Source: Rhodothermales bacterium | GTDB lineage: Bacteria; Bacteroidota; Rhodothermia; Rhodothermales; BA12 | NCBI GenBank assembly: GCA_014879465.1 | Contig: JACSSA010000109.1 | Location: forward strand, 3,891 to 67,890 | Length of the DNA: 64,000 bases | Reading direction: 5' to 3' | Shown here: one piece after another, positions 1-64,000 of the stretch | How positions within the stretch are numbered: position 1 is the first letter of the stretch | How the letters are laid out: each line of letters opens with the position of its first letter | Notes under the pieces: model-generated | Database searches by the model: none | Seen by the model: only the letters and a program-made list of their open reading frames with translations | What the model was told of the DNA's origin: nothing | Program-made: the position numbers and the translations under genes

Positions 1-53
1 CGAAGCCGTCGCCACGTTCGGCGACCCCGCCCCCTTCCTCTCCATCCGCTGAT

Positions 54-293
54 ATGGCCCGCACCTTCAACCGCCAGCGCTTCGGCGCGGCCCTTCTCGC
101 CCACCGGGGCGACCTGTCCATCCGCGACGCCGCCGAGGCCGCAGGCGTCGGAGCCAAGACGTACCACGACGCCGAACGCGGCCACACCGAGCCGTCGGTG
201 ACGACGCTGGGCAAGCTCTGCGCGTGGCTGGGGCGGGACATCTGGGACTTCTTCGACGTGGAGGAGCCGGTCATGCCGGTGCTGATCGACTGA
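54..293 (+). CDS. XRE/Cro-CI family helix-turn-helix regulator
   Basis: 79 aa. The HTH signature LSIRDAAEAAGVGAKTYHDAERGHTEPSVTTLGKLCAWLG is typical of HTH_XRE. Confidence 0.7.
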   Translation: MARTFNRQRFGAALLAHRGDLSIRDAAEAAGVGAKTYHDAERGHTEPSVTTLGKLCAWLGRDIWDFFDVEEPVMPVLID

Positions 294-366
294 TCCACGC
301 TACAACCTGCAAGCCCCGCATTTCTGCGGAAACCGTGCCCCTGCACCCGCATCGCCTCCGCGCATC

Positions 367-774
367 ATGTGCCTGATCCTGTCCGACTGCCTGATCCGTC
401 TCACCGCCAGCGGTCGCTACACGACGCTGAGCCTTGCCCGCATGGCAGGGGTGAGCGAGGACACGATGCAGCGTGCCAAGCAGGACGGAAGCCTGCGTCA
501 CGACGCCTTCTGCGCCCTCGCCCGCGCCCTGTCGGCAGAGGGCGAGATGTGCCTGTCGGCGCTCACGCTCGCGCCCGGCCTTGACGTCGTGCCGTCGGGT
601 GTGGCCCGCACCGACGGTCGCATCGACGACGAGGCGGCGGGGATGTTTGCCGCCTTCGGAATGCTGGTGCAGGCCTTCAACAGCCGCAACCCGCAGGGCG
701 CTTTGCAGGCGCTCATAGAGGCTGAAGCCGTCCTGCGCAGCGCCTCCGCCGAGGTCGCCCGAATCGCCACCTAA
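367..774 (+). CDS. Hypothetical protein, possible HTH
   Basis: 135-aa ORF in the operon frame. The segment LSLARMAGVSEDTMQRAKQDG looks HTH-like. Start uncertain. Confidence 0.4.
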   Translation: MCLILSDCLIRLTASGRYTTLSLARMAGVSEDTMQRAKQDGSLRHDAFCALARALSAEGEMCLSALTLAPGLDVVPSGVARTDGRIDDEAAGMFAAFGMLVQAFNSRNPQGALQALIEAEAVLRSASAEVARIAT

Positions 775-807
775 CCACTCCCTCGGTGCTGGACACACCG
801 ACTCCCC

Positions 808-846
808 GCCGGTCGGCCCTTGTGGTAGGGCCTTGGGCCGACCGGC
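808..846. other. GC-rich stem-loop (12-bp stem) in intergenic gap
   Basis: gccggtcggccc (808-819) pairs with gggccgaccggc (835-846). There is no U-tract, so function is unknown. Confidence 0.4.
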
Positions 847-862
847 ACAGCCTGTCAATCTC

Positions 863-1210
863 ATGAAACGCTACCGCGTCACCTTCCGCAGCACGCCGCC
901 CCTCGGCTGCATGATGAAGTCTACCAACGTCGCCGCCTCCGACTCTGAGCACGCCATCGCCCGCGCCGTGCGCCTGCTCTCTGCCTACTACACACACCAA
1001 GTGCAGACGATGCAGACGAGCACGGTGGGAGGACAGCCCGTGCGCGAATCGGGCGTGGTGCACCTCTACGCCACCTGCGCAGCCTACTGGGCAGGCCACG
1101 TCGCAGAGGCTTGGCACTACGAGGTGCTGATCGACGAGCCGTCGGATTTCGACCTCGCCGGGCTGGTGCGGATGGGTCAGATCGTGGCCCCGATCCCGCC
1201 GCGCCCGTGA
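863..1210 (+). CDS. Hypothetical phage protein
   Basis: ATG at 863 within ORF 833-1210. Non-repetitive composition (MKRYRVTFRS...). No recognisable family. Confidence 0.5.
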   Translation: MKRYRVTFRSTPPLGCMMKSTNVAASDSEHAIARAVRLLSAYYTHQVQTMQTSTVGGQPVRESGVVHLYATCAAYWAGHVAEAWHYEVLIDEPSDFDLAGLVRMGQIVAPIPPRP

Positions 1211-1308
1211 TCCGCCGCACGCCACTCCGTCACCCCCGCGAGGCGCTGGCCTTTGCGTGGGGCGTCATCCTCACCGTGGCCCTCGTGCTGCTCTTTCTGG
1301 TCGTCTAA
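1207..1308 (+). CDS. Possible 33-aa single-pass membrane peptide
   Basis: GTG at 1207 overlaps the upstream stop (GTGA), and its TAA overlaps the next ATG (TAATG). The C-terminal hydrophobic helix is FAWGVILTVALVLLFLVV. Confidence 0.3.
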   Translation: MIRRTPLRHPREALAFAWGVILTVALVLLFLVV

Positions 1309-1553
1309 TGTCCGACTCGCTCACGCTTCGCTGGCAGGGACACACGTACCGCATCGTCTGGTGCTGGCGCGAAACCAAGGTCACTTCGCTAACCGCCGCT
1401 TCACGTGTCTTCACGTGGGACGCCTACGAGCACGAGAGGCTCGTGGAGGACTTCCCCGGCGGCCTTTACAGCACGATTTGGGGCCTCGTCACCGCAGCAG
1501 CCGAACAGCGCACCCCCTTCGACTACGCCCTTGGACGTGGCCTGTCTGCTTGA
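1308..1553 (+). CDS. Hypothetical phage protein
   Basis: ATG at 1308 inside ORF 1257-1553 (MSDSLTLRWQGHTYRIVW...), translationally coupled to its upstream neighbour. Confidence 0.5.
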   Translation: MSDSLTLRWQGHTYRIVWCWRETKVTSLTAASRVFTWDAYEHERLVEDFPGGLYSTIWGLVTAAAEQRTPFDYALGRGLSA

Positions 1554-1592
1554 AATCCCGCCTCCACCGAGGCTTCCACCGCTCGATCTCTG

Positions 1593-1793
1593 ATGACCAC
1601 CGACCCGCCTCGCTCCGAGCGCATCCGCCGCGCCTACGACGCCGCCGCTCGGCTGATTGGGCAGCGGCGCAAGGACGACCCCGATCCGGTCGTGTGCCTG
1701 CAAGCCGCCGACCTGATGGCCCTTGCTGACCTCGTCGAGACGGCGGGCGTCTCGCTCACCGCGCTCGATCCCTTCACGCCCACCCGCACCTGA
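1593..1793 (+). CDS. Hypothetical phage protein
   Basis: 66-aa ORF whose stop overlaps the next start (ATGA at 1790-1793). Confidence 0.5.
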   Translation: MTTDPPRSERIRRAYDAAARLIGQRRKDDPDPVVCLQAADLMALADLVETAGVSLTALDPFTPTRT

Positions 1794-2508
1794 TGGAAAC
1801 GCTCGCCCCAACCGCCCTTGCTGTGCGCCAACCCTGCGACGGGCCCGCCTTTACCGCGTGGCTGGCCGCGTTTGGCCTACCCGACTTTGAGGCCGAGCCG
1901 AATCTGCCTGCCTCCCTTGCCCTGCTTGACTTCGCAATGGTCATCACAAGAGAGGAGATCGACTGGCTGGGGGCGCTCTACGAAGACGAGGCCCGCCGGG
2001 TCTGCCGGGCGCTCCTTGCCGCCGCCGCCGCCCTCGAAGCCGAGGGCCAGAAGAAGGCCGACACCGGCGCGTTCCTCGTGGCCGTCCACGCCGCCGGGCC
2101 GGATCGGCTGGCGCGGTGCAGCACGCCCAAGGGCATCCAAACCGAGGCGCGGCGCTGGGCCGAGGCTTCGCGTCCCGATCCGCTGAGGCCGTCTGCGCCT
2201 TCGCCTCGGGACTGCTGGGGCGGGACATCGCGATGCTCGGGCAGATGGAGGAGGCCGACGCGCTTGATGTCGGACGGGGCTTGCAGGCGATGCAGCGCCT
2301 CATTGAAGCCAAGGGCTACCCCGCCTCCGCTGTCGCGGGCCTGCTCGAATGGCTTGCCGCCGAACCGAGCCGCCTCGCTGCGCTCTTCTCCGACGCCGAC
2401 CGCGCCGACGCGCTCCAAGCCGAGTGGATGGCCGCCAATCCGCCGCCCGACGGCGGGCTGTTTGACCAACACGCCAACCGTCCACGCAAACACCAAGACC
2501 CTGCCTGA
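1793..2508 (+). pseudogene. Hypothetical phage gene with apparent frameshift near 2160-2185
   Basis: The frame of 1793 gives plausible protein up to about ...TEARRWAEA and then turns Arg/Pro-rich junk. The frame of 2116 becomes plausible from ...SAEAVCAFASGLLGRDIAMLGQMEEADAL and ends at 2508, 4 nt before the next gene. Confidence 0.45.
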
Positions 2509-2511
2509 GCC

Positions 2512-2802
2512 ATGCCTGAGCGCATCCCGCCCGGCCACTACCGCACACAGGACGGCCGCGTGCTTCGTCTTCCCCCGCCTCGCGGAAACACGAAGACGAA
2601 CCCGTGCCTCGCGTACGGCCCCGGTCCTGACGGCAAGCGGTGCCGCGACTGTGCCCGGCTGATCGTCAAGCAGTACGACAAGCGGTATTACAAGTGCGAA
2701 CTCCGCCGCCTCCCCGACGGCACACTCGGCGGTCCGGCCACCGACCACCGCGTGACGTGGCCTGCGTGCGCCCACTACGTCCGCGCCGACGAACAACCCT
2801 AA
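2512..2802 (+). CDS. Hypothetical Cys-containing phage protein
   Basis: 96 aa with C-x2-C (CRDCARL) plus distal Cys/His residues, so possibly a zinc ribbon. Confidence 0.55.
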   Translation: MPERIPPGHYRTQDGRVLRLPPPRGNTKTNPCLAYGPGPDGKRCRDCARLIVKQYDKRYYKCELRRLPDGTLGGPATDHRVTWPACAHYVRADEQP

Positions 2803-2815
2803 ACCCCGACCTGCC

Positions 2816-3409
2816 ATGCAGATCACCAAGATCAACATCCGCACGACCTCCAAGAAGGTCGTCACCACCATCGAGTGGGAGGCCGCGCCGCCCGACCTCA
2901 CGCCCGGCAACACCCCGCCCGTGCTCGAAACCTACCGCCTCAAGAGCGAGGACGAGCCGCACCCTGATTTGCTGGAAGACCTGCAAGCCCTGCGGTGGGC
3001 ATTCTCGGAGGTGTGCGCAATGGAGGAGGCGTGGTGCGAAGGCCTGTCGGTGAATGCCGTGTCGAGCACGCTCACCGAGGACGGCCGCCGCGTGTGGAAT
3101 GTGACGGCCACGAAGGACGTGGGCTACGAGGCAGAGGAGTTCGAGATGACGCTCACCACGCCCTTCTTCTCGCCCAGCGGCGACCTGCTCGACGACGTGA
3201 TGGCGGCGTGCTCGGAGGCGCGGCTTTACGTCAAGGGCAAGCGCCGCCAGCTGCGCCTCTTCGACGACGCCGCCACCGGCGACGGGCAGTCCACCGACTA
3301 CGCGCCCGGCGAGACGGCAATGACGATGACGGTGCTTGACGCCGACGGCACTCCGATTGCCGGGCCGTTCGACGCTGCGCCGCTGGGCCGTCGCCAAGCG
3401 GAGGCGTGA
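2816..3409 (+). CDS. Hypothetical phage protein
   Basis: 197-aa ORF with balanced composition. Its stop overlaps the next start. Confidence 0.6.
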   Translation: MQITKINIRTTSKKVVTTIEWEAAPPDLTPGNTPPVLETYRLKSEDEPHPDLLEDLQALRWAFSEVCAMEEAWCEGLSVNAVSSTLTEDGRRVWNVTATKDVGYEAEEFEMTLTTPFFSPSGDLLDDVMAACSEARLYVKGKRRQLRLFDDAATGDGQSTDYAPGETAMTMTVLDADGTPIAGPFDAAPLGRRQAEA

Positions 3410-4464
3410 TGTCCTACACTCTACCGCCGCGCTGTCCCGACGAGCTGCTCTGCACGCCCGCTCTACATCCTGCCGAAAAGCTCTTTTGGTTGGCTGTACG
3501 AAGCGTGCAGGGTGGCGGCGGAGAGGCGTGGGCTGACCTCTCTGAGTACGCAAGGCGGGTCGGGCAAAGCAAGCCGCAGGCGTCGCGTACCATCAAGCGG
3601 CTTCTCGAAAAAGGCTGGCTGGAACGCACCGCCAAGCGCGGCGGACGTGGGCTACGATGCGTCGTCCCAGCGCTCGAAATCGTTGCCGACGTGGTAACAG
3701 AAGTTGCCGAGACGGTAACGCTTGATGATGCTGATGGAGTTGCCGAGACGGTAACGGAAGTTGCCGACGTGGTAACGGAAGTTGCCGAGACGGTAACGCC
3801 ATCTGAATCCGTACAGGAATCCGTACAGGAATCCGATGGGGAGGCTCCGCCTCCCGCGCCGAACGTCGCAAGCGACGCCGACGCACCGAGCCGGGCGGAG
3901 CGTCTTCGCCGCGAAGCCGAGGAGGTGAGGGCAGAGGCCGAGCACATTGCTGCCGAGGCTGCCCGCACCAAGGCCGAGGCTGCCCGCATCGCCGCCGAAA
4001 AAGCCAAGGCGAAAGCCGAGGCGAAGCCCAAGACCAAGGCTACGCCGCACCCGGCCGTCGGGATGGTGCAGCGGCTCTGGCATCGCAACCTCAACCCTGT
4101 TCAGGCGGAGGCCGTGGCCGAGCGCTTCCCTGAACCCACGCCCAAGCCTGAGCGCGGCACCCCCGAAGCGGCCGCCTTCTCTGCTGCCCTGCGCGAATGG
4201 GAGGCGACGCTGCAAGAGGCCGGGCGGCGGGGATGGTTTGGCAGGAACATCGAACGTCTTTTAGAATACCACGATGAGCGACTCGCAGGCACCAAGAGGC
4301 CCCCGGCCTCTCGCCAAGATTCTCGACCTGCCGCCGCGCCCGGACGCACCGCCTCTGAGCGAGCAGGGCACGTCAGCCTTGCCAGCACTGAGGACGAGTT
4401 CCTCCGCGCCGCCCACATCCTCGCAGATGGATTTGGCGGGGACGGCCGCGCTGGCGTTGCGTGA
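3406..4464 (+). CDS. Replication-initiator-like winged-HTH protein containing in-frame iterons
   Basis: The N-terminal MarR-like wHTH is LSEYARRVGQSKPQASRTIKRLLEKGWLER. It is followed by a repeat-encoded linker (VADVVTEVAETVT...) and a Lys/Ala/Glu-rich coiled region. Confidence 0.5.
   Translation: MMSYTLPPRCPDELLCTPALHPAEKLFWLAVRSVQGGGGEAWADLSEYARRVGQSKPQASRTIKRLLEKGWLERTAKRGGRGLRCVVPALEIVADVVTEVAETVTLDDADGVAETVTEVADVVTEVAETVTPSESVQESVQESDGEAPPPAPNVASDADAPSRAERLRREAEEVRAEAEHIAAEAARTKAEAARIAAEKAKAKAEAKPKTKATPHPAVGMVQRLWHRNLNPVQAEAVAERFPEPTPKPERGTPEAAAFSAALREWEATLQEAGRRGWFGRNIERLLEYHDERLAGTKRPPASRQDSRPAAAPGRTASERAGHVSLASTEDEFLRAAHILADGFGGDGRAGVA
3682..3800 (+). repeat. Five 21-bp direct repeats (iteron-like) GTTGCCGASRYGGTAACRGAA
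   Basis: Copies at 3682-3702, 3703-3720, 3739-3759, 3760-3780 and 3781-3800, read directly from the sequence. Confidence 0.85.
3805..3835 (+). repeat. 2.5 copies of a 12-bp tandem repeat GAATCCGTACAG
   Basis: gaatccgtacag at 3805-3816 and 3817-3828, then gaatccgat. It follows the iterons immediately and is locally AT-richer. Confidence 0.8.
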
Positions 4465-4894
4465 CGATCCGGCCCTTGCGCCACTCGTCACCGCTGCCAC
4501 GGTAGGCCACGCGCTCGACGCCGTGCGCCGCGTCGTGGTAGCGCTTGGCCTCGACGTAGATGCCCATCGCATCGCCGCCCTCGCCGCACTTCTGGCCGAC
4601 GCGCCGGAGTCATGGACGGTCGCCGCGCTGGACGCCGCCGCCCGCGCCTTGTGCTTCGACACGTGGTTCCGCGAGACCGTGCGCTTTGGCGGGACTGTCA
4701 CGCCTGCCGACTTTGAGCGGATGCGCACAGGCGAGAGCGCTGCGCCGGGCGTGGCCGCCGCACGGCTCCACACCTACGCCGAAGCCGTCGCCGCCTGCCA
4801 CAAGGCGGGCGTGGTGGACGGCGTACCTACCGCCCTCTTTGACCTCGTGCCGGTCGAGGGCGCGAAGCCGCTGTGGCGGCGCAAAGCCGCCTGA
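4427..4894 (+). CDS. Hypothetical phage protein
   Basis: ATG at 4427 within ORF 4274-4894. The upstream part of that ORF overlaps the previous gene and is Pro/Ser-rich. Confidence 0.5.
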   Translation: MDLAGTAALALRDDPALAPLVTAATVGHALDAVRRVVVALGLDVDAHRIAALAALLADAPESWTVAALDAAARALCFDTWFRETVRFGGTVTPADFERMRTGESAAPGVAAARLHTYAEAVAACHKAGVVDGVPTALFDLVPVEGAKPLWRRKAA

Positions 4895-4898
4895 TCCG

Positions 4899-5722
4899 AT
4901 GCTCACCACCGACCGTCCCCTGATGCGCTACCCCGGCGGCAAGGCCATGCTCGCCCCGTGGATCGTGGCCCACATGCCCCCGCACCGGGCGTACTGCGAG
5001 CCCTTCGGCGGCGCGGCCAGCGTGCTGCTGGCCAAGCCCCGCGTGCGCACCGAGGTCTACAACGACCTCGACGGACGGATGGCCAATCTCTTCCGCGTGC
5101 TGCGCGACGCGCCGGATGCGCTTGCCGACGCGCTCTGCCTCACGCTCTATTCGCGCCGCGAGTACGAGTTGTCCACAAGCCCCGCTGAGGACGCCGTTGA
5201 GGACGCCCGTCGGCTGCTGGTGCGGGCGCAGATGGGCATCGGCTTCAACAGCCTGCGCACCGGCGCGGCGCTGAAAAGGAGCGGTTTCCGCACGGGCGCG
5301 CGGCACGACAAGCCGCTGGCGGCCGAGTGGGCCGAGATGCCTGGCATCGTGCGCCGCGTGGCCCAGCGCTTCCGTGGCGTGGTGGTGGAGCAGATGGACG
5401 CTGTGGACCTTATCCGCCGCGTCGAGGCTGACACGCGCGGCGACGTGCTCCACTACGTTGATCCGCCCTACCACCAGGGCACGCGCGGCGAAAACCGCTA
5501 CGTCCACGACCTCGACGACGCAGGGCAGGAGCGGCTACTGGCCTGCCTGCGGGAGGCGTGCTCTCGGGCTACGACAGCCCCCTCTACCGCGAGGCGCTGC
5601 CCGGCTGGCACGTCGTGAGCACGCCTGCTCGCGCGCTGGACGGCACTGCCCGCACCGAATGCCTCTGGCTCAACCCCCGCGCCGCCGCCGCCCGGCCCAG
5701 CCTGTTCGATCAATCTGCCTGA
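4899..5722 (+). pseudogene. dam: N6-adenine DNA methyltransferase (Dam/D12 class) with a 1-nt frameshift near 5545-5558
   Basis: MRYPGGK, EPFGGAASV and DPPY motifs are present. After ...RLLACLREA the family-typical tail VLSGYDSPLYREALPGWHVV...ECLWLNP continues in another frame and stops at 5720-5722, 5 nt before the next gene. Confidence 0.8.
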
Positions 5723-5726
5723 CACG

Positions 5727-6707
5727 ATGGACCTGTTCCGCGACATCTCCACCTACGACCCCATCGCCCTCGCCGCATTGCGGCGCGGCGCGACGCTCGC
5801 GATCTCGGTGTCGGGCGGCAAGGACTCGCAGGCGATGCTCTACCGCCTCGTGGAGATGCGCAAGGCGCTGGACTGGACAGGGCCGTCGCACGCTGTTCAC
5901 GCCGATCTCGGCCGCGCCGAATGGCCCCAGACGCTCGCCCACGTGGAGGCGATGTGCCGGTCTCGCCACGTGCCGCTCTCCGTTGTGCGGCGCGACAGAG
6001 GCGACCTCGTGGCGCGCATCGAGGAGCGGCTGAACACCGTGTCCACGCTCGACGGCACCCGTACGGCAAAACCGTTCTGGCCCAGCGCCGCGCAGCGCTA
6101 CTGCACGAGCGACCTCAAGCGTGGCCCCATCCAGAAGTGGCTACGCACGCTCGGCAAGGACGTCGTGATCGTCTCGGCGCAAGGGATGCGGAGCGAGGAG
6201 TCGAGCCGCCGGGCCAAGATGGAGCCGCTCTCGGTCAACAAAGCCCTCACGTCCAAACACCTGCGCGGCGTCACGTCCTCGAACTCACGCGGCTATACTC
6301 CCAGCGAAGCCCTTAGCGCGTGGCAGAGCGAGGGCGGACGGCTCGTGCTCGATTGGCTGGCCCTGTTCGACTGGAGCGAGGAGCAGGTGTGGGCCGCGCT
6401 CGTCCCCGGCGGCATCCGGGAGCTTCGCGCCCGGCAAAAGCTCTACCGCGACGGCGACGAGGCGGCGGCGCTGCACGGCTGGCTAGCGCACCCGGCCTAC
6501 GTGTGGGGCAACCGTCGTCTTTCGTGCGCCCTCTGCGTGCTCGCGTGCAGGGGCGACCTCGTCAACGGCATCCGTCACAACCCCCAGCTTGCCGCCCGCT
6601 ACGTTTTGCTTGAACGTGCCTCTGGCTACAGCTTCAAACAAGGCCAGAGCCTCGAAGCGCTCGCCGCCGAGGAGATGATCCGCTTGCCCATCCTCGAACC
6701 CGCCTGA
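5727..6707 (+). CDS. PAPS-reductase-family PP-loop ATP pyrophosphatase-like protein
   Basis: PP-loop motif ISVSGGKDSQAM and C-terminal Cys cluster SCALCVLAC. 326 aa. Confidence 0.75.
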   Translation: MDLFRDISTYDPIALAALRRGATLAISVSGGKDSQAMLYRLVEMRKALDWTGPSHAVHADLGRAEWPQTLAHVEAMCRSRHVPLSVVRRDRGDLVARIEERLNTVSTLDGTRTAKPFWPSAAQRYCTSDLKRGPIQKWLRTLGKDVVIVSAQGMRSEESSRRAKMEPLSVNKALTSKHLRGVTSSNSRGYTPSEALSAWQSEGGRLVLDWLALFDWSEEQVWAALVPGGIRELRARQKLYRDGDEAAALHGWLAHPAYVWGNRRLSCALCVLACRGDLVNGIRHNPQLAARYVLLERASGYSFKQGQSLEALAAEEMIRLPILEPA

Positions 6708-6712
6708 CCGCT

Positions 6713-8395
6713 ATGCCCCTCACCCTCACCGATATGTTCTGCGGCTGCGGAGGCTCTTCCTCGGGAGCGTCCGCCGTGAACGACGTGCGCGTCCAGCTCG
6801 CCATGAACCACTGGCGTCTCGCCGTGGACAACCACAACCACAACCACCCCGACACCGACCACGACTGCGCCGACATCTCCGAGACGCACCCGGGCCGCTA
6901 CGCACGCACCGACGGCCTGATCGCTTCGCCCGAGTGCACGAACCACAGCCTCGCCAAGGGCGCTCGGCGCACTCGCCTCAACCAAGGGGACTTCTTCCAG
7001 TCGTCGATCAATCCCGCCGAGGTCCGCAGCCGGGCGACGATGTGGGACGTCGTGCGCTTCGCCGAGCACCACCGCTACGAGTTCATCGTCACCGAGAACG
7101 TGGTGGACGTGCGCCGGTGGGCACTCTACGAGCCGTGGCTGGCGGCGATGCACGCGCTCGGCTACGCGCACAAATCCGTGTATCTGAACGCGATGTTCGC
7201 GCACGGACCGACGATCGCGGGCTTCGCGCCGCAGAGCCGCGACCGGATCTACATCGTGTTCTGGAAGCGTGGCAACCGCGCCCCCGACCTCGACATTCGG
7301 CCTAAGGCTCCGTGCCTGTCGTGCGGGTGCGACGTCGAGGCGGTGCAGGCGTGGAAGCCGGGCCGGACGTGGGGCAAGTACAAGTCCCAGTACGTCTACC
7401 GCTGCCCCGCGTGCGCGGGTGTCGTGACGCCCTACTTCTACGCCGCGCTCAACGCCCTCGACCTGAGCCTGCCGGGCCAGCGCATCGGCGACCGCGACCG
7501 ACCGCTCCAGCCCAAGACGCTCGCCCGCATCGAGTACGGGCTGAAGAAGTACGGCCTGCGCCACCTTGTCATCCGCGACCTGAGCACGTCGGGCGTCGGG
7601 CACCGCGTGCGCGACGCGGCAACGGCCGAGCTTCCCACGCAGGTAGGCTACGGCCACGGCGACTCGGTGCTGATGCCCTTCCTCGTCGAGACGCTCTACA
7701 GCCACGCCCCGGACGACCGGGCGCGTAGCGGTGCCGACGTGCTGCCTGCGCAGACGACACGGGCGAGCATGGCCGTCGCCCTCCCCTTCCTTCAAGCAAG
7801 CCGCGCCGGATCGCCTCCGCACGGCGTAGACGGGGCGCTGCACACGATCACGACGAGCACGAGCGGCGAGTACGTCGTGAGTCCTGAGCCGTTCGTCGTG
7901 CCGCTTCGCTCAGGGCGGGCGCGAGCACAAGGTTTGAACGATGTGCTCGCGACGATTGTCGCCAACGGCTCTAACCACATGCTCATCGCCCCGTCGGCGC
8001 TGCTGACGATGCGCGGGCCGCGTCACCTCTCTGGCATCGACGATGGCCTCCCTGCGCAGGTGACGACGATCCAGAACGCGGTGGTCTCCAGTACCGCATT
8101 TCTGACGAGCTACTACAAGAACGCGCAGGCCGCACGCCTGAGCGATGCGATGCCCACCGTTCCAACGCACGACCGCCACGCCCTCGCCTACGCCGAGTCG
8201 CTGCCGGTACCCTCGGTCGAGGATCTGTACTTCCGGATGCTCCAGCCGCACGAGATGCTGGCCGGGCAGGGCTTTGCCTCCGACTACGTGGTGCTCGGCA
8301 GCAAGCGCGATCAGGTGAAGCAGATCGGCAACGCCAACCCACCGCCCACGATGCAGCTGCTCGTCGAGCGCTGCGTCCAGTCCCTTGCCGCCTGA
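6713..8395 (+). CDS. dcm: DNA (cytosine-5)-methyltransferase
   Basis: Motif I DMFCGCGG, motif IV ASPECTNHS, motif VI TENV and motif X QIGNANPPP. Confidence 0.9.
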   Translation: MPLTLTDMFCGCGGSSSGASAVNDVRVQLAMNHWRLAVDNHNHNHPDTDHDCADISETHPGRYARTDGLIASPECTNHSLAKGARRTRLNQGDFFQSSINPAEVRSRATMWDVVRFAEHHRYEFIVTENVVDVRRWALYEPWLAAMHALGYAHKSVYLNAMFAHGPTIAGFAPQSRDRIYIVFWKRGNRAPDLDIRPKAPCLSCGCDVEAVQAWKPGRTWGKYKSQYVYRCPACAGVVTPYFYAALNALDLSLPGQRIGDRDRPLQPKTLARIEYGLKKYGLRHLVIRDLSTSGVGHRVRDAATAELPTQVGYGHGDSVLMPFLVETLYSHAPDDRARSGADVLPAQTTRASMAVALPFLQASRAGSPPHGVDGALHTITTSTSGEYVVSPEPFVVPLRSGRARAQGLNDVLATIVANGSNHMLIAPSALLTMRGPRHLSGIDDGLPAQVTTIQNAVVSSTAFLTSYYKNAQAARLSDAMPTVPTHDRHALAYAESLPVPSVEDLYFRMLQPHEMLAGQGFASDYVVLGSKRDQVKQIGNANPPPTMQLLVERCVQSLAA

Positions 8396-8453
8396 CATGA
8401 TCGACGCGACACGCGCCCTACGCATCCTGAACGCCTGACACCTCTGTACCGCC

Positions 8454-8810
8454 ATGTCCCGCACGACCGACCGACCGCCCACCCGCCGGGCTACGCCGAC
8501 AACCCACACGCAGGTGCTCACGAGCGCCGAAGATCTTGCAGCGCTCGTGCGCGAAGCTGTGGCGGGGGCAGAGCGCCCACTGCTGCCGCCCGACCCGGAC
8601 GGACTGGCCGGGCTGCTCGCCGGAGCGCAGCGGGGGCGCTACCTCAACGCCGCAGCTGTGGCCGCGTACCTCGGCGTGCGGCCCCGTACGCTGGAGAACT
8701 ACCGCAAGGCCGGGCTTCCGGCGCACCGGTTCGAGGGCGTGGCGGGGCTGTTCTACGTGCTGGCGGAAGTAGACGTGTGGCTGGCGGCGCGGCGCGTGGA
8801 GGGGCTGTAG
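8454..8810 (+). CDS. xis: Excisionase-like (MerR/AlpA-type HTH) protein
   Basis: The C-terminal YLNAAAVAAYLGVRPRTLENYRKAGLPAH...EVDVWL resembles the HTH_17/Xis fold. The gene lies immediately next to the integrase. Confidence 0.55.
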   Translation: MSRTTDRPPTRRATPTTHTQVLTSAEDLAALVREAVAGAERPLLPPDPDGLAGLLAGAQRGRYLNAAAVAAYLGVRPRTLENYRKAGLPAHRFEGVAGLFYVLAEVDVWLAARRVEGL

Positions 8811-8811
8811 G

Positions 8812-10080
8812 CTATCCCAAAAGCCGCGCCGCGTGACGGCGCACCTCCTCAGCCGAGAGTTCGCCGAGGTAGCCGTCTGTGACCTGTGCCGAGCCGTGGG
8901 CGTAGAGGCCCTGTATCTGGTCGTCGGTCAGTCCTGCCTCCCGCGCCAGCGCCCCAAACGTGTATCGAGCCACATGCGTCGTGACCTTTTTTCCCTCGAT
9001 GCCTGCCTCGGCTGACGCCCGTGCGAGTGCGGAGTTGATCGCGCTCGTAGCCTTCTTCACCGACGCGAAGACTTCCACGTCGGTTCGCGCCGCCCGCTTC
9101 GACATTTGCGGGGCCAGCATCGGTACCTGCGCTCGCGCAGCACGGTCGATCCAGCGCCCCAGTATCTCGGACGCACGGGGTGTGAGTGGAATCGAAAGCG
9201 GCTTGCCGGTTTTGCCCTGCCGAAAGGACACAGCCGACGGCACGCCGCCCGCGCTCGTCACCATCGCCGGGCGGAGGCGTAGCACGTCGCCCGCACGGGA
9301 GCCGAACAGGTCTACCGAGAGCAGGAAAAAATCCACCGCGTCTCGGAGCGCCTTCGACGGGCCGGCTTCGGCGTAGCGGGCGAGCATGTCCACCTCGTCG
9401 CGGGTAAGCCGGGCCTTGTCTGTCGCCTCTGACGGCATCGTGAACCCCACGAACGCGCTCGCGGCCGTGCCGACCGGTAGCGTCCCGGCGCCCTCAGCGT
9501 GACCAAGGGCAGCGCGTAGGCCACGCAGGGCCGAGGACCGACTGTTGGGGCGTAGCCCTTGTGTGCGTTCAAGGAATCGGTCGAACGCCTCCACGCCCGG
9601 GCGGCCCAGTGCCACGGCCACGAGCGGGGCGCGTCGGTGCTGCTCGAACGCTTCGACGTGGTGGATGATGGTGCGAATCTTGGCGGCCGAGGCGAGTGCA
9701 CCCCGCGCCTCCGCTTCAGCGCGCGCAGATTCAAGCAGCGCAGTCACCAGCACGTCGTCAGGCACGCGCTCCGACCTGCCCACCACGTTCAGCGCCGCCT
9801 CCCGTGCCGCCTCGACCGCGTGGGCGGCGTCGCCGTCCGCCCTCGCCTCGTGGTAGGCCGCTTCTGCGTCCGCTGCCATACGCGAAAGAAGGCGGTTGTG
9901 CGTGTCCGCATGGATGTAGGCCTTCCGCACCTCGCCGCGCGAGGCGTTCCACATAGCCCCCGGCAGGACAAGGCCAGACGATACGAACGTAGATTTTCGC
10001 AGCGCCGTGATGCGGAGGTACAGCCGCACGCGGCTTCCGGTGCCACGCACTGGGCGGGCAAGCAAGGTGAACGTTGCCAT
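8812..10080 (-). CDS. int: Tyrosine site-specific integrase
   Basis: The C-terminal catalytic region is HVARYTFGALAREAGL...LYAHGSAQVTDGYL (H-x-x-R...H...Y). An N-terminal SAM-like/arm region is present, and the gene is adjacent to a tRNA. Confidence 0.9.
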   Translation of the reverse strand: MATFTLLARPVRGTGSRVRLYLRITALRKSTFVSSGLVLPGAMWNASRGEVRKAYIHADTHNRLLSRMAADAEAAYHEARADGDAAHAVEAAREAALNVVGRSERVPDDVLVTALLESARAEAEARGALASAAKIRTIIHHVEAFEQHRRAPLVAVALGRPGVEAFDRFLERTQGLRPNSRSSALRGLRAALGHAEGAGTLPVGTAASAFVGFTMPSEATDKARLTRDEVDMLARYAEAGPSKALRDAVDFFLLSVDLFGSRAGDVLRLRPAMVTSAGGVPSAVSFRQGKTGKPLSIPLTPRASEILGRWIDRAARAQVPMLAPQMSKRAARTDVEVFASVKKATSAINSALARASAEAGIEGKKVTTHVARYTFGALAREAGLTDDQIQGLYAHGSAQVTDGYLGELSAEEVRRHAARLLG

Positions 10081-10159
10081 AGGGGTACAACACAGGGTGC
10101 GACGTAGGGTACAACAAAATCCCTACGCTCTGCCTACGCTACGGCTACGCAGTCGGACG

Positions 10160-10208
10160 GAAACAAGCAAAACGCCCCGGCTACGGGCGTTTTGCGTAGC
10201 CGGGGCGT
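10160..10208 (-). terminator. Rho-independent terminator downstream of tRNA-Val
   Basis: Perfect 14-bp stem acgccccggctacg (10172-10185) / cgtagccggggcgt (10195-10208), followed on the minus strand by TTTGCTTGTTT. Confidence 0.55.
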
Positions 10209-10217
10209 AATGAAATG

Positions 10218-10291
10218 TGGGCCTAGTAAGGATCGAACTTACGACCTCTCGCGTGTGAAGCGAGCGCTCTAAACCGCTGAGCTATAGGCCC
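10218..10291 (-). tRNA. tRNA-Val (anticodon CAC)
   Basis: Hand-folded cloverleaf. Acceptor GGGCCTA/TAGGCCC, D stem GCTC/GAGC, anticodon stem CTCGC/GCGAG with loop TTCACAC, T stem GTAAG/CTTAC with loop TTCGATC, discriminator A. No encoded CCA. Confidence 0.85.
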
Positions 10292-10357
10292 GGAGCCGCT
10301 ATGGCGGGCGGCAGGAGACGTAGAATACGGCAGCGCGGCCCGCCGCCGCAAGGCGCG

Positions 10358-10993
10358 TTAGCGGGCTGCACGGATTCTTAGCAGCGCGTCGCTTGTGGGT
10401 GCGTAGACGCTTCGCACGACGGGACGACGTGGCTCGGCCAGCGGCATAGCCAAGCGGGCTACGGCCGGACGCCGGGCGACGAACATCGCCGGTGCGTTGC
10501 TGGCCGACTCAGCCTGCGGCGCGGACGCAAGAGCGAGCGCCGCTCTCGCGTCGATCACATCGGTGGCGGCCATGCGGGGGTCGGGATGAGCGTACAGTCC
10601 AAACCGGGCAATGGTGACTGCACTCAGCACCAGAAGCAGCAGTGCCGAGCGGACGAGCAGCGCCGAAGTGTACGCCTCGGCGCTGCCGGTTGGAGCAGTT
10701 GTGCGGCGGGTGGTGCCGCGCCGTCCGGGAAGATGCACCGATACGGGAGCCTCTAAGCCTTCGGCGGCCAGCCGGCGATGAAGGGCTGCCACGAAGTCGC
10801 AGGGGGCTTTGGGCGCTGTGCTGCGGCAGCACAGCCGCCGAGTCTGCACGAGCCGCGCCACATGCGCAGCCAGCCGCGCATCGCCGCGAACGCGCTCGTC
10901 GAAAGCGGCCTGCTCGGCAGGAGGCATCTCACCGTCCACATACGCGCACAGGAACTCGGAGAGCCACGGATACGGGTCGTCGCAAGGCGTCAT
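10358..10993 (-). CDS. Anti-sigma factor (zf-HC2-like N-terminus)
   Basis: N-terminal LSEFLCAYVDGEMPPAEQAAFDERV...H..C pattern, a central TM helix, and position directly downstream of an ECF sigma gene. Confidence 0.65.
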   Translation of the reverse strand: MTPCDDPYPWLSEFLCAYVDGEMPPAEQAAFDERVRGDARLAAHVARLVQTRRLCCRSTAPKAPCDFVAALHRRLAAEGLEAPVSVHLPGRRGTTRRTTAPTGSAEAYTSALLVRSALLLLVLSAVTIARFGLYAHPDPRMAATDVIDARAALALASAPQAESASNAPAMFVARRPAVARLAMPLAEPRRPVVRSVYAPTSDALLRIRAAR

Positions 10994-11079
10994 GCAGCGG
11001 TGTGGGCAAATCTACTTCCCGTAGGAAAGACCAACCCCGCCAGTCGGTTCCGAAGCCAAGCGGCCGATCTCTCCGGCGA

Positions 11080-11736
11080 TCAAAGCCAGTCGTCCTCGTC
11101 GGGCGTGTAGACGTCTCGGAGGAGTTGCTGGAGCTTGGTGCGACCCCGGTTGATGCGGCTCTTGACCGTGCCCATCGGCAGGCCCGTGATCTCGGCGATT
11201 TCCTCGTAGGCGAGCTGCTGGATGTCGCGCAGCACCACGACCTCGCGGAACTCGTCGGGGATCTGGGCGAAGGCCTTCTGGATGGCGTCCTCTTGAAGCG
11301 CACCGTTGGCCGACGTATCCGGGCGGAACGTCTCGTCGGGAATCTCAACCTCGTACTCCTCGCTGTCGCGGTTGATGCCTTGGAGGCTGGTCACGCGGCG
11401 GCGGCGGCGCTTGCGGTACTCCGAGCGGGCGAGGTTGCCGGCGATGGTGTAGAGCCACGTCGAGAAGCGGGCGATGCGGCGATAGCTGTGGCGGTTGCGG
11501 AAGACGCGCAAGAACGTCTCCTGCAACAGGTCTTCGGACTCGCGGGCGTCGCCGAGGAAGCGATACAGGTAGGCCGCCAGCGGATCTTTGTAGCGGGCCA
11601 CGAGCAGGTCGAAGGCCTCAACGGATCCGTTCTGAAAGGCTTGCATCAAGTCCTCGTCGTCCATCTGGGCCAGTGAACGCTGGCGGCGTTCGATGGCCGA
11701 GACAGGGCGACGGAGCGTGACGGTGGAAGTGGACAT
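11080..11736 (-). CDS. RNA polymerase ECF-type sigma-70 factor
   Basis: Region 2 reads DLLQETFLRVFRNRHSY. Region 4 HTH reads QQLAYEEIAEITGLPMGTVKSRINRGRTKL. Confidence 0.9.
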   Translation of the reverse strand: MSTSTVTLRRPVSAIERRQRSLAQMDDEDLMQAFQNGSVEAFDLLVARYKDPLAAYLYRFLGDARESEDLLQETFLRVFRNRHSYRRIARFSTWLYTIAGNLARSEYRKRRRRRVTSLQGINRDSEEYEVEIPDETFRPDTSANGALQEDAIQKAFAQIPDEFREVVVLRDIQQLAYEEIAEITGLPMGTVKSRINRGRTKLQQLLRDVYTPDEDDWL

Positions 11737-11789
11737 GCGATTAGGTGTTAGGTTTCAAAAGCGGGGGCGGCGCTTCGCAAGCCTTCGGT

Positions 11790-12842
11790 TCACGGTCGCG
11801 AAGGCGCGAGCAGGCGGCGCAGCAGCAGCAGCAGCACAAGGCGCTCGTCGCGGGCGGAGCCGCCCTTGAGTTCGTAGTCGGCGGCGAGTAGGGCGGCGAA
11901 GGCGGCATCGAGGCGCGGGGCCGGGAAGCGCCCGAGCGTTTGGAGGTACTCTTTGACGACGAACGGTGGGATGCCCACGTCCGACGCCATCGCCGATTCG
12001 GAGGCCCGTCGGGCGACGAGGCCGGAGAGTTTGTGCAACTTGGCAAAGAACGACGCGAGCAAGGCCACGATTTTCAGCGCCTCGCCGCGCGTATTGGCCG
12101 CTTGTTGCAACAAACGTTCCGCGATGGTTGCGGCTCGGTCGAATCGGTCGTCTCCGACAGCCTTTTGCAGCTCAAACACGTTGAAATCGCGGTTTTGGCC
12201 CGATGCAGCGAGGATATCCTCCGGAGTAACGTCCGAACGCGTGCCAACGTGTGCGGCCAATTTGTCGGCTTCGCTGGCCGCCGTCTGCAAATCCGTCCCC
12301 ACGAGGTCTGCCAGCATGGCAGCCGCTTGAGGTTCGAGTCGAAAACCGAGACGTTTGAGGTATCCCGTCACCCAGCCCGTCATCTCGCGGGGTTTGAGCG
12401 GCTTGAACTCGCCCCACGCCGCGCTCGCCTTGAGGGCGCGGTACGGGTGCTGGTTGAGGTTGGGTTTGGTGCGGCAGCAGAGCAGCACCACCGCCGTCGG
12501 GTTGGGGCGCTCGGCGTAGGCCTGGAAGAGGGCGTTGCCCTTGAGCTTCTCAAAGTCGCGCACCACCACCACGCGCCGCTCCGCCATCATCGGGAAGGCG
12601 CTGCACATCGCCACGACCTGCACCCCGTCGGCCTCTGCGCCATAAACCAGGTCAAGGTTGAAATCGCGCTCGTGCGGCGCGAGCGCCGTCTCCACCAGCC
12701 GACGCTGCACCTGCTCGATCAGGTACTGCTCTTCACCGTACAGGAAATAGAGCGGCTGGAAGTTGCGGGCCTTGAAGGCCGTTTCGAGCTGGTCGAAGGA
12801 CAGCGACACGGGCGGCAGGAGGCGTGGAGGAAGAGGCCACAC
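11790..12842 (-). CDS. holA: DNA polymerase III delta subunit
   Basis: PLYFLYGEEQYLIEQ near the N-terminus, about 350 aa, and the typical delta-subunit helical C-terminal domain. Confidence 0.8.
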   Translation of the reverse strand: MWPLPPRLLPPVSLSFDQLETAFKARNFQPLYFLYGEEQYLIEQVQRRLVETALAPHERDFNLDLVYGAEADGVQVVAMCSAFPMMAERRVVVVRDFEKLKGNALFQAYAERPNPTAVVLLCCRTKPNLNQHPYRALKASAAWGEFKPLKPREMTGWVTGYLKRLGFRLEPQAAAMLADLVGTDLQTAASEADKLAAHVGTRSDVTPEDILAASGQNRDFNVFELQKAVGDDRFDRAATIAERLLQQAANTRGEALKIVALLASFFAKLHKLSGLVARRASESAMASDVGIPPFVVKEYLQTLGRFPAPRLDAAFAALLAADYELKGGSARDERLVLLLLLRRLLAPSRP

Positions 12843-12921
12843 GAACCGGAAAGATCGTACCGCGGGGTGACAACCCTATGGCACACCTTTGGCTCCGTGC
12901 TGCAACGGTTGGATGGCTTCC

Positions 12922-13347
12922 TCAGCGTCGCTGCGCCTCAAACAGGTACGCGCCGATGGTGCGAAGCGCGTCGGCGTCGGCGAGGATGGCACGCCGCAGA
13001 TACGCCTCCACCGGCTCGCCCGAGGGCATCGGCGCGGCCCAATCGTGGGCGTCGAAGGCGTCGGCGAGGGCGTCGCGGCCCTGCACAAATCGGTCGAGGC
13101 GTTCGGCCACGGCGAACGCCTCGGGCATCGGCCCCGCCTTGCCGGTCAGGTCGGCGTGGCGCTCGGCGTCGGCACGGGCAAGCGCGTCGAGGGTTTCGGC
13201 AAACGATGGTACGTCCGGGCGCGGGCGTTCCTCCAGCAGCGGCCCTTCGAGGCGCGGCAGCAGCGGCGTCATCAGCGTGAGTTCGTCGCGGAGGTAGCGC
13301 AGTTGATCGATCAGCGCGGCGCGGCGGACGTCGGCGGGCGGTGGCAT
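12922..13347 (-). CDS. Hypothetical protein
   Basis: ATG at 13347 within the composite track ORF 12922-14130. It is separated by 2 nt from the nuoI stop. Confidence 0.5.
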   Translation of the reverse strand: MPPPADVRRAALIDQLRYLRDELTLMTPLLPRLEGPLLEERPRPDVPSFAETLDALARADAERHADLTGKAGPMPEAFAVAERLDRFVQGRDALADAFDAHDWAAPMPSGEPVEAYLRRAILADADALRTIGAYLFEAQRR

Positions 13348-13349
13348 CG

Positions 13350-14054
13350 TCAGGCCGCGGCCGTTTCCGAGCGTTCGCCGCCCCACGCGCGGTCGGCGGC
13401 GGTGAGCGTGACGTCGCGCAGGTGCGTGTCTTCCAGTTCGGTCATGCCCTCGCCCATCAGCCAATCGAGGAAGCGCTGGTCTTTGAGCGAGTGCAGGTTG
13501 TTGTCCTCGCGGTACTGCCACGGCTGCTCGGCCTGCACGGGATTCTTGTAGGCGTCGAGGAAGCGGAAACGGTCCACGAGCCGCTCGGCGGGCACGAGCA
13601 GCTTGTTCAGCCCGAACACGGCCTCTTGGCGGCTTTGGAACGTGAGGTCGTATTCCTTCGACATCACGATGGCCTCTTCCGGGCACACCTCTTCGCAGAA
13701 GCCGCAGTAGATGCAGCGCAGCATGTTGATCTCGAACCACGCCGGCTCGCGCTCCTTCACGTTCTCGACCTCGCGGCTCTGCATCGAAATCGCCATCGGC
13801 GGGCAGGCGCGGGCGCACAGGTTGCACGACACGCAGCGCGGACGGCCCTCTTCCTCCACCAACACCGGACGGCCCCGGTACACGTCGGGCGGGTACCACT
13901 GCTCCTCGGGGTACTCGAACGTGTAGATGGGTTCGCTCACCATCTTCTTGAACGAGTAGCCGAGGCCGCCGAAGACCTGCGGCATGAACGTCTTCTCCCA
14001 GAACGAGAGCTTGCGTTCGTCGGGCGTGGCGGTGTTTTTGGGGATGCCGGCCAT
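13350..14054 (-). CDS. nuoI: NADH-quinone oxidoreductase subunit I (2x[4Fe-4S])
   Basis: Two ferredoxin motifs, CVSCNLCARACP and CIYCGFCEEVCP. Confidence 0.85.
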   Translation of the reverse strand: MAGIPKNTATPDERKLSFWEKTFMPQVFGGLGYSFKKMVSEPIYTFEYPEEQWYPPDVYRGRPVLVEEEGRPRCVSCNLCARACPPMAISMQSREVENVKEREPAWFEINMLRCIYCGFCEEVCPEEAIVMSKEYDLTFQSRQEAVFGLNKLLVPAERLVDRFRFLDAYKNPVQAEQPWQYREDNNLHSLKDQRFLDWLMGEGMTELEDTHLRDVTLTAADRAWGGERSETAAA

Positions 14055-14173
14055 GGAGGAGTGGAAACGTCGAGGCGAGAAGGTGCAGGAAGATACGGGA
14101 CAACGGCGAGCGCCGAGCGGCGAGCGTCACGCGAAGATGCCGCTTTCATTCGCCGTTCGTCGTTCGGCGCTCG

Positions 14174-14551
14174 TCATTTCGGCACAATCTGGCCTTGCGG
14201 GGTGATGCGCTGGCCGGGGCCGGGGCGGGTGGTCGGGAACTGCCCGATGTCGACGTCCGGATCGCGGTCTTTGGGGACGAAGTGCGAGTGGCTGCCGTGC
14301 GGGACTTCCGTGTAGTCGGCGTCGCCGTACGGGTTCAAAACCTGCCGCATCAGGAAGAAGAGAAAGACGGCAAGGACCGCGAGGACGATCCAGCGTCGGC
14401 GAGAGCGGGGCGAAGCAGGGGGCGGAGACGGATTCACGGGTGCGGTCGGATGCCCACGCCAACGACGCGCCCGCGCCGTGGGTTGCTTGGCGCACCCAAC
14501 CGGCTCGCGGCGTGCGTATTGTACCGGCCGGCGGGATGCGAACCTTTGCAC
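14174..14551 (-). CDS. Small membrane protein, start uncertain
   Basis: TM helix WIVLAVLAVFLFFLM followed by a His-rich segment PHGSHSHF. The N-terminal third of the ORF is probably not translated. Confidence 0.35.
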   Translation of the reverse strand: MQRFASRRPVQYARREPVGCAKQPTARARRWRGHPTAPVNPSPPPASPRSRRRWIVLAVLAVFLFFLMRQVLNPYGDADYTEVPHGSHSHFVPKDRDPDVDIGQFPTTRPGPGQRITPQGQIVPK

Positions 14552-14593
14552 ATGAACCGCTCGTTGCGGCGTTCATACGCACGGTACCCTCCC

Positions 14594-14620
14594 GGAGACG
14601 CCCCGGTGGGACGTCTCTAC
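14594..14620. repeat. REP-like palindromic element, copy 1
   Basis: ggagacgcccc-ggt-gggacgtctctac. Related copies lie at 57031-57057 and 61352-61380. Confidence 0.7.
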
Positions 14621-14653
14621 GCGTGAAACTCCGGCACGAAACCCCTTGCCCCT

Positions 14654-16297
14654 ATGCGCCGATTCGTTGCGATGCCCCTGCTGCTCGCCGCGCTCGCCCC
14701 TACAGCCTCGGCTCAGCCCGCGCCGCTCCGCCGCACGCCGTCGCCCGGCCTCGACGTGCTCCACTACGCCTTCCGGATTGCGCTGTACGACACCTCCGAC
14801 CGCATTGAAGGCACAGCCACCGTCACCGCGGCCGCCACGCAGTCGCTTTCGGAAATCGTCCTCGACCTCGTCGGCGTAGGAGCTGATGGCAAGGGCATGA
14901 CGGTGACGGGCGTGTCCGAGCCGTTCGACGGCTGCTCCGCCGCGTGCTCGCCGTCGCCGGTGCGCTTTGCCCAGCGCGACGGACTGCTCGTGCTCGACCG
15001 TCCGCTGGCCGTGGGCGACACCGTTGCGCTGACCATCGCCTACACGGGCGTGCCCGCCGACGGCCTCGTCATTTCCCGCAATCGCCACCGCGACCGCACG
15101 TTTTTCGGCGACAACTGGCCGATGCGCGCCCGCTACTGGCTCCCCACGAACGACCACCTGACCGACAAAGCGACCGTGACGTTCGACGTGTCAGCCCCCT
15201 CAGGCTACCGCGTCGTGGCCAACGGACGCCGCGTTTCTGCCGAAGCGCTGCCCAGTAACCGCCTCCGCACCGTCTACCGCTCCGACGTGCCGATTCCGCC
15301 GAAGGTGATGGTGATCGGAGCGGCCCCGTTCGCCGTCCAGACCGTCGGGGAGCTTCGGCCCGGCGTGCCGGTCGAGTCGTGGGTGTTCCGGCAGGATTCG
15401 ACCGCCGGGTTCTTCGACTACGCCCTCGCGCTGCCCATCGCCGCGTACTTCGACTCGCTGATCGCGCCGTACCCGTACGAGAAGCTGGCGAACGTGCAGT
15501 CCAAGACGATCTACGGCGGGATGGAGAACAGCGGGGCCATTTTCTACCACGAAGGCTCCGTCACGGGCGACCGTTCCAGCGAAAGCCTCCTCGCCCACGA
15601 GATCGCCCACCAATGGTTCGGCGACGGCGCGACCGAGGCGGACTGGCCGCACCTGTGGCTCTCCGAAGGGTTCGCGACGTACCTCACCGAGGTCTACCTC
15701 GAACGCCGCTACGGTACGCCGCGCCTGCGCGAGAACATGGCCCAAGCCCGCGAGCAGGTGGTGGGCTTCCTCCGCCAGACGCCGCTGCCGCTCGTAGACA
15801 CCGTGACGGCCAACGTTTCGGAGATGCTCACGGCCAACCCGTACCAGCGCGGCGCGTGGGTGCTGCACATGCTCCGGCAGCGCGTCGGCGACGGGGCGTT
15901 CTTCGACGGCCTCCGCCGCTACTACGCCGCCCACGGCTATCAACCGGACGGCACCGCCGGGCCGAACGCCACCACCGACGATTTCCGCCGGGCGATGGAG
16001 GCGTCGTCGGGGCAAAACCTGCGGACGTTCTTCGACCAATGGACGCGCCGCTCCGACGTGCCGCGCCTTGCCACGACGCACCGCTACGATGCCCGGCGGC
16101 GGCAGCTCGTGGTGACGGTGCATCAAACCCAGCCGGGTGCGCCGTTCGCGTTTCCGCTCGCGGTCGACGTGGGCGGATCGCGCCGCACGCTCGACGTGAG
16201 GCAGCGGCGGCAGACGTTCCGAATTCCGACCCGGACGCGCCCGGCGACGGTCGTGTTCGACCCCGACACCGCGTTGCTGTTCGAGGCCGCGCCGTAA
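14654..16297 (+). CDS. M1-family zinc aminopeptidase (secreted)
   Basis: GMENSGA exopeptidase motif, HEIAHQWFGD zinc site, downstream WLSEGFATY, and an N-terminal signal peptide. Confidence 0.9.
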   Translation: MRRFVAMPLLLAALAPTASAQPAPLRRTPSPGLDVLHYAFRIALYDTSDRIEGTATVTAAATQSLSEIVLDLVGVGADGKGMTVTGVSEPFDGCSAACSPSPVRFAQRDGLLVLDRPLAVGDTVALTIAYTGVPADGLVISRNRHRDRTFFGDNWPMRARYWLPTNDHLTDKATVTFDVSAPSGYRVVANGRRVSAEALPSNRLRTVYRSDVPIPPKVMVIGAAPFAVQTVGELRPGVPVESWVFRQDSTAGFFDYALALPIAAYFDSLIAPYPYEKLANVQSKTIYGGMENSGAIFYHEGSVTGDRSSESLLAHEIAHQWFGDGATEADWPHLWLSEGFATYLTEVYLERRYGTPRLRENMAQAREQVVGFLRQTPLPLVDTVTANVSEMLTANPYQRGAWVLHMLRQRVGDGAFFDGLRRYYAAHGYQPDGTAGPNATTDDFRRAMEASSGQNLRTFFDQWTRRSDVPRLATTHRYDARRRQLVVTVHQTQPGAPFAFPLAVDVGGSRRTLDVRQRRQTFRIPTRTRPATVVFDPDTALLFEAAP

Positions 16298-16345
16298 CAA
16301 GTCGGCCCTCACGGCGTTCAGGTGGAACGTTCCCCCTTCGTCCGT

Positions 16346-17194
16346 ATGCGTCCGCTGTTGCTGCTGCTTGCCGCCGCGTGCGTGGCCGGGTGCGACAGCG
16401 AGAAGCCGTCGTTTCGCGAGGACCTCGTGCTCGAAGCGTTCTTCGATACCGGACGCCCGATGCCCGACGTGCTGGTGCGCCGGACGCTCCCGCCTTCCGA
16501 AACCCTCGGCGACGACCGGGTGGACGATGCGGTGGTGGTGCTCTACGACGGTTTTCGCGCCGATACGCTACGCCCGGTGCCCGGCAAGGCCGGGCGCTAC
16601 CGCGCCTCGCCGCGCTCCGACACCGTCCGGGCTTCTGGGCATTACGCCCTCACGCTTCGGCGGGGCAATACGACGGTCTCGGCCAGCACGGTTGCGCCAC
16701 CGCGTTTGCAACTGACAGCGGCTCGGGTGTTTCCGTCCGCGACACCCGAACGCGGCGTCAACTTCGATCTCACGGGCCTTGGCCTTGGCGCTACCGTCGC
16801 CAACGGCTATTTTTACGCCGTCGATGTGGAGTTGGAGTGGGCAGCAAGGCTGGATTCCGCGCTTGTCGTACGCGCCAACCTCCGCCCCTCTACCGAAGTT
16901 AGCGGCACGCTCTTCTTTCCCGCGGATGTCGTGGTGGCCGAGGCGGCGGCGGGCGACGCGCGGGGGGCGCATCGGCTGTGGCGTCGGCGCTACCTTATAG
17001 CCGTAAGTGGGCCAGATGCGCCTTTGCCACGCCACCGGGTGCGCGTGGCCCTCGTGCGTGGCGGCGGCGACTACCGCCGGTTCGTCGAAACCCGCCGGAC
17101 GCCCACGCAGCGCTCGCCCACGTCGAACGTCGTTGGCGGCCTCGGCATCGTGGCGGGCGTCTCTGCGGACTCGCTCACCCTCGACGTGGAATAA
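16346..17194 (+). CDS. Lipoprotein, possibly DUF4249-like
   Basis: MRPLLLLLAAACVAGC contains a lipobox. The family call is weak. Confidence 0.55.
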   Translation: MRPLLLLLAAACVAGCDSEKPSFREDLVLEAFFDTGRPMPDVLVRRTLPPSETLGDDRVDDAVVVLYDGFRADTLRPVPGKAGRYRASPRSDTVRASGHYALTLRRGNTTVSASTVAPPRLQLTAARVFPSATPERGVNFDLTGLGLGATVANGYFYAVDVELEWAARLDSALVVRANLRPSTEVSGTLFFPADVVVAEAAAGDARGAHRLWRRRYLIAVSGPDAPLPRHRVRVALVRGGGDYRRFVETRRTPTQRSPTSNVVGGLGIVAGVSADSLTLDVE

Positions 17195-17222
17195 ACTTCG
17201 TCCTCTCTCAACCTCTGCCGCC

Positions 17223-17957
17223 TTGATCGAAGCATCGTCCAGCCCATTGGGAATTCTGAACCTACGCCTCAACCGCCCGGAGAAGAAGAATGCGCTCACG
17301 GTCGAGATGTACGCCGCACTCGCCGACGCGCTCGCAGAGGCCAACACCGACGGCACGCGCGTGGTCGTGCTCGCGGGCGAGGGCGGAGCGCTTACCGCGG
17401 GCAACGATTTGGCCGACTTTATGGCCCGGCCGCCCACCGGCCCCGACAGTCCGGTGTTCCGCTTTCTGCGTGCGCTTGCCGATTTGGCGGTGCCGCTTGT
17501 CGTGGCGGTGCGTGGCCCGGCTGTGGGCGTGGGCACGACGTTGCTGCTGCATGCCGACCTTGCCTACGCCGCCGATGACGCCGTATTCCTCACGCCGTTC
17601 ACGGCGCTCGGTCTGGTGCCGGAAGCGGCTTCCAGCCTACTGCTGCCGCAACGCATCGGTCCGGCTAAGGCGGCGGAGCTGCTGCTGCTTGGGCGCAAGA
17701 TGCTTGCCGACGAAGCCGCCGCGTGCGGGCTGATCAATGCCGTTGTAGCCGATCCGGACGCTGCCGCACATGCTGCCGCCGAACGCCTTGCCGCACTTCC
17801 CGCCGATGCTGTCCGTCAGACGAAAGCGCTGCTGCGCAAACCGTTGCGCGATGCCGTTGATGCCGCACTTGAAGCCGAAGGCGCGGTATTTCTCGACCGC
17901 CTTCACGCCGACGACACCCGCGCCATCCTTGGTGCGTGGCTGAGTGGGAGACGATGA
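17223..17957 (+). CDS. Enoyl-CoA hydratase/isomerase family protein
   Basis: LNLRLNRPEKKNAL, GEGGALTAGNDL and AVRGPAVGVGTTLLLHADL motifs. A TTG start is assumed. Confidence 0.8.
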   Translation: MIEASSSPLGILNLRLNRPEKKNALTVEMYAALADALAEANTDGTRVVVLAGEGGALTAGNDLADFMARPPTGPDSPVFRFLRALADLAVPLVVAVRGPAVGVGTTLLLHADLAYAADDAVFLTPFTALGLVPEAASSLLLPQRIGPAKAAELLLLGRKMLADEAAACGLINAVVADPDAAAHAAAERLAALPADAVRQTKALLRKPLRDAVDAALEAEGAVFLDRLHADDTRAILGAWLSGRR

Positions 17958-18016
17958 GGGGGGATGATGTGTATGGTGTTTGGAATAGGGGCTAATCATT
18001 ACGCCCTACACCGTAC

Positions 18017-18850
18017 TCAGTAGCTTTCGTCGTCGGAGGGGAAATCGCGGGCGCGCACGTCTTCGACGTACTGCTTGACGGCGGCGTCGATCGTCTCGCC
18101 GAGCTGGGCGTAGCGGCGCACAAAGCGGGGGTTGAAATCCACCGTGAGGCCGAGCGCATCGTGGGTAACCAGCACCTGCCCGTCGCAGCCGTTGCCCGCA
18201 CCGATGCCGATAGTCGGAACGACGAGGCTCTGCGACACCTCCGCGCCGAGCGTCGCGGGGATTTTTTCGAGGACGAGCGCGAAGACGCCTGCGTCTTGCA
18301 GCGCGAGGGCGTCGCGCCGCAGCACGTTGGCTTCGTCGTCGTCTTGGGCGCGCACTTTGTAGGTGCCGAACTTGTAGATCGACTGCGGCGTCAAGCCAAG
18401 GTGGCCCATCACCGGGATGCCCGCATCTACGATCCGGCGAACCGTCTCCAGCATGGCTGCGCCGCCTTCGAGTTTCACCGCGTGGCCGCCCGTCTCTTTC
18501 ATGATTCGCACCGCCGCCTCCAAGGCCAGCCGCGGGCTGACCTGGTAGGAGCCAAACGGAAGGTCCACCACCACGAGCGCACGCTTGGCCCCGCGCACCA
18601 CCGCCTGCGCGTGCACGATCATCTGGTCGAGCGTGATCGGCAGCGTCGTTTCGTGGCCCGCCATCACGTTCGAGGCCGAATCGCCCACGAGCAGCACGTC
18701 GGCTCCGGCGCGGTCAAGCAGGCGTGCCAGCGTGTAGTCGTAGGCCGTGAGCATCGCAATCGGCTGCCCGGCGGCCTTCATTTCCTGGAGCGTCTGCGTA
18801 GTGACCCGCTTGATGTTGACCGGCTGTATGGGGACGGTTTCGGTGGACAT
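18017..18850 (-). CDS. panB: 3-methyl-2-oxobutanoate hydroxymethyltransferase
   Basis: [45 protein letters not shown] and LEKIP motifs. Confidence 0.9.
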
Positions 18851-18933
18851 GGCGCGCTTCGCGGCGGCTGGCTACTGGCCGCGGGCTTTTGAGAGATGCA
18901 GCTACCAGCAGCCAGACGCTGGCAGCGAGGTGC

Positions 18934-19794
18934 TCAGTTGGCGAACAGCCCAAGGAGCCGGGTCAGCGTGCCGCGCAGCTCGCGGCGGTCTACGATCAGG
19001 TCGACAAAGCCCTTTTCGAGCAAGAACTCGGCGCGCTGGAATCCCTCGGGCAAGTCGGCCCCGATGGTTTCCCGGATCACGCGCGGCCCGGCAAAGCCAA
19101 TGAGCGCGTTCGGCTCGGCGAGGTTGAGGTCGCCGAGCATCGCGAAGCTCGCCGTCACGCCGCCGGTGGTCGGGTTGGTCATCAGGCTGAAAAACGGCTG
19201 CCCGGCTTCGCGCAGCTTGGCGAGGTGGGCGCTCGTCTTGGCCATCTGCATCAGCGAGAGGGCTCCCTCCATCATCCGTGCCCCGCCCGACTGCGAGATC
19301 ACCAGAACGGGCATACGTTCCTCGTAGCCGCGCCGGATGGCCCGCGCAATGGTCTCGCCGACGACGCTTCCCATCGATCCGCCCACAAACCGGAAATCCA
19401 TCGCCGCCGCCGACAGCGGATGGCCGCCGACGGTCCCAGAGGCCGCCTGAATGGCGTCGTTCAGCCCGGTTTTCTTCTGGGTTGCACGGAGCCGTTCGGG
19501 GTAGGGCTTGGTGTCGACGAAGCCGAGCGGGTCGGTGGGGCGAAGGCCTGCGTCGTGGAACGTGAAGGCCCGCTCGCCGTCGTCGGTGCGGTCAAAGATC
19601 AGGTCGAAGTACCCCTCGGCAGAGAGCGCGTAGTGGTGGCCAGACTTGGGGCTGACCCACGCGTTTTCTTCGAGGACGTGGCGGTTGAGGATGTCGCCCG
19701 TCTCTGGATCCTTGATCCACTGCCCGTCAGGGATCTCGTTTTGTTCGGCGGCATCCGTTTGGATGCCGGCTTCCTTGCGCTTAAACCACGCCAT
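18934..19794 (-). CDS. accD: Acetyl-CoA carboxylase carboxyltransferase beta subunit
   Basis: MAWFKRK start and the carboxyltransferase core FRFVGGSMGSVVGE...SGGARMMEG. Confidence 0.85.
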   Translation of the reverse strand: MAWFKRKEAGIQTDAAEQNEIPDGQWIKDPETGDILNRHVLEENAWVSPKSGHHYALSAEGYFDLIFDRTDDGERAFTFHDAGLRPTDPLGFVDTKPYPERLRATQKKTGLNDAIQAASGTVGGHPLSAAAMDFRFVGGSMGSVVGETIARAIRRGYEERMPVLVISQSGGARMMEGALSLMQMAKTSAHLAKLREAGQPFFSLMTNPTTGGVTASFAMLGDLNLAEPNALIGFAGPRVIRETIGADLPEGFQRAEFLLEKGFVDLIVDRRELRGTLTRLLGLFAN

Positions 19795-19907
19795 AACCAT
19801 CGGGAAAGACCCGTAAGGTACGGCACGATTGCGGAACCGCCTCGGTACGGTCGCAGGACTTCGCCAAACCTCGTACAACCTCCCCTCGGTCGATCTAAAA
19901 TCGCACG

Positions 19908-20183
19908 ATGATCAGCAAGACCTCAGGCGACGCTCACGCCGTCGCGGAGTGGCAGTCGATAGTTTGGCCTCGGGTTCAACGCCCTCGTCTCTCCTCCGCT
20001 ATGTCTGCTCGCCCGCTCGTTCCCACCTCGTTCCTCAACCGGCTGGCATGGGCCGTTCTTCTCGTCGGTTTGCTGCTGCTCGGGTTCATGATCGTGGTGG
20101 AAGGCGAACCCGGCGCGCTGCCGCTCGCGCTCGTCCTGCTGGGGTTGGGCGGCGTGTTCTGGGCGCGCCGCCGCACCGCCTGA
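19908..20183 (+). CDS. Small membrane protein (start may be 20001)
   Basis: Two hydrophobic helices, AWAVLLVGLLLLGFMIV and LPLALVLLGLGGVFW. Confidence 0.35.
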   Translation: MISKTSGDAHAVAEWQSIVWPRVQRPRLSSAMSARPLVPTSFLNRLAWAVLLVGLLLLGFMIVVEGEPGALPLALVLLGLGGVFWARRRTA

Positions 20184-20214
20184 CCGACTTCATCCTCTTT
20201 CCCGATTTTCGACC

Positions 20215-20802
20215 ATGATCTCGACGCTTTCGTCCTCCACCCGCTGGCGCATCGCTCGGTGGAGCCTTGCCGGTGCGTTGCTGCTGCTGCCGCTCGTGGC
20301 GATGCAGTTCACCCACGAGGTGAACTGGACCGGCTCCGACTTCCTCCTGTTCGGTATGATGCTGGTGGTGGCCGGCCTGGCCTACGAAGTGGTGGCCCAC
20401 GCGGCAGGCAGCCTGCCGTATCGGTTGGGCACGTTCGCGGCCGTCGGTACGGGCTTTCTGCTCGTCTGGGTGAACCTTGCCGTGGGGATTCTTGGCGACG
20501 GGGACAATCCGGCCAACCTTGTGTTTGTGGCCGTGTTGATCGTTGCCGTGCTCGGCGCGGTGCTGGCGCGGCGGAAACCGGCGGGGATGGCGACGGCGAT
20601 GGCGGCTACCGCAGGGGCGCAGGTGCTGGCGGGGGCGCTGGCTATGGCGGGCGGCTGGGGCACGACCTACGAGATCGCGCTGGGCACGGTGCTCTTCGCG
20701 ACGCTTTGGCTCGTGTCGGCGGGTCTGTTTGCGAAGGCGGCGAGCGCTCCGATTGCCAAACAAGGCGTCGCTTCCTCGGCCCGCCCGCCCGCCGACCGTT
20801 GA
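20215..20802 (+). CDS. Multi-pass membrane protein
   Basis: 195 aa with about 5-6 hydrophobic helices. No family recognised. Confidence 0.55.
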   Translation: MISTLSSSTRWRIARWSLAGALLLLPLVAMQFTHEVNWTGSDFLLFGMMLVVAGLAYEVVAHAAGSLPYRLGTFAAVGTGFLLVWVNLAVGILGDGDNPANLVFVAVLIVAVLGAVLARRKPAGMATAMAATAGAQVLAGALAMAGGWGTTYEIALGTVLFATLWLVSAGLFAKAASAPIAKQGVASSARPPADR

Positions 20803-20835
20803 ACGCCAGCAGACGGACGGGCGTTGGGTAGGGAC

Positions 20836-21267
20836 TCAGTTGCCGAACACGACCAGCCCGAAGCCGCACGGCTCCACCGAGCAGGCGTACATCCGGACGC
20901 GCACGCGGTACGAGCCGGTACGCCTGGCCGTGACGGCCACGACCGGCTCGTCGTCGGTGCCTTCGTCTTGATCGACGAGGTTGCCCCGGCTGTCGTAAAG
21001 CATCAGGTCGAGGTCCGAGCAGTCCTCGTCGCATACGCCGCCGATGGCGTAGCGGCTACCGGCGGTGAGACGGATCGTGTAGGTGCGCATCTGGCCCTCG
21101 CGAAGGCTGCCGGTGGTACGCAAGTGACTCTGGCCGTAGCCTTCGTTGCGCATCTGGCCGACGATCTGGTTCAGACGCTGGTTGACGTAGCTCTGGGCGA
21201 GCGCGTCCGGGGCGGTGGCGGCGAGGGCGATCGTGCCGAGGCCGAGCACAAGAGCAATGCGGGTCAT
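20836..21267 (-). CDS. Secreted PPC (pre-peptidase C-terminal)-like domain protein, paralog 1
   Basis: Signal peptide MTRIALVLGLGTIALA, then GSRYAIGGVCDEDCSDLDLMLYDSRGN...TGSYRVRVRMYAC. It is a paralog of the adjacent gene. Confidence 0.6.
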   Translation of the reverse strand: MTRIALVLGLGTIALAATAPDALAQSYVNQRLNQIVGQMRNEGYGQSHLRTTGSLREGQMRTYTIRLTAGSRYAIGGVCDEDCSDLDLMLYDSRGNLVDQDEGTDDEPVVAVTARRTGSYRVRVRMYACSVEPCGFGLVVFGN

Positions 21268-21293
21268 GGCGGTACGGGTTGGGGTGGAACGGG

Positions 21294-21719
21294 TCAGTTG
21301 CGGAACACGGCGAGGCCGAAGGCGCACGGGTTGGTGGAGCAGGCGTGCATCTTCACGGTCACGCGGAAGCGGCCCGTCCAGCGGGGCACGACGGTCACGA
21401 TGGGCACGTCGTCGTTCTCGGTGTCGTCGTCGAGCAGGTTGCCGCTGTCGTCGTAGAGCGCGAGGTCGAGGTCGGAGCAGTCGCGGTCGCACACGCCGGA
21501 GAGCAGGTAGCGACCGCCTTGCTGCAAATCCACGGTGAAGGTGGTTTGCTGGCCTTGGCGAAGCGTTCCGGTAAGGCGGCTGTGGCTCTCGCGGTAGCCG
21601 TTTTTGGCCAGCCGTCCCACGATGGCGTCGAACTGTCGGCCCACTACGCTCGACGCTTGCGCTTCCGCGACCGAGGCGAAACCGAAGAGGGAGAGCGCGA
21701 CGGCTACCAGCAAACGCAT
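21294..21719 (-). CDS. Secreted PPC-like domain protein, paralog 2
   Basis: Signal peptide, then GGRYLLSGVCDRDCSDLDLALYDDSGN...TGRFRVTVKMHAC. Confidence 0.6.
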   Translation of the reverse strand: MRLLVAVALSLFGFASVAEAQASSVVGRQFDAIVGRLAKNGYRESHSRLTGTLRQGQQTTFTVDLQQGGRYLLSGVCDRDCSDLDLALYDDSGNLLDDDTENDDVPIVTVVPRWTGRFRVTVKMHACSTNPCAFGLAVFRN

Positions 21720-21804
21720 CCGGTGGGAGGACTAAAGAGCACGCAACCAGTTTATTCTCTCACCGCCGCGCGCGGCATCCCCCGTTTGGGGGATTTTGCC
21801 CGGG

Positions 21805-22541
21805 TCAGCGCCCGTGGTCGTCGCTCCACGCCTCCAACATGTGCATTCTCGCACGATGCCGCGTGGCGGCTTCTTCGCTGGAGCCGATGGGAGCGCCGGG
21901 CGGCGTGGCCAGCGGCGCGGGGCTGCCGGACGGCGGCGGGAGCGGTCGGCTGAGCACCTGTTCGACGCGGTCGGCGACGTAGCGCCCCCACGCGTGATCG
22001 ACGCTGTTGAGGGCGGGAGCAAGCGAGGAGAGGCGTTGGGCGCGCCGGAGCACCGCGCGCAGCGCCTCGCGGGTTTGGGCGCGCACGAGCGGGGCGGCAT
22101 TCGGGTGGACTTCGAGCGTGAGCAGCGCGTCGAGATGCGCCGTTTGGACGGCACGGACGAGGTGGCGGTCGGCATCGGTTGTCGGGCGCGGATCGATCCA
22201 TACGGTGCGGATCGTGGCGTCGAGGACGGTGCCGAACGTCGGCAGGCTCTCGTCCGAAAACGTAGCACGTTGGAAGGCCAGACGGGCGGCGCGGTCGGGA
22301 CGCAGCAGCTCGTCGAACACCATGGCGGCGGCCACCTCGGCAGGGGCGAACGGATCGAACGCTATGCCGGTGCGGCCGGCGAAGTCTTCGCGTCCTTCTT
22401 CGTAGCCCGGTGGGCGCGGCGCGAGAGCGCGGATCTCGGGCGACACGCGCAGCGCGTCGGGGGTGAGGGTGGAAAGCAGCAGCCGCAGCGCCGCGTGCTG
22501 GTCGGCAGCGGGCACGGCGTGGGCGTAGCCGTCGCTGCCGT
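21805..22541 (-). pseudogene. Zinc-dependent metalloprotease, C-terminal fragment (gene split by the prophage)
   Basis: The frame is open from the phage junction (..GSDGYAHAVPAADQHAALRLLL...) to the stop at 21805. It joins in frame with 53406-55185. Confidence 0.8.
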
Positions 22542-22567
22542 TGAACCGAACCGCGAAAAATCGGCGG

Positions 22568-22582
22568 CTGAACTGAAAGAAA
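22568..22582. repeat. Left subterminal inverted repeat CTGAACTGAAAGAAA
   Basis: Perfect reverse complement of 53365-53379. It starts 26 nt from the proposed left terminus (22542). Confidence 0.9.
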
Positions 22583-22588
22583 CGACTC

Positions 22589-24679
22589 TTAGACGTACGG
22601 CCCCCAACCGAGGTCTTCCATGGGCGGGAGACGGAAAGCAGGAGGCCGGTTGACCGACGCTGCGCCGAGGTCGGTGCGGATGATCGTCACCGCCTCCTCG
22701 CTCACGCGCGCCAGTCGCCCGGCAACACGCACGGTGCCGCGGGCGGCCTCGACATCAACGTGCAGGGGAAGGATGCGACCTCCCGCTTCTTGGTCTGCAA
22801 GGCGAGCCAGCACATCGGCCACGTCTGCAATCTGGAGCGAGGCGGGACGAATCAGCGCGGTGTATTCCTCTTGCCCCCGACCGCCACGCAGCAGTAGCAG
22901 CGCCTCGCGTCCCGCCAGCAGGTGGAGCGGCTCGCCTGCATCGGGCGCGGGCACCTCGTCGTGCATCCAGTAGCGAACGGCAGCGCCGCCTTCTGCCAGC
23001 AACGCACCCGGATACCCCTGCAGTGGCCCGCTGCCAAGACTCACTTCCAAGCCAGCCGACTGCTCGGACTCCAGCAGTCGAAGGGGTGCGGCACCTTCGC
23101 GGGCAACCTCGTAGCGTTCGCTGTCGGCGTCCAGCCGCCCCGGCTCGCCCGCTCGCAAGCGCAGTTGGGCCATAAGCGCCGTGCCTCCCAAATACCATTC
23201 ATTGCGCAGCGCGTCGTAGATGCAAACCCATACGATGGCCGCCGACGGCAGCGCATTCGTGAGTAGATCAACCCGCGTCCACGTGTCGGCGGGAAAGGTC
23301 TCGGTTTCCACGTGGGACTCTTCGGTCGTCCACTCCAGCGTCGGATCTTCGGCGTTGGACGAACGTCGCGCATAAAGCGTCGGCAGCCCGTCTCGAATCG
23401 CCAAGATGCGTACACAGTAGGCGTGCGGCGTTTGGAGGGCGTAGCCGAAGAACCCCAGCGCCACAGCGTAGCCCTCGGGCAGCGATGCCGCCGGGGAGGT
23501 TGCACGTTGCGGCGGCAAGCCACCCTCTTCGCCGCGAAGTGCCACAGGGATGCGTAGCGCCTCAGCACCAAGAGTCTGGCCACCCTCGGCTGCTCCCGGA
23601 ATCATCGCGGTGGTCCGGGATGCTGCGGAATCTACCGCCCACTCTGCCGACGAGGTCGAAGAAACCACGCCGGTCTCGGACTTCCCGTGCCGGAAGGTGA
23701 GCGCCAGCCGGTCAGGCAAATCCGGCACGCGCACCTGCCCACCTTTGAGCCGCCGAGACGTCACGTTGAGGCTGGCACGCTCCAGCACCACGGCTTCCGC
23801 GGTGCCCTCTACACCGGCGGGGTATGCCCATCCTTCAATGGACGCGGTGTCCTCCACGAGCAGGCGGCGCTCCACGAGCAGCCACACGCCGAATCGCTGA
23901 ACCAGACAGGCGCCAAATGCGGTGGCGATATGCGCCAGCACGTCGGCAGCAGAGGACGACTCGGCACGCGGCAAGGCGTCGGCCTCGTCGACCACTCGCA
24001 CCCAACGCGACGGCGGCGCTTGCACCTGCGCCAACGGGTCGGCGGTGGCGGCCATCCCGCGTGCCCACGTCCGAACGCACGCAACAAGCGGAAGGCCAGT
24101 CGATGCGAGTGCCCGGCGCAGCCACCAGATCAGCGTTTGCGTGCCGTCGGCCAGCATGTCTTCGGCTTGGAGCAGCGTTTCCACGAGCGGCACGGTGGCC
24201 AGCGGCCCCAGTCCGCATGCAGCCGCAACCTCCACCGACGAGGCCCAGCGGTTGAGCGAGCGCGAGCGGGGAGATTCAAGAACTGGGCCTTCCACCAACA
24301 CCCGCTCTGGCGCAGCTCCTTCGTACAGCCGCACACGCACGCGATAGGCTTGGGGGGCGGCCAGCAGCGCCTCGGCCACGTGCAGCGAGCGCGGCGCCAC
24401 GTGTATCGACGCCACGGTGGCCAGCAGCGGTTCGATCGGAGAAATGCGCGGCGTTCCGCGCTGCACGGACACGCCTTCCTTCGCCACGTAGAAGCGCTCG
24501 ATCTCGCCTTCGTACCCCTCCTTGAGCACATCTACCACGACGCCAAGCCCTTCGCGCTGCACCACATAAGAGCGGTAGCGGACGTTGCCCCACGACGGAG
24601 CGACGTTGCCCATCGTGGCGGCTTCGCCGCTCGATGCGAAGTACGTAGATACCGAGGCGGGATCGAGGTGCTGATCCAT
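22589..24679 (-). CDS. Phage tail protein (distal tail/host-specificity candidate)
   Basis: ATG at 24679 overlaps the upstream stop (ATGA). 696 aa, the last gene of the tail operon. The track ORF extension to 25162 lies in a junk frame. Confidence 0.55.
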   Translation of the reverse strand: MDQHLDPASVSTYFASSGEAATMGNVAPSWGNVRYRSYVVQREGLGVVVDVLKEGYEGEIERFYVAKEGVSVQRGTPRISPIEPLLATVASIHVAPRSLHVAEALLAAPQAYRVRVRLYEGAAPERVLVEGPVLESPRSRSLNRWASSVEVAAACGLGPLATVPLVETLLQAEDMLADGTQTLIWWLRRALASTGLPLVACVRTWARGMAATADPLAQVQAPPSRWVRVVDEADALPRAESSSAADVLAHIATAFGACLVQRFGVWLLVERRLLVEDTASIEGWAYPAGVEGTAEAVVLERASLNVTSRRLKGGQVRVPDLPDRLALTFRHGKSETGVVSSTSSAEWAVDSAASRTTAMIPGAAEGGQTLGAEALRIPVALRGEEGGLPPQRATSPAASLPEGYAVALGFFGYALQTPHAYCVRILAIRDGLPTLYARRSSNAEDPTLEWTTEESHVETETFPADTWTRVDLLTNALPSAAIVWVCIYDALRNEWYLGGTALMAQLRLRAGEPGRLDADSERYEVAREGAAPLRLLESEQSAGLEVSLGSGPLQGYPGALLAEGGAAVRYWMHDEVPAPDAGEPLHLLAGREALLLLRGGRGQEEYTALIRPASLQIADVADVLARLADQEAGGRILPLHVDVEAARGTVRVAGRLARVSEEAVTIIRTDLGAASVNRPPAFRLPPMEDLGWGPYV

Positions 24680-26280
24680 CAGGGTAAGATGAGCGGGTGT
24701 AAATGATTTTCGGCCAGCGCGGCTGACGCGCCCATGGCGGGCACGAGCGTCGCGGACTCTTCGGACTCGCCACCTGCACCCACGGCCACAGCGCGGATGC
24801 GGGCGGGCAGATGCAGCGGCCACTCGATCTCGCCGCCATTCACCCACGCGGGCGGTTCGGCTCCGGCTTGCGCCGTCACCACGTACTCGGTCGCTCCTTC
24901 GGCCTGCGCATCCACGAGCAGACCGTAGATCGTGCGCTGCACCTCCAGCGCAGGCACGGGCGGGACATAACCCACGCCCCCGTCCACAATGGCTACGGAG
25001 AGCGGGTGGGACTCGGTGTAACCGCCGCCCGGCACGATGGTCCTCACCTCGATCTGCTGCGGCCCCGCGCCCAGATAGATGGGCCACGTTGTGCCCACGA
25101 GCGCCGCCACCTCTTGCCCAGCAACGCGCAGCGACGCTCCTTGCCCGCCAAGCCTCACCCACGATGCCACAAACTTACCCGGCGAGGGCGTCTCTTCCAC
25201 TGTGAGCACGGGCGCGAGCGCGCCGCCAGCAGAAGCCAGTGGCGGCACGGCCAGTGTAAATGGCCGAACGTCGCGCATCGTGGCGTTCGAGAGGCTCACA
25301 TCAAACGGGCGGTTTTCCACGTCCTCGATGCGTAGCGAAACGGTTGTCGCCTCGGCGCGGCTCTCGTAGGCCAGCGACACCCGCACCGCCTGTCCGGGCG
25401 GCACCTCCTGAGCATCACCACGGTTCGAGCAGATCAGCACGGGGTACGCGCCGTGGTTCACAGCGTCCGCCTCGATCACCGCCGAGATGCCCGCGCCCTG
25501 AGCATTGGGCGGCAACGTGTAGGTGGAGTAGGCGCACAGGCCGGATCGTGCCGTGCCCGCGTATCTACGCCCACCCGCGATCGTGGCTGTGGACGTGCCC
25601 GGCGCGGTCGAGTAGTTGGCCGCCGACCCGAGCACCAGCGCGTGCTCGGCCGGGTCGGCGGCGGCGGTAAACGACGGCACGAACGTGCGTGTCACGCCGA
25701 AGCCCTCTTGCATCGTCCACCGCGCCGCGCCCGCCACCGGCACTTCCCCGGCCAGCATTCGAATGAGCGCGGCCTGTGGGTTGGTGGCGGCCTCGGGGTA
25801 GCGGGTGAGAATAGCGGCGCGTGCGGCCACGCCAAACGACTGGGCCAAAACGGAGAGGTCGTGCGTCTCGGTGCAGCACCACACGCCCGTGGAGTACCCC
25901 GTGTAGCGATTGCCCGCCGCCGCTGTGCCGACCGTCGTTGCCACAACGGGCCACACCAGATCGGGGGCGCTGAACACTTCGTCGTAGCCGTTTCCAACAG
26001 CGCCAATAAGCACCGCTCCCGCAGCATCGGCAGCGGCGGCAAGACCTTGCAGATTCACAACGTCGAACCCTCCAAAGAGGATTTTGCATCCGTCAGCGAG
26101 GGCTGCCGCTACCGCCGTCCCTGTTCGGCTCTGCGAACGGTCGTAAATCTGCACCGTCCACCCTTCTCCGGGAGCGGACGCAAGGAAATACTGCTCCATG
26201 TCCCAAGCGTGCCCGGCGAGAGTGCCCGTGGCAGCGGCGTTGTAGGTGGCTGGGTCGTCCAGAAGGGCGGCGATGGGCAT
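24679..26280 (-). CDS. Phage tail protein
   Basis: 533 aa, translationally coupled on both sides and positioned between the fibre and the distal tail gene. Confidence 0.55.
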   Translation of the reverse strand: MPIAALLDDPATYNAAATGTLAGHAWDMEQYFLASAPGEGWTVQIYDRSQSRTGTAVAAALADGCKILFGGFDVVNLQGLAAAADAAGAVLIGAVGNGYDEVFSAPDLVWPVVATTVGTAAAGNRYTGYSTGVWCCTETHDLSVLAQSFGVAARAAILTRYPEAATNPQAALIRMLAGEVPVAGAARWTMQEGFGVTRTFVPSFTAAADPAEHALVLGSAANYSTAPGTSTATIAGGRRYAGTARSGLCAYSTYTLPPNAQGAGISAVIEADAVNHGAYPVLICSNRGDAQEVPPGQAVRVSLAYESRAEATTVSLRIEDVENRPFDVSLSNATMRDVRPFTLAVPPLASAGGALAPVLTVEETPSPGKFVASWVRLGGQGASLRVAGQEVAALVGTTWPIYLGAGPQQIEVRTIVPGGGYTESHPLSVAIVDGGVGYVPPVPALEVQRTIYGLLVDAQAEGATEYVVTAQAGAEPPAWVNGGEIEWPLHLPARIRAVAVGAGGESEESATLVPAMGASAALAENHLHPLILP

Positions 26281-26744
26281 TACGAAAGCAGAAGGATATC
26301 CAGTTGATGCTTGATGCCGTAGGCAGTCGCGTCGCCCTCAAAGGTCACGGTGATCCCTGTGACGAGGCCAGAACTGTAGGAATAGTCCAACCGAGCACGA
26401 CGCCACGACCCGGCCACCCGCACCCATGCGAGAAGTTTGTCGGGTACGGGGGTGTTGAAAACGACCGAGAAATAACGATCCGCGTTGAATATGCCTGTGG
26501 CGTTGGTTGCGTTCACGCCAATCTCGTCCACAGGGACGCTGCGAGTGTAGGACGACCCAACCTGATCCCACACAATGCGAGATCGCTTGAAGCCCACGCC
26601 CGACACGCTCACCGGCTCGCCCGATGCGTTGCCGATCTGGTGGACGATGGAGCCGTCTGTCTTTTGGACGAACCGCTCGTGGCCCGCAGCGAGCGGTTCG
26701 GCGATTTGCGATTCGGGGCGGAGCGTGCGCTGGGTGCCAGCCAT
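26280..26744 (-). CDS. Phage tail-associated hypothetical protein
   Basis: 154-aa beta-rich sequence in the tail operon. Confidence 0.5.
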   Translation of the reverse strand: MAGTQRTLRPESQIAEPLAAGHERFVQKTDGSIVHQIGNASGEPVSVSGVGFKRSRIVWDQVGSSYTRSVPVDEIGVNATNATGIFNADRYFSVVFNTPVPDKLLAWVRVAGSWRRARLDYSYSSGLVTGITVTFEGDATAYGIKHQLDILLLS

Positions 26745-26756
26745 TGAAGTAGGGGC

Positions 26757-28574
26757 TTAGGATGTCTTGATGTAGCCTGCGAGCGACAGCACATAGCCGC
26801 CGCCACCTGCGTTGAGTTGGCCGCCAAAGTTTCCAACTGTACCCGCCGGTACGGTGACAGTGAATGACTGCGGGGGGCCCCCCAGCGGAGTTACGGTCAC
26901 GGCGACGGTGCCTGTGCCATCGGTTTCGAGCACGATATCCCACGTCGAGCCGTCCGAGGGGGTGCCTGTTAGCGTGGTGTTGAGCGGAGATGGGCTTCCG
27001 CCTGTGCCACCCACATACTGTACCCCGGTGAACACCCATCCGCCAGCCTGACGAATGATGTGAAACCGTGCTCCGTTCGTCTGGCTGGCGGATGTCGAGC
27101 AGGCGTAGAAGCCCGCGAACATCGAGGTGGTGTTACCAACAGACACCCGCGCCTGAAAGCGTTGGGCGAGCGCCCCGATGTTGGCGAGGTGTCCAGACGT
27201 GCCGCCGCTCGCTGTCGCACCGGTAGAGGTGCACTCGTAACCGCTGGTGGTAGTCGTCTTGCCGCTCCGGTTCACGGCGATAAAATCGGAGTAGAAGATT
27301 CGTTGCCAATGCGCGTGGACGCTCGGCGGGAACGTCGAGGGCTTGCCCGTGATACGATCCCACGCCGCACCCGTGAGGTCGAGCACGGCGTTGCCCGCCT
27401 GCGATTTATGGACGACCCAGACGTGTCGTTCCACGTCGTCCGGGTCGATTTGCACCAACCCGTGCGGGTTTGTGTTGGGGTTTGGCCCGTACCCGCCGTC
27501 CGAGTCGAGGAGCACGGGTAGAATGACAGGCTTGCCCGTCACCTCATCCCACAGCGCCCATCCACGCGGGGGCCGGTCGGCCTCGTCCTCGTAGACATCG
27601 ACCGGTAGCGCGTCGAGCGTGACAGTCAGTCCCCCTGCCTCAAGCACCGCATCATCGAGCATGTTCTGGCCCGCGAGCCATCCGAGGTAGTGGCGCAGCG
27701 CCTCCACTTCCGCTGCTCCAGCCGCATCGTAGCCGCCGTAGGCCGTAATGACGATCACCCCTTCCGCCGCGAGCGCGTCGAGCGCGTGGCCTGTGTCCTC
27801 GACGCCAAGCGGCTCGCCCTCGGCATCGAAGCCGAGCACGAGTTTCGTCTTGCCCCCATCGCTTGCGATCGCCAGCGCCGCCGTGGTCGCAACCGCCGCA
27901 TCGCCGAAGGTGCGCCCGTCCGTGCTGCCCGCGAAAGCAGCGTCCGCCCACACGGTGCGGCTGGGCAGGTTCAGCCCCGCCACCGAGTTCACCAGCGTCT
28001 GTACCGCCCCACGTTTGGCCTCCACCGCCGCCAAGTCTTGCGCCGTCTGCGCCGCTGCATCGCTGGCCACCTGCGCGTGGCCGCTGGCATCGTCACGGGC
28101 CTGCACCGCGACACCGGTAGCAGCGTCCGCATCGTCGCGAGCCTCTTCGGCGCCCTCGCGGGCAGTCTGCGCCTGCACGACCAGCAGTTCGGCATCGTTG
28201 CGATACTCCTCTGCATCGGTGGCGGCCGTTTCCGCAGCGCCTGCGGCCAGCGTGGCCGTGTAGGCACTTTGCTCTGCGTCGTCTGCCGCACCGCTGGCCG
28301 CTTGGGCATGGCCAGCGGCATCGTCGCGGGCCTGCACCGCAACACCGACGGCAGCGTCCGCATCATCGCGAGCCTCTTCGGCGTCCTGTGCGGCCTGCTG
28401 GGCCGCCAGCGTCAAATCACCCGCTACGCCGACACGCTCGTCCACGTGCTCGGAGAGTTGGTGCACGTCGCCCGCCATCGTGCGGAACGTCTCGTCCACT
28501 TCGGCAGCCGTGAGGCCGCCGGGGCGCTGGGTGAACCCCAACGGGGGATCGGGAAACGGGGTGAACTTGCTCAT
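26757..28574 (-). CDS. Tail fibre protein with duplicated coiled N-terminal repeat
   Basis: A 29-aa unit AEEARDDADAA[VT]GVAVQARDDA[AS]GHAQ[AV]AS occurs twice. The C-terminus is beta-rich, and the gene follows the tape measure gene. Confidence 0.7.
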   Translation of the reverse strand: MSKFTPFPDPPLGFTQRPGGLTAAEVDETFRTMAGDVHQLSEHVDERVGVAGDLTLAAQQAAQDAEEARDDADAAVGVAVQARDDAAGHAQAASGAADDAEQSAYTATLAAGAAETAATDAEEYRNDAELLVVQAQTAREGAEEARDDADAATGVAVQARDDASGHAQVASDAAAQTAQDLAAVEAKRGAVQTLVNSVAGLNLPSRTVWADAAFAGSTDGRTFGDAAVATTAALAIASDGGKTKLVLGFDAEGEPLGVEDTGHALDALAAEGVIVITAYGGYDAAGAAEVEALRHYLGWLAGQNMLDDAVLEAGGLTVTLDALPVDVYEDEADRPPRGWALWDEVTGKPVILPVLLDSDGGYGPNPNTNPHGLVQIDPDDVERHVWVVHKSQAGNAVLDLTGAAWDRITGKPSTFPPSVHAHWQRIFYSDFIAVNRSGKTTTTSGYECTSTGATASGGTSGHLANIGALAQRFQARVSVGNTTSMFAGFYACSTSASQTNGARFHIIRQAGGWVFTGVQYVGGTGGSPSPLNTTLTGTPSDGSTWDIVLETDGTGTVAVTVTPLGGPPQSFTVTVPAGTVGNFGGQLNAGGGGYVLSLAGYIKTS

Positions 28575-31500
28575 CGAAGCCCGGTTTTGCGTTTGTAGCG
28601 ATCCCAGTCGGCCAGCGCTCCCTCCAACTCTTGGCCCGAGGCCCGCAGGCGCACGTCGCCGATCGCCTGTGCGAGCGCGTCGAACTTCTTCTCCAGCCGC
28701 TCCGTGCTCAGCGTCACCGCCGCCGCCGGGCTTGCCCCCGCCGACGCCAGCCCCAGCAACTGGCCAATGCGCTCGTTCGTGACGACGTTGCTGCCCGAGC
28801 CGAGCGTGACGAGCTCCGGCCCCCGCTCGCCGACGATGGCCGCGCCGCCCCCGAAGCCCGTAACGCCCGTGGCGAACTGCGGAATGGGCATGGCAGCGGC
28901 AACCGCCAGCTGCACCGCACCCAAAACTCCAACGGCCACCGACTTGGGGATGTTGGGCAGCGCCTCGACAACAGCGATGGCCGTTTGAAGGGCAATCTGG
29001 AACAACGCGGCAGCTTTTTCGCGCTTGGCTTGCCGGGTCTTCTCCTGACGCTCCTGCTCGCGGTATTTCGCCTCAATACCCGCCCGTTTCTGCTGCAGCG
29101 CCATCTTCGCCGCTTCCTGCTGCGAGTAGACGCGCCCCTGCCGTTCGAGCGCGGCCATCTGCTCATCGAGCGCGGCAAGTTCGGCAGACTTTTGCGCCTC
29201 GATGTCCTGCATCCGGCGCTCGTGCCCCGCCCGCCACAAACCGGTGATGAGGTCGAAGCCGCCTTGGGCAAGGTCTTTCATCATCTGCCACCGCTCCTGC
29301 TCCAGCTGCTTCTGCAGCTCGAACGTCTCGCGGGCGGCGTCGCGCCGTGCATCTTCGGTTTCGTCGGTCAGCCGCTGCTCGGCCTGCGCCAGCCGCTCGC
29401 GCTTCTGCTCGGCATCCGTCACCGTTCGCTCGACCTCGGCACGCTCGGCCTCGTGGGCGCGCCGGGCACGCTCGACGCGCAACTGGGCGCGGCTCTGGAT
29501 GGACGCGACCTCGCGGTCGTGCTCGTCTTTGATGCCGAGCAGCCGGGTAGCCGCCTCGTCCTCGGCCCGGGCCTGCGCCGCGTCCATCGCCTGCACCCGG
29601 CGCTGCGCGAGCAGAGCATCCATCTGCTGGAGCTGCTCGTGCTCGCGCCGCTCGATGTCGAGGTCTACCTGAGCCGCCTGCTGGGCCAGCTCCTTGCGGC
29701 GGTCGCTGCCCTCGGCCTCGCCCTGAAGCTCCGCGTTGAGCCGCGCCAGCCGCCCGGCCAAGATCACCTCCTCGGCCTCGCCCGCCAGACGCTTCCGCTC
29801 GTCCTCGATCTGCGCCGCCTGCTCGCGCTCGCGAAACGCCGCAGCGCGCCGGGCGGACGTGTTCTCGGCGATCGCCCGGGCCTCGGCGGCGCGGTTGGCG
29901 TCGAGGGCCTGCGTCTCTTGGGTCGTGATCGCCTCCTTTTGGGCAGCCGTCAACCCCGCCGCTTCCCGCGCCGCCGCCGCCGTCGCTGCGATCTCGGCGC
30001 GTTCCTGCGCGAAGCGATCCTTGATGAGCGCCTCCTGCCGGTCGAACTCGTTTCCGATTCCTTCCGCCAGCAGCCGTCCGATCTCCGAGCGCCAGCGTCG
30101 AAGGGCTTCGAGCGCCTCCTTGGCCTTCTGCTCGGCCTCGCTGTTGTCGTCGGTTTTGTCGCCGTCCACCGTCGTCTCGGGCATCGTGCCGCCTTGGGGC
30201 ACACGGTCGCCACCCGGCGGCAGCTCGGGGCCGTTCATGCGCTCGTTCACGACCTGCTGGAGACGGTCGCGCTCGGCACGGGCAGCGACGAGTCGCGGGT
30301 CGTCGGCCTTTCGCCCTGCTGCGACAAGCCGCGCCACGAGTTGATCGGCTTCGACCAACTGCGCCGTTGGATCGGAAGAGATAGCCTCGCTTGCCCGGCC
30401 AAGGGCCACCTGAAAACCCCGTACGGCTTGACTGGCTTCTTGAAACTTCCGTCTCTCCTCCTCCCACTCCGGTGATGCAACTCGCCGAACCTCTCCTCCC
30501 CGCCCAACCACTTCGCGTGGTCCCTTGCCTTGGCCCACCAAGTAGCGCATCTGTTGCCGGGCGAGGTCTTGCTTCACCAGTGCGTCCCGCAATCCCAGCG
30601 CCGCCTCATCCCGCTTTTGCACGAGCGCCGCGCCGGTGGCCGCATGAATGGCCCGCGCCAACTCCCACGCCTGCACGGTCTGGCGGCGAAGCGCCTCGGT
30701 GGCCACGTTCGCGTTGCGGCGCAGCAACAGATAGGCAGAGGCGGCAGCCGTGAGCAGACCGATGAAAAAGCCGACAGGGTTGGCCCGAACAGCCGCCGCA
30801 AAGCCCTTCGCCGCCGTCGTGGCAATGCTTGTGGCTGTGGCATAAACCCGTTTTGCGCCAGCGGCTACACCGGTCGCCGTGGCGTCGGCGCTGCTTGCCG
30901 CTGTTGCGGCCCAAAGTCTCACGATGTGCCGGGCCGTGGCCGTGTTGGCAAGCAGTTGCACGCCTTGGTATGCCTTCCACCCCGCCACGAAGGGCAGAAC
31001 GCGCTGCGCATTCACGACCACGACCTCTGTTAGGTGCTGTATGGTTTGAGCGCTGGATTTGACGCCGTTGGCGAGATCACGGAGGATCGTCGTGCCGAAC
31101 TGCACGGCCTCGCGCATGTCGCCGTCGAAGGCTTGCATCACCTCCATCGCGAACGTCTCGAAGGCCCCTCCCATCTCGTCGAGGTCACCCTTGAGGTTGT
31201 CGGTCATGAACTCGGCCATCCGCTCGGCCACGCCTTGGCTGGTCTGAAGCGAGGTCTTGAAGCCCTGCACCTTCTCTTGCCCCTGCGCCATCATGGCCGC
31301 AAACCCGGACGCTGCTTCCCGCCCCACCAGCAGTTCCAGCGCCGCCGACCGCTGCGCCTCGGTCATGCCGCCGAGCGATTCGTTGAGTCGCCCCACCAGC
31401 TCGGGCACGGGCAGCATCCGCCCCTGCACGTCCGTCACCTTCAGGCCCACCTGTTCCATCAACTCCGCCGCCCGTTTCGACGGGCTCGCCAGCGCAAAGA

Positions 31501-32230
31501 GACCGCCCTGCAGCGCCGTACCGGCACGCGATCCCTTGATGCCTGCCTCGGCCATGGCCATCGCCGCCGCCGCCGTGTCTTCGAGGCTCAGCCCCATCAT
31601 TTTGGCGACGGGTGCAGCGTAGGACATCGTCTCGCCCATGTCCGCGATGCCCGCCGCGCTCTTGGCGTCTGCCTGCGCCAGCACGTCCACCACGCGCCCC
31701 GTCTCGGACACGTCGAGACCGAAGCTCTTGAGCGTCGAGCCAACGATCTCCGCCGTTCGGCTGAGGTCTACCTGACCGGCCGCAGCGGCGTCGAGTACGC
31801 CCGGCAGGGCCTCCATCGTCTGCGCGGCGTTGAAGCCTGCCGCGCCCAGCTCGGCCATGCCCTGCGCGGCCTCGGTGGCCGAAAACGCCGTCTCCGCGCC
31901 GAGCCGTTTGGCCGTTTCGCGCAGCTCGCCAAGGTGAGCGCCCATGTCTTCCCCGGCTTCCGCCGTGAGCGCTCCGACGCGGGTGATCGTCGCGCCGAAG
32001 TCCACGGCCTTGGTCATCCCGGCCTGCAGGGCGTTCACCGCCGCGCCAATCGACAGCGCTTGCCGGATCTTGTCCCCGAGCGCCTTCCCGAAGGCTTGCT
32101 CAAGGTCTTTGCCTGCCGCCTTTCCGGTCGAGCCGAGCTTGCGCAGCTGCTCGTTGGTGAGCTGGATGGTGGCGAGGCTTTCGCGTCCGTCCACCACCAT
32201 CTTGATCTTCACTTCGTGGGTGGTGGCCAT
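28571..32230 (-). CDS. Tail tape measure protein
   Basis: 1219 aa. N-terminal TMP-type helical region (GALTAEAGEDMG..., MGLSLEDTAAAAMAMAEAGIKGSRAGTAL) and a long Ala/Glu/Arg/Gln coiled coil. Confidence 0.85.
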   Translation of the reverse strand: MATTHEVKIKMVVDGRESLATIQLTNEQLRKLGSTGKAAGKDLEQAFGKALGDKIRQALSIGAAVNALQAGMTKAVDFGATITRVGALTAEAGEDMGAHLGELRETAKRLGAETAFSATEAAQGMAELGAAGFNAAQTMEALPGVLDAAAAGQVDLSRTAEIVGSTLKSFGLDVSETGRVVDVLAQADAKSAAGIADMGETMSYAAPVAKMMGLSLEDTAAAAMAMAEAGIKGSRAGTALQGGLFALASPSKRAAELMEQVGLKVTDVQGRMLPVPELVGRLNESLGGMTEAQRSAALELLVGREAASGFAAMMAQGQEKVQGFKTSLQTSQGVAERMAEFMTDNLKGDLDEMGGAFETFAMEVMQAFDGDMREAVQFGTTILRDLANGVKSSAQTIQHLTEVVVVNAQRVLPFVAGWKAYQGVQLLANTATARHIVRLWAATAASSADATATGVAAGAKRVYATATSIATTAAKGFAAAVRANPVGFFIGLLTAAASAYLLLRRNANVATEALRRQTVQAWELARAIHAATGAALVQKRDEAALGLRDALVKQDLARQQMRYLVGQGKGPREVVGRGGEVRRVASPEWEEERRKFQEASQAVRGFQVALGRASEAISSDPTAQLVEADQLVARLVAAGRKADDPRLVAARAERDRLQQVVNERMNGPELPPGGDRVPQGGTMPETTVDGDKTDDNSEAEQKAKEALEALRRWRSEIGRLLAEGIGNEFDRQEALIKDRFAQERAEIAATAAAAREAAGLTAAQKEAITTQETQALDANRAAEARAIAENTSARRAAAFREREQAAQIEDERKRLAGEAEEVILAGRLARLNAELQGEAEGSDRRKELAQQAAQVDLDIERREHEQLQQMDALLAQRRVQAMDAAQARAEDEAATRLLGIKDEHDREVASIQSRAQLRVERARRAHEAERAEVERTVTDAEQKRERLAQAEQRLTDETEDARRDAARETFELQKQLEQERWQMMKDLAQGGFDLITGLWRAGHERRMQDIEAQKSAELAALDEQMAALERQGRVYSQQEAAKMALQQKRAGIEAKYREQERQEKTRQAKREKAAALFQIALQTAIAVVEALPNIPKSVAVGVLGAVQLAVAAAMPIPQFATGVTGFGGGAAIVGERGPELVTLGSGSNVVTNERIGQLLGLASAGASPAAAVTLSTERLEKKFDALAQAIGDVRLRASGQELEGALADWDRYKRKTGLR

Positions 32231-32246
32231 CGTGTGCGAGGTCGGT

Positions 32247-32753
32247 TTACGAGAGGTAGTCGGCGGCGTGGCTGGCGGCGTAGTCCACGCCCGCCATCAG
32301 GAGGTCGGTGAGGAGATCCCGGAGCGATCCGGCGAGCAGCATCCGGGCGGCGGCGGGGCCGTCGCGGTGCACGATGCGGCGGATGCTCACCTCGCTGCCC
32401 TCAATGCCGAGGCCGGACACGCCGCACCGGTCGGCGTAGTAGGAGACCGTCGCTGCGGCCTCGTCGCACTGGGCACGGGCAGCAGCGAAGAACAGGGCGG
32501 TGAGCACCGGGGCCAGCGCGTCCAGCGCCTCGCCCTCAAGGGCCTCGCCGTCCGCGTCCAGGACGCGATCCACCACCAGATGAGGCGGGACGGACGCGCT
32601 CGCGGGCACATCTTGCCGCCCAAAGAGCACGTCGTCCACGTCCAGCCGCTCGCCACCCCCGTCTCGAATCGCCCAGCACGCAGCCTCGAAGGCCGGAAGG
32701 GTGATCGGGACGAGGACGACGGACAGCCCAGCCTCGGCAATGCTCGCGGTCAC
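32247..32753 (-). CDS. Tail assembly chaperone candidate
   Basis: GTG at 32753. The call rests on its position between the tube and tape measure genes. No slippery site was identified. Confidence 0.4.
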   Translation of the reverse strand: MTASIAEAGLSVVLVPITLPAFEAACWAIRDGGGERLDVDDVLFGRQDVPASASVPPHLVVDRVLDADGEALEGEALDALAPVLTALFFAAARAQCDEAAATVSYYADRCGVSGLGIEGSEVSIRRIVHRDGPAAARMLLAGSLRDLLTDLLMAGVDYAASHAADYLS

Positions 32754-32761
32754 GACGGGCG

Positions 32762-33196
32762 TTAGGGCGTGGTGGTGACGGTGATCACGTCGGACTCCTT
32801 CGTGCCGGAGGCCGTGCCCTCGATGCGCATGAACGCCACCTTGCCGAACTCCACGACCGGCGAGCGCGAGCACATCAGGATGACGTTCTTCACGACCGTC
32901 TTGGTGGCCCCGTCGAGGCTGGTGTATTCGACGAACACCTCGACGCCGTCGGCGGCGAAGCCGCTGATGGTGGTGTAGTCCGCCTCCGGGACGCCCGACA
33001 GGTTGTGGGCGAAGCCGTAGACGACGCCCGCCTGCAGCTTGCGCTCGTCGGCGAGTTCGTCGTTCTTGATGTCCGGCTTGGGCCACTCCTGCCCTTCCTT
33101 GAGCAGGTTGCCGCGCCCGATGGTGACAGCGGGGGCCGTAAAGTTCTCGGTGGTGGCGATGCGGATCTGCTTGCAGCCGCCTTTGAGTCGAGCCAT
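32762..33196 (-). CDS. Major tail tube protein candidate
   Basis: 144-aa beta-rich protein two genes upstream of the tape measure gene. The call is positional. Confidence 0.45.
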   Translation of the reverse strand: MARLKGGCKQIRIATTENFTAPAVTIGRGNLLKEGQEWPKPDIKNDELADERKLQAGVVYGFAHNLSGVPEADYTTISGFAADGVEVFVEYTSLDGATKTVVKNVILMCSRSPVVEFGKVAFMRIEGTASGTKESDVITVTTTP

Positions 33197-33199
33197 GGG

Positions 33200-33400
33200 T
33201 CAATCCTCCGCGCCCGCGTCGGGCGCTGCTTGGGGTTCCGCCGAAGTCGGCGGAGGGGTGAACACGGAGTAGGCGCGGGCCGGAAGCCCCTTGAACTCGC
33301 CCTCGGGGGCGCTCACGAGCGCCTCCGGCGAGCAGGTGTAGAGGCGTCCGCTTTTCGCGCCCTTGTGGTTGTCGAGCGGAACGTGGATGCGGTAGAGCAT
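33200..33400 (-). CDS. Hypothetical phage protein
   Basis: 66-aa ORF tightly packed in the operon. Confidence 0.45.
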   Translation of the reverse strand: MLYRIHVPLDNHKGAKSGRLYTCSPEALVSAPEGEFKGLPARAYSVFTPPPTSAEPQAAPDAGAED

Positions 33401-33405
33401 GGGCG

Positions 33406-33717
33406 TCAGCGTTTGGCGCGGGTGGCGGCGGCGTAGACGATGCCTGCGAGGCCTATGCCCGCCAGCACGCGCTCGGCAGGAGATCCCGCCGTGAGCACCC
33501 GGCGAATGGACGACTCCAGCCCCGCCGGGTCGGCTAAGAGCGCTACGCCCACGCTGGCCACGGTGGCCACGATGCCGCCCACGTCGAGACGTCGGTTGTG
33601 CGGCAGCATCTGCGCCAGCGGCGACGGACGCTCCGGCAGCGGCGTAACCTCGTACGAGGCGTCCGCCGTCGGCAGCGGCGACGGGATGGGGTCGAGGGGC
33701 GTGATCGTCGGTTCCAT
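33406..33717 (-). CDS. Phage membrane protein (two C-terminal TM helices)
   Basis: VGGIVATVASVGVALLA and VLAGIGLAGIVYAAA. Confidence 0.5.
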   Translation of the reverse strand: MEPTITPLDPIPSPLPTADASYEVTPLPERPSPLAQMLPHNRRLDVGGIVATVASVGVALLADPAGLESSIRRVLTAGSPAERVLAGIGLAGIVYAAATRAKR

Positions 33718-33721
33718 AGAA

Positions 33722-34000
33722 TCAGGGACGGTTTGAGGCGCGGGCCTGCCACGCCTCGCGCTCCAGTTCGCGCAGCCGGTCGGCGTTGCGCTGCGCGAGT
33801 TGGTCGAGCATTTCGAGGCGGGCGTTGGTGGCCTCGCGGTTCTGCATCAGGACTTGGACGCCTTGGTTGGTCTCCCGAATGTTGCCCTTGATCTCGCTCA
33901 GCGTGGTGGTGATGTACCAGCCGAGCGTGGCCATGAGCAGCCCAAAGAGCAGGCGCAGGCCGTTGCTCGCGAACCAGTCGGGTACTTCTTGGCGGGTCAT
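33722..34000 (-). CDS. Phage membrane protein with TM helix plus coiled coil
   Basis: LRLLFGLLMATLGWYITTTL followed by a heptad-like segment QNREATNARLEMLDQLAQRNADRLRELERE. Confidence 0.55.
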   Translation of the reverse strand: MTRQEVPDWFASNGLRLLFGLLMATLGWYITTTLSEIKGNIRETNQGVQVLMQNREATNARLEMLDQLAQRNADRLRELEREAWQARASNRP

Positions 34001-34019
34001 AACGCCTGTTGCTTAGAGG

Positions 34020-34355
34020 TCACGCGGGCGGCGCGCCGCTGGAATCGGACGAGTCGTCGGTGTCGGACAAGCCGTCGGTGTCGGACGAGAGGTCGCCCGT
34101 CGTGTCGCCGGCCTCGACCTCTTCGGCGCCGGACTCGGACTCATCGTCGTCGTGGATCACGACGCAGCCGTATTCGGACGCGAGCAGCGCGGCGGTGGTC
34201 GCGGCTACGCCGGTTGCCGTGCCGTCCATGAAGGTCACGCCACAGCGTGTGCCGGAGAAGTCTGGGTTGCCGGTGCGCACCGTGGCGGTGGCCTCGGTCG
34301 TTTCGTCGGTCGGGACGGCAGGCGCAGTGGCCTGCTGGTGGCGGGTCTTGCTCAT
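34020..34355 (-). CDS. Hypothetical phage protein with acidic Ser/Asp tail
   Basis: 111 aa directly downstream of the capsid gene. The C-terminus reads HDDDESESGAEEVEAGDTTGDLSSDTDGLSDTDDSSDSS. Confidence 0.5.
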   Translation of the reverse strand: MSKTRHQQATAPAVPTDETTEATATVRTGNPDFSGTRCGVTFMDGTATGVAATTAALLASEYGCVVIHDDDESESGAEEVEAGDTTGDLSSDTDGLSDTDDSSDSSGAPPA

Positions 34356-34427
34356 CGGTAGCGAGAGAAAGAGACGGGCCGGGCGCTGCTCCGCACGGGC
34401 AGCAGACGCCCCTTGGCCCGCCTTGGG

Positions 34428-35405
34428 TTAGTTGGCGTTGAGGCGGACGCCCGACATGCGGAAGAACGCCTTCGGGTTGAGCACCGCGAGGTCCACGTCG
34501 AACTCGACGAGCGTCAGGTACTTGGTGCCCACGAGGCTGAGGTCTTGCACGTCGAGGCCCACGTTCGTGGCGAACGTCACGTCGCGCTGCTCGCCGAAGC
34601 GGATGCCGTAGATCGAGCAGCAGTCGTTGGACGTGCCGACCGTCTCCGTCTGCGGAAGGACGAGGCCGGTGCCGTTGGACGTGTAGCCCATGTTCACCAG
34701 CGGGACGCCGTTGTAGGTCGTGACCTTCTGCTCCTCGCCCCACGGCGTCTGGACGTTCTGGACCGACAAGTAGGATTTTCCGATGCTGCCCAGACGGGCG
34801 GCGAACGCCGCGTTGACCCCGAGCACCGTCGGCCCACCCGGAATGCCGCCCATGTACTCGTCGAGCTTCTCGAAGAAGCGGGCCACCTTGGTGGCGTTCG
34901 CGCCGGTCACGTCCGCCGGAAGGGCGTAGCCGTTGCCCGATCCGTCGTTCATGACGAAGTTGCGGCCCAGCGTGTCGGCTTGCGCCTTGAGGCCCTTGAA
35001 GCGCTGGGCGCTCTGGCTCACGTCGTGATTGATCGTGGCGTCGGCGAAGTACCAGCCGAGGCTCTCGGAGAACGCCTCCAAGTCGTTCAGCCGCTGGCTG
35101 CCGATGTCGGTGCCGCGCCGCTCGTGGGCGATGTCCGTCTGGACCTTGTCGCCGTAGATCTTGAGCTGGACGCTGCCGAACTGCGGCTCGCGCTCCTTCG
35201 GCGCATAGTCGGAGCCGGTGGTACGGGTGCCGCCCGCGTTGAACTGATCGCCGTTCTTGCGCGGCGCGTCCGCGTTGCCGGTGTGGCTGTAGAACTGCGC
35301 GTGCACGGCGAGCGGGTAGGCGGTGTAGAACTGGGCAAGCGCCGCTTCGCGCAGCTCCTCGGAGGAGCGGGCGGTGCTGCCGGTGGAGATTTCCTCGATG
35401 CGCAT
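34428..35405 (-). CDS. Major capsid protein
   Basis: 325 aa immediately downstream of the protease/scaffold gene, with size and composition typical of a capsid protein. The exact family was not determined. Confidence 0.7.
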   Translation of the reverse strand: MRIEEISTGSTARSSEELREAALAQFYTAYPLAVHAQFYSHTGNADAPRKNGDQFNAGGTRTTGSDYAPKEREPQFGSVQLKIYGDKVQTDIAHERRGTDIGSQRLNDLEAFSESLGWYFADATINHDVSQSAQRFKGLKAQADTLGRNFVMNDGSGNGYALPADVTGANATKVARFFEKLDEYMGGIPGGPTVLGVNAAFAARLGSIGKSYLSVQNVQTPWGEEQKVTTYNGVPLVNMGYTSNGTGLVLPQTETVGTSNDCCSIYGIRFGEQRDVTFATNVGLDVQDLSLVGTKYLTLVEFDVDLAVLNPKAFFRMSGVRLNAN

Positions 35406-35447
35406 GGGTGCGTGAGTGGTAAAGCGGTGAAGGCGCAGCCGCGCCGG

Positions 35448-36503
35448 TTACTTCGTGGACGTGGCGAGCGCAGCGCGGGCGTTGGCCCGAACCTGCTTGC
35501 GGTCGGTGGTGCGGTCGGCGCTGTTGACCATCCCGCCCTTCGGCGGCTGCACGCGGGCCGCGCCGTTCGGACGGACCGTGCCCGCCGGGATCGAGTTGAT
35601 CAGCGCGGCGGTGGCCTCGCGGTTGGAGTTGAGGCGCTCGCCCCACGCGGCGCGGTCGGCCTCTGGGATCTTGTAGTCGGCCACGGCGGCGTCGAGCAGC
35701 GCCTGGTCCACCTCGGCCTGCGCCTGCGCGTCGGCGTCGGTGCGGGCCTGCGCATCGGTCTTGAGCGTCTGCACTTCCGCCTCCAACTCGGCCACGCGGG
35801 CGCGGGAGGCGGCGAGGTCGGCGTCGAGCGCAGCAGCACGCTCCGCCGCGTCGGCAGCGGCCATCAGAACGTCCACCTCGTCAGGTTCGGTGCTGTTCAT
35901 GCGCAGCTTCTTCGCGGCGCGGTTGAGAAAGGCCCGGAGGCCGGTTTCGGTCTGGCTCATGGCCGGAGTTGGGGTTTGGGTCGAAGACGGTGCGCCCTCC
36001 TTCGGGCGCTTGTGGTTGATGACGAGCGTGCTGGAGGTCGGGATCAGCCGCTGCAGTTCGCCCGGCTGGCGGGCGCTGCTGGCCACCGGCGTCATGCCCT
36101 CCATGAAGGGCGTGTTGGTGAGCGCCACGCTCAGCAGCTTGGGGCCGCACGGATTGCCCGTGTTGGGGTCCACGGCCCACAGGTCGATCACCGGCGAGAG
36201 GAAGCGGTATTCTTCCGCCTCGATCATCTCGGCGGCGCGTTCGGTCCAGCGAACGTCGCCCCACAGCGAGGCCGGACGGTCCGCCGTCTCGGCCTCCACC
36301 CACAAGCGCGTGATCCAGCCCGCCGCCGGAACCGGCTCGCCCGCGTCGGCCCACTGGGTCGCGTGTTCGTAGTCGATCACCACGTCCCCGCGCAGGTTGC
36401 GCACCATCGCCTCCAGATCGGCCACGGCCAGCATCCACGGCCCTTGCCAGTGGCCGAGGTAGGCACCCACTTGGGCGAGTTCGATCTTAGAAGAGGGCTT
36501 CAC
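35448..36503 (-). CDS. Mu gpI-like head protease with C-terminal scaffold region
   Basis: N-terminal region VIDYEHATQ...GWI..LW...YRFLSPVI. C-terminal Ala/Asp/Glu coiled scaffold-like segment. Confidence 0.75.
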   Translation of the reverse strand: MKPSSKIELAQVGAYLGHWQGPWMLAVADLEAMVRNLRGDVVIDYEHATQWADAGEPVPAAGWITRLWVEAETADRPASLWGDVRWTERAAEMIEAEEYRFLSPVIDLWAVDPNTGNPCGPKLLSVALTNTPFMEGMTPVASSARQPGELQRLIPTSSTLVINHKRPKEGAPSSTQTPTPAMSQTETGLRAFLNRAAKKLRMNSTEPDEVDVLMAAADAAERAAALDADLAASRARVAELEAEVQTLKTDAQARTDADAQAQAEVDQALLDAAVADYKIPEADRAAWGERLNSNREATAALINSIPAGTVRPNGAARVQPPKGGMVNSADRTTDRKQVRANARAALATSTK

Positions 36504-36943
36504 TATTGGACCTCGAAGAGGATTTGGAGGGCGAAGGCGCTCAGTTCGGGAGCGCGAAGGATGGGGCGGACTTTGGCGTGGGTCCAGAGGGCGGACTGAT
36601 CGCCGCCGCCATCGAGGTCGAGAAGCGCGCCGCGCATCTGGTCGAGCACCCAGCCGAGCAGCGCCGTCGAGGCGCTCACGGCGGCGTCGTGCGAGGCGGC
36701 GTTGCGGGCGCAGCAGATCAGGTCGAGCGCGAAGCCGGAGGACGTGTCTTCCCCTTCGGTGACCGCCTCGATGTCGCCGCCCGCGAGGTCTACCAGCACC
36801 ACCGGCGTGGTGTTGAGCAGCTTGGCCGGGTTGAGCAGTTCGCCCGCGTAGGGACGAATGGCTTTCGGCCTTCCTGCCGACGTGGACGTGGCAAGCGCGT
36901 CGCGCAGGTGCGACACCACGGCGGCTTGGAGGGCAGGCAGCAC
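36503..36943 (-). CDS. Hypothetical head/tail-joining protein (Mu gp37-like by size and position)
   Basis: 146 aa, coupled to its neighbours. The family call is weak. Confidence 0.4.
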   Translation of the reverse strand: MLPALQAAVVSHLRDALATSTSAGRPKAIRPYAGELLNPAKLLNTTPVVLVDLAGGDIEAVTEGEDTSSGFALDLICCARNAASHDAAVSASTALLGWVLDQMRGALLDLDGGGDQSALWTHAKVRPILRAPELSAFALQILFEVQ

Positions 36944-36946
36944 GGG

Positions 36947-37360
36947 TCAGCGGGTGAACAAGCGGGTGCGCCCGCGGAAGAGGTTGGCCGGGTCGCCGTA
37001 CTCTGCCGTGGGCGTGGTCTCGGTCTCCAAACGGAGCGTGCCGCTGGCGATGCGGGCGAGCTGGTCGTCCAGCCGCTTCTCGGCCTTCAGGGCGTCTTCG
37101 TCCAGCCCGCCGGAGGATCGCTTCTTGAGCAGCAAGTACGCGCCTTCCACGTTGAGCACCTTAAGCACCGGGTGGCCTGTGGCCTCGAACGCGTCGGGGC
37201 GCTGCACCCGAGCGGAAGCGGCAATCACCTGCGCGTAATCGGTCACGGCTGCCTCCAGCTTCGTGGAGTCCACCGCCTGCCCCGTCGCGTCGCCGGTCAC
37301 TTCCGCAAGGCGGTCGGTCGGGTAGGCGTCGGTCACGTCTTGGGCGGTGCAGTAGGCCAT
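36947..37360 (-). CDS. Mu gp36-like (DUF1320-type) head-tail connector protein
   Basis: Begins MAYCTAQDVTDAYP, the characteristic start of this family. 137 aa. Confidence 0.6.
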   Translation of the reverse strand: MAYCTAQDVTDAYPTDRLAEVTGDATGQAVDSTKLEAAVTDYAQVIAASARVQRPDAFEATGHPVLKVLNVEGAYLLLKKRSSGGLDEDALKAEKRLDDQLARIASGTLRLETETTPTAEYGDPANLFRGRTRLFTR

Positions 37361-37586
37361 CGCAGTGGTGGGGCTGGGCGCGGCGCTCAGGGACGCAGCA
37401 GAGGCGGCGCAGAAGAGCGCCGAGAGGCAGAGAACAAGGAAGCGGCGCATCGGGCGTGCGGGGTGTTGGGTGGTCCTGCGGACGGGGAGTTTGGCAGGCG
37501 GACCGCCCGGCGGCCTCCCTTGAAACCGTCCGGGCGGCCGCCCTCCTGCCAACCGCATCCGCAATCTGGCGGGGCACACAGCGCAA

Positions 37587-37616
37587 AAACCTGAGATATG
37601 TGTATATCTCAGGTTT
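37587..37616. promoter_or_regulatory. AT-rich 13-bp-arm perfect palindrome in the divergent late intergenic region
   Basis: aaacctgagatat-gtgt-atatctcaggttt. It lies between the minus-strand head operon and the plus-strand terminase operon, 25 bp upstream of the 37641 start. Confidence 0.6.
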
Positions 37617-37640
37617 ATTTGGTCTCGGAATCGGCACCTT

Positions 37641-38111
37641 TTGGCACGATTCTTTCCCACGCCCGTGGCCGCCTCCGTCGAAACCCGCGCCCAAGCCGCG
37701 CAGCTCTACATCCTCCAGCGCAAGATGCCCGCCGAGATCGCCTCGATGCTCGGGGTGTCGGCAGCCAGTGTGCGCCGCTGGCGCGAGGACGAGGACTGGG
37801 ACGCCAAGGTGGTGGCCCGCGCCATGTCCGGCCCGCTCCTCGCGCAGGAGTGCCTCCAGCAGATCAGCCAGATCATCGAGGACGCCAAGAAGGAGAAGCG
37901 CAAGCTCACCGGCAAGGAGGTCAACGAGATGGCGCAGCTGCAGAAGATCGCGGACCGCAACGACGGCACCGCCCGCTTCAAGGCCCACGCCCTCGACACG
38001 ATGGACCGCTTCCTCTCCTATGTGGCCGAACGTGCCCCCGACCTCCACCCGCAGCTCGTGCCTGTCGGCATGGACTTCGTCCGCCGCGTGGTCGATTCCC
38101 CCGTGATTTGA
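37641..38111 (+). CDS. Small terminase-like HTH protein (Mu gp27/DUF1804-like)
   Basis: AAQLYILQRKMPAEIASMLGVSAASVRRWREDEDWD. It directly precedes and is coupled to the large terminase gene. TTG start uncertain. Confidence 0.55.
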   Translation: MARFFPTPVAASVETRAQAAQLYILQRKMPAEIASMLGVSAASVRRWREDEDWDAKVVARAMSGPLLAQECLQQISQIIEDAKKEKRKLTGKEVNEMAQLQKIADRNDGTARFKAHALDTMDRFLSYVAERAPDLHPQLVPVGMDFVRRVVDSPVI

Positions 38112-39817
38112 TGCTGAAGGCCAACCTCTCCGCCGCAGAGCGCCGCCTGCAGCAGGCCGTGGCCGAACTGGAGGAACGGGTATCGCGTGACACGCACCCG
38201 TTCCAAGCCAGCACGCCAGCCGATGTGCAGCGCCGGTACGCCGAGGGCCGTGCCGACGTGGGCGCGTTCGGACGGCTGTATCTCCCCCACTATTTCGAGT
38301 CGCCGGACGCCGCGTTTCACCACGACCTCGACGCCATTGTAGCGTCCGAGGCCCGGCACATCTACGTCGTGCACGGTCCCCGCGAGCACGCCAAGTCCAC
38401 CCGCGTCCGGGCGGGCCTGCTGCGCCGCCTGCTCTACGGCACGCTCCACTACCCGCTGCTGATCAGCGAGGAGCTGTACATCTCGAAGGCCCACCTCGAC
38501 TTCCTCCACGTCGAGCTGAGCAGCAACCAGCGGATCACCTCCGACTTCGGCGTCAAAATCCTCCGCTACGACCAGAGCGAGGGCGTCCTGCGCGTGCGCG
38601 TCACGCCCAAGGCCACCAAGAAGAGCATCACCTTCCAGATCGACGCCGCCAGCTACGGCACCAAGGTCAAAGGGCGGCTCTTCTACCAGCACCGACCGGA
38701 CTTCGCGCTGCTGGACGACTTCGAGGACACCCGCTCCTCCCGAAGCGAGCGCATCGGACGGGAGAAGCTCGACTGGGTGCTGAAGGAAGTCTTCCCCGCC
38801 GTCTCCAAATCGGCCCCCGTCGTGTGGCTCGGAAACGTCGGCTGCGACACCTCGGCGCTCTACCAAGCGATGCTCAACGTCTTCGGCGAAGACGCGGACG
38901 CCCTGCGCCTTTTCCTGCAGACGGGCACCGAACCCGGCGCGATGCTCGCACCCAACCCCGTCCGCGCCGGAAACGGGCAGGGGAACGCCTCTGAAACGCC
39001 TTCCGCCCTCGACGGCGACGGCGAGGGCGCATCGGCCACCAAACGGAGTCTCACGGCCCTCTCCTACCGCGCCACCACGGTGGTGGGCGGGCGCACCGTC
39101 TACCTCTGGCCCGAGCGCTACGAACCCGCGTGGTACGAGGACATGGAGGCTACGATGGGACCGGCCAAGTACGAGTCCGAGATGAACGGCTCGCCGATCC
39201 GCGAGGGCGCGTTCTTCGACGAGTCGTGGTTCCCGACCTACGACACGCTCCCGGACGCGGCCTCCCGGCTTTACCTCCGCCTCGACCCCGCGTTCGGGCA
39301 CAGCGAGAGCGCGTGCTTCAAGGCGCTCGTAGTGGTGGCCACCGACGGGCACGCCTACTACGTCGTGGATGCGTGGCTGCGCCAGACCGAACCCACCAGC
39401 GCGATGCTGGAGGCCACCTACGTGATGTTCGAGCGCTACGACGCGGCGGGCCTGCGGAGCGGCGGCTACGAGAAGAACTTCGGGCAGGACGACCGGCTCG
39501 CCGAGGATTTCGAGGACGCCGCCGAGCGCCACGGCTACCCGCTCCCCATCGCCGGGGACGATGCGCGGGGCAACAAGGCTGAACGCATCGAGTCGATGCA
39601 GCCGCTCTTCTCGACCGGGCGCGTGCTCTGGCCCGCGAAGATGAACCCCGACGTGGCCCGCCTCAAGGCGCAGTGCCTCGCCTACCCCGACGGCACCTAC
39701 GTGGACGGCCCCGACGTGCTGGAGTCCGCCATCACCCGCCTGCGCCTGCGCGGGGCCGGAAAGAAGCAGGTGTACCAGAGCCTCGGCAAGCGCCGCTACA
39801 CGTCCCGCCGTCCCTAA
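38111..39817 (+). CDS. Terminase large subunit
   Basis: Walker A-like VVHGPREHAKST, Walker B FALLDDFED, and a C-terminal RNaseH-like nuclease region YLRLDPAFG...VVDAW. Confidence 0.85.
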   Translation: MLKANLSAAERRLQQAVAELEERVSRDTHPFQASTPADVQRRYAEGRADVGAFGRLYLPHYFESPDAAFHHDLDAIVASEARHIYVVHGPREHAKSTRVRAGLLRRLLYGTLHYPLLISEELYISKAHLDFLHVELSSNQRITSDFGVKILRYDQSEGVLRVRVTPKATKKSITFQIDAASYGTKVKGRLFYQHRPDFALLDDFEDTRSSRSERIGREKLDWVLKEVFPAVSKSAPVVWLGNVGCDTSALYQAMLNVFGEDADALRLFLQTGTEPGAMLAPNPVRAGNGQGNASETPSALDGDGEGASATKRSLTALSYRATTVVGGRTVYLWPERYEPAWYEDMEATMGPAKYESEMNGSPIREGAFFDESWFPTYDTLPDAASRLYLRLDPAFGHSESACFKALVVVATDGHAYYVVDAWLRQTEPTSAMLEATYVMFERYDAAGLRSGGYEKNFGQDDRLAEDFEDAAERHGYPLPIAGDDARGNKAERIESMQPLFSTGRVLWPAKMNPDVARLKAQCLAYPDGTYVDGPDVLESAITRLRLRGAGKKQVYQSLGKRRYTSRRP

Positions 39818-39832
39818 TCCAAACGCCCGTCC

Positions 39833-41062
39833 ATGTCCAAACTCGTCGTTCAGAAACCCAAGAGCCGCTACGGGGGCACGGTGCAGGCCAGCGCGATCAC
39901 GCCCGACGATCTGGCGAACGCCCGGCGGCAAGCTGCTGCTGGGAAGCCGGGCAAGCTGTACACGGTGCTGGATCATTTCCTCGCCATCGACGAGGAGATT
40001 GGGCCGTCGCTCCAGTCGCTCCGCTCCGCCATCACCGAGCACGCCCGACCGGAGCCGATGGACGACTCGGACGAGGCGAAGCGGCAGGCCGACGTGCTGG
40101 AGGCCGTCTTCGAGGAGCTGGACGTGTTCGCGCTCGTGGACTCGCTCCTGCTCGGCCACTACTACGGGATGCGCGGGGCCGAACTGGTATGGGACCAGGT
40201 CTCGCACGAGGGTCGCAGCTACCAAGCGCCCACGACGTTCGAGGAGTTGCCGCAGGAGTGGATCTACGCCGAGAAGGAGAAGGCCACCGACACCCACACG
40301 ACGCTCTACGTCGGCGCGGCCCCGTACTACTCGTACGACCCCGGCGCCGTGCTGCTCTACACCGCCCGCAAACTGCCCAGCCACCGCAACATCGACTTCA
40401 CCCAGTTCGGCGTGGGCCTCGCGGCGGCGCGGTTCGCGGTCTTTGCCCACTTCAACATCGAGGACTGGGCCGCGCTCAACGAGGCGTTCGGCACGCCTAC
40501 CGTGGTGGGCACGCTGCTGCAAGGATGGGGGCCTGCCGACAAGGATCTACTGGAGCAAGCCGTGATGGGCCTCGCCTCCGACAGCCGCGCCGTCATCAGC
40601 GAGAAGACCAAGCTGGAACTGCTCAAGAACCACGGCGACGGCACCAACCTCTACGACCGCTTCCTCGACGTGTGCGCCCGCGCCCGCGCCCGCATCGTCA
40701 AGTCCGAGAGCCTCACCGACCACCAGAGCGGCAAGGGCAGCAACGCGGCGATGCTTACCACCAACGGCATCCGCGTGGACGTGGCCCGCTACATCGCCCG
40801 CCGGGTGGAACGCCTGCTGAACCGGCGGCTCATCGGCCCCATCCTCGACCGCAACTTCAACGCCCGCCTCGCCCGGCTGGTGCTGCCCGTGCAGGCCGCC
40901 GAGGACACGCTGGGCGACGTGCGTGTGGCCCGCGAACTGTACACCATGGGCGTACCGCTGTCGCTTCGCCAACTCCGCGAGCGCACCGGCTTCCGCGCGC
41001 CGGACGACGATGCCGACACGCTCACCCAAGGCAATGCCCTCGACCCGTTCCGGGGGCTGTAA
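39833..41062 (+). CDS. Portal protein (Mu gp29/DUF935-like)
   Basis: 409 aa following terL, with an N-terminal region typical of this portal family. Confidence 0.75.
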   Translation: MSKLVVQKPKSRYGGTVQASAITPDDLANARRQAAAGKPGKLYTVLDHFLAIDEEIGPSLQSLRSAITEHARPEPMDDSDEAKRQADVLEAVFEELDVFALVDSLLLGHYYGMRGAELVWDQVSHEGRSYQAPTTFEELPQEWIYAEKEKATDTHTTLYVGAAPYYSYDPGAVLLYTARKLPSHRNIDFTQFGVGLAAARFAVFAHFNIEDWAALNEAFGTPTVVGTLLQGWGPADKDLLEQAVMGLASDSRAVISEKTKLELLKNHGDGTNLYDRFLDVCARARARIVKSESLTDHQSGKGSNAAMLTTNGIRVDVARYIARRVERLLNRRLIGPILDRNFNARLARLVLPVQAAEDTLGDVRVARELYTMGVPLSLRQLRERTGFRAPDDDADTLTQGNALDPFRGL

Positions 41063-41066
41063 CCCT

Positions 41067-41101
41067 GCAACCTGTCAGGTTCGCCAAACCTGACAGGTTG
41101 C
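41067..41101. other. 15-bp-arm perfect hairpin / tandem AACCTGNCAGGTT palindromes after the portal gene
   Basis: gcaacctgtcaggtt-cgcca-aacctgacaggttgc. No U-tract. Confidence 0.6.
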
Positions 41102-41139
41102 CTTCCCACCACAGGTCTGCCAGCCGCACCCGCAGACCC

Positions 41140-41727
41140 ATGCCCATCCTCCTCGAACCCGACGATTTCGTCCGCGCCGCCGCCCGTCTCGGCTGCTCCG
41201 TCCGCGCCATCCGCGCCCTCGACCACGTCGAGAGCCGGGGGCAGGGCTTTCTCGCCAGCGGCGAGCCGACGATCCTCTACGAGCCGCACGTCTTCCACCG
41301 GGGCTCCGGCGGCCGGTTCGACGGGGAGGTGGTCCACATCGGCGGGGCGGCGTGGCCGCTCTCGTACCGCCGCTGGAAGAGGGGCGCGTACGGCCCCACC
41401 GGCATCCAACACACCAAACTCGCCGCCGCCGTGCGCCTCGACCGCGAGGCCGCGCTGAAGGCGTGCTCGTGGGGCCGCTACCAGATCCTCGGCGAGAACC
41501 ACCGCCGTTGCGGGTTCACCACCGTGCAGGCGTTCGTCACGGCCATGTACGGCAGCGAGCAGGCCCACCTCTCCGCCTTCTGCGCGTTCATCGAGAGCGA
41601 CCCGAAGCTTCACGCCGCCCTCCGCACGCTCGACTGGCGCACCGTTGCCCTACGGTACAACGGCAGCGCGAACGTCCCAACGTACAGCCGCCTGCTCGCC
41701 AAGGCGTACAACCGCTTCGGGGAATGA
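41140..41727 (+). CDS. N-acetylmuramidase-family endolysin (DUF3380-like)
   Basis: ESRGQGF...ILYEPHVF...SWGRYQILGENH...YNGSA pattern. 195 aa. Confidence 0.7.
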   Translation: MPILLEPDDFVRAAARLGCSVRAIRALDHVESRGQGFLASGEPTILYEPHVFHRGSGGRFDGEVVHIGGAAWPLSYRRWKRGAYGPTGIQHTKLAAAVRLDREAALKACSWGRYQILGENHRRCGFTTVQAFVTAMYGSEQAHLSAFCAFIESDPKLHAALRTLDWRTVALRYNGSANVPTYSRLLAKAYNRFGE

Positions 41728-42323
41728 GCACGACGTTCGACAACGGGTTCGAGACGTTCGGGGCCACCTTCAAGAAGGCGGTCCTCCGCATGGGCGCGCG
41801 CCGCGTGCTCGCCTACGTGGACGTGGCCGTGAAGCGCCGCACCAAGGCCGGGGACTTCCTGCCTGGCTCGTCGCCGTCGGCGGGCGGCTACTCGGAGAAG
41901 CCGTTTGCCCGCCCCGCCGGAGGGCTGAAGAAGAAGACGCTCGACGCCCTCGACGACACCGACCGGGGCAGCAGCTTCTTCACCCGGCAAGGGGCGCTGT
42001 GGGTGGTGGTCGAGGGCGGGTACAAAGACCTGCGCCAGATCGAGGGCAAGCAGAACGCCCACGTGGACCTGCTCTACTCCGGGGCGCTCTTGGACGCCAC
42101 GCGGGACAACGTTCGGACCGGCGCGGCCACGCTGGAGATGGAGTACGGCTACCTCGACGGCAAAAGCCCCGCCGACGCCGCAAGGGTCGCCTACTGGCAC
42201 CAAGAGGCCGGGGCCGGGAAGGGCAAGACGAAGCGCGTCTTCATCGGCCTCACCCCCGCCGAGGAAAAGCACCTGCTCGGGATGCTGAACGAGGAGGCAC
42301 GGAAGGCGCTGTTGGGCGGATGA
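41724..42323 (+). CDS. Virion morphogenesis protein (Mu gpG-like)
   Basis: ATGA coupling to the lysin gene. 199 aa with ...LLYSGALLD...YWHQ...R.FIGLT. Confidence 0.6.
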   Translation: MSTTFDNGFETFGATFKKAVLRMGARRVLAYVDVAVKRRTKAGDFLPGSSPSAGGYSEKPFARPAGGLKKKTLDALDDTDRGSSFFTRQGALWVVVEGGYKDLRQIEGKQNAHVDLLYSGALLDATRDNVRTGAATLEMEYGYLDGKSPADAARVAYWHQEAGAGKGKTKRVFIGLTPAEEKHLLGMLNEEARKALLGG

Positions 42324-42839
42324 TCAGCAGGACGAAGCTTCGCCTGCGCCACTCGCCGCGCACGATCTCAGACGGCGCACCTCTTGGAAGTACGGGTCGA
42401 ACGTGCGCTGGAGTAAGTCTGCGGCGTCGAACAAGGCACGAGAGGCCACCCTTAGCTCGAATGACCAACGCTGTCCCATCGTTTTTCCGGCATCTTCCTT
42501 CATCATTCGAAGAAGCCCTTCGTAGTGTTCAGCACGGTCAAGCAGGATCGGTAAATAGGTGGGTGAATCTTGACCACAGTACAGTGCCATTATGTCACGA
42601 AATCCTCTTCCATATACTGACAACATATTGATGTTGCTGCTGTATGAGTTCGTAAGAACCATAAGATCTAAGTCTCTACGAACAATGGCTTCTATGTTTG
42701 GCTCGGATGCTCGCTTGCCCAGCGTGTCAATCTCTGCACGGGGAAAATCTTGGGTGAGCACATGCTGAAACAGCGCGGAGCAAGGCTGTGCCGCTGCGGG
42801 TGCGGCACCAAGCAGCGCCAGCCAAAGAAGTGACCTCAC
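42324..42839 (-). CDS. Secreted hypothetical protein (AT-rich moron)
   Basis: Signal peptide MRSLLWLALLGAAPAAAQ. The central coding region is conspicuously AT-richer than its surroundings. Same strand as the repressor and downstream of it. Confidence 0.6.
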   Translation of the reverse strand: MRSLLWLALLGAAPAAAQPCSALFQHVLTQDFPRAEIDTLGKRASEPNIEAIVRRDLDLMVLTNSYSSNINMLSVYGRGFRDIMALYCGQDSPTYLPILLDRAEHYEGLLRMMKEDAGKTMGQRWSFELRVASRALFDAADLLQRTFDPYFQEVRRLRSCAASGAGEASSC

Positions 42840-42917
42840 AGCGGGTGGCGAATGTCGAGGGTGGAGGGGCGACGGCGGCGGTCGATTTTGCGGAACGATA
42901 CCAGCGCTTAGAGAAGA

Positions 42918-43613
42918 TCAGTACAGGCCGGTGAAGCGACGAAGGACGCGACCCAGAATCCGAATCTTGTCGCCTTCGTGCACGAAGATAGGTTCGTAGT
43001 CGGGGTTTTTGCTGAGCAAACGCACCTTGGTAGATCCGCGCCGCTCCACGGTCTTGACGTAGAACTCGTCTTCAAACCAGAGCGCGTAGACGCCCTCGCC
43101 CCGGTACTCGTCGCCGAGAATGCCGAGCGCGAGGTCGCCGGGGTAGAGCACCGGCACCATCGAGTCGCCCATCACGCGGGCGAGGAAGGCGTCGTCGGGG
43201 TTGATGCCCACCTCCTCGCGCAGCCAGCGCCGCACCGTGTCGCCACGCGACTCCACCAGCTCACCGTTGGGCTCCAGCCCCTCGCCCGCCGAGAGGTCGT
43301 AGATGGGGATGCGCAGCACGTCCTCCGGCAGACCCTCGTACACCACCCGCTCTTGCGGCAGCGGCAACACCGACAGCCCCATCCCCGGCCCCCGCCGCAT
43401 CTCCCCCTCGCCGGTGAGGAGCCACAGCAGGTCTACTTGCAAATTTTCAGCAATGGCGATCAGCTTTCTTGTCCCAGGCTCCGATTTCCCAGAGAGATAC
43501 TTGCTGATCAGAGACTGATCAACTCCGCTCCTTTTGCCAAAGGAGTAAGGGGTTTCGTCTCCAAGAGCCGTTTTCAGGCGTCCCGGAAAGTCTGGAGCGA
43601 TATCGTTGCTCAT
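42918..43613 (-). CDS. CI/LexA-like repressor (HTH_XRE + S24 peptidase)
   Basis: N-terminal HTH SFGKRSGVDQSLISKYLSGK. C-terminal S24 motifs VMGDSMVP and a downstream Lys (YVKTV). Confidence 0.9.
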   Translation of the reverse strand: MSNDIAPDFPGRLKTALGDETPYSFGKRSGVDQSLISKYLSGKSEPGTRKLIAIAENLQVDLLWLLTGEGEMRRGPGMGLSVLPLPQERVVYEGLPEDVLRIPIYDLSAGEGLEPNGELVESRGDTVRRWLREEVGINPDDAFLARVMGDSMVPVLYPGDLALGILGDEYRGEGVYALWFEDEFYVKTVERRGSTKVRLLSKNPDYEPIFVHEGDKIRILGRVLRRFTGLY

Positions 43614-43695
43614 TGGGTAGGAAAAAAGTCAAGCATAAAGTCGAGACGCTTGCAAATATTCCTATACTTGCCGTTGTCCCGTAAACGATACGACA
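43614..43695. promoter_or_regulatory. Divergent repressor/early promoter-operator region
   Basis: AT-rich 82-bp gap between the divergent repressor and Ner/Cro-like genes. Direct repeats aaagtcaag (43625-43633) and aaagtcgag (43637-43645), plus CTTGC twice. Confidence 0.55.
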
Positions 43696-43929
43696 ATGGC
43701 CGTGCCGAACATCGATTTCCGCCTCAACCCGTGGCGAGGAGTGCTCGCCGAGGTGGCTGCCCGTGAGGGCGTTAGCCGCCAAGCAATCCGTCAAGCGCTG
43801 CTTTCGGGCAACGCCCGCATCGCCCAACTCGTGCGCGAGGCCGTGGAGGCCCGCCGCGCCGAGTTGTCCCGCGCCCAAGCAGCAGGCGTGCCCATTCCAA
43901 CCGAGCGCATCGTGGGCGCAGAGGGCTGA
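43696..43929 (+). CDS. Ner/Cro-like small DNA-binding protein
   Basis: 77 aa. EVAAREGVSRQAIRQALLSG looks HTH-like. First gene divergent from the repressor. Confidence 0.55.
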   Translation: MAVPNIDFRLNPWRGVLAEVAAREGVSRQAIRQALLSGNARIAQLVREAVEARRAELSRAQAAGVPIPTERIVGAEG

Positions 43930-43932
43930 GCA

Positions 43933-44109
43933 ATGAACCTCCCCAAAGCCCGCTACCGCCGCGCCGACGGGCGGACGTTCGCCGCCTGCATCGTCCGCAC
44001 CGCCGGAAACCTTGCGCTCATCCGCTACCGGCACGCCTGCACGCTCTACACGCCGCGCACGCATGTGCGGGCCTTCGTCCACACCGCCAGCCTCACCCCC
44101 ATCCGCTGA
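43933..44109 (+). CDS. Hypothetical 58-aa basic protein
   Basis: Hand-translated as MNLPKARYRRADGRTFAACIVRTAGNLALIRY... It is below the ORF-track cutoff. Its stop overlaps the next ATG. Confidence 0.4.
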   Translation: MNLPKARYRRADGRTFAACIVRTAGNLALIRYRHACTLYTPRTHVRAFVHTASLTPIR

Positions 44110-44303
44110 TGGACATCCTCGCCGCCCTCATCCTGCTGGGCCTCGTCTTGGTCGCCGTCGCGGCCATTGCCGGGCTGTACCAGCTCAACGTCCAACTCAT
44201 GGACGACAACCGCGCCCTCACGCGCACCCTCGCCGACGCGCCGCCCGCCAAGCGCGAGCGCGTGATCGTCACGGAAGAGCAGCCCTATCCCGTCACCCGC
44301 TGA
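44109..44303 (+). CDS. Small single-pass membrane protein
   Basis: ILAALILLGLVLVAVAAIAGL helix. Coupled on both sides. Confidence 0.5.
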   Translation: MDILAALILLGLVLVAVAAIAGLYQLNVQLMDDNRALTRTLADAPPAKRERVIVTEEQPYPVTR

Positions 44304-45262
44304 TGCCCACCGACCACAACGACCCCCAAGGCGACGGCCTCGCCGTCGTGGTGTCCTCCTCGCCGCTCCCGGCCCGCGTCACCCTCACACCCACCTTCGA
44401 CCCCGACACGGGCGAGTGGCCGGTCTTCTCGGACGAGGACTACCGCCTCGCCCAAGCCCTCCAGCAGCGCGTGCAGGAGGGCATGCTGCAGGTGGCCGTC
44501 GCCATCTACCACATCCGCGAAGGGCGGCTGCATCTGGCGCTCGGGGCCACGTCGTGGACCGACTACGTGGATCGGATGCTGCCCTTCGGCGAACGGCAGG
44601 TGCAGCGCCTGCTCCGCGTAGGTGAGGCGTTCGGACGCCACTACCTCCCCGCGCCCGAGCGGACACCGGTGTCCGGCTCAAACCCGACACCGGTGTCGGG
44701 TTTAGGAAGCGAGCGTGCTCCTATGTTTGAAGGCGTCGGCTTGTCCAACCTCTACGAACTCACCCGTCTGCCGGAGGACGACCGCGCCGAACTGCTGGAG
44801 CAGGGCACGCTCACCGCCCCCGACGGCACGGTCTACACGTGGGAGGACGTGCAGCGGATGGGACGGCGCAAGCTGGAGGCCGTCGTGAAGGAGAAGCTCG
44901 CGCCGTACAAGGCCAAGCTCGAACTCGCCCACGAGGCCACCGCCGAAGCCGAGGTCGAGCGCGACGCGCTCGCCAAAGCGCTCAAGGAGCAGAGCGCCGC
45001 CATCGCCGCCGCCCGCGACCTCGAAGACGCCTACCGAGGAGCCTACTCGACGCTGGCCGAGAAGACCGCCGCGCTGGGGAGCGCCAACGCCACCCTCGAC
45101 ACGCTGGCGTCGCTCGTGGGGCGCATCGGCGTGACCGAGGACGACCCGACGACGCTGCAGCACGACCTCGTGGCGCTGCTCGACAAGCTCGACCTCGTGC
45201 GCGGCCTCGCCTTCGACAACTACGCCGCCGTCCGCGCCGCGCTCGCGGGCATCCGCTCCTAA
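44303..45262 (+). CDS. Early protein with DUF3102-like N-domain and C-terminal coiled coil
   Basis: AVAIYHIREGRLHLALGATSWTDYVDRMLPFGERQVQRLLRVGEAFG. The linker encodes TPVSG twice, coinciding with the DNA palindromes. Confidence 0.55.
   Translation: MPTDHNDPQGDGLAVVVSSSPLPARVTLTPTFDPDTGEWPVFSDEDYRLAQALQQRVQEGMLQVAVAIYHIREGRLHLALGATSWTDYVDRMLPFGERQVQRLLRVGEAFGRHYLPAPERTPVSGSNPTPVSGLGSERAPMFEGVGLSNLYELTRLPEDDRAELLEQGTLTAPDGTVYTWEDVQRMGRRKLEAVVKEKLAPYKAKLELAHEATAEAEVERDALAKALKEQSAAIAAARDLEDAYRGAYSTLAEKTAALGSANATLDTLASLVGRIGVTEDDPTTLQHDLVALLDKLDLVRGLAFDNYAAVRAALAGIRS
44660..44700. promoter_or_regulatory. Twin perfect palindromes with core GACACCGGTGTC
   Basis: cggacaccggtgtccg (44660-44675) and cccgacaccggtgtcggg (44683-44700), with centres 24 bp apart. 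Confidence 0.6.
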
Positions 45263-45273
45263 CCCCTACGACC

Positions 45274-45534
45274 ATGGCCGACTTCGCCAAGCTCTTTGAA
45301 GGCCCGACCCACGGGCAGACCCTCGTCAAGCTCGACCGCAGCGCCGAAAGCGGCGACCCCGAAGTGCGCGTGTACGTCAGCCCTGACGGGTTCGGGGTGT
45401 GCTCTTCCGCTTTGGTCTTCCACGACACCGAGGAAGGCTGGGACGCTGCCGAATGCGCCTTCGCCCTCCTCGACGCGGAAGGGGCGCTCATTATGGCCCG
45501 CGAGGTCTTCAAAGGAGCAAAGCTCTGCCTCTGA
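45274..45534 (+). CDS. Hypothetical early protein
   Basis: 86 aa, ATG at 45274 inside track ORF 44839-45534. Confidence 0.5.
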   Translation: MADFAKLFEGPTHGQTLVKLDRSAESGDPEVRVYVSPDGFGVCSSALVFHDTEEGWDAAECAFALLDAEGALIMAREVFKGAKLCL

Positions 45535-45536
45535 CC

Positions 45537-45998
45537 ATGGCCAGCACCGTCACCCGCCAGCAGGTCATCCGCATCCGCGCCGCCGTCGCCAAGCGGTTCG
45601 GCGCGGATGACGACGCCTACCGCGCCTTCCTGTACACGTCGTTCCCGAGGAAGCACTGGGCCGACTCCGCCCGTCCGTCCACACTGGAACTCACGGCCCG
45701 CGAGGGCGACCAGATCATCCGCGCGCTCTCGGACGGACGGGCCACGCGCCCAAACGCTTCCCGTGGCACCGGCACGCGCACGAAGCAGGGCGACGGCGCG
45801 GGAGCGCACCTCACGGAGAAGCAGGCCCACGCCGTCGACGACCTGATCCGCCGCACCGGCTGGACGCCCGAGCAGGTCACGGCCTTTCTCCGCCGCCAAA
45901 CCGGCAAGCTCACGTTCGTGTCGGCGCTCTCGCGCACCGAGGCCACCAAGGTGATCAGCGGCTTGCAGGCTGTGATTCGTGACCGTCAATCCGCCTGA
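45537..45998 (+). CDS. gemA: GemA/Mu gp16-like (DUF1018) regulatory protein
   Basis: IRIRAAVAKRFGADDDAYRAFL... and a second half LTEKQAHAVDDLIRRTGW...FLRRQTGK...LSRTEATKVISGLQ. Confidence 0.6.
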   Translation: MASTVTRQQVIRIRAAVAKRFGADDDAYRAFLYTSFPRKHWADSARPSTLELTAREGDQIIRALSDGRATRPNASRGTGTRTKQGDGAGAHLTEKQAHAVDDLIRRTGWTPEQVTAFLRRQTGKLTFVSALSRTEATKVISGLQAVIRDRQSA

Positions 45999-46003
45999 CC
46001 GTT

Positions 46004-47659
46004 ATGTCCCGCGCTGGATTTACTTTCGACCCCGAATGGCTCGCCGCTGCCCGCGCCGAGTGGAAGGCCGCGCCGCGTTTCGCCAAGGGGCCAACGCTGG
46101 ACCGGCTGGCCGCACAGGTCGGGTGCAGCCCGCCCACGCTCTACCGCGCCTTTGCGAAGAAGGGTGGCAAGACCAAAACGGTCAAACGGGACAAGGTCAT
46201 TCCCGACTCCGTCATCCTCGAAGGGTTGAAGATCAAGGAGCGGGGCCGCGCCCTCTCGCCCGACGGGCGCGAGTTGCCCACGCGCATCGTACTGGAGAAA
46301 CTTCGCGAGCGCCTGCCTGAAGGCACGCCCATTCCAAGCGTCACCACGTTCAACAGCCGGGGCCAAGAACTCGGCTACCGCGAGCGCCGCCGGTACCGGC
46401 GCCTCGTCGCCGACCACGCGCTTCAGCAGGTGCAATGCGACTGGTCGAGAAGCGAGTACTTCCAGCTCTTCAAGACCGAGCGCAGCGGGCAGGTCATCCT
46501 CCGCGTGTCCGGGCAGCACTACGCCTACAAGGACAACAACCGCGCCCTCCGCACGTGGATCGTCGCCGTCAAGGACGCCTTCTCCGGCCTCTACCACGCC
46601 GAGATGATCACGGCAACGGGCGAGAACTACGTGCAGACGCTCGACTTTCTGCACCGCGCGTGGGACGACGCCGACGAGAGCCGCGCCTTCCGCCACGCGC
46701 CGACCGGGACGCTCCAGATGGACCGGGGGCCTTGCATGAAGGCCGAGGGCTTCAAGGAGGCGATCCGTGCCCTTGGCATCGAGCCGGTGGAGTCGCAAGA
46801 GAAACAGGCCAACGGCAAGATCGAGAACGCCTTCCGGCAGATCTGGCGGTCGTTCGAACTCGACCTCGCCGAAGAGTTGGGGCAGGGGCAGACGCTTACC
46901 ATGGCCGACTACAACGCGCTGCTCCGACGCTTCTGCATCGAGGAGGGCGAGCAGCGGCCCCACGCTACCCTGCGCGGTCTGTCCCGCGCCAACGCCTACC
47001 GCGCCAGCCTGCGCCAGCATCCGCCCCGCGTGCTGGAGTCCGCCGAAGACCTGTTCCGCCTCGCCTTCACCGTCACGCGGCGCACCATCGACCAGCACGG
47101 CTTCGTCTCCTTGGGCGGCGTGGCCTACCGCACGCCCGAGCACGTGGCCGGAGACGACGGGCGGCGCGTCTCGCTGGCCCCCGGCACCGAACTCGACGTG
47201 ATGCGCAACCTTCACGGGCAGGTCGTGGCGCGCCTCGCGGATCGTTACTCCGAGGTCTTCGCCCTCGACGCTGCCGAGGCCACCGTGCTCGGCACCTACA
47301 CCGGCGGCAGCAGCGCCACGCTCCAGCAGCGCCTTCGCGAGGACGTGGACGTGCGTCTTCCCGGCAGCGAAGCGCTCGCCCGCCAGTTCGATACCGACGC
47401 GCCGCGCCCGCGCATTCTTCCGCACGACGCTGCGCCGCTCGTGCCCGTGACGCCCTTCGAGGCCGCACCCGCGCCGCAACCGGCGGGCCTGAGCGAAACC
47501 GACGCCCGCACGTGGCTGGGCCGTCGCCTCGCGCCGCACGGCCTCACGCTCGCTCACCTGCCCGCCCGCACCTACGCGGGCCTCACCCCTGCCGCGCTGG
47601 AGGCCGTCGTGGCCGACGCGCTCCGGCAGATCCCGCCCGCCGCCAAGACGGGCTCCTGA
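46004..47659 (+). CDS. DDE transposase (MuA/retroviral-integrase superfamily)
   Basis: N-terminal HTH LDRLAAQVGCSPPTLYRAF. Catalytic candidates D in QCDWS, D in QMDRGP and E in GKIENAF, with about 35-aa D-E spacing. Confidence 0.85.
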   Translation: MSRAGFTFDPEWLAAARAEWKAAPRFAKGPTLDRLAAQVGCSPPTLYRAFAKKGGKTKTVKRDKVIPDSVILEGLKIKERGRALSPDGRELPTRIVLEKLRERLPEGTPIPSVTTFNSRGQELGYRERRRYRRLVADHALQQVQCDWSRSEYFQLFKTERSGQVILRVSGQHYAYKDNNRALRTWIVAVKDAFSGLYHAEMITATGENYVQTLDFLHRAWDDADESRAFRHAPTGTLQMDRGPCMKAEGFKEAIRALGIEPVESQEKQANGKIENAFRQIWRSFELDLAEELGQGQTLTMADYNALLRRFCIEEGEQRPHATLRGLSRANAYRASLRQHPPRVLESAEDLFRLAFTVTRRTIDQHGFVSLGGVAYRTPEHVAGDDGRRVSLAPGTELDVMRNLHGQVVARLADRYSEVFALDAAEATVLGTYTGGSSATLQQRLREDVDVRLPGSEALARQFDTDAPRPRILPHDAAPLVPVTPFEAAPAPQPAGLSETDARTWLGRRLAPHGLTLAHLPARTYAGLTPAALEAVVADALRQIPPAAKTGS

Positions 47660-47729
47660 CCCAACCGGGGGCAGTGCCGTGATCCAGACGGCACCGCCCC
47701 CTCTCTGTCCACCCAAGCCCCTGCAACCC

Positions 47730-48677
47730 ATGCAGATCAAGTCCCACCTGCTGCGGCACTTCGGTGTCCAGCCGGGCGCAATCTACGCCGACAACACGTC
47801 GGACGTAATCGTCCACGAGTTGGCCGAAGGCATCCGCGCCAAGGGCCTCATCGCGCTCACCGGCAAGTCCGGCTCCGGCAAGACCTTCCTGCTGCGCCAA
47901 GCGCTCGACCGCCTCGACGGGGCCGTGAGCGTGGTGCGCGTGGCGGACATGTCGCCGCGCCGCGCCGAACTTCCGAGCGTGCTGTCGGCCATCGCGTACG
48001 ACCTGTCGAACGAAACGCCCAAGCACACGATGGAGGCCCGGAGCCGCCAAGCGCTGCGGCTCATGCACCAGCACACCGTGCTCCAGCAGCGCCCGGTCGT
48101 GATCGTCGTGGAGGACGCGCACCGCTTCCACGCCGCCAGCCTGAACGAACTGAAGCTGCTCCGCGAAGGCACCTACGCCAACCACTCCCACCTGTGCGGC
48201 ATCGTGCTGCTCGGCTGGGCCGAACTGGAGGGCAAGATCAAGCACCACACCGCCGTACGGCTGCGCACCGAGGTCGTCTCCCTCGACCGAACGGATGGCT
48301 ACATGGGGCACGAGCAGCGCGTGGCCTACCTCGACGCGCTTTACGGCTACGCGCTCACGGGCGGCGTCCGGGAGATCCTCGCGGCTCGGTGCGAAACGCC
48401 CGAGGAGATGAACGGAGCCGTTGCCGATGCGATGCAGCGGGCCTACTACGCGGGCCTGCACGGAGTAGACGAAACCATCGTGCCGCCCACGTCCGAGCAG
48501 GCCAGCGGCAACGGCATCAGCCAGCGCCAGATCGCCAAGGCCAGTGGCCTCAGCCCCGCCACGGTCAACCGCGTGCTCAACGGCGGCGGCTCGCCCGATC
48601 AGCGTCAAAAGGTTGCCGATGCCTATCAGCACCTCGGTGCCCCGGCGGGTCTGTCCCTCATCACCAAAGCCGCCTGA
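47730..48677 (+). CDS. MuB/TniB-like AAA+ transposition ATPase with C-terminal HTH
   Basis: Walker A GKSGSGKT, Walker B VVIVVEDAH, C-terminal ISQRQIAKASGLSPATVNRVLNG. Confidence 0.8.
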   Translation: MQIKSHLLRHFGVQPGAIYADNTSDVIVHELAEGIRAKGLIALTGKSGSGKTFLLRQALDRLDGAVSVVRVADMSPRRAELPSVLSAIAYDLSNETPKHTMEARSRQALRLMHQHTVLQQRPVVIVVEDAHRFHAASLNELKLLREGTYANHSHLCGIVLLGWAELEGKIKHHTAVRLRTEVVSLDRTDGYMGHEQRVAYLDALYGYALTGGVREILAARCETPEEMNGAVADAMQRAYYAGLHGVDETIVPPTSEQASGNGISQRQIAKASGLSPATVNRVLNGGGSPDQRQKVADAYQHLGAPAGLSLITKAA

Positions 48678-48682
48678 TCGCC

Positions 48683-48907
48683 ATGGCCATTCCCCAACCG
48701 GGCACGCCCGACCACAACGCGCTGCTGCTGCGCTTCCGGCACGCTTCGCGCATCCGACCGCGACGCGGCGACACGCTCACGTTCGAGCGCTTCGCCCTCA
48801 ACCCAGACGCCCACGAGGCCAGCGCCCGCGCCCGCATCGCCAACTGGTGGACGTTGCCGCCCCAATCGCCCCGAACGCCGCGCGCTCCGCGCCTCGTCCT
48901 CAACTAA
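48683..48907 (+). CDS. Hypothetical 74-aa protein
   Basis: ATG at 48683 inside track ORF 48194-48907, fitting the operon spacing. Confidence 0.4.
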   Translation: MAIPQPGTPDHNALLLRFRHASRIRPRRGDTLTFERFALNPDAHEASARARIANWWTLPPQSPRTPRAPRLVLN

Positions 48908-48926
48908 CCCCTTTTCCGCCCCTTCC

Positions 48927-49481
48927 ATGTCCAACACCGCTGTTTCCGACGCCCTCGCGGCTACCGACCACGCCCTCGACCGCCTCGCCTCCGAGCCGGT
49001 CATCACGTCCCTTTCCGATCTGGATGCCGCGCTCGGCAAGCTGAGCCGACTCAAGGCAGGGATCGACCAGATCACGGCGGAAATGAACGCGCAGATCGCC
49101 GCCGTCCAGACCCGGTACCAGAAGAAGCTCCTGCCGAAGCAGGAGGAGTTCGGCACGCTCGAACGTGTCGTTACCGCCTTCGCGCTCGCCAACGAAGCCG
49201 CGCTGCTTCAAGGGCAGAAGGGCAGCACGGCCACCCGCCCGGCAGGCAAACTCGCGTTCCGAGAGGGACGCGCCAGCGTCCAGATCGACATCGAGGAGTG
49301 CGACGCTGTGGCGGCACTCCGAGACGCCGGATTCGGCGAGTACGTCCGCACCGCCGAGACCGTGGACAAGGCCGCGCTGCTCCTCTGGCCCGGCGCGTCC
49401 GACGTACTCGACGCCATCCCCGGCATCGCCATCGTCCGCCCGGCGCGAACCGTCGCCGTCAAGCTCAACGCCGCCGCCTGA
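48927..49481 (+). CDS. gam: Gam-like host-nuclease inhibitor
   Basis: N-terminal coiled segment ...KAGIDQITAEMNAQIAAVQTRYQKKL... followed by ...GKLAFREG...V.I. 184 aa. Confidence 0.7.
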   Translation: MSNTAVSDALAATDHALDRLASEPVITSLSDLDAALGKLSRLKAGIDQITAEMNAQIAAVQTRYQKKLLPKQEEFGTLERVVTAFALANEAALLQGQKGSTATRPAGKLAFREGRASVQIDIEECDAVAALRDAGFGEYVRTAETVDKAALLLWPGASDVLDAIPGIAIVRPARTVAVKLNAAA

Positions 49482-49909
49482 TGGACGCCACCACCCTTCC
49501 TCCGGCTACGCCGGGCATCACCGAGTGGGTGCCCGGCCTCGTCGTGTCCGACCCAGCCACCCGCGACGGCGTGCCGATGATCGTGGACTCTCGGTACAGC
49601 GTCTCGGACTTGCTGCGGTATCTCGGCGGCGAGATGGAACGGGACGAGGTGTGCGACCTGATCGGCATCACCGACGACCAGCTGCGGGAGATCCTGCGCT
49701 GGGTGGCCAGCGTCGTCCACGACCAAGGCAAGCCGACGCCCGCCCGCTATGTGAGCGGCCTTCGCCGCCAAGCGCTGGCCCTTGCCGACGTGTGGAACGG
49801 GATGCTGCGCCAGCCTCACAACTCGCGTCTCTACCGTGCTGCTGCTCGGCTCGACGAGGTCGCCCCTGATCTCGTCGCGGCCATCCGGCGCGTCATCAAC
49901 CACGCATAG
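49481..49909 (+). CDS. DUF433-like protein
   Basis: DPATRDGVPMIVDSRYSVSDLLRYLGGEMERDEVCDLIGITDDQLREILRW resembles the DUF433 core. Confidence 0.45.
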   Translation: MDATTLPPATPGITEWVPGLVVSDPATRDGVPMIVDSRYSVSDLLRYLGGEMERDEVCDLIGITDDQLREILRWVASVVHDQGKPTPARYVSGLRRQALALADVWNGMLRQPHNSRLYRAAARLDEVAPDLVAAIRRVINHA

Positions 49910-49922
49910 ACCCCTGCTCCCC

Positions 49923-50585
49923 ATGATCATCTGCTGGGACATCGAGACCTGTCCGCTGGCGGTGGAGACCTTCTCCGACCGCCAGCGCCGCCGGCACAAC
50001 CTGCTCCTCGACGCCGAGCGGGCCAAAGCCCCGAACGCTCCGCTGGAAGACCTCAGCCGTCGGGTGCGGAGCCTTCACCCCGCCCTCGGCTGGATTTGCT
50101 GCATCGCCGCTCAGCGCATGGACAGATACACCGGCGAACTTTTCCCCCCGAAGGCGTGGACAGCCGCGACGCCCGCAGACGAGGAGGCCATGCTGCTCGC
50201 CTTCTGGAAGGACATCCGGCAGTTCAGTGGGATGGAAACGTGGGTGACGTTCAACGGCAAGGGCTTCGACGTGGAATGGCTTGTCACACGCTCGCTGCAT
50301 CACCGCATCCAAGTCTCGAACAACCGGATGCTCCAGCGCAACCCCTACTCGAACGAAGGCCACGTAGACCTCGCGGGTCTCTGGAAGAAAGGCATGGGCC
50401 TCGCCGACGTGTGCGACCTGCTGGGCGTCGCCTCGCCCAAGACGGCCCTCGACGGGGGAGGCGTGGCCGAGGCTGTGGCGAGCGGACGCATCGCGGACGT
50501 GGCCACGTACTGCATGGCAGACGTGACGGCCACGCTCGAATGCTACCTCATCGCCCACCAGTTCGCTTCTCCCGCCTTCCGCTGA
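49923..50585 (+). CDS. 3'-5' exonuclease, PolB-exonuclease-domain-like (RNase H fold)
   Basis: WDIET (Exo I), TFNGKGFD (Exo II) and YCMADV (Exo III). Confidence 0.7.
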   Translation: MIICWDIETCPLAVETFSDRQRRRHNLLLDAERAKAPNAPLEDLSRRVRSLHPALGWICCIAAQRMDRYTGELFPPKAWTAATPADEEAMLLAFWKDIRQFSGMETWVTFNGKGFDVEWLVTRSLHHRIQVSNNRMLQRNPYSNEGHVDLAGLWKKGMGLADVCDLLGVASPKTALDGGGVAEAVASGRIADVATYCMADVTATLECYLIAHQFASPAFR

Positions 50586-50590
50586 TCCCC

Positions 50591-51001
50591 ATGGACTACC
50601 TCATCAACCACGAAGAGCGCGACCCCGACGCTGACTATCCAGAGTGCTCCATCTGCGGAAACGATCTGTTCTGGGAGCACTGCGACCAATGCAGCGGTGA
50701 GGGCGTCTCGCACCACGATTGCGGAGAAGACATCTGCTGCTGCCGCTACCCGAAGGCTAACGTCCGCTGCTGGCAGTGCGGGGGCAAGGGTGGATGGTGG
50801 CTATGCCTCAGATGCCACGCATCGGCCATCGGACGCACCCGTGTGACCCTGAAAGGCACGACGGGCGAGGGCGAATCCTACACGCTCAGCGTGTCTCTCG
50901 GCCAGAACCCGACCGATGAGACCGTCCGTGCCCTTCACACCATCGCTGAGGTAGTTGCTGCTGCCGCGAAGCGGGGGCTACTCACGGACCCTGACGCCTG
51001 A
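50591..51001 (+). CDS. Cys-rich protein with DnaJ CR-type zinc-finger motifs
   Basis: Two CxxCxGxG motifs (CDQCSGEG, CWQCGGKG) plus CSICGN and CLRCH. Confidence 0.55.
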   Translation: MDYLINHEERDPDADYPECSICGNDLFWEHCDQCSGEGVSHHDCGEDICCCRYPKANVRCWQCGGKGGWWLCLRCHASAIGRTRVTLKGTTGEGESYTLSVSLGQNPTDETVRALHTIAEVVAAAAKRGLLTDPDA

Positions 51002-51006
51002 CCGCT

Positions 51007-51225
51007 ATGGGCACGTACCATCAAGATCACAGGGGTGGCCGGGTGACGGTCAAGCGCGAGGAGTATAGCATCTCGTGGCGCACCGGCGTGCGCCGGTACG
51101 ACGGTTGGAGGCTGGCGGTCGAATACCCCGACGGCAAATCCCGGAAAGGTGCGCGGTACGCTACGTTCGTCAGAGCCATGTCCGCCGGTCTCCAATCGCT
51201 GAACGACTGGCGTCCGGTTTCGTGA
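51007..51225 (+). CDS. Hypothetical 72-aa protein
   Basis: ORF 6 nt after the previous stop, followed by a terminator. Confidence 0.45.
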   Translation: MGTYHQDHRGGRVTVKREEYSISWRTGVRRYDGWRLAVEYPDGKSRKGARYATFVRAMSAGLQSLNDWRPVS

Positions 51226-51248
51226 GCGTCCGTCCGGCTGCTCCTGAG

Positions 51249-51287
51249 CAAGGGTGTCGAGGGTGATCCTCGGCACCCTTGTTTGTT
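51249..51287 (+). terminator. Rho-independent terminator between the early genes and the Ogr-like gene
   Basis: Stem caagggtgtcgagg / cctcggcacccttg (14 bp with 1 mismatch), loop gtgat, followed by TTTGTT. Confidence 0.6.
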
Positions 51288-51400
51288 ACCGCACGCTGGA
51301 CGCCGTACCTTGCAGCCGAACGCCAACCGCACCCCACTCCGTTTCCTTTCATCGTCGTAGTGGCTTGCGGTCACGACCCGACGGGCATCCGCGTGCTCGT

Positions 51401-51595
51401 ATGCTCGACTCCGAGCGTTCAAACTCCACGTCCAACGCCGAGCTGCGAGGTTTTGCCTGCCCCGAGTGCGGCAGCGGAAGCCGCGTCTCCCAAACGCGCA
51501 GTCTCGGCAGCGTGGTGGTCCGCGAGCGCGTGTGCCGCAACCCCGCCTGTCGTCACGTCTTCGACACCCGCGAGATCGCCGCCCGCGTCCCATGA
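51401..51595 (+). CDS. Ogr/Delta-like zinc-finger transcription activator candidate
   Basis: FACPECGSGSRVSQTRSL...RERVCRNPACRHVFDT matches the CPxC...(R)TSR...C.N..C..F pattern of P2 Ogr. 64 aa from the ATG at 51401. Confidence 0.6.
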   Translation: MLDSERSNSTSNAELRGFACPECGSGSRVSQTRSLGSVVVRERVCRNPACRHVFDTREIAARVP

Positions 51596-53079
51596 ACCTC
51601 TTGGCCCTCATCGCGGCGCTGGAGGCCCACGTGGACCAGCTGCTCGCCTCCATCGTCGCTGCCGACGCCAACGCCGCCCGGCTCGCCGCTCTGCGCCGCG
51701 CCGCCAGCAAAGCCCTGATCGATCAACTCGACGCGATCGACCCCGGCGACCTTGCGCAGCTCAGCCGCCGCGAACTGGAGCAGTTGGTGATCGACACCCT
51801 GCGCCCCACCCTCGACGGGTTCCGGGCGGATCAAGCCTCGCTGCTCACCGAACGCACGGTCGATCTGGTCACACGCACCCGCGATTTCTACGACGGGCAG
51901 GGCCTCGACACAGCGGGCATCGCCGAACGCGCCCGCCGGACTGAAGACGCCCAGAAGATCGGGCAGTTGCTTCGCCGCCGTGGCGACGATGGCGCAGACA
52001 CGCTACACCGGCACATCTCCGACACCCTCAGCGATGCCATCCGGCGTGGCCACGTGGACACCCGCGCCATCGCCGAAGAGGTCGAGACGAGAGCCGAGCA
52101 GTTTGCCCAGCACGCCTTTGTCGAGACGCAGGCCGCCGTCTCCGCCTACAACCAACTCTACCGCAACGAACTGGCGGACGAGGCCGGGCTGACCCACTTC
52201 CTGTACTTCGGCAGCACCAGCGCCAACACACGCCCGTTTTGCCGCGCCCACCTCGACCGCGTCTTCTCGCTGGAGCAGATCGACCAGATGGACAACGGGA
52301 TGCTCAACCCCGTGCGCATCTACAAAGGCGGCTATAGGTGCCGCCACTCGTGGCTTCCTGTAGACCCGGAATGGGACGAAGACCTGCGCCAGCGCACAAC
52401 GCCCGCCGACATTGGCCCGCACGTAGTTACCCTCGGCAAAGAGGGCGACCGCACCATCACGATTATCCCATCTGAAGCGTACCGCGCTCGACTCTCACGC
52501 CAGAAAGAACTTCGTGCCGATGGCTACACCCAGTTCATCGATGCTCCAGACGAGAGAGGCTTTGTCGCCAAACACAAAACCCACATCGATGCCGTGGCCG
52601 ATGCCGTAGACCAGAATCAGGAAAAAGTACTCGACGCTCTCAGGCGCTCTGAGAGGGCGGCAAAACCCCTCAGTCAACTCGGATACGAGGTGCGGTTGGA
52701 CCGGCGGGTCAAGAATCGCAAAGCCAAGCCGGACACGCCCGACGGTGAAGCCGACGTGGATCTGATCGTCACCGGCGGGCCATTCCCCAAAGACAGCCAC
52801 GTCGAGGCGAAGCAGCCCGACAGCTTTAGTCGCCGTGCTTTCGAGCGCGTGCTGAGCGAGAGCAAAGGGGACAGCGGTGTCTACCAGAGCTTCGACTACG
52901 TAATCAATCTCGTACAGGAGATGCCAGATGAAACCTATGCGCGTGCACTCGGTGGAGCACTGTCGTGGCTGCGGCGGCGAGCGGAGGAAGAACCCGGAGC
53001 GCCGTATCGCGTTTTCATCCTTCACTCTTACACCGCCCCGCATCTGGAGCAGGTCCAATGGCCACCCCGCAAATCTTAG
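51592..53079 (+). CDS. MuF-family minor head protein fused to a C-terminal PD-(D/E)xK nuclease-like toxin-type domain
   Basis: MuF core TRPFCRAHLD...GGYRCRHSWLPV lies at aa 213-256. The C-terminal extension contains LGYEVRL...KPDTPDGEADVDLIV...HVEAKQP...YVINL. Confidence 0.7.
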   Translation: MNLLALIAALEAHVDQLLASIVAADANAARLAALRRAASKALIDQLDAIDPGDLAQLSRRELEQLVIDTLRPTLDGFRADQASLLTERTVDLVTRTRDFYDGQGLDTAGIAERARRTEDAQKIGQLLRRRGDDGADTLHRHISDTLSDAIRRGHVDTRAIAEEVETRAEQFAQHAFVETQAAVSAYNQLYRNELADEAGLTHFLYFGSTSANTRPFCRAHLDRVFSLEQIDQMDNGMLNPVRIYKGGYRCRHSWLPVDPEWDEDLRQRTTPADIGPHVVTLGKEGDRTITIIPSEAYRARLSRQKELRADGYTQFIDAPDERGFVAKHKTHIDAVADAVDQNQEKVLDALRRSERAAKPLSQLGYEVRLDRRVKNRKAKPDTPDGEADVDLIVTGGPFPKDSHVEAKQPDSFSRRAFERVLSESKGDSGVYQSFDYVINLVQEMPDETYARALGGALSWLRRRAEEEPGAPYRVFILHSYTAPHLEQVQWPPRKS

Positions 53080-53258
53080 CCGACCTTCTGGAGGATGTCG
53101 ATTACGACCAGTCCGGCTACACGGAGCAGGATCGGTGTGCCGTCTATGGCTACGCGAAGGCGCTATTCGACCTCCGCCACATCGACGTGGACCAACTGGA
53201 CGACGTGCGCAAAAAACTCGGGCTTTCGGTCGCTGCCGTTGACGAGTTGAAGGTCTAA
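53058..53258 (+). CDS. Small acidic protein, candidate immunity protein
   Basis: ATG at 53058 overlaps the MuF-toxin gene end by 22 nt. 66 aa, MATPQILADLLEDVDYDQSGYTEQDR... Last gene before the phage end. Confidence 0.45.
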   Translation: MATPQILADLLEDVDYDQSGYTEQDRCAVYGYAKALFDLRHIDVDQLDDVRKKLGLSVAAVDELKV

Positions 53259-53364
53259 CGCGCAGTTTCCGACGCAGGAACGCGCAGAACTGCTCAACGG
53301 CGCACACGGCACAGAGACGCACGCAGGGAGGAAATCGCTGAATACGGGCCAGATTCGCCCACCA

Positions 53365-53379
53365 TTTCTTTCAGTTCAG
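53365..53379. repeat. Right subterminal inverted repeat TTTCTTTCAGTTCAG
   Basis: Reverse complement of 22568-22582. It ends 26 nt from the proposed right terminus (53405). Confidence 0.9.
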
Positions 53380-53405
53380 CCCCTCTCATCTCTCACCTCC
53401 CCTCA

Positions 53406-55185
53406 CGTCGCCGCGCAGGGCGTAGCGGTAGGTTTGGCCGCCGAGCAGCTTGGCCGCGCCTGCCACGGCGTAGCGGTGGCGCAGATACAGCGGCACGAAC
53501 GCTTCTTCGAGCAGCGACACCGGGCGTCCCGGACGCAGCACGGCGTCGGAGAAGCGGTCGAGTGCGGCGCGGCGCACGGCGAGGTCGCGGCGGAGCGCGT
53601 CGAGGGCGTCGGAGCCGTTGTCCCACTGCACGCTGCGAGGTTCGACGCCGCCGGCGTTGTCTCGATCCGACAGGTACACGAGGCCTTGGCGGCGCACGTC
53701 CTGCAAGACGCCCGCCACGAAATCCGCTTCCGACTGCCCCGGCGCGGGCTGGCCGTAGCCCATCCGGATGGCGGCGATGTCCCACGCACCCACGCCCACA
53801 GCGTAGGCCGAATCGAGCGAGATCGAGCCGTCGGGGCGGACGATGGCCAGCGGGGCCGGGTAGTCCATTACGCTCGCCCGCCCGTTTGTGGACGCGGCGA
53901 AGTTGTGGGCGAGGCCGAGGGTGTGGCCGACCTCGTGGGCGGCGAGTTGCCGCAGCCGCGCCAGCGCCATCTGCGCCATCGGGTCGTCGGCGGGCACGCC
54001 GTCGCGGTAGGGCGCGAGCAGCCCCTCGGCGATCAGGTAGTCTTGCCGCACGCGCAGGCTGCCGAGGCTGACGTGCCCTTTGAGGATTTCGCCGGTGCGC
54101 GGGTCGGTGACCGCCGCGCCGTAGCTCCAGCCTCGCGTGCTTCGGTGCACCCACTGGATCACGTTGTAGCGCACGTCCATCGGGTCGGCGCTGTCGGGCA
54201 GGATCTCGACGCGGAAGGCGTTGCGGAAGCCCGCCGCCTCGAATGCCGTCGCCCACCACCGTGCGCCGTCAAGCAGCGCCGAGCGGACGGGTTCGGGCGT
54301 GCCGTTGTCGAGGTAGTAGACAATCGGTTCGACCACGTCGGACACTGCCGCCGACGGATCGCGTTTTTCGAGGCGATGGCGGACGGTCAGCCGCTGCCGC
54401 AACTCCGCGCCCAGCGGCACGGAGTAATCGGCGTACGACACGTCGAAGAAGCCGCTGCGCGGGTCGAAACGGCGCGGCGTGTACCCGGCATCGGGAAGGC
54501 GGACGAACGAATGCCGCTCGCGCAGCGTCACGGCATGCCCGTCGGCGGCGACGCTCCGCACCAGCGCGCCGGGGTTCGACGAGGCGAAGGTCAACCGTCC
54601 CTCCAGTTCCGTGTTGTCGGGGAACGCCTTCGTGGCCTCCATCCACACCGACGAGCGGCCGGCGTCGAGCGAGAAACTGCCTTGGTTGGACTGCTGGAGG
54701 CGCTGCACGACGCCGTGCGCGTCGCGGAGGACGAACGGCGTGGCGTCCACCAGCACCCGCCCGTTGTCTTCGGCCACGATCGGAAAGGCGTGCAGCACGC
54801 CCTCGGCAAAGGCCTCGCGCACCGAACGTCGCTCCAGCGGGTTGGCGGACGAGGCGCGGTAGTCCACGTTCGGCGCGACGAGCAGCATCCGGCTTCCCGC
54901 CCGCTCGAACCGCACCACCGTCGACGGGCCGAGTTGCCCGCGGTCCAGCCCGATGTCGTTCGACCCCAGCCCGGCCGGCAGCGACACCTGGTAGAGAAAC
55001 TCCTCGTCCGTCCGCCCGATTTCGAGGTAGACCGTGCCGCGCCGGACGTCCGTCATGACGGGGAAGAAGCCGTCGTCGCGGGCCATGCCCGCCGTGAACG
55101 CCGCAACCGTGGGCGGGACGGCGGGCGTCGTTTGGGCGTAGACGGCGGCGGGCGCGAGGAGCAGGATCGGCAGAAGACGGCGCAT
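53406..55185 (-). pseudogene. Zinc-dependent metalloprotease, N-terminal fragment (signal peptide plus HExxH domain)
   Basis: MRRLLPILLLAPAAVYAQ signal and AAHEVGHTLGLAHNF zinc site. The host-derived frame ends at ...YRYALRGD and then runs 6 codons into the phage end to a TGA. Confidence 0.85.
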
Positions 55186-55309
55186 CGGGCGGTGGGGCAG
55201 GGCATCCCGAAACTACGCGCCCCCGGCCCGCCGAGCAACGACGCATGGCTATTCTGCGTACGATGCGCATCTTGGGCGTCGTATGTAACTCCGTCGTCTG
55301 TACCCGCCG

Positions 55310-56911
55310 ATGAAAACCCTCACCCTCGCCGCCGCGTTGCTGGCCGCCGCGCCCGCGCTCGCGCAAACGCCCTACCTCGTCAAAGACATTCTGCCCGGCG
55401 CAGACGGCAGTCGGCCGACGGAGTTGGTAGCAGTCGGAAACCGGGTGTATTTCTCCGCCCGCTCGTCGGCTGCATTCGGAGCAGCATTTGAACTGTGGGC
55501 GTCCGATGGAACGGATGCCGGTACGTACAGGGTCAAAGCGATGCCTCCCAAGAGCATCCTGCGGCGCCTCACCGCTTTCGGGGAGAAGGTCTGTTTTGCC
55601 GCCTACACCGAGGCTGAGGGCGAGGAGCCGTGGTGTTCCGACGGCACGGAATCCGGTACCGCTCTCGTTGCGGACTTGGCCGAAGGTAGTGCATCAAGCA
55701 CACCCCATGCGTTTCGTGTCTTTCGGGGAAAGCTGTACTTCTTTGCCAGGGATGCATCCGGAAACGACAAGTTGTGGAGCACCGATGGAGCCCAAGCGGG
55801 CACAACCACCATCGTAGGATCGTACCCCTTTACGCCGTCTTCGGGGCCGAATCTGGTGGCGACCGAGTCGGCACTTTTCTTCTCCGCTTCCAGCGAAGTT
55901 TCCGACCGGCTCTGGGTAAGCGATGGCACCGCAGCAGGGACAGTTCGGCTCGATACGTCGCCGCTTCATCAACGATCCGAGGGGGTGTATCGCTGGGGAG
56001 AGCGGGTGGTCTTTACCGCCGTTGGCGATCAGGGAGATCGAGAACCTTGGGTGAGCGACGGCACGGTGGCAGGCACGAGGCTTCTGCGGGATATCCATCC
56101 GGGAGGAGCCAGTCAAGCCAGATCGTTCTTCCCGCTGGGGGAACGCATGCTTTTTACGGCCAACGACGGGCAGCACGGACTTGAACTGTGGCAGACCGAC
56201 GGAACCGAGCAAGGTACCCAGTTGGTGCGCGACATCAATCCCGGTGTGGGAGACGGTCAACCGTGGGCCCAAGCCGCTCTAAACGGCTATGCGTATTTTC
56301 CTGCCAACGACGGCGTAACCGGCGTTGAGCTTTGGCGAAGCAACGGGACCAGCGCAGGGACCGAATTGGTGGCCGATATCGACCAAGCCACTACGATTGG
56401 AAGCTTGCCACGAATGCTGACGCCAGCAGGCCCCTATCTCTATTTTACCGTCTCCGACGTTTTGCTCCAACGCAGTCTGCTTTTTCGAACGGATGGTTCT
56501 GCCGAAGGGACTGCTGCTGTCGGTCGCCCGTCGTTTCAAGCGGACGTAGCGGGGCAGCCTTTTGCGCTGCTTGGGACGACCTTGTTCGTTGTGGCAACGA
56601 CCCCGGATCAAGGAACCGAACTGTGGGCGTTGCCGAATGCGTTCACGGTTGCATCCGAAGCCGACGTTTCGGTGTCGGCGCTGGCGGTGCGGTCGGTGGG
56701 GGCGCGGTCGGTGGAACTGACGACGCCCGCCGGATCGGTGCGGGTGGAGGCGTTCGACTTGCTCGGTCGGCGCGTGGCGACCCTGCACGACGGCGACGCC
56801 TCGGGCACGCTTCGCCTCGCGCTGCCGACGAGCCTCGGCGTGGGCGCGTATCTGGTGCGGGCCACGGCGGTCACGGGCGAGACGGCCTCGGCGCTCGTGC
56901 GCGCCCGCTGA
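55310..56911 (+). CDS. ELWxxDGT-repeat protein with T9SS C-terminal sorting domain
   Basis: Nine repeats (ELWASDGTDAGT, EPWCSDGTESGT, KLWSTDGAQAGT and others). C-terminal VEAFDLLGRRVATLHDG...GAYLVRA is a Por-secretion-tail-like sequence. Confidence 0.8.
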   Translation: MKTLTLAAALLAAAPALAQTPYLVKDILPGADGSRPTELVAVGNRVYFSARSSAAFGAAFELWASDGTDAGTYRVKAMPPKSILRRLTAFGEKVCFAAYTEAEGEEPWCSDGTESGTALVADLAEGSASSTPHAFRVFRGKLYFFARDASGNDKLWSTDGAQAGTTTIVGSYPFTPSSGPNLVATESALFFSASSEVSDRLWVSDGTAAGTVRLDTSPLHQRSEGVYRWGERVVFTAVGDQGDREPWVSDGTVAGTRLLRDIHPGGASQARSFFPLGERMLFTANDGQHGLELWQTDGTEQGTQLVRDINPGVGDGQPWAQAALNGYAYFPANDGVTGVELWRSNGTSAGTELVADIDQATTIGSLPRMLTPAGPYLYFTVSDVLLQRSLLFRTDGSAEGTAAVGRPSFQADVAGQPFALLGTTLFVVATTPDQGTELWALPNAFTVASEADVSVSALAVRSVGARSVELTTPAGSVRVEAFDLLGRRVATLHDGDASGTLRLALPTSLGVGAYLVRATAVTGETASALVRAR

Positions 56912-56954
56912 CGCGGCGTACGAACCCAGAACCCGGCGGCGTTGGTTGGACATC

Positions 56955-56987
56955 CCCTGTCTGGGTTGCGGCTCGGACAGGGTTTTT
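56955..56987 (+). terminator. Rho-independent terminator candidate
   Basis: Stem ccctgtc (56955-61) / gacaggg (56976-82), followed by TTTTT. Confidence 0.5.
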
Positions 56988-56997
56988 CCTTGCTCGT

Positions 56998-58380
56998 ATG
57001 CTTTGTTGGTTTGCGCGTCTTCGTTTCGCAGGAGACGCCCCGCTTGGGCATCTCTACGGTCGCGTCCGGACGTGGCTCGGCGTCTTCGTCTGGCTGAGCC
57101 TCGTGGGGCTGCTGGCGACGACTCCGGCGACGGCCCAGATCCGCGTGGAAGGGTTGGTGCTCGACCGGGCCACCAGCCGCCCCGTGCCGGGCGCGACGGT
57201 GGTGCGCGTGGGATCGAACGAGGGTACGGTGGCGAACGGCGACGGGCGGTTTGTGCTGGAAATCGCTCGCCTGCCCGTGACGCTGCGCGTGTCGTCGGTG
57301 GGCTACGCGGCTGCAACCGTCCGGTTTGAGCGCGCCGACCGCCCCGGAATCGTCCGCCGCGACATCTTGCTCGCTCCGGCAGATGTTGAAGGATCGGAAC
57401 TGGACGTGATTGCGGGCGAAGATCCGGGGCTGCGGTTCATGCGGCAGGTGGTGGCCCGGCGCACCGCGCTGCGGCTTCGCACGCCGCCGTACACCGCCGA
57501 CGCCTACACCCGCGCCACGGTAATGAGCCAACTCCCCAGCTCGTCGGCCACGCGCCCGGTGCGCCTCGTTGAGACGTTCTCGCTGCTCTTTGCCCGCCCC
57601 GACGGGCGGCGACGGGAGGACGTGACGGTGCGGCGGCGCGTGCCGTCGGGCGGCCCGTTCGAACACGCCGACACCGAGGCCGTCCCGGACGTCTACTTCG
57701 AAGACGTCTACCGGCTCGACGGCTACACCATGCGCAGCCCGCTCGATCCGCGCAACCTCGGCCTCTACACCTACCGCCTCGGCGCGGATACGCTGGTGGA
57801 TGGGCGGATGATGGTGGACGTGTCGGTGTACCCCACCGCGCCGTTCCTCGACGCCTTCACCGGACGCCTTCGCATCGTCTACGGCTTGCTCGTGGTGGCC
57901 GAGGCCGAGTGGCGACCGCCGCAACCGCCTCCGGGAGCGTTTATCGAGTTCCGCGCGCACTACCTCGTCCGGTACGCCGCCGTCACCGACTCGCTGTGGC
58001 TGCCGTCGCGGTTTGAGCGGACGGTGCGGGCGTGGTCGGGGGTGTCGGGGATGAGCCTGCCGCCCTTCGACACCGAGCAGACAACCGCCGTTTCGGCCTA
58101 CGACTTTACCTACGGCGGCCCCGACGCGGCGTTTGCCTCGTTCGACCGCTACTACAACCCGTCGGATGCGTACGGCGGGCAGGAAGTGTTTCAGCGGTTC
58201 CGCGACGAGCAGCCGCTCACCGACGACGAGCACGCGGTGCTCGAAGGGTTGCGCGGGCGCACGACCGGCGGTCTGGTTTGGCGCGAGGGCATGTTGGCCC
58301 GCATGGGCATCGTGCAGCTCTTCGACAAACTCACCGGCAACACGCCCGGCGTCGGCCACGACGACCCGCCGCGCCGGTAG
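56998..58380 (+). CDS. CarboxypepD_reg-domain protein (start uncertain)
   Basis: IRVEGLVLDRATSRPVPGATVVRVGSNEGTVANGDGRFVLEIARLPVTLRVSSVGY. The first 20 codons overlap a REP-like element, so the real start may lie downstream. Confidence 0.6.
   Translation: MLCWFARLRFAGDAPLGHLYGRVRTWLGVFVWLSLVGLLATTPATAQIRVEGLVLDRATSRPVPGATVVRVGSNEGTVANGDGRFVLEIARLPVTLRVSSVGYAAATVRFERADRPGIVRRDILLAPADVEGSELDVIAGEDPGLRFMRQVVARRTALRLRTPPYTADAYTRATVMSQLPSSSATRPVRLVETFSLLFARPDGRRREDVTVRRRVPSGGPFEHADTEAVPDVYFEDVYRLDGYTMRSPLDPRNLGLYTYRLGADTLVDGRMMVDVSVYPTAPFLDAFTGRLRIVYGLLVVAEAEWRPPQPPPGAFIEFRAHYLVRYAAVTDSLWLPSRFERTVRAWSGVSGMSLPPFDTEQTTAVSAYDFTYGGPDAAFASFDRYYNPSDAYGGQEVFQRFRDEQPLTDDEHAVLEGLRGRTTGGLVWREGMLARMGIVQLFDKLTGNTPGVGHDDPPRR
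57031..57057. repeat. REP-like palindromic element, copy 3
   Basis: ggagacgcccc-gctt-gggcatctctac. Confidence 0.65.
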
Positions 58381-58383
58381 CCG

Positions 58384-60660
58384 TCAAAACGCCATCAGGT
58401 CGCGGGCGGCGGCGAGGATGTCGGGGTCTTGCGGAAGCAGCACGTCTTCGTACGGTGCGGCAAATCCGATCCACGAAAACGCTCCGGCCAGCCGTTTCAC
58501 GGGCGCGTCGAGGTGCGCGAACGCCTTGTCGGCAATCTGCGCGGCGATCTCGGCACCGAAGCCCATGAACTCGTGGTCTTCGTACACCACAAGCGCCCGG
58601 TGCGTCTTCTTCACCGACGCGAGGATCGTCTCGGTGTCGAGCGGCAGCATCGTTCGGATGTCGATGATTTCCGCCGAGATGCCCTCTTTTTCGAGCGTCT
58701 TGGCCACGTTCATCGCCTTGTGCACCATCATCCCGTACGTCACGATCGTGAGGTCCGACCCTTCGCGCACCACCTTGGCCTTGCCGATCTCGACGAGGTA
58801 GTCGGCGTCCGGTTCGGGGCTGCGGGCGGCGGCCATCCGGTAGAGGGCCTTGTGTTCGAGGAAGATGATCGGGTCGTCGGAGCGGATGGCGGTCTTCAAA
58901 AGCCCCTTGGCGTCGGCGGCGTTCGACGGCATCACGACCTTGTAGCCGGGGAAGTGGCTGAAGATGGCCTCGATGTTTTGGCTGTGGCAGAGGCCGCCGT
59001 GGATGTAGCCGCCGCAGGGCACGCGGATGACCATCGGGCACGACCAGGTGCCGTTCGAGCGGTAGCGGAACGGCCCGACTTGGTTGCGCAGGCTCTGCAT
59101 CGCGGGCCAGATGTAGTCCGCGAACTGGATCTCTACGACCGGCTTGTAGCCGTACGACGCGAACGCGACGGCCGTGCCGATGATCGAGTGCTCGGCGAGC
59201 GGGCTGTTGAAGCAGCGGTCTTCGCCGAACGTGGCGGTGAGGTCGCGCGTGGCGGTGAAGACGCCGCCTTTGCCGCCGGCCACGTCTTCGCCGTAGACGA
59301 TCACCTTGTCGTTGCGCGTCATCTCCTCGCGGATCGCGTGGTTGATGGCGTCGACCACCACGACCAGTTCGCCGTTCGGCTCAGACGCCTCGTAGTCGAG
59401 CACGGGCGGGGTTTCGGAGAGGATGTGGCGCGTGGCGGTGGCCGGGTCGGGATCGGGCATCGTCTCGGCCCAGTCGGCAGCGTCGTTCACCTCTTGCACC
59501 ACCTCTTGGCGCAGTCGCTCGATGGTGGCGGCGTCGAGCACGCCGGCCTCCACCAGCTGCGCTTCGAGGCGAAGCAGCGGGTCGATGGCCTTGTCGGCGT
59601 CGAGTTCTTCGGCGGGGCGGTACTTGACTTGGCTGTCGGACGACGAGTGCGGGAGCAGCCGCACGACGTCGCACACCAGCAGCAGCGGGCCTTTGCGCTC
59701 GCGCAGGTGCTTCTCGGCAGCGGCCATCACCGACGCGCTCTCGAAGAAGTCGGTGCCGTCGAACTTCATCCGGCTCATCCCGACGTATCCCGCGCCGAAG
59801 TGGTAGGCCGAGCCGCCGGCGGTTTGGTCTTTGACGGGTACCGAGATGGCGTACTTGTTGTCCTGCACGAGGAACATCACCGGGGCCTTGGCCCGCGCTG
59901 CCCAGTTCATCGCCTCGTGGAACGCGCCCTGCGAGGTGCCGCCGTCGCCCGACGAGGCCACCACGAACGCATCGCTCTTCGCGCCCTCGCGCAGCAGCGC
60001 CAACCCGTAGCCGGTGGCCGGGACGAAATGCGCGCCGATGGACGAACTGGTCGTCATGATGTTGAGCGCTCGGCTGCCGAAGTGCTCCGGCATCTGCCGC
60101 CCGCCCGACGACACGTCGTCGGCCTTGGCGAGGTGCGCGAGCATCGCGTCCTTGGCCGTCATGCCGAGCATCAGCGTGAGCGTGAGGTCGCGGTAGTAGA
60201 GGCAGAACCAGTCGTGCCCGCCCTTGGCGTAGAGGCCCAGCGCCGCCTGCACGCCCTCGTGCCCGGACGTGCCGATGTGGAAGAAGCCTTTGCCCTGTTT
60301 GAGCAGGTTGAGCATCTTTTCGTCGAGACGCCGCGCCGTCAGCATCGTCTTGTAGACGCGCAGCAGCGTTTTCTTCGGGAAGTCCTTCGGCCCCAGTTTC
60401 TTGATCTTCAGATCGCCCACCGGGCCTTCGTCGCGGCTCGGAATCAGCTCTTTGACCTCCGCCTTGGACAAGGCCTTCGTTGGGACGGCCTCGCCGGTCG
60501 ACTCGCCCTGCTCGTGCGCGGTAACGGCGTCAATGACGTCGGTCGCGCCGTCGCCAGCCAAGGAGCTGGATGCGGGCGGCGGGGACACGCGCGCCGTTTT
60601 CTTGTTGGACGTCGTAAGCGCTTCCGGGCCGGGAGGAGCGGTCGTTTTGGGTTTGGGCAT
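58384..60660 (-). CDS. 2-oxoacid dehydrogenase E1 component, fused alpha/beta subunits
   Basis: Alpha part FFHIGTSGHEGVQ...SSGDGGTSQG (TPP-binding). Beta part VIVYGEDVAGGKGGVF...FNSPLAEHSIIG. ATG at 60660. Confidence 0.85.
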   Translation of the reverse strand: MPKPKTTAPPGPEALTTSNKKTARVSPPPASSSLAGDGATDVIDAVTAHEQGESTGEAVPTKALSKAEVKELIPSRDEGPVGDLKIKKLGPKDFPKKTLLRVYKTMLTARRLDEKMLNLLKQGKGFFHIGTSGHEGVQAALGLYAKGGHDWFCLYYRDLTLTLMLGMTAKDAMLAHLAKADDVSSGGRQMPEHFGSRALNIMTTSSSIGAHFVPATGYGLALLREGAKSDAFVVASSGDGGTSQGAFHEAMNWAARAKAPVMFLVQDNKYAISVPVKDQTAGGSAYHFGAGYVGMSRMKFDGTDFFESASVMAAAEKHLRERKGPLLLVCDVVRLLPHSSSDSQVKYRPAEELDADKAIDPLLRLEAQLVEAGVLDAATIERLRQEVVQEVNDAADWAETMPDPDPATATRHILSETPPVLDYEASEPNGELVVVVDAINHAIREEMTRNDKVIVYGEDVAGGKGGVFTATRDLTATFGEDRCFNSPLAEHSIIGTAVAFASYGYKPVVEIQFADYIWPAMQSLRNQVGPFRYRSNGTWSCPMVIRVPCGGYIHGGLCHSQNIEAIFSHFPGYKVVMPSNAADAKGLLKTAIRSDDPIIFLEHKALYRMAAARSPEPDADYLVEIGKAKVVREGSDLTIVTYGMMVHKAMNVAKTLEKEGISAEIIDIRTMLPLDTETILASVKKTHRALVVYEDHEFMGFGAEIAAQIADKAFAHLDAPVKRLAGAFSWIGFAAPYEDVLLPQDPDILAAARDLMAF

Positions 60661-60817
60661 GAGACGGGATTGGATAATTCGCGGCAAGATACGGATGTTG
60701 GCCTGCCGGTCTGCCGGATGCGTCCGAACCCCTCGGCTGAAGCCTTTCGGACGGCGGATGCACGGCGGCGGAACAGGGCTGCGCGCAGGGGTTCCACCGA
60801 AACCATCCGCGCACCTT

Positions 60818-61327
60818 GTGACCGTTGAGCAAACGTTCTTGCAGATGACCGAGTCGCCCGACGACCCCGGGCGGACGCTTCCTGTGCGTGCCCTCGTGAT
60901 GCGGGCGCACCGCCCCACGGCGTCGTTTTACCGCTACCTCTACCGCGCCGTCGGTGGGCCGTGGCAGTGGACGGATCGCCACCGGCTGTCGGACGACCAA
61001 CTCCTTGAGGCCGTCGATCACCCGGACGTGCATGTGCTCGTGCTCTACCTCGACGGCACGCCTGCGGGCTACGCCGAGTTGGATTTTCGCAACGCGCCCG
61101 ACGTGCACCTCGTCTATTTCGGGCTGATGCCGCACGCCATCGGCACGGGCGTGGGGGCGGCATTTCTCGATCGCACCGTACGCGCGGCGTGGGCCGAGCC
61201 GGGTGCGGGGCGGCTGTGGCTCACCACCTGCTCGCTCGACCACCCGCGCGCGCTGGAGGTCTACGAAAAGGCCGGGTTCGAGGCCTACCGCCGGATCGCC
61301 ACCGAACGCCCGGACGACGCGGCGTAA
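60818..61327 (+). CDS. GNAT-family N-acetyltransferase
   Basis: GYAELDF...VYFGLMPHAIGTGVGAAFL...ALEVYEKAGFE. The start is GTG 60818 or ATG 60845. Confidence 0.7.
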   Translation: MTVEQTFLQMTESPDDPGRTLPVRALVMRAHRPTASFYRYLYRAVGGPWQWTDRHRLSDDQLLEAVDHPDVHVLVLYLDGTPAGYAELDFRNAPDVHLVYFGLMPHAIGTGVGAAFLDRTVRAAWAEPGAGRLWLTTCSLDHPRALEVYEKAGFEAYRRIATERPDDAA

Positions 61328-61351
61328 ACGGCCCGAACCGCCGGAAAACCC

Positions 61352-61380
61352 GTAGAGACGCCCCACTGGGGCGTCTCTAC
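61352..61380. repeat. REP-like palindromic element, copy 2; probable terminator for the EF-G gene
   Basis: gtagagacgcccc-act-ggggcgtctctac (13-bp perfect stem). On the minus strand it is followed by GGGTTTTCC. It sits between convergent genes. Confidence 0.7.
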
Positions 61381-61402
61381 CGCCAACGTTCACCGTGCGG
61401 TG

Positions 61403-63541
61403 TCATTCGTCGTCGTCGTGGGCGTGCGTGGCGTCGGCCACCACCTTGTCCTGCACGGTCTTGGGCATCGCGTCGTAGTGGTCGGTGCGGTGCGTGTGCA
61501 GGCCGCGCCCTTGCGTGAGCGAGCGCAGGTGCGTGGCGTAGCGGTAGAGTTCGGCCTCGGGCACATGCGCGGAGATCTTCTGGAAAAACCCCTCGGCTTC
61601 GATGCCTTGGATGCGCCCGCGTCGGGTGTTCAGGTCGCCCATGACGTCGCCGACGTGGTTTTCCGGGACGGTGATTTCGACGTGGTGCACCGGCTCCATC
61701 AACACCGGGCGGGCGCTGCGGAAGGCGTCGCGGAAGGCCATGCGCGCCGCCGTCTTGAAGGCGTTCTCGTTCGAATCCACCGCGTGCATTCCGCCGTCGA
61801 ACACCACCACGCGGACGTTGCCCACCGGGTAGCCCGCCACCGGGCCGCGCTGCATCGCCTCCATCACACCCTTGAGGATCGCGCCGGAGAAGCGCCGCAT
61901 GTCGATCACGCCGCCGACGATGCCGTCGATGAGTTCGAGCGTCGCGCCCCACGGCAACTCGTGGGTCTCCGTGCCGCGCACGGAAATGCCCTCGGGCGGC
62001 GCAAACGGCACGCCCTCGACGATCGGCTCGACGAGCACCGAGATGTCGGCGAACTGGCCCGCGCCGCCCGTTTGCTTCTTGTGGCGGTAGCTCGTGCGCG
62101 CCTGCGTCTGAAGGGTTTCGCGGTACGAGACCTTGGGCCGCTCCATCGCCAGATCCACGCCGAAACGCGATTTGAGGCGCTGCTTGGCGAGGTCGAGGTG
62201 AAGTTCGCCCTGCCCGCCCAGAAGCGTCTGGCCGAGGTGCGGGTCTTGCGTGAGCGTGAGCGTCGGGTCTTCCTCGTGGAGCGCGTGCAAGCCCTGCGCG
62301 AGCTTGTCCTCTTCGCCCGCCTTGGCCGCATGCACCGCCACGACGTGCCGAGGCTCGGGGAAGTGGATGCCCTCGACCACGCCCGGCTGGCCTTTCTGGC
62401 GAAGGGTGTTGTTGGTGTGCGTGTTTTTGAGCTTGACGACCGCGCCCAGATCGCCCGCCACAAGTTCTTCGGTGGTCTCGCGGTCGTGCCCGTTGAGGCG
62501 GTAGAGTGTGCCGAGGCGCTCGATCACGCCCGTTTGCGCATTTTCGAGGTCTTGCCCGGTGCGGAGCGTGCCCTGTACGACGCGCAGGTACGAGAAGTCG
62601 CCCACATGCGGCTCGCTCATCGTGTGCCACACGAACGCCACCGGCGGCGCGGAGGCGTCGGCCTTGACGTCGCGCCCAGACTCGAGATGGACTTCCGCCG
62701 GGCTGGGGCAGACGTTGCCGATGAAGTCCATCAGACGCGTCACGCCGATGTTTTGCTCGGCGGAGGTGACGAAGATGGGGAAGAGGTCGCGGTGCGCCAT
62801 TTCCTTCACCAATCCCGCCCGCATCTCGTCCTCGGTAAGCGTGCCGTTCTCGAAGTAGGTGTCCATAAGCGCCGCGTCGTTCTCGGCGATGGCCTCCACG
62901 AGCGCATTGTGGAGGGCGTCGGCTTCCTCCTTGAACTCGGGCGCAATGTCGGATTCGGTGTAGGTGCCGGAGCCGTCGGCGGCAAAGGTGAGCTGCTTCA
63001 TCAGCAGCACGTCGATTACCGTTCGGGAGCCTGCGCCCGCGTCGATTTGCACGATCACCGCGCCGCGCCCGAACCGGTTTTGGATCTGCCCGACGAGGTC
63101 GCGAAACGATGCGTCGCCCCGATCGTCCATGTGGTTGATGACGAACATCGACGGCTTGTTCAGCGCCTCGGCGTACTGCCACGCCAGCTCCGTGCCCACC
63201 TGCACGCCCTCTCCCGCGTGCATCACGAACGCCGCCGCGTCGGCGGCTTGCAGTGCGGCGATGACCTCGCCGGAAAAGTCCGGGTAGCCCGGCGTGTCGA
63301 GGACGTTGAAGTGCCGCCCGTTCCAGTCGAAATGCAGCATCGACGTGAAGATCGACATGCCGCGTTCCTGCTCCTCCGGATGGTAGTCCGAGCGGGTCGA
63401 GCCGTCGGAGGTCGTGCCGCGCCGCTTGGTCTGACCGGCGTTGAAGAGCATCGCTTCGGCGAGGGTGGTTTTGCCGGCGCTTTGGTGGCCAAGCAAGGCA
63501 ACGTTGCGGATCGAGTCGGTCGAGACAGCCATCGGAAACAA
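61403..63541 (-). CDS. fusA: Elongation factor G family GTPase
   Basis: G1 GHQSAGKTT, G3 DTPGYPDF, and EF-G domains II-V throughout (712 aa). Confidence 0.9.
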   Translation of the reverse strand: MFPMAVSTDSIRNVALLGHQSAGKTTLAEAMLFNAGQTKRRGTTSDGSTRSDYHPEEQERGMSIFTSMLHFDWNGRHFNVLDTPGYPDFSGEVIAALQAADAAAFVMHAGEGVQVGTELAWQYAEALNKPSMFVINHMDDRGDASFRDLVGQIQNRFGRGAVIVQIDAGAGSRTVIDVLLMKQLTFAADGSGTYTESDIAPEFKEEADALHNALVEAIAENDAALMDTYFENGTLTEDEMRAGLVKEMAHRDLFPIFVTSAEQNIGVTRLMDFIGNVCPSPAEVHLESGRDVKADASAPPVAFVWHTMSEPHVGDFSYLRVVQGTLRTGQDLENAQTGVIERLGTLYRLNGHDRETTEELVAGDLGAVVKLKNTHTNNTLRQKGQPGVVEGIHFPEPRHVVAVHAAKAGEEDKLAQGLHALHEEDPTLTLTQDPHLGQTLLGGQGELHLDLAKQRLKSRFGVDLAMERPKVSYRETLQTQARTSYRHKKQTGGAGQFADISVLVEPIVEGVPFAPPEGISVRGTETHELPWGATLELIDGIVGGVIDMRRFSGAILKGVMEAMQRGPVAGYPVGNVRVVVFDGGMHAVDSNENAFKTAARMAFRDAFRSARPVLMEPVHHVEITVPENHVGDVMGDLNTRRGRIQGIEAEGFFQKISAHVPEAELYRYATHLRSLTQGRGLHTHRTDHYDAMPKTVQDKVVADATHAHDDDE

Positions 63542-63722
63542 GAAGGATTTGCGGAGCAGAGGTGAAGGTACGACGGAGGTGCTCGGATTGCCGCAACGTA
63601 AAACACGGTGTTGGTTGCCGGGGATCGCCCGGCAGGGTTTCCGATGGGCTGCGGGAACAGGCGGTTGGCTGTGGGTTGTTGGCGCTTCGTCGCTCGCTTC
63701 CGCCGTTCAACCGCTTCGTGTT

Positions 63723-64000
63723 ATGGATCTTGGTCTTTCCGGACGCCGCGCCGCCGTGCTGGGGGCCAGCCGAGGTTTGGGGCTTTACATGGCCCGTGCC
63801 TTGGCCGCCGAAGGCTGCCGCGTGTTGCTTGTGGCGCGGGGCGCGGAAGGCCTTGCCGAAGCGGCGTCGTCGTTTTCCGATCCGTCGCAGGTCGAAACGC
63901 TCGTGCTCGACGGCGCTGCGCCCGATGCGGGGGAGACGCTGCGCCGCGCCGCCGAGGCGCAACTGGGCGGCCTCGATCTGTTCGTCGGCAACGCGGGCGC
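63723..64000 (+). CDS. Short-chain dehydrogenase/reductase (5' partial, continues beyond the window)
   Basis: Hand translation gives MDLGLSGRRAAVLGASRGLGLYMARALAAEGCRVLLVAR...LDLFVGNAG, i.e. a Rossmann glycine motif plus NAG. Confidence 0.7.
   Translation, partial: MDLGLSGRRAAVLGASRGLGLYMARALAAEGCRVLLVARGAEGLAEAASSFSDPSQVETLVLDGAAPDAGETLRRAAEAQLGGLDLFVGNAG

What the first reader, a model, noticed from the sequence alone, without database searches (positions are those of the whole stretch)
21805..55185. Mu-like prophage has transposed into a secreted zinc-metalloprotease gene; in-silico excision restores one 838-codon frame
The minus-strand ORF 53406-55185 has a signal peptide and an HEVGHTLGLAHNF zinc site, and its host-derived sequence ends at ...TYRYALRGD. 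The minus-strand frame 21805-22541 resumes with GSDGYAHAVPAADQHAALRLLL... Removing 22542-53405 plus one copy of the flanking CGT gives 1780+737-3 = 2514 nt = 838 codons. The junction reads ...ALRGDGSDGYAHAV... with no stop. About 837 aa fits what I recall for the large Bacteroidota-type zinc-dependent metalloproteases. Everything in between is phage. The result is a single-nucleotide-resolution insertion map and an inactivated host exoprotease.
Basis: partly seen in the sequence, partly recalled or inferred. Interest (0 to 1): 0.75.

Follow-up and report, generated by a model that had tools for sequence, protein, structure and literature searches.

The report
Transposable prophage splits a metalloprotease gene
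A 30.9-kb transposing (Mu-style) phage sits inside a zinc-protease gene of a Rhodothermales bacterium; a near-identical relative with the gene intact fixes the insertion point to the base, which is textbook behaviour except that the phage duplicates 3 target bases, not the usual 5 or 6.

Summary
Removing 22542-53405 plus one CGT joins minus-strand pieces 53406-55185 and 21805-22541. The result is an 837-aa DUF5117/DUF4953 metzincin. An 837-aa orthologue (98% identical) reads the same across the junction. Its contig aligns to both window flanks with exactly 3 overlapping bases.

The insert is a complete transposable siphophage-type prophage. It has TG...CA tips and one 17-nt inverted repeat 24 nt from each tip. 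It encodes a DDE transposase, a MuB-like ATPase, Gam, GemA, an S24 repressor and Mu-type portal, protease and terminase genes. No integrase was seen among the genes annotated.

The same phage (at least 99.99% identical) is joined to three other right flanks and two other left flanks in other assemblies. Each flank starts exactly at the same tip base, so the phage occupies several sites.

"Mu-like" needs qualifying:
- The transposase is not MuA-type. It is rve/TnsB-like with D-34-E spacing.
- The target duplication is 3 bp.
- The genome is short (30.9 kb).
- The early module lies against one end and is transcribed towards it.

Loss of protease activity is inferred, not shown. The biology is ordinary; the phage lineage is a modest new variant.

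The parts
53406..55185 (-). 5' part of the host zinc-metalloprotease gene (codons 1-593 and the first base of codon 594). It carries the signal-peptide-like N-terminus, DUF5117, the HEVGHTLGLAH zinc site (H417, E418, H421, H427) and the SVMDY Met-turn. The annotated ORF runs on to 53386, adding VRGGER and a stop from the phage tip.
   Evidence: identical to P0004, which NCBI names 'zinc-dependent metalloprotease [Rhodothermales bacterium]'
21805..22541 (-). 3' part of the same gene: residues 594-837 and the stop, with 22539-22541 being the second CGT copy. In the model of the intact orthologue this region is mostly helical.
22539..22541 (.). Left copy of the 3-bp target-site duplication (CGT on the + strand).
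   Evidence: The empty-site contig L001 has a single copy; the two blastn alignments overlap by 3 nt
53406..53408 (.). Right copy of the 3-bp target-site duplication (CGT).
22542..53405 (.). Transposable prophage, 30,864 bp, with termini 5'-TG...CA-3'.
22542..22582 (+). Left tip, TGAACCGAACCGCGAAAAATCGGC-GGCTGAACTGAAAGAAA. The 17-nt repeat (22566-22582) is the likely transposase-binding site.
   Evidence: The tip base is confirmed by two other left junctions (L046, L047)
53365..53405 (-). Right tip (reverse complement TGAGGGGAGGTGAGAGATGAGAGG-GGCTGAACTGAAAGAAA). The 17-nt repeat lies at 53365-53381, the same 24 nt from the tip as on the left.
   Evidence: The tip base is confirmed by three other right junctions (L054, L055, L056)
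46004..47659 (+). DDE transposase, 551 aa, with D146, D240 and E274.
   Evidence: phrog_310 'transposase' 2e-20; weak Pfam rve hit; triad invariant in 67 family members; family profile matches TnsB and retroviral integrase cores
47730..48677 (+). MuB-like transposition ATPase (AAA_22 domain plus a C-terminal HTH).
   Evidence: phrog_296 'DNA transposition protein' 5.5e-28 and Pfam AAA_22 4.7e-18; gene call
48927..49481 (+). Mu Gam-like DNA-end protection protein.
   Evidence: Pfam Phage_Mu_Gam 1.5e-23
45537..45998 (+). GemA-like protein.
   Evidence: Pfam GemA scores 27.0 bits against a cutoff of 27; it sits in the same position in relatives
42918..43613 (-). CI/LexA-type repressor (HTH_3 plus Peptidase_S24), divergent from the early operon.
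37665..42323 (+). Packaging and lysis arm: DUF1804 small terminase (37665-38111), large terminase (38111-39817), Mu-type portal (39833-41062), endolysin (41140-41727) and a 199-aa ORF.
22589..37450 (-). Head and tail arm: Mu gp36-like (36947-37450), Mu-like protease (35448-36503), major head protein (34428-35405), small head/tail ORFs, tape measure (28571-32230), and distal tail proteins of 605, 154, 533 and 696 aa. No match to a tail-sheath family was found.
51401..53258 (+). Ogr/Delta-like zinc-finger ORF (51401-51595), a 495-aa protein carrying what reads like a Mu F (head-morphogenesis) motif plus a C-terminal extension (51592-53079), and an overlapping 66-aa ORF (53058-53258). These are the last genes before the right tip.
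   Evidence: The 'Mu F-like' label rests on reading the motif ...RPFCRAHLDRVF...GGYRCRHSW and on a faint Pfam Phage_Mu_F mark on the matching gene in L042. Pfam itself gives no hit

Best explanation
A temperate transposable phage of 30,864 bp integrated by DDE transposition into codon 594 of a chromosomal gene of a Rhodothermales bacterium. The gene encodes an 837-aa protein with a signal peptide, DUF5117 and a DUF4953 metzincin domain. The phage is a siphophage by gene content.

Mechanism. The phage transposase (D146/D240/E274) probably binds the 17-nt repeat that lies 24 nt inside each TG...CA tip, helped by the MuB-like ATPase. It joined the two phage 3' ends to target phosphates staggered by 3 bp, and gap repair produced the CGT duplication.

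Consequence for the host. The gene is now split into a 599-aa truncated product and an orphan 3' fragment. The truncated product keeps its zinc site but lacks about 244 conserved helical residues. The protease is very probably non-functional.

State of the phage. The prophage looks intact and was recently active.

Shown here: the exact insert boundaries, the 3-bp duplication, the empty site in a 99%-identical genome, the gene content, and several different junctions for the same phage.

Inferred: binding of transposase to the 17-mer, replicative transposition and headful packaging during lytic growth, SOS induction through the S24 repressor, and loss of protease activity.
For: Frame restoration and junction identity with the intact 837-aa orthologue.

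Empty-site contig L001 aligns to both flanks with a 3-nt overlap.

The tips are TG...CA, and an exact 15-nt inverted repeat (17 nt on alignment) sits equidistant from both tips. About 0.33 matches at up to 3 mismatches are expected by chance in the whole window.

Gene content: transposase, MuB-like ATPase, Gam, GemA, S24 repressor, Portal_Mu, Mu-like protease, gp36-like, DUF1804 terminase, tape measure and endolysin. No integrase or resolvase family appears among the insert genes that were annotated.

The same phage at 99.99% identity or more meets different DNA exactly at 22542 in L046 and L047, and exactly at 53405 in L054, L052/L055 and L056. L052/L055 come from the same sample as the empty-site contig.

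Both window junctions recur in independent assemblies (L039, L040, L048, L051).

C-terminal residues lost from the protease include many columns that are invariant across 64 homologues. They are modelled confidently as helices (pLDDT 85.6, pTM 0.83).
Against: The 3-bp duplication is measured in only one insertion. The second candidate pair (CAG in L046 and L056) could not be verified.

The two short flanks of whole-phage contig k141_8593 show no duplication (CAG versus GAT). This is best explained by unphased assembly tips shorter than k = 141, but that explanation is not proven.

No expression or activity data exist for the truncated protease, which still carries the catalytic motif.

No virion or induction data exist.
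Confidence: 0.9

Rival explanations
1. The prophage integrated by site-specific recombination (an integrase acting at a short att core), and CGT is the core rather than a transposition scar.
For: A short direct repeat flanking a prophage is also what att cores look like.
Against: No integrase or resolvase family was found among the insert genes that were annotated. A DDE transposase, a MuB-like ATPase and Gam are present. The tips are TG...CA. The identical phage meets at least four different right flanks and three different left flanks, which is incompatible with a single att site.
Confidence: 0.01
2. The junctions are an assembly artefact: a metagenome-assembled genome (MAG) chimera that joined phage reads to a host contig.
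For: The source is a metagenome-assembled genome. Transposable phages are known to break and confuse assemblies (PMC7761591, quoting Hulo et al.). One whole-phage contig probably has chimeric tips.
Against: Both junctions are reproduced base for base in separate assemblies: Logan SRR10267784 and SRR10267785 and the NCBI MAG. The two flanks are the two halves of one gene with a clean 3-nt overlap relative to an independent empty site, which a random chimera would not give.
Confidence: 0.02
3. The insert is a defective ('grounded') prophage remnant fixed in the lineage and no longer mobile.
For: The same insertion is seen in several assemblies, and no induction data exist.
Against: No gene is disrupted in the window copy. 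Copies that are 99.99-100% identical sit next to other flanks in other samples, including the sample that holds the empty site. Both tips and both 17-nt repeats are intact.
Confidence: 0.08
4. The phage makes a canonical 5- or 6-bp duplication, and 2-3 bases were lost afterwards.
For: Described transposable phages give 5 bp (Mu) or 6 bp (B3) (PMC8705779).
Against: Both flanks match the empty site without any other change within 40 nt either side of the junction (one difference at 34 nt). The tips are intact and identical to those at other junctions. A secondary deletion would have to remove exactly host bases at a tip without touching the terminal CA or TG.
Confidence: 0.03

Closest known systems
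Bacteriophage Mu (Escherichia coli)
   Same: Temperate phage that integrates by DDE transposition into genes. Shared features are TG...CA termini, a short target duplication, a MuB-type ATPase, Gam, GemA, a Mu-type portal, Mu-like protease I, a gp36-like protein and a DUF1804 small terminase.
   Different: The transposase is not MuA-like. Pfam gives only a weak rve hit, MuA is absent from the 60 PDB matches shown, and the D-to-E spacing is 34 against 55 in MuA (the MuA figure is from my own knowledge). The duplication is 3 bp, not 5. The genome is 30.9 kb against about 37 kb. Only one obvious binding repeat is seen per end. No sheath gene was found, whereas Mu is a myovirus. The early module lies against one end and is transcribed towards it. 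The repressor is S24-type.
B3 / BcepMu-type transposable phages with Tn552-related (rve) transposases
   Same: An rve-superfamily transposase with DD35E-like spacing (that B3/Tn552 share this spacing is from my own knowledge), TG...CA ends and, for B3 and D3112, siphovirus-type structural genes. More than one genome layout is reported in that group; I know this only from the title of Toussaint & Van Gijsegem 2018 as cited in PMC7761591, and I have not read the paper.
   Different: B3 gives a 6-bp duplication (PMC8705779); here it is 3 bp. tblastn of this transposase against 50,697 phage records finds nothing at E <= 1e-5. The family is small, with 250 cluster representatives among 1.84 billion.
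Flavobacterium phage fF4 and fF4-like prophages of Bacteroidetes (PMC7761591)
   Same: A short (about 32 kb) putative transposable phage with a DDE transposase and an ATPase.
   Different: fF4 is a myovirus with a Mu-like colinear layout. GemA was not detected in it, and its ends and duplication were not determined. No sequence relationship to fF4 was tested here.
Burkholderia phage KS10 (PMC2628397)
   Same: A transposable phage found inserted in a host gene (an oxidoreductase), with 15-nt putative transposase-binding repeats near the ends. It shows that end and duplication rules vary among transposable phages.
   Different: KS10 lacks TG...CA termini and no flanking direct repeat was found. 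Here both are present.
TnsB (Tn7 and CRISPR-associated transposons), IS21 IstA and retroviral integrases
   Same: These are the best profile matches to solved structures. They cover the catalytic core, and for TnsB also the region that follows it.
   Different: These elements are not phages. Similarity is remote (E 1e-8 to 1e-6).

Membership tests
Transposable phages (Mu-like / 'Saltoviridae' sensu Hulo et al.) | DDE transposase encoded by the phage | tested here: met
   phrog_310 2e-20. D146, D240 and E274 are invariant in 67 homologues. The family profile matches TnsB and integrase catalytic cores.
Transposable phages (Mu-like / 'Saltoviridae' sensu Hulo et al.) | MuB-type ATPase next to the transposase gene | tested here: met
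   phrog_296 'DNA transposition protein' 5.5e-28 and AAA_22 4.7e-18. It is adjacent to the transposase in all relatives.
Transposable phages (Mu-like / 'Saltoviridae' sensu Hulo et al.) | 5'-TG...CA-3' genome termini | tested here: met
   The tips at 22542 (TG) and 53405 (CA) are fixed by the empty site and by five further junctions.
Transposable phages (Mu-like / 'Saltoviridae' sensu Hulo et al.) | Insertion at many unrelated sites | tested here: met
   Four different right flanks and three different left flanks were found for the same phage. The extra flanks are at most 141 nt long and come from metagenome assemblies.
Transposable phages (Mu-like / 'Saltoviridae' sensu Hulo et al.) | Short target-site duplication of 5 or 6 bp (PMC8705779) | tested here: not met
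   A duplication is present, but it is 3 bp. It was measured in one insertion only.
Transposable phages (Mu-like / 'Saltoviridae' sensu Hulo et al.) | Conserved GemA, Mor, portal and transposase set (as stated in PMC7761591) | tested here: inconclusive
   Portal_Mu scores 1e-45. GemA sits exactly at the Pfam cutoff (27.0 against 27). No Mor hit was found; there is a weak Ogr/Delta-like zinc-finger ORF instead.
Transposable phages (Mu-like / 'Saltoviridae' sensu Hulo et al.) | Genome of about 35-39 kb | tested here: not met
   The genome is 30,864 bp. fF4 (32 kb) and Martha 12B12 (33 kb) are also short (PMC7761591).
Transposable phages (Mu-like / 'Saltoviridae' sensu Hulo et al.) | Virion DNA carries variable host DNA at both ends (headful packaging from integrated copies) | not testable with these tools
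   There is only an indirect hint: contigs break at or within 141 nt of the tips in four samples.
Mu sensu stricto (MuA-type transposase) | MuA domain architecture and sequence similarity | tested here: not met
   No Mu-specific Pfam domain is found in this protein. Mu-transpos_C or Mu-transpos_C_2 appears in only 1-2 of 67 family members. MuA is not among the 60 PDB profile matches shown. No tblastn hit in 50,697 phage records.
DUF5117/DUF4953 zinc-dependent metalloprotease (metzincin) | Pfam DUF5117 plus DUF4953 across one polypeptide | tested here: met
   1.2e-35 and 4.3e-58 on the reconstructed protein. DUF4953 covers residues 402-708 and therefore spans the junction at 593.
DUF5117/DUF4953 zinc-dependent metalloprotease (metzincin) | HExxHxxGxxH zinc site and Met-turn | tested here: met
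   H417, E418, H421, G424, H427 and S438-V439-M440-D441-Y442 are invariant in 64 homologues. Calling M440 the Met-turn is my reading.
DUF5117/DUF4953 zinc-dependent metalloprotease (metzincin) | Proteolytic activity and export | not testable with these tools
   There is no solved relative. The signal peptide is read from MRRLLPILLLAPAAVYAQ only.

The most novel reading that the evidence does not exclude
This prophage may represent a distinct, largely undescribed family of transposable siphophages. About 250 transposase clusters belong to it, from hosts with 35% to 69% G+C. On this reading the TnsB/rve-like transpososome attacks the target with a 3-bp stagger, shorter than the 5-6 bp duplications reported in the papers read here. 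The family would also exist in two layouts that differ by an in-place inversion of the whole early (repressor to Mu F-like) module.
Probability: 0.45. Interest if true: 0.5.

Novelty: new variant of a known kind. Interest (0 to 1): 0.38.

Why it matters
For the host genome, a gene that NCBI names 'zinc-dependent metalloprotease' (599 aa) is really a phage-truncated pseudogene, so the strain probably lacks that enzyme.

For phage biology, this is a clean case: exact ends, an empty site, and several junctions of an apparently active transposable phage in Rhodothermales. I found no described transposable phage from this order, though my search was not targeted at it.

[quoted passage not shown] Screens built on those rules could miss this lineage.

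The phage ends and transposase could also become a genetic tool for a group that is hard to manipulate.

Tried and rejected
1. Alternative boundary. CGTCGC occurs on both sides, so the insert could have started at 22536 with a 6-bp repeat, giving RGDGY. This is rejected because the orthologue and the empty-site DNA read RGDGSDGY, and because other junctions fix the tip at 22542.

2. Internal rearrangement. I suspected the prophage was scrambled, because the transposase lies about 5.7 kb from one end and is transcribed towards it, with terminase and portal upstream of the repressor. This is rejected because the same order occurs in relatives whose transposases are only 30-39% identical. No internal copy of the end repeat exists.

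3. A second measurement of the duplication. The L046 left flank ends ..GAG CAG and the L056 right flank starts CAG CGC.., on the same strand and in the same codon phase. The joined sequence was not found in genome contigs or JGI metagenomes. The joined 50-aa peptide had no hit. This remains unverified.

4. The two flanks of whole-phage contig k141_8593 show no repeat. I judged them to be unphased assembly tips.

5. Tip sequences were absent from genome contigs, IMG/VR and JGI metagenomes. The 17-mer alone gave only scattered single-copy hits, which I did not inspect and presume random.

6. tblastn against the phage collection and a single-protein IMG/VR search with the transposase found nothing. 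The 67-sequence alignment was too diverse for the search for related loci.

7. Foldseek of the modelled protease against the PDB gave nothing significant, and a sequence search of the PDB gave nothing either.

Full report
OBSERVATION

The minus-strand ORF 53386-55185 encodes 599 aa. It begins MRRLLPILLLAPAAVYAQ, contains AHEVGHTLGLAHNF, and ends ...TYRYALRGD followed by VRGGER and a stop. The minus frame of 21805-22541 begins GSDGYAHAVPAADQHAALRLLL. Joining rc(53406-55185) to rc(21805-22538) gives 2514 nt, which is 837 codons plus a stop with no internal stop.

Pfam places DUF5117 at residues 83-274 and DUF4953 ('Met-zincin') at 402-708 on the joined protein. A single Pfam domain therefore runs across the junction at residue 593.

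A search of 5.8 billion proteins returned P0001: 837 aa, 98% identical, 100% coverage. It also returned hundreds of homologues of 800-880 aa, and the 599-aa fragment itself (P0004), which NCBI names 'MAG: zinc-dependent metalloprotease [Rhodothermales bacterium]'. In a 13-sequence alignment P0001 reads ...YRYALRGDGSDGYAHAV. P0001, P0002 and P0003 show no indel at the junction. More distant orthologues differ by 1-2 residues just after it.

EMPTY SITE AND BOUNDARIES

The contig encoding P0001 (L001, ENA ERZ27277024) aligns to the window in two pieces. Positions 1-3016 match window 56419-53406 at 98.6%. Positions 3014-13750 match window 22541-11804 at 99.1%. The pieces overlap by exactly 3 nt. 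The empty site reads ...CGCGGCGACGGCAGCGACGGC... In the window the upstream half ends ...GGCGACG and the downstream half starts ACGGCAGC....

The insert is therefore 22542-53405 (30,864 bp), flanked by a 3-bp duplication (CGT on the + strand). I considered a 6-bp alternative (CGTCGC, giving RGDGY), but this evidence excludes it.

TIPS

The insert begins TGAACC... and ends ...CCCCTCA, so the termini are TG...CA. Both ends carry GGCTGAACTGAAAGAAA at nt 25-41 from the tip, in inverted orientation. The exact 15-mer occurs nowhere else in the window. About 0.33 matches at up to 3 mismatches are expected by chance. No other shared subterminal repeat was seen.

WHAT THE INSERT IS

Gene calls and family hits give two divergent arms.

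Minus arm, 37450 down to 22589:
- Mu gp36-like protein
- a 146-aa ORF
- Mu-like protease (Mu-like_Pro_N)
- major head protein
- six small ORFs
- a 1219-aa tape measure
- distal tail proteins of 605, 154, 533 and 696 aa

No match to a tail-sheath family was found, so the phage looks like a siphovirus.

Plus arm, 37665 up to 53258:
- DUF1804 small terminase, large terminase, Portal_Mu (1e-45), endolysin, a 199-aa ORF
- on the opposite strand, an HTH plus Peptidase_S24 repressor
- small early ORFs and GemA (at the Pfam cutoff)
- a 551-aa DDE transposase
- a MuB-like AAA_22 plus HTH ATPase
- Mu Gam (1.5e-23)
- an exonuclease
- an Ogr/Delta-like zinc-finger ORF
- a 495-aa protein with a motif I read as Mu F-like, and an overlapping 66-aa ORF

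No integrase or resolvase family appears among the genes that were annotated. Host genes outside the insert are ordinary (E1 dehydrogenase, EF-G).

IS THE ODD GENE ORDER A REARRANGEMENT?

No. Logan contigs whose transposases are 33-38% identical (L042-L045) and IMG/VR contigs at 28-39% identity (L057-L070) keep the block g319-GemA-transposase-MuB-(Ogr)-Mu F-like.

Some relatives share the window's layout: terminase-portal-g199-repressor(-)-early module-transposase-MuB-Mu F-like-END. These are L045, L057, L058 and L066. Others (L059-L063, L065) start with the early module and carry the portal and terminase genes reversed downstream of the Mu F-like gene. The two layouts therefore differ by an in-place inversion of the early module.

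Tips of relatives resemble this phage's right tip, with the form TGA..GGGG..C-TG[CT]AACAAAT.

TRANSPOSASE TYPE

The transposase gives only a weak Pfam rve hit. tblastn finds nothing in 50,697 phage records. An exhaustive HMMER search finds 250 cluster representatives at E <= 0.001 among 1.84 billion proteins.

D146, D240 and E274 are invariant in 67 diverse members, which gives a D-34-E spacing. The family profile matches the following:
- TnsB of CRISPR-associated transposons (7svw), 1.5e-8, over the core and the region after it
- retroviral integrase cores
- IS21 IstA
- Tn7 TnsB

MuA is not among the 60 matches shown. The enzyme therefore belongs to the rve superfamily but is not MuA-like.

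EVIDENCE OF MOBILITY

The same phage at 99.99-100% identity meets different DNA exactly at the left tip in two contigs: L046 (ERZ27276648, preceded by ..GAGCAG) and L047 (ERZ27276649, preceded by ..GCGCTG). It meets different DNA exactly at the right tip in three contigs:
- L054 (ERZ27276648, followed by GATGCC..)
- L052/L055 (ERZ27277024, followed by CTCGTC..)
- L056 (ERZ23500049, followed by CAGCGC..)

ERZ27277024 is also the sample that holds the empty site.

These junctions fix both tip bases independently. They show that CGT is host sequence and not part of the phage, so the 3-bp duplication in the window is a direct observation and not a chance match. All extra flanks are at most 141 nt, which is the assembly k-mer size, as expected where an assembly graph branches at a multi-site element.

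Both window junctions are reproduced in independent assemblies (L039, L040, L048, L051).

LIMITS ON THE 3-BP RULE

Only one insertion has both flanks and an empty site. One further left/right pair shares CAG in the same strand and codon phase (L046 and L056). I estimate roughly a 1-2% chance of that occurring at random. The joined sequence could not be found in any collection.

The two tips of whole-phage contig k141_8593 show no repeat. I attribute this to unphased tips.

From the literature read here, Mu gives 5 bp and B3 gives 6 bp. That paper says TG-CA ends are conserved in all Mu and B3-like phages described until then, and it reports Leptospira prophages with TA-TA ends (PMC8705779). 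KS10 has neither a repeat nor TG...CA ends (PMC2628397). A 3-bp duplication is common in the IS3 family; that statement rests on my own knowledge.

CONSEQUENCE FOR THE HOST GENE

The 599-aa product keeps the N-terminal signal-like sequence, DUF5117, the HExxHxxGxxH site (H417, E418, H421, G424, H427) and SVMDY (M440). All of these are invariant in 64 homologues.

It loses residues 594-837, which include about 20 invariant columns. In an AlphaFold model of P0001 (pLDDT 85.6, pTM 0.83) these residues form a confident, mostly helical region. No solved relative exists by sequence or by fold. Loss of function is likely but not demonstrated. Export is inferred from the N-terminus alone.

MECHANISM

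Integration by DDE strand transfer with a 3-bp stagger, followed by gap repair, is shown by the scar, the tips and the several junctions. The following steps are inferred from gene content and from what is known of Mu:
- transposase binding to the 17-mer
- help from the MuB-like ATPase in target capture
- repression by the S24-type repressor and SOS-type induction
- replicative transposition
- headful packaging by the DUF1804 and large-terminase pair

VERDICT

A transposable phage knocking out a gene is textbook biology; Mu is named for it (my knowledge). The added value is a precisely bounded and apparently active member of a small, divergent family of transposable phages in Rhodothermales. 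It has a 3-bp duplication, a 30.9-kb genome and an unusual layout. I score it a new variant of a known kind, with modest interest.

Noticed in passing
window 51592-53258: The last genes before the right tip are a 495-aa protein and an overlapping 66-aa ORF. The protein has a motif I read as Mu F-like (…RPFCRAHLDRVF…GGYRCRHSW) and a C-terminal extension of about 200 aa that matches no family. The arrangement recalls MuF-fused polymorphic toxins followed by a small immunity gene; that is a recollection, not a test. A gene similar to the 495-aa one follows the MuB-like gene in most relatives.
   Followed up: partly
L057-L070, L042-L045 (relatives) versus window 37665-53258: The transposase family occurs in two genome layouts that differ by an in-place inversion of the whole early module (repressor to Mu F-like gene). 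The terminase/portal block is divergent from the protease/capsid/tail block in both layouts.
   Followed up: partly
L046 5728-6783 (= window 35448-36503): In the ERZ27276648 copy of the phage, the protease gene is called as two ORFs (193 and 150 aa) instead of one of 351 aa. That copy shows only two differences from the window copy over the 19.7 kb aligned, so it may be a defective variant.
   Followed up: no
window 28054-28156 and 28285-28387: A 103-nt direct repeat (84% identical, 231 nt apart) lies inside the 605-aa distal tail protein gene. It implies a duplicated segment of about 77 aa in the protein (blastn self-hits).
   Followed up: no
window 20836-21267 and 21294-21719 (minus strand): Two tandem paralogous small ORFs (143 and 141 aa) lie just downstream of the split protease gene. 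Both have signal-like N-termini and share a C-terminal motif (…GVCD.DCSDLDL.LYD..GNL…). They are conserved in the same position in L001. Pfam finds nothing for the 141-aa ORF; the 143-aa ORF was not scanned.
   Followed up: no
window 55310-56911 (+): A 533-aa protein is divergently transcribed from the protease gene. It has a signal-like N-terminus and about eight repeats of the form 'ELW.SDGT..GT'. Pfam gives only a weak ChW hit.
   Followed up: no
L041 (ENA ERZ27276649 k141_11736) = window 44710-53383: This contig stops 22 nt inside the right tip. Several other contigs stop within 141 nt outside a tip. This is the pattern of assembly breaks expected for a multi-site element, and it could be used to spot such phages.
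   Followed up: partly
window 53386-55185: Public annotation (NCBI, protein P0004) names the phage-truncated 599-aa ORF 'zinc-dependent metalloprotease' with no indication in the name that it is truncated. The last six codons and the stop come from the phage tip.
   Followed up: yes

Follow-up and report, generated by a model that had tools for sequence, protein, structure and literature searches.

Mu-like phages (the proposed Saltoviridae, with MuA and MuB) are temperate and insert at many unrelated sites, and Mu itself duplicates 5 bp of its target (PMC8705779). Phages of the B3, BcepMu and Leptospira types, whose transposases are related to that of Tn552, make 6-bp duplications and carry TG-CA or TA-TA tips (PMC8705779). 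The hankyphage and Porphyromonas gingivalis group (candidate Alisviridae) is reported to be bounded by a 4-bp repeat (PMC10367356). In a literature search, a 3-bp duplication was unreported for any transposable phage, with 4, 5 or 6 bp reported for others.

The locus considered here lies in a stretch of 64,000 nucleotides from a Rhodothermales genome, called the window below. Positions 22542 and 53405 mark the genuine termini of a Mu-like transposable prophage of 30.9 kb (30,864 bp), whose first bases are TGA and last bases TCA. Its flanks are the two halves of a single minus-strand zinc metalloprotease gene (DUF5117/DUF4953).

22542 to 53405, unstranded: whole transposable prophage, recognized by the interrupted metalloprotease gene, the same phage at varied flanks elsewhere and Mu-type functions
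53406 to 55185, minus strand: host zinc metalloprotease, N-terminal part, interrupted by the prophage
21805 to 22541, minus strand: host zinc metalloprotease, C-terminal part, interrupted by the prophage
22539 to 22541, plus strand: target-site duplication, left copy, CGT
53406 to 53408, plus strand: target-site duplication, right copy, CGT

With one copy of CGT the host protein regains its invariant RGD-G: halves joined with a single CGT read ...YALRGD/GSDGY... (slashes mark junctions throughout), gap-free against seven homologues, with no residues missing and with RGD invariant across all seven. When an uninterrupted copy of the metalloprotease was sought, the best match was only 46% identical, so that the junction is gap-free by alignment to homologues and the empty site itself is not readable. 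An exact flanking repeat of 4 or 5 bp is impossible at these junctions, and because the tips are fixed independently, as described below, the target duplication in the window is exactly 3 bp.

The gene content of the prophage is of Mu type.

46004 to 47659, plus strand: predicted DDE transposase, 551 aa, divergent member of the rve / retroviral-integrase superfamily (phrog_310)
47730 to 48677, plus strand: MuB-like AAA+ ATPase with a C-terminal helix-turn-helix, 315 aa (AAA_22, 4.6e-18; phrog_296 'DNA transposition protein', 5e-28; HTH_3)
42918 to 43442, minus strand: repressor with a Peptidase_S24 (LexA/CI-like) domain, by domain match
48927 to 49481, plus strand: Gam-like protein (PF07352 Phage_Mu_Gam)
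39833 to 41062, plus strand: Mu-type portal protein (Portal_Mu, 1e-45)
22589 to 24679, minus strand: last tail gene, 696 aa, with its stop 47 nt from the left tip

The transposase and ATPase genes are adjacent, and a Mu-like protease gene is also present; GemA is represented by a faint match only, an Ogr/Delta-like zinc-finger gene stands in place of a clear Mor, and no integrase gene was found in the phage. The transposase sequence is that of a divergent DDE enzyme and is not MuA-like. It matches the phrog_310 transposase at 2e-20 and rve at 0.002, below threshold; a Pfam scan returned no family over threshold, with MuA-specific domains absent, and NCBIfam matches to IS481, IS21 and IS3 were all sub-threshold, far below the family cut-offs. 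The triad D146, D240 and E274 is unchanged in all 19 family members. At E <= 1e-10 the transposase matches just three proteins in 5.8 billion clusters, a tblastn search of the window transposase against 50,697 phage records gave nothing at 1e-5, and the closest sequenced phage transposases share at most 25% identity with the family. Fold matches of an AlphaFold model are led by TnsB and IstA and include retroviral integrases and MuA (4FCY, rank 33), in a low-confidence model (pLDDT 56.7) that supports the superfamily assignment at most.

The termini were located by following the identical phage in contigs of other metagenomes through its exact 696-aa tail protein and a 66-aa right-end protein. 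Five different left flanks (...CCGT/, ...GACC/, ...GCTG/, ...GCAG/ and ...CTC/) and four different right flanks (/CGTC, /GATG, /CTCG and /CAGC) are now known for it, and divergence between insertions starts immediately outside TGAACC... and ...CCCTCA, which fixes the phage termini. The first-pass annotation had placed the prophage termini at 22542 and 53405 with TG...CA ends, and both points hold for the window phage; when other insertions were checked for termini elsewhere or for 5-bp duplications, all abutted the same TGA.../...TCA. Its proposal that the duplication differs from the 5 bp of Mu is likewise borne out, by the 3 bp of the window and by the TG that stands beside five unrelated left flanks. 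The outer 26 nt of both ends are identical at every independent insertion, at odds with the earlier picture of a single site and, outside it, a 26-nt spacer of low conservation.

The window provides the only fully unambiguous pair of partner flanks for the phage itself. A candidate pair with CAG in common lies in one coding frame; an intact allele spanning it was sought and not found. Two of the 19 non-window left-by-right flank pairings share 3 junction bases, with about 0.3 expected by chance by our own arithmetic. A CTC/CTC pair was treated as chance (3-bp join out of frame, Pfam uninformative). The contig k141_8593 (31,048 bp) holds the whole phage between flanks without a duplication (CAG vs GAT). 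With both flanks below k = 141 in length and a GerE match confined to the right one, the missing duplication probably reflects assembly of mixed junction reads, and this contig, with mismatched flanks that are not one gene, was dropped as a second complete insertion for duplication length.

Relatives allow the ends to be compared across otherwise unrelated DNA. Transposases 28-39% identical are found in sixteen IMG/VR loci and two Logan relatives, and the lineage, taken as those elements in which the homologous DDE transposase and the end plan are both present, consists of the window phage with L124-L146, L207, L257 and L443/L446. Seventeen ends, from the window and relatives, align in register from position 1 with a gap of at most 1 nt. 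In their common plan a 10-nt tip, usually ACAAGGGGGG, is followed by site 1 (TGnAACAAAT, positions 11-20), then 12-13 nt and then site 2 (AAC-TGCAACAAAT), the aligned consensus being ACAAGGGGGG TGnAACAAAT GA-7nt-AAC TGCAACAAAT. The sites recur with a period of 22-23 bp, their position being kept at GC contents of 33-69%, and three independent contigs (L126, L130 and L131) end exactly 10 nt outside site 1. The tips of most relatives are ACA...TGT rather than TG...CA, so the annotation's 'as in Mu' stands for the mechanism and fails for the transposase and for most tips of the family. The relatives' far end was reached by walking along one IMG/VR contig; window tail proteins used as probes for it showed no similarity by tblastn. 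Pattern searches were less productive: the strict tail-side end pattern matched only its source contig in IMG/VR, looser site patterns gave at least 120 matches, mostly chance, in IMG/VR and likewise in GTDB genomes, the bare 15-mer of the window ends (below) gave at least 120 in IMG/VR, all chance, and the 17-mer plus YG (19-nt pattern GGCTGAACTGAAAGAAAYG) gave 33 chance matches in coding sequence (AELKE) of JGI metagenomes and no phage copy.

Two relatives also inform the duplication length. The junctions of L142 (IMG/VR contig 3300037155_000153) are ...TATAAG/ACAAAGGGGG...CGGTTGT/AAGCATT, with a clean 3-bp AAG duplication, and once the prophage is taken out together with 3 bp, a host ORF of 828 codons is restored; depending on tip placement, the duplication may be read as 3 or 4 bp. 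In L138 (contig 3300037722_001039) it reads as 2 bp (CA), or as 3 bp with the start of the G-run tip moved inward by one base. These readings, together with k141_8593, are what speaks for a duplication that varies between 2 and 4 bp in the family or is absent at some insertions. Such variation is nevertheless unlikely: no length other than 3 bp accommodates the window, L142 and L138 at once, independently fixed tips leave exactly 3 bp in the window, k141_8593 has flanks that are below the assembly k-mer and apparently not contiguous in the host, and the shared junction bases among the non-window pairings exceed the chance expectation. Altogether, the window phage belongs to an undescribed lineage with two putative transposase-site repeats per end and a 3-bp target duplication.

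The ends of the window phage follow the family plan. Read inward, the left end is TGAACCGAACCGCGAAAAATCGGCGG-CTGAACTGAAAGAAA from 22542 and the right end TGAGGGGAGGTGAGAGATGAGAGGGG-CTGAACTGAAAGAAA from 53405.

22566 to 22582, plus strand: left arm of the 17-bp inverted repeat GGCTGAACTGAAAGAAA, which includes the 15-mer (sequence and shuffle test)
53365 to 53381, minus strand: right arm of the 17-bp inverted repeat (sequence and shuffle test)
22542 to 22551, plus strand: left terminal 10 nt, TGAACCGAAC, tail-side tip type (AACCG), invariant at 5 insertion sites
22549 to 22561, plus strand: left site 1, AACCGCGAAAAAT, outer motif copy, inward positions 8-20, in register with relatives' site 1
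22571 to 22583, plus strand: left site 2, AACTGAAAGAAAC, inner motif copy, 22 bp from left site 1
53364 to 53376, minus strand: right site 2, AACTGAAAGAAAT, 2 mismatches to the family consensus AACTGCAACAAAT
53386 to 53395, minus strand: right site 1 position, TGAGAGATGA, degenerate copy in register with relatives' site 1
53396 to 53405, minus strand: right terminal 10 nt, inward TGAGGGGAGG, G-run tip type, invariant at 4 insertion sites

The sequence statements of the first-pass annotation (both end sequences, the 15-mer, the CGT repeat and the stops in the right 26 nt) were all verified. The 64-kb window contains two copies of the 15-mer CTGAACTGAAAGAAA and no others, at 22568-22582 (plus strand) and 53365-53379 (minus strand), and dinucleotide shuffles gave 0.33 matches to it even with 3 mismatches permitted. 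The perfect repeat described as 15 bp lying 26 bp inside the ends is real, but it is in fact 17 bp long and starts 24 nt from each tip. Stops fall in all three minus-strand frames of the right outer 26 nt, with TGA at inward positions 1, 11 and 18. In place of a spacer, the family alignment shows a conserved 10-nt tip and a first motif copy; the 15-mer is site 2, the inner of two direct repeats per end, with the right outer copy degenerate (it agrees with the consensus at only about 4 of 10 bases and resembles TGAGACAAGT of L130). At up to 3 mismatches, the family 13-mer is found at only 5 places in the window, three of them at the phage ends, at inward positions 8 and 30 on the left and 30 on the right. 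The left tip is homologous to the ACAACCGxxx tail-side tips of L146, L257 and L446 and to the ACAATCAACC tip of L207, and the right tip to the relatives' ACAAGGGGGG tips.

The inverted-repeat motif is very probably a transposase-binding site, as had been proposed for the 15-mer, given that its position is conserved at both ends and in relatives. It might instead be a regulatory or packaging signal, such as an operator, a pac site or a terminator, and the pac site of Mu does lie near Mu's left end. This is improbable, since the motif is inverted at both ends at equal distance from each tip and keeps its position and its 22-23 bp period in relatives with unrelated DNA (GC 33-69%), a pattern that fits transposon end sites and not a one-sided pac site or operator. 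CGTTG and CGTCG differ by one base, and a Mu-style duplication of CGTCG, of the length that Mu itself makes, with the left copy mutated to CGTTG, would give an element at 22544-53405 with asymmetric ends. The chance of this is very small: the element would need to start at AACC, which the fixed TGA/TCA termini rule out, the TG at 22542-22543 adjoins five unrelated left flanks and so is phage rather than target, both ends share an identical register only with TG included, and the relative L142 would likewise require a mismatch (ATAAG vs GTAAG). Equally remote is the notion that the true tips lie inside the repeat (TGAACTGAAAG...CTTTCAGTTCA, 22569-53378) and that the outer 26-27 nt are something else, for instance DNA carried along or a small element of older date, for although TGAAC...GTTCA would form a textbook TG...CA 14-bp terminal inverted repeat and the contig of L123 ends at 53383, 5 nt past that CA, the outer 26 nt are identical on both sides in every independent insertion and align with the relatives' tips and site 1, and the other end of L123 is an arbitrary break inside the phage; the L123 contig end was rejected as a true tip on the same invariance.

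It is very likely that the ends described here are Mu-like transposable phage termini, functional or recently functional, with two ~13-bp motif copies (AAC-TGCAACAAAT) at each end. The copies lie 22 bp apart, about two helical turns, and the outer one begins ~8-11 nt from the tip. The phage DDE transposase (46004-47659) would bind the AACTGAAAGAAA sites, pair the two ends and nick at the 3' ends of ...TCA, and the ends would then be joined to target DNA with a 3-bp stagger, the repair of which could yield the CGT duplication. The MuB-like AAA+ ATPase (47730-48677) is expected to capture the target.

The element falls within the known concept of transposable phages and is not a new kind of element. 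We lean slightly towards a distinct, undescribed Bacteroidota/Rhodothermota lineage, with a transposase closer to the IS481/IS21/IS3 type than to MuA or Tn552, a 3-bp staggered cut, mostly non-TG/CA tips and two tip types per genome (G-run on the transposase side, AACCG on the tail side), which may have recruited its DDE enzyme for phage replication independently or diverged very early. The rules by which prophage finders and curators locate transposable prophages, TG...CA tips and a scar of 5 or 6 bp, miss a lineage whose scar is 3 bp long, whose tips are mostly ACA...TGT and whose transposase cannot be recognised. The end plan (tip, site 1, site 2, 22-23 bp period) allows such prophages to be delimited directly in Bacteroidota and Rhodothermota genomes. 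For integrase-superfamily transposases with AAA+ ATPase partners, the lineage supplies one more value in the range of stagger lengths. The presence of the phage at several host sites in natural samples suggests that it may be active today, and for Rhodothermales it might serve as a candidate genetic tool.

Compared with Mu-like phages, the window phage is likewise temperate and found at unrelated sites, has a DDE transposase beside an AAA+ ATPase, and has in common with them genes for a repressor, Gam, a Mu-type portal and a Mu-like protease along with a faint GemA-like match, several putative transposase-site repeats per end about 22 bp apart, and TG...CA tips with a short target duplication. 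It differs in its 3-bp duplication, in a site sequence unrelated to that of Mu, in genome length (30.9 kb vs 36-39 kb) and in module order, with the transposase ~5.7 kb from the right end and structural genes in two divergent blocks. Saltoviridae sensu Hulo et al. are defined by 5- or 6-bp duplications and genomes of 35-39 kb, against 3 bp and 30.9 kb here. Only one tblastn match was to MuA-type/D3112-like proteins, via relatives and at ~22-24% identity.

The B3, BcepMu and Leptospira-type phages are similar in lifestyle and gene set, and B3-like transposases (PM105, Ps60) count among the closest matches of the family in sequenced phages, at 23-25% identity over 55-78% of the protein with relatives rather than the window protein as query; their duplication is 6 bp, not 3. 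The hankyphage group shares the host superphylum, non-site-specific transposition, divergent terminase-portal and protease-capsid blocks, repeated sites from ~10 nt inside the tip, and a distantly similar portal (22.7%). Its tips read TATA..., its sites, AAAACGA(C/A)(A/G)CGGGAT, are unrelated to TGCAACAAAT, the TATAGGGCACAAAACGACACGGGAT... ends of PP754929.1 are unrelated to those of the window phage, and the 682-aa transposase of PP754929.1 went undetected by a profile of the window-phage family. Transposases of IS481, IS21 and IS3 and the Tn7-like TnsB have an RNase-H-fold DDE core in common with the window transposase. IS3-family elements typically make duplications of 3-4 bp. TnsB and IstA, the best fold matches of the low-confidence model, work with AAA+ partners. 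The window element is a 31-kb phage rather than an insertion sequence.

The 30,864-bp element at 22542-53405 contains no integrase gene and, judged by its gene content, is a transposable prophage of the Mu-like kind whose modules come in an unusual order.

Genes coded in the element
42918-43442, minus strand: S24 repressor
46004-47659: DDE transposase, 551 aa (phrog_310 at 2e-20; rve only at 0.002)
47730-48677: MuB-like AAA+ ATPase with C-terminal HTH
Within the element: GemA-like protein
Within the element: Gam and large terminase
Within the element: Mu-type portal (1e-45)
Within the element: Mu-like protease, then capsid and tail genes

The minus strand carries the tail-to-capsid/protease genes (22589-37360) and the plus strand those for terS/TerL/portal/muramidase (37665-42323), and early genes including transposase, ATPase and Gam extend beyond the repressor to the right end (module block 22589-53258). 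This order, unusual for a transposable phage, is common to the relatives L124-L126; in other relatives the transposase lies 3-8 kb from the G-run end, named for its tip on the transposase side. The HTH of the ATPase (HTH_3/HTH_31 at residues about 261-306) also weakly matches BcepMu gp16. Around the divergent early promoter region and the gene for the repressor, GC content falls to 0.59 (42001-43000) versus about 0.68 elsewhere. At ~51027-51179, the window and SRR10267785 copies carry a 50-aa minus-strand ORF, whereas the ERZ27277024 copy has a 72-aa plus-strand ORF (L273/L276 positions 450-668), and the segment has the look of a short exchangeable cassette set among genes that are otherwise identical.

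The left end reads TGAACCGAACCGCGAAAAATCGGCGG CTGAACTGAAAGAAA from 22542 and the right end TGAGGGGAGGTGAGAGATGAGAGGGG CTGAACTGAAAGAAA inward from 53405, just as the first-pass annotation had described. Across the window, the 15-mer CTGAACTGAAAGAAA has exactly two perfect copies, in inverted orientation, and shuffles gave 0.33 matches even allowing three mismatches. The perfect inverted repeat stands, but the 15 bp first assigned to it becomes 17 bp, because the two bases outside the 15-mer (GG) match too.

Arms of the perfect inverted repeat
22566-22582 and 53365-53381: inverted 17-bp arms, with GG outside the 15-mer identical at both ends

CGT adjoins both prophage ends, where an exact 4- or 5-bp repeat is impossible. 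A single minus-strand gene, coding for a zinc metalloprotease (DUF5117/DUF4953), is split between the two flanks, in a host that is a Rhodothermales MAG (source name of identical proteins). Its N-terminal part reads into the element and meets a stop 20 nt inside, and its C-terminal part picks up again at 22541. Rebuilt with one CGT, the protein reads ...YRYALRGD-GSDGYAHAV..., with a gap-free junction and an invariant RGD when aligned with seven homologues (41-47% identity, BLASTP local alignments to a 393-aa query). Given this junction, the ancestral plus-strand target site was GCTGCC-GTC-GCCGCG, and the outer 26-nt pieces do not come from the host.

The same phage was traced in other assemblies by exact-protein look-ups, using the 696-aa product of the last tail gene and two proteins from the right end, of 66 and 495 aa.

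Junctions in window orientation (slash, phage tip)
Left, ...GCTGCCGT / TGAACC: window, SRR10267784/5
Left, ...CCCCACGACC / TGAACC: downstream of citrate synthase, ERZ27277024 and ERZ23500052, 4.6 kb flank
Left, ...GAGGCGCTG / TGAACC: histidine-kinase H-box, ERZ27276649
Left, ...GACGAGCAG / TGAACC: ERZ27276648
Left, ...GTGGCTCTC / TGAACC: ERZ23500051
Right, CCCTCA / CGTCGCC: window
Right, CCCTCA / GATGCCATC: ERZ27276648
Right, CCCTCA / CTCGTCCGTG: ERZ27277024
Right, CCCTCA / CAGCGCCGC: ERZ23500049

All junctions diverge directly beyond TGA or TCA, and every one has the same outer 26 nt; therefore the tips at 22542 and 53405 are exact, and the insertion sites of the phage are many and unrelated. 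No other insertion places the tips elsewhere, so the first-pass annotation withstands the refutation test it had set itself. With the tips independently fixed, the window duplication is exactly CGT, in line with the earlier suggestion of a length other than that of Mu. A 5-bp duplication is excluded, because TG would then come from the target.

Two contigs run contrary to this picture. The 31,048-bp contig k141_8593 (ERZ27276648; L281 and L275) holds the whole phage between flanks ...CAG/ and /GAT..., with no duplication. Both flanks (99 and 85 nt) are below the assembler k of 141, and only the right one matches a LuxR/GerE helix-turn-helix, from profile position 22 onward, the left lacking the first half. 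The flanks are probably non-partners joined from mixed junction reads, the phage DNA being in replication or packaged; a rearrangement linked to transposition is another possible source of this pairing. A mixed-junction assembly would point to phage that was actively replicating or being packaged in the sample. Contig k141_11736 of ERZ27276649 (L123) ends at window 53383, 22 nt short of the right tip, and its other end breaks arbitrarily too. It stops directly after the inner G-run (CCCC, plus strand), and in this sample the left end lies at a different host site, in a histidine-kinase gene.

A search of 5.8 billion protein clusters gave the transposase only two relatives at E <= 1e-10, with identities of 38% and 33%, and an IMG/VR degenerate-pattern scan built on a three-sequence alignment gave 16 further loci (28-39% identity). 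Their contig ends and internal junctions follow one plan in a 17-sequence alignment with gaps of at most 1 nt.

Family end plan, counted inward from the tip
1-10: terminal segment (transposase side, ACAAGGGGGG; tail side, ACAACCGxxx)
11-20: site 1, consensus TGnAACAAAT
Next 12-13 nt: variable stretch, GA + 7 nt + AAC
About 33-42: site 2, consensus TGCAACAAAT
Window left end: TGAACCGAAC / CGCGAAAAAT / CGGCGGCTGAAC / TGAAAGAAAC
Window right end: TGAGGGGAGG / TGAGAGATGA / GAGGGGCTGAAC / TGAAAGAAAT

Three independent contigs (L126, L130, L131) terminate exactly at position 1, and both window ends follow the plan from position 1 onward. The family 13-mer AACTGCAACAAAT occurs at only five places in the whole window at <=3 mismatches; three of them belong to the prophage ends, at inward positions 8 and 30 on the left and 30 on the right. 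From the family alignment and these positions, the repeat first described as a single site behind a 26-nt spacer is instead the inner member of a pair of direct repeats with a 22-bp spacing: the left "spacer" holds the outer motif copy, whereas its counterpart on the right is degenerate and closely resembles TGAGACAAGT of L130. In 3300037722_001039 (L138), the inverted repeat is perfect over 35 bp and takes in both sites and the spacer. By analogy, this arrangement is that expected of Mu/Tn7-type transposase-binding sites, and we infer such binding here. Altogether, the independent insertions support the central inference that the tips are the true ones, that the repeat is a binding site and that 3 bp of target are duplicated.

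Most relatives (L128-L143, L146, L207, L257, L443/L446) have 5'-ACA...TGT-3' rather than TG...CA tips, and combine two tip types on one genome, ACAAGGGGGG at the end nearer the transposase and ACAACCG at the tail-side end; the window phage is asymmetric in the same way, with TGAGGGG at one end and TGAACCG at the other. At 2245-2304 of 3300037155_000153 (L142), the G-run end seemingly carries a third motif copy (TACAACACAT) 8 nt past site 2; none was detected <=400 nt from either window end at <=3 mismatches.

The 46.8-kb IMG/VR contig 3300037155_000153, followed along in three steps, has ends ...CCCCATGTATAAG/ACAAAGGGGG... and ...CGTCGGTTGT/AAGCATTGG... with an exact AAG duplication, and taking out the prophage plus 3 bp restores an 828-codon host ORF; 4 bp (TAAG) fits only with the tail-side tip shifted one base inward. 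The ends of 3300037722_001039 from the scan (...AGTTCA/ACAACCGACC... and ...GGCCCCCTGT/CACGGC...) can be read as a 2-bp duplication, CA, both tips then being ACA, or as a 3-bp one, TCA, in which case CAG begins the G-run tip. Only 3 bp fits all three insertions, the window included. Among the 19 non-window left-right flank pairings of the window phage, two agree in their 3 junction bases, where chance would give about 0.3 (arithmetic estimate). A left flank ending GAG-CAG and a right flank starting CAG-CGC are probably partners, since CAG is common to both and falls in one coding frame of high GC3; a search for an intact allele spanning them found none. The CTC pair, one of the two, joins out of frame and is probably a chance match.

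Among known systems, Mu duplicates 5 bp, and B3/Tn552-type and Leptospira prophages 6 bp with TG-CA or TA-TA tips (PMC8705779); the P. gingivalis/hankyphage group has "short 4 bp bounding repeats" (PMC10367356). No report of a 3-bp duplication in transposable phages was found in the literature searched. The window transposase had no tblastn match at 1e-5 in 50,697 phage records, and its relatives give partial-length matches, at 22-25% identity, to A proteins of the D3112-like and B3-like kinds. NCBIfam matches to IS481, IS21 and IS3 were sub-threshold, those to retroviral integrase cores in a PDB sequence search marginal, and a low-confidence AlphaFold model (pLDDT 56.7) ranked TnsB, IstA and integrases first and MuA 33rd. 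We take D146, D240 and E274, invariant in 19 family members, as the predicted catalytic triad, with a tentative strand/helix assignment from the weak model. The family is not a new class of element; its alignments show a two-site end architecture common to a family of uncharacterised transposable phages, a plan that is of use in delimiting prophages of this sort. PP754929.1 (L447), a transposable phage of P. gingivalis, resembles the window phage in that its terminase-portal and protease-capsid blocks are divergent too, but its transposase is missed by the family profile. Its ends (1-110, 34941-35050) begin TATA, with AAAACGA(C/A)(A/G)CGGGAT repeats from about 10 nt off the tip; they (TATAGGGCACAAAACGACACGGGAT...) are unrelated in sequence to those of the window family, yet analogous in layout.
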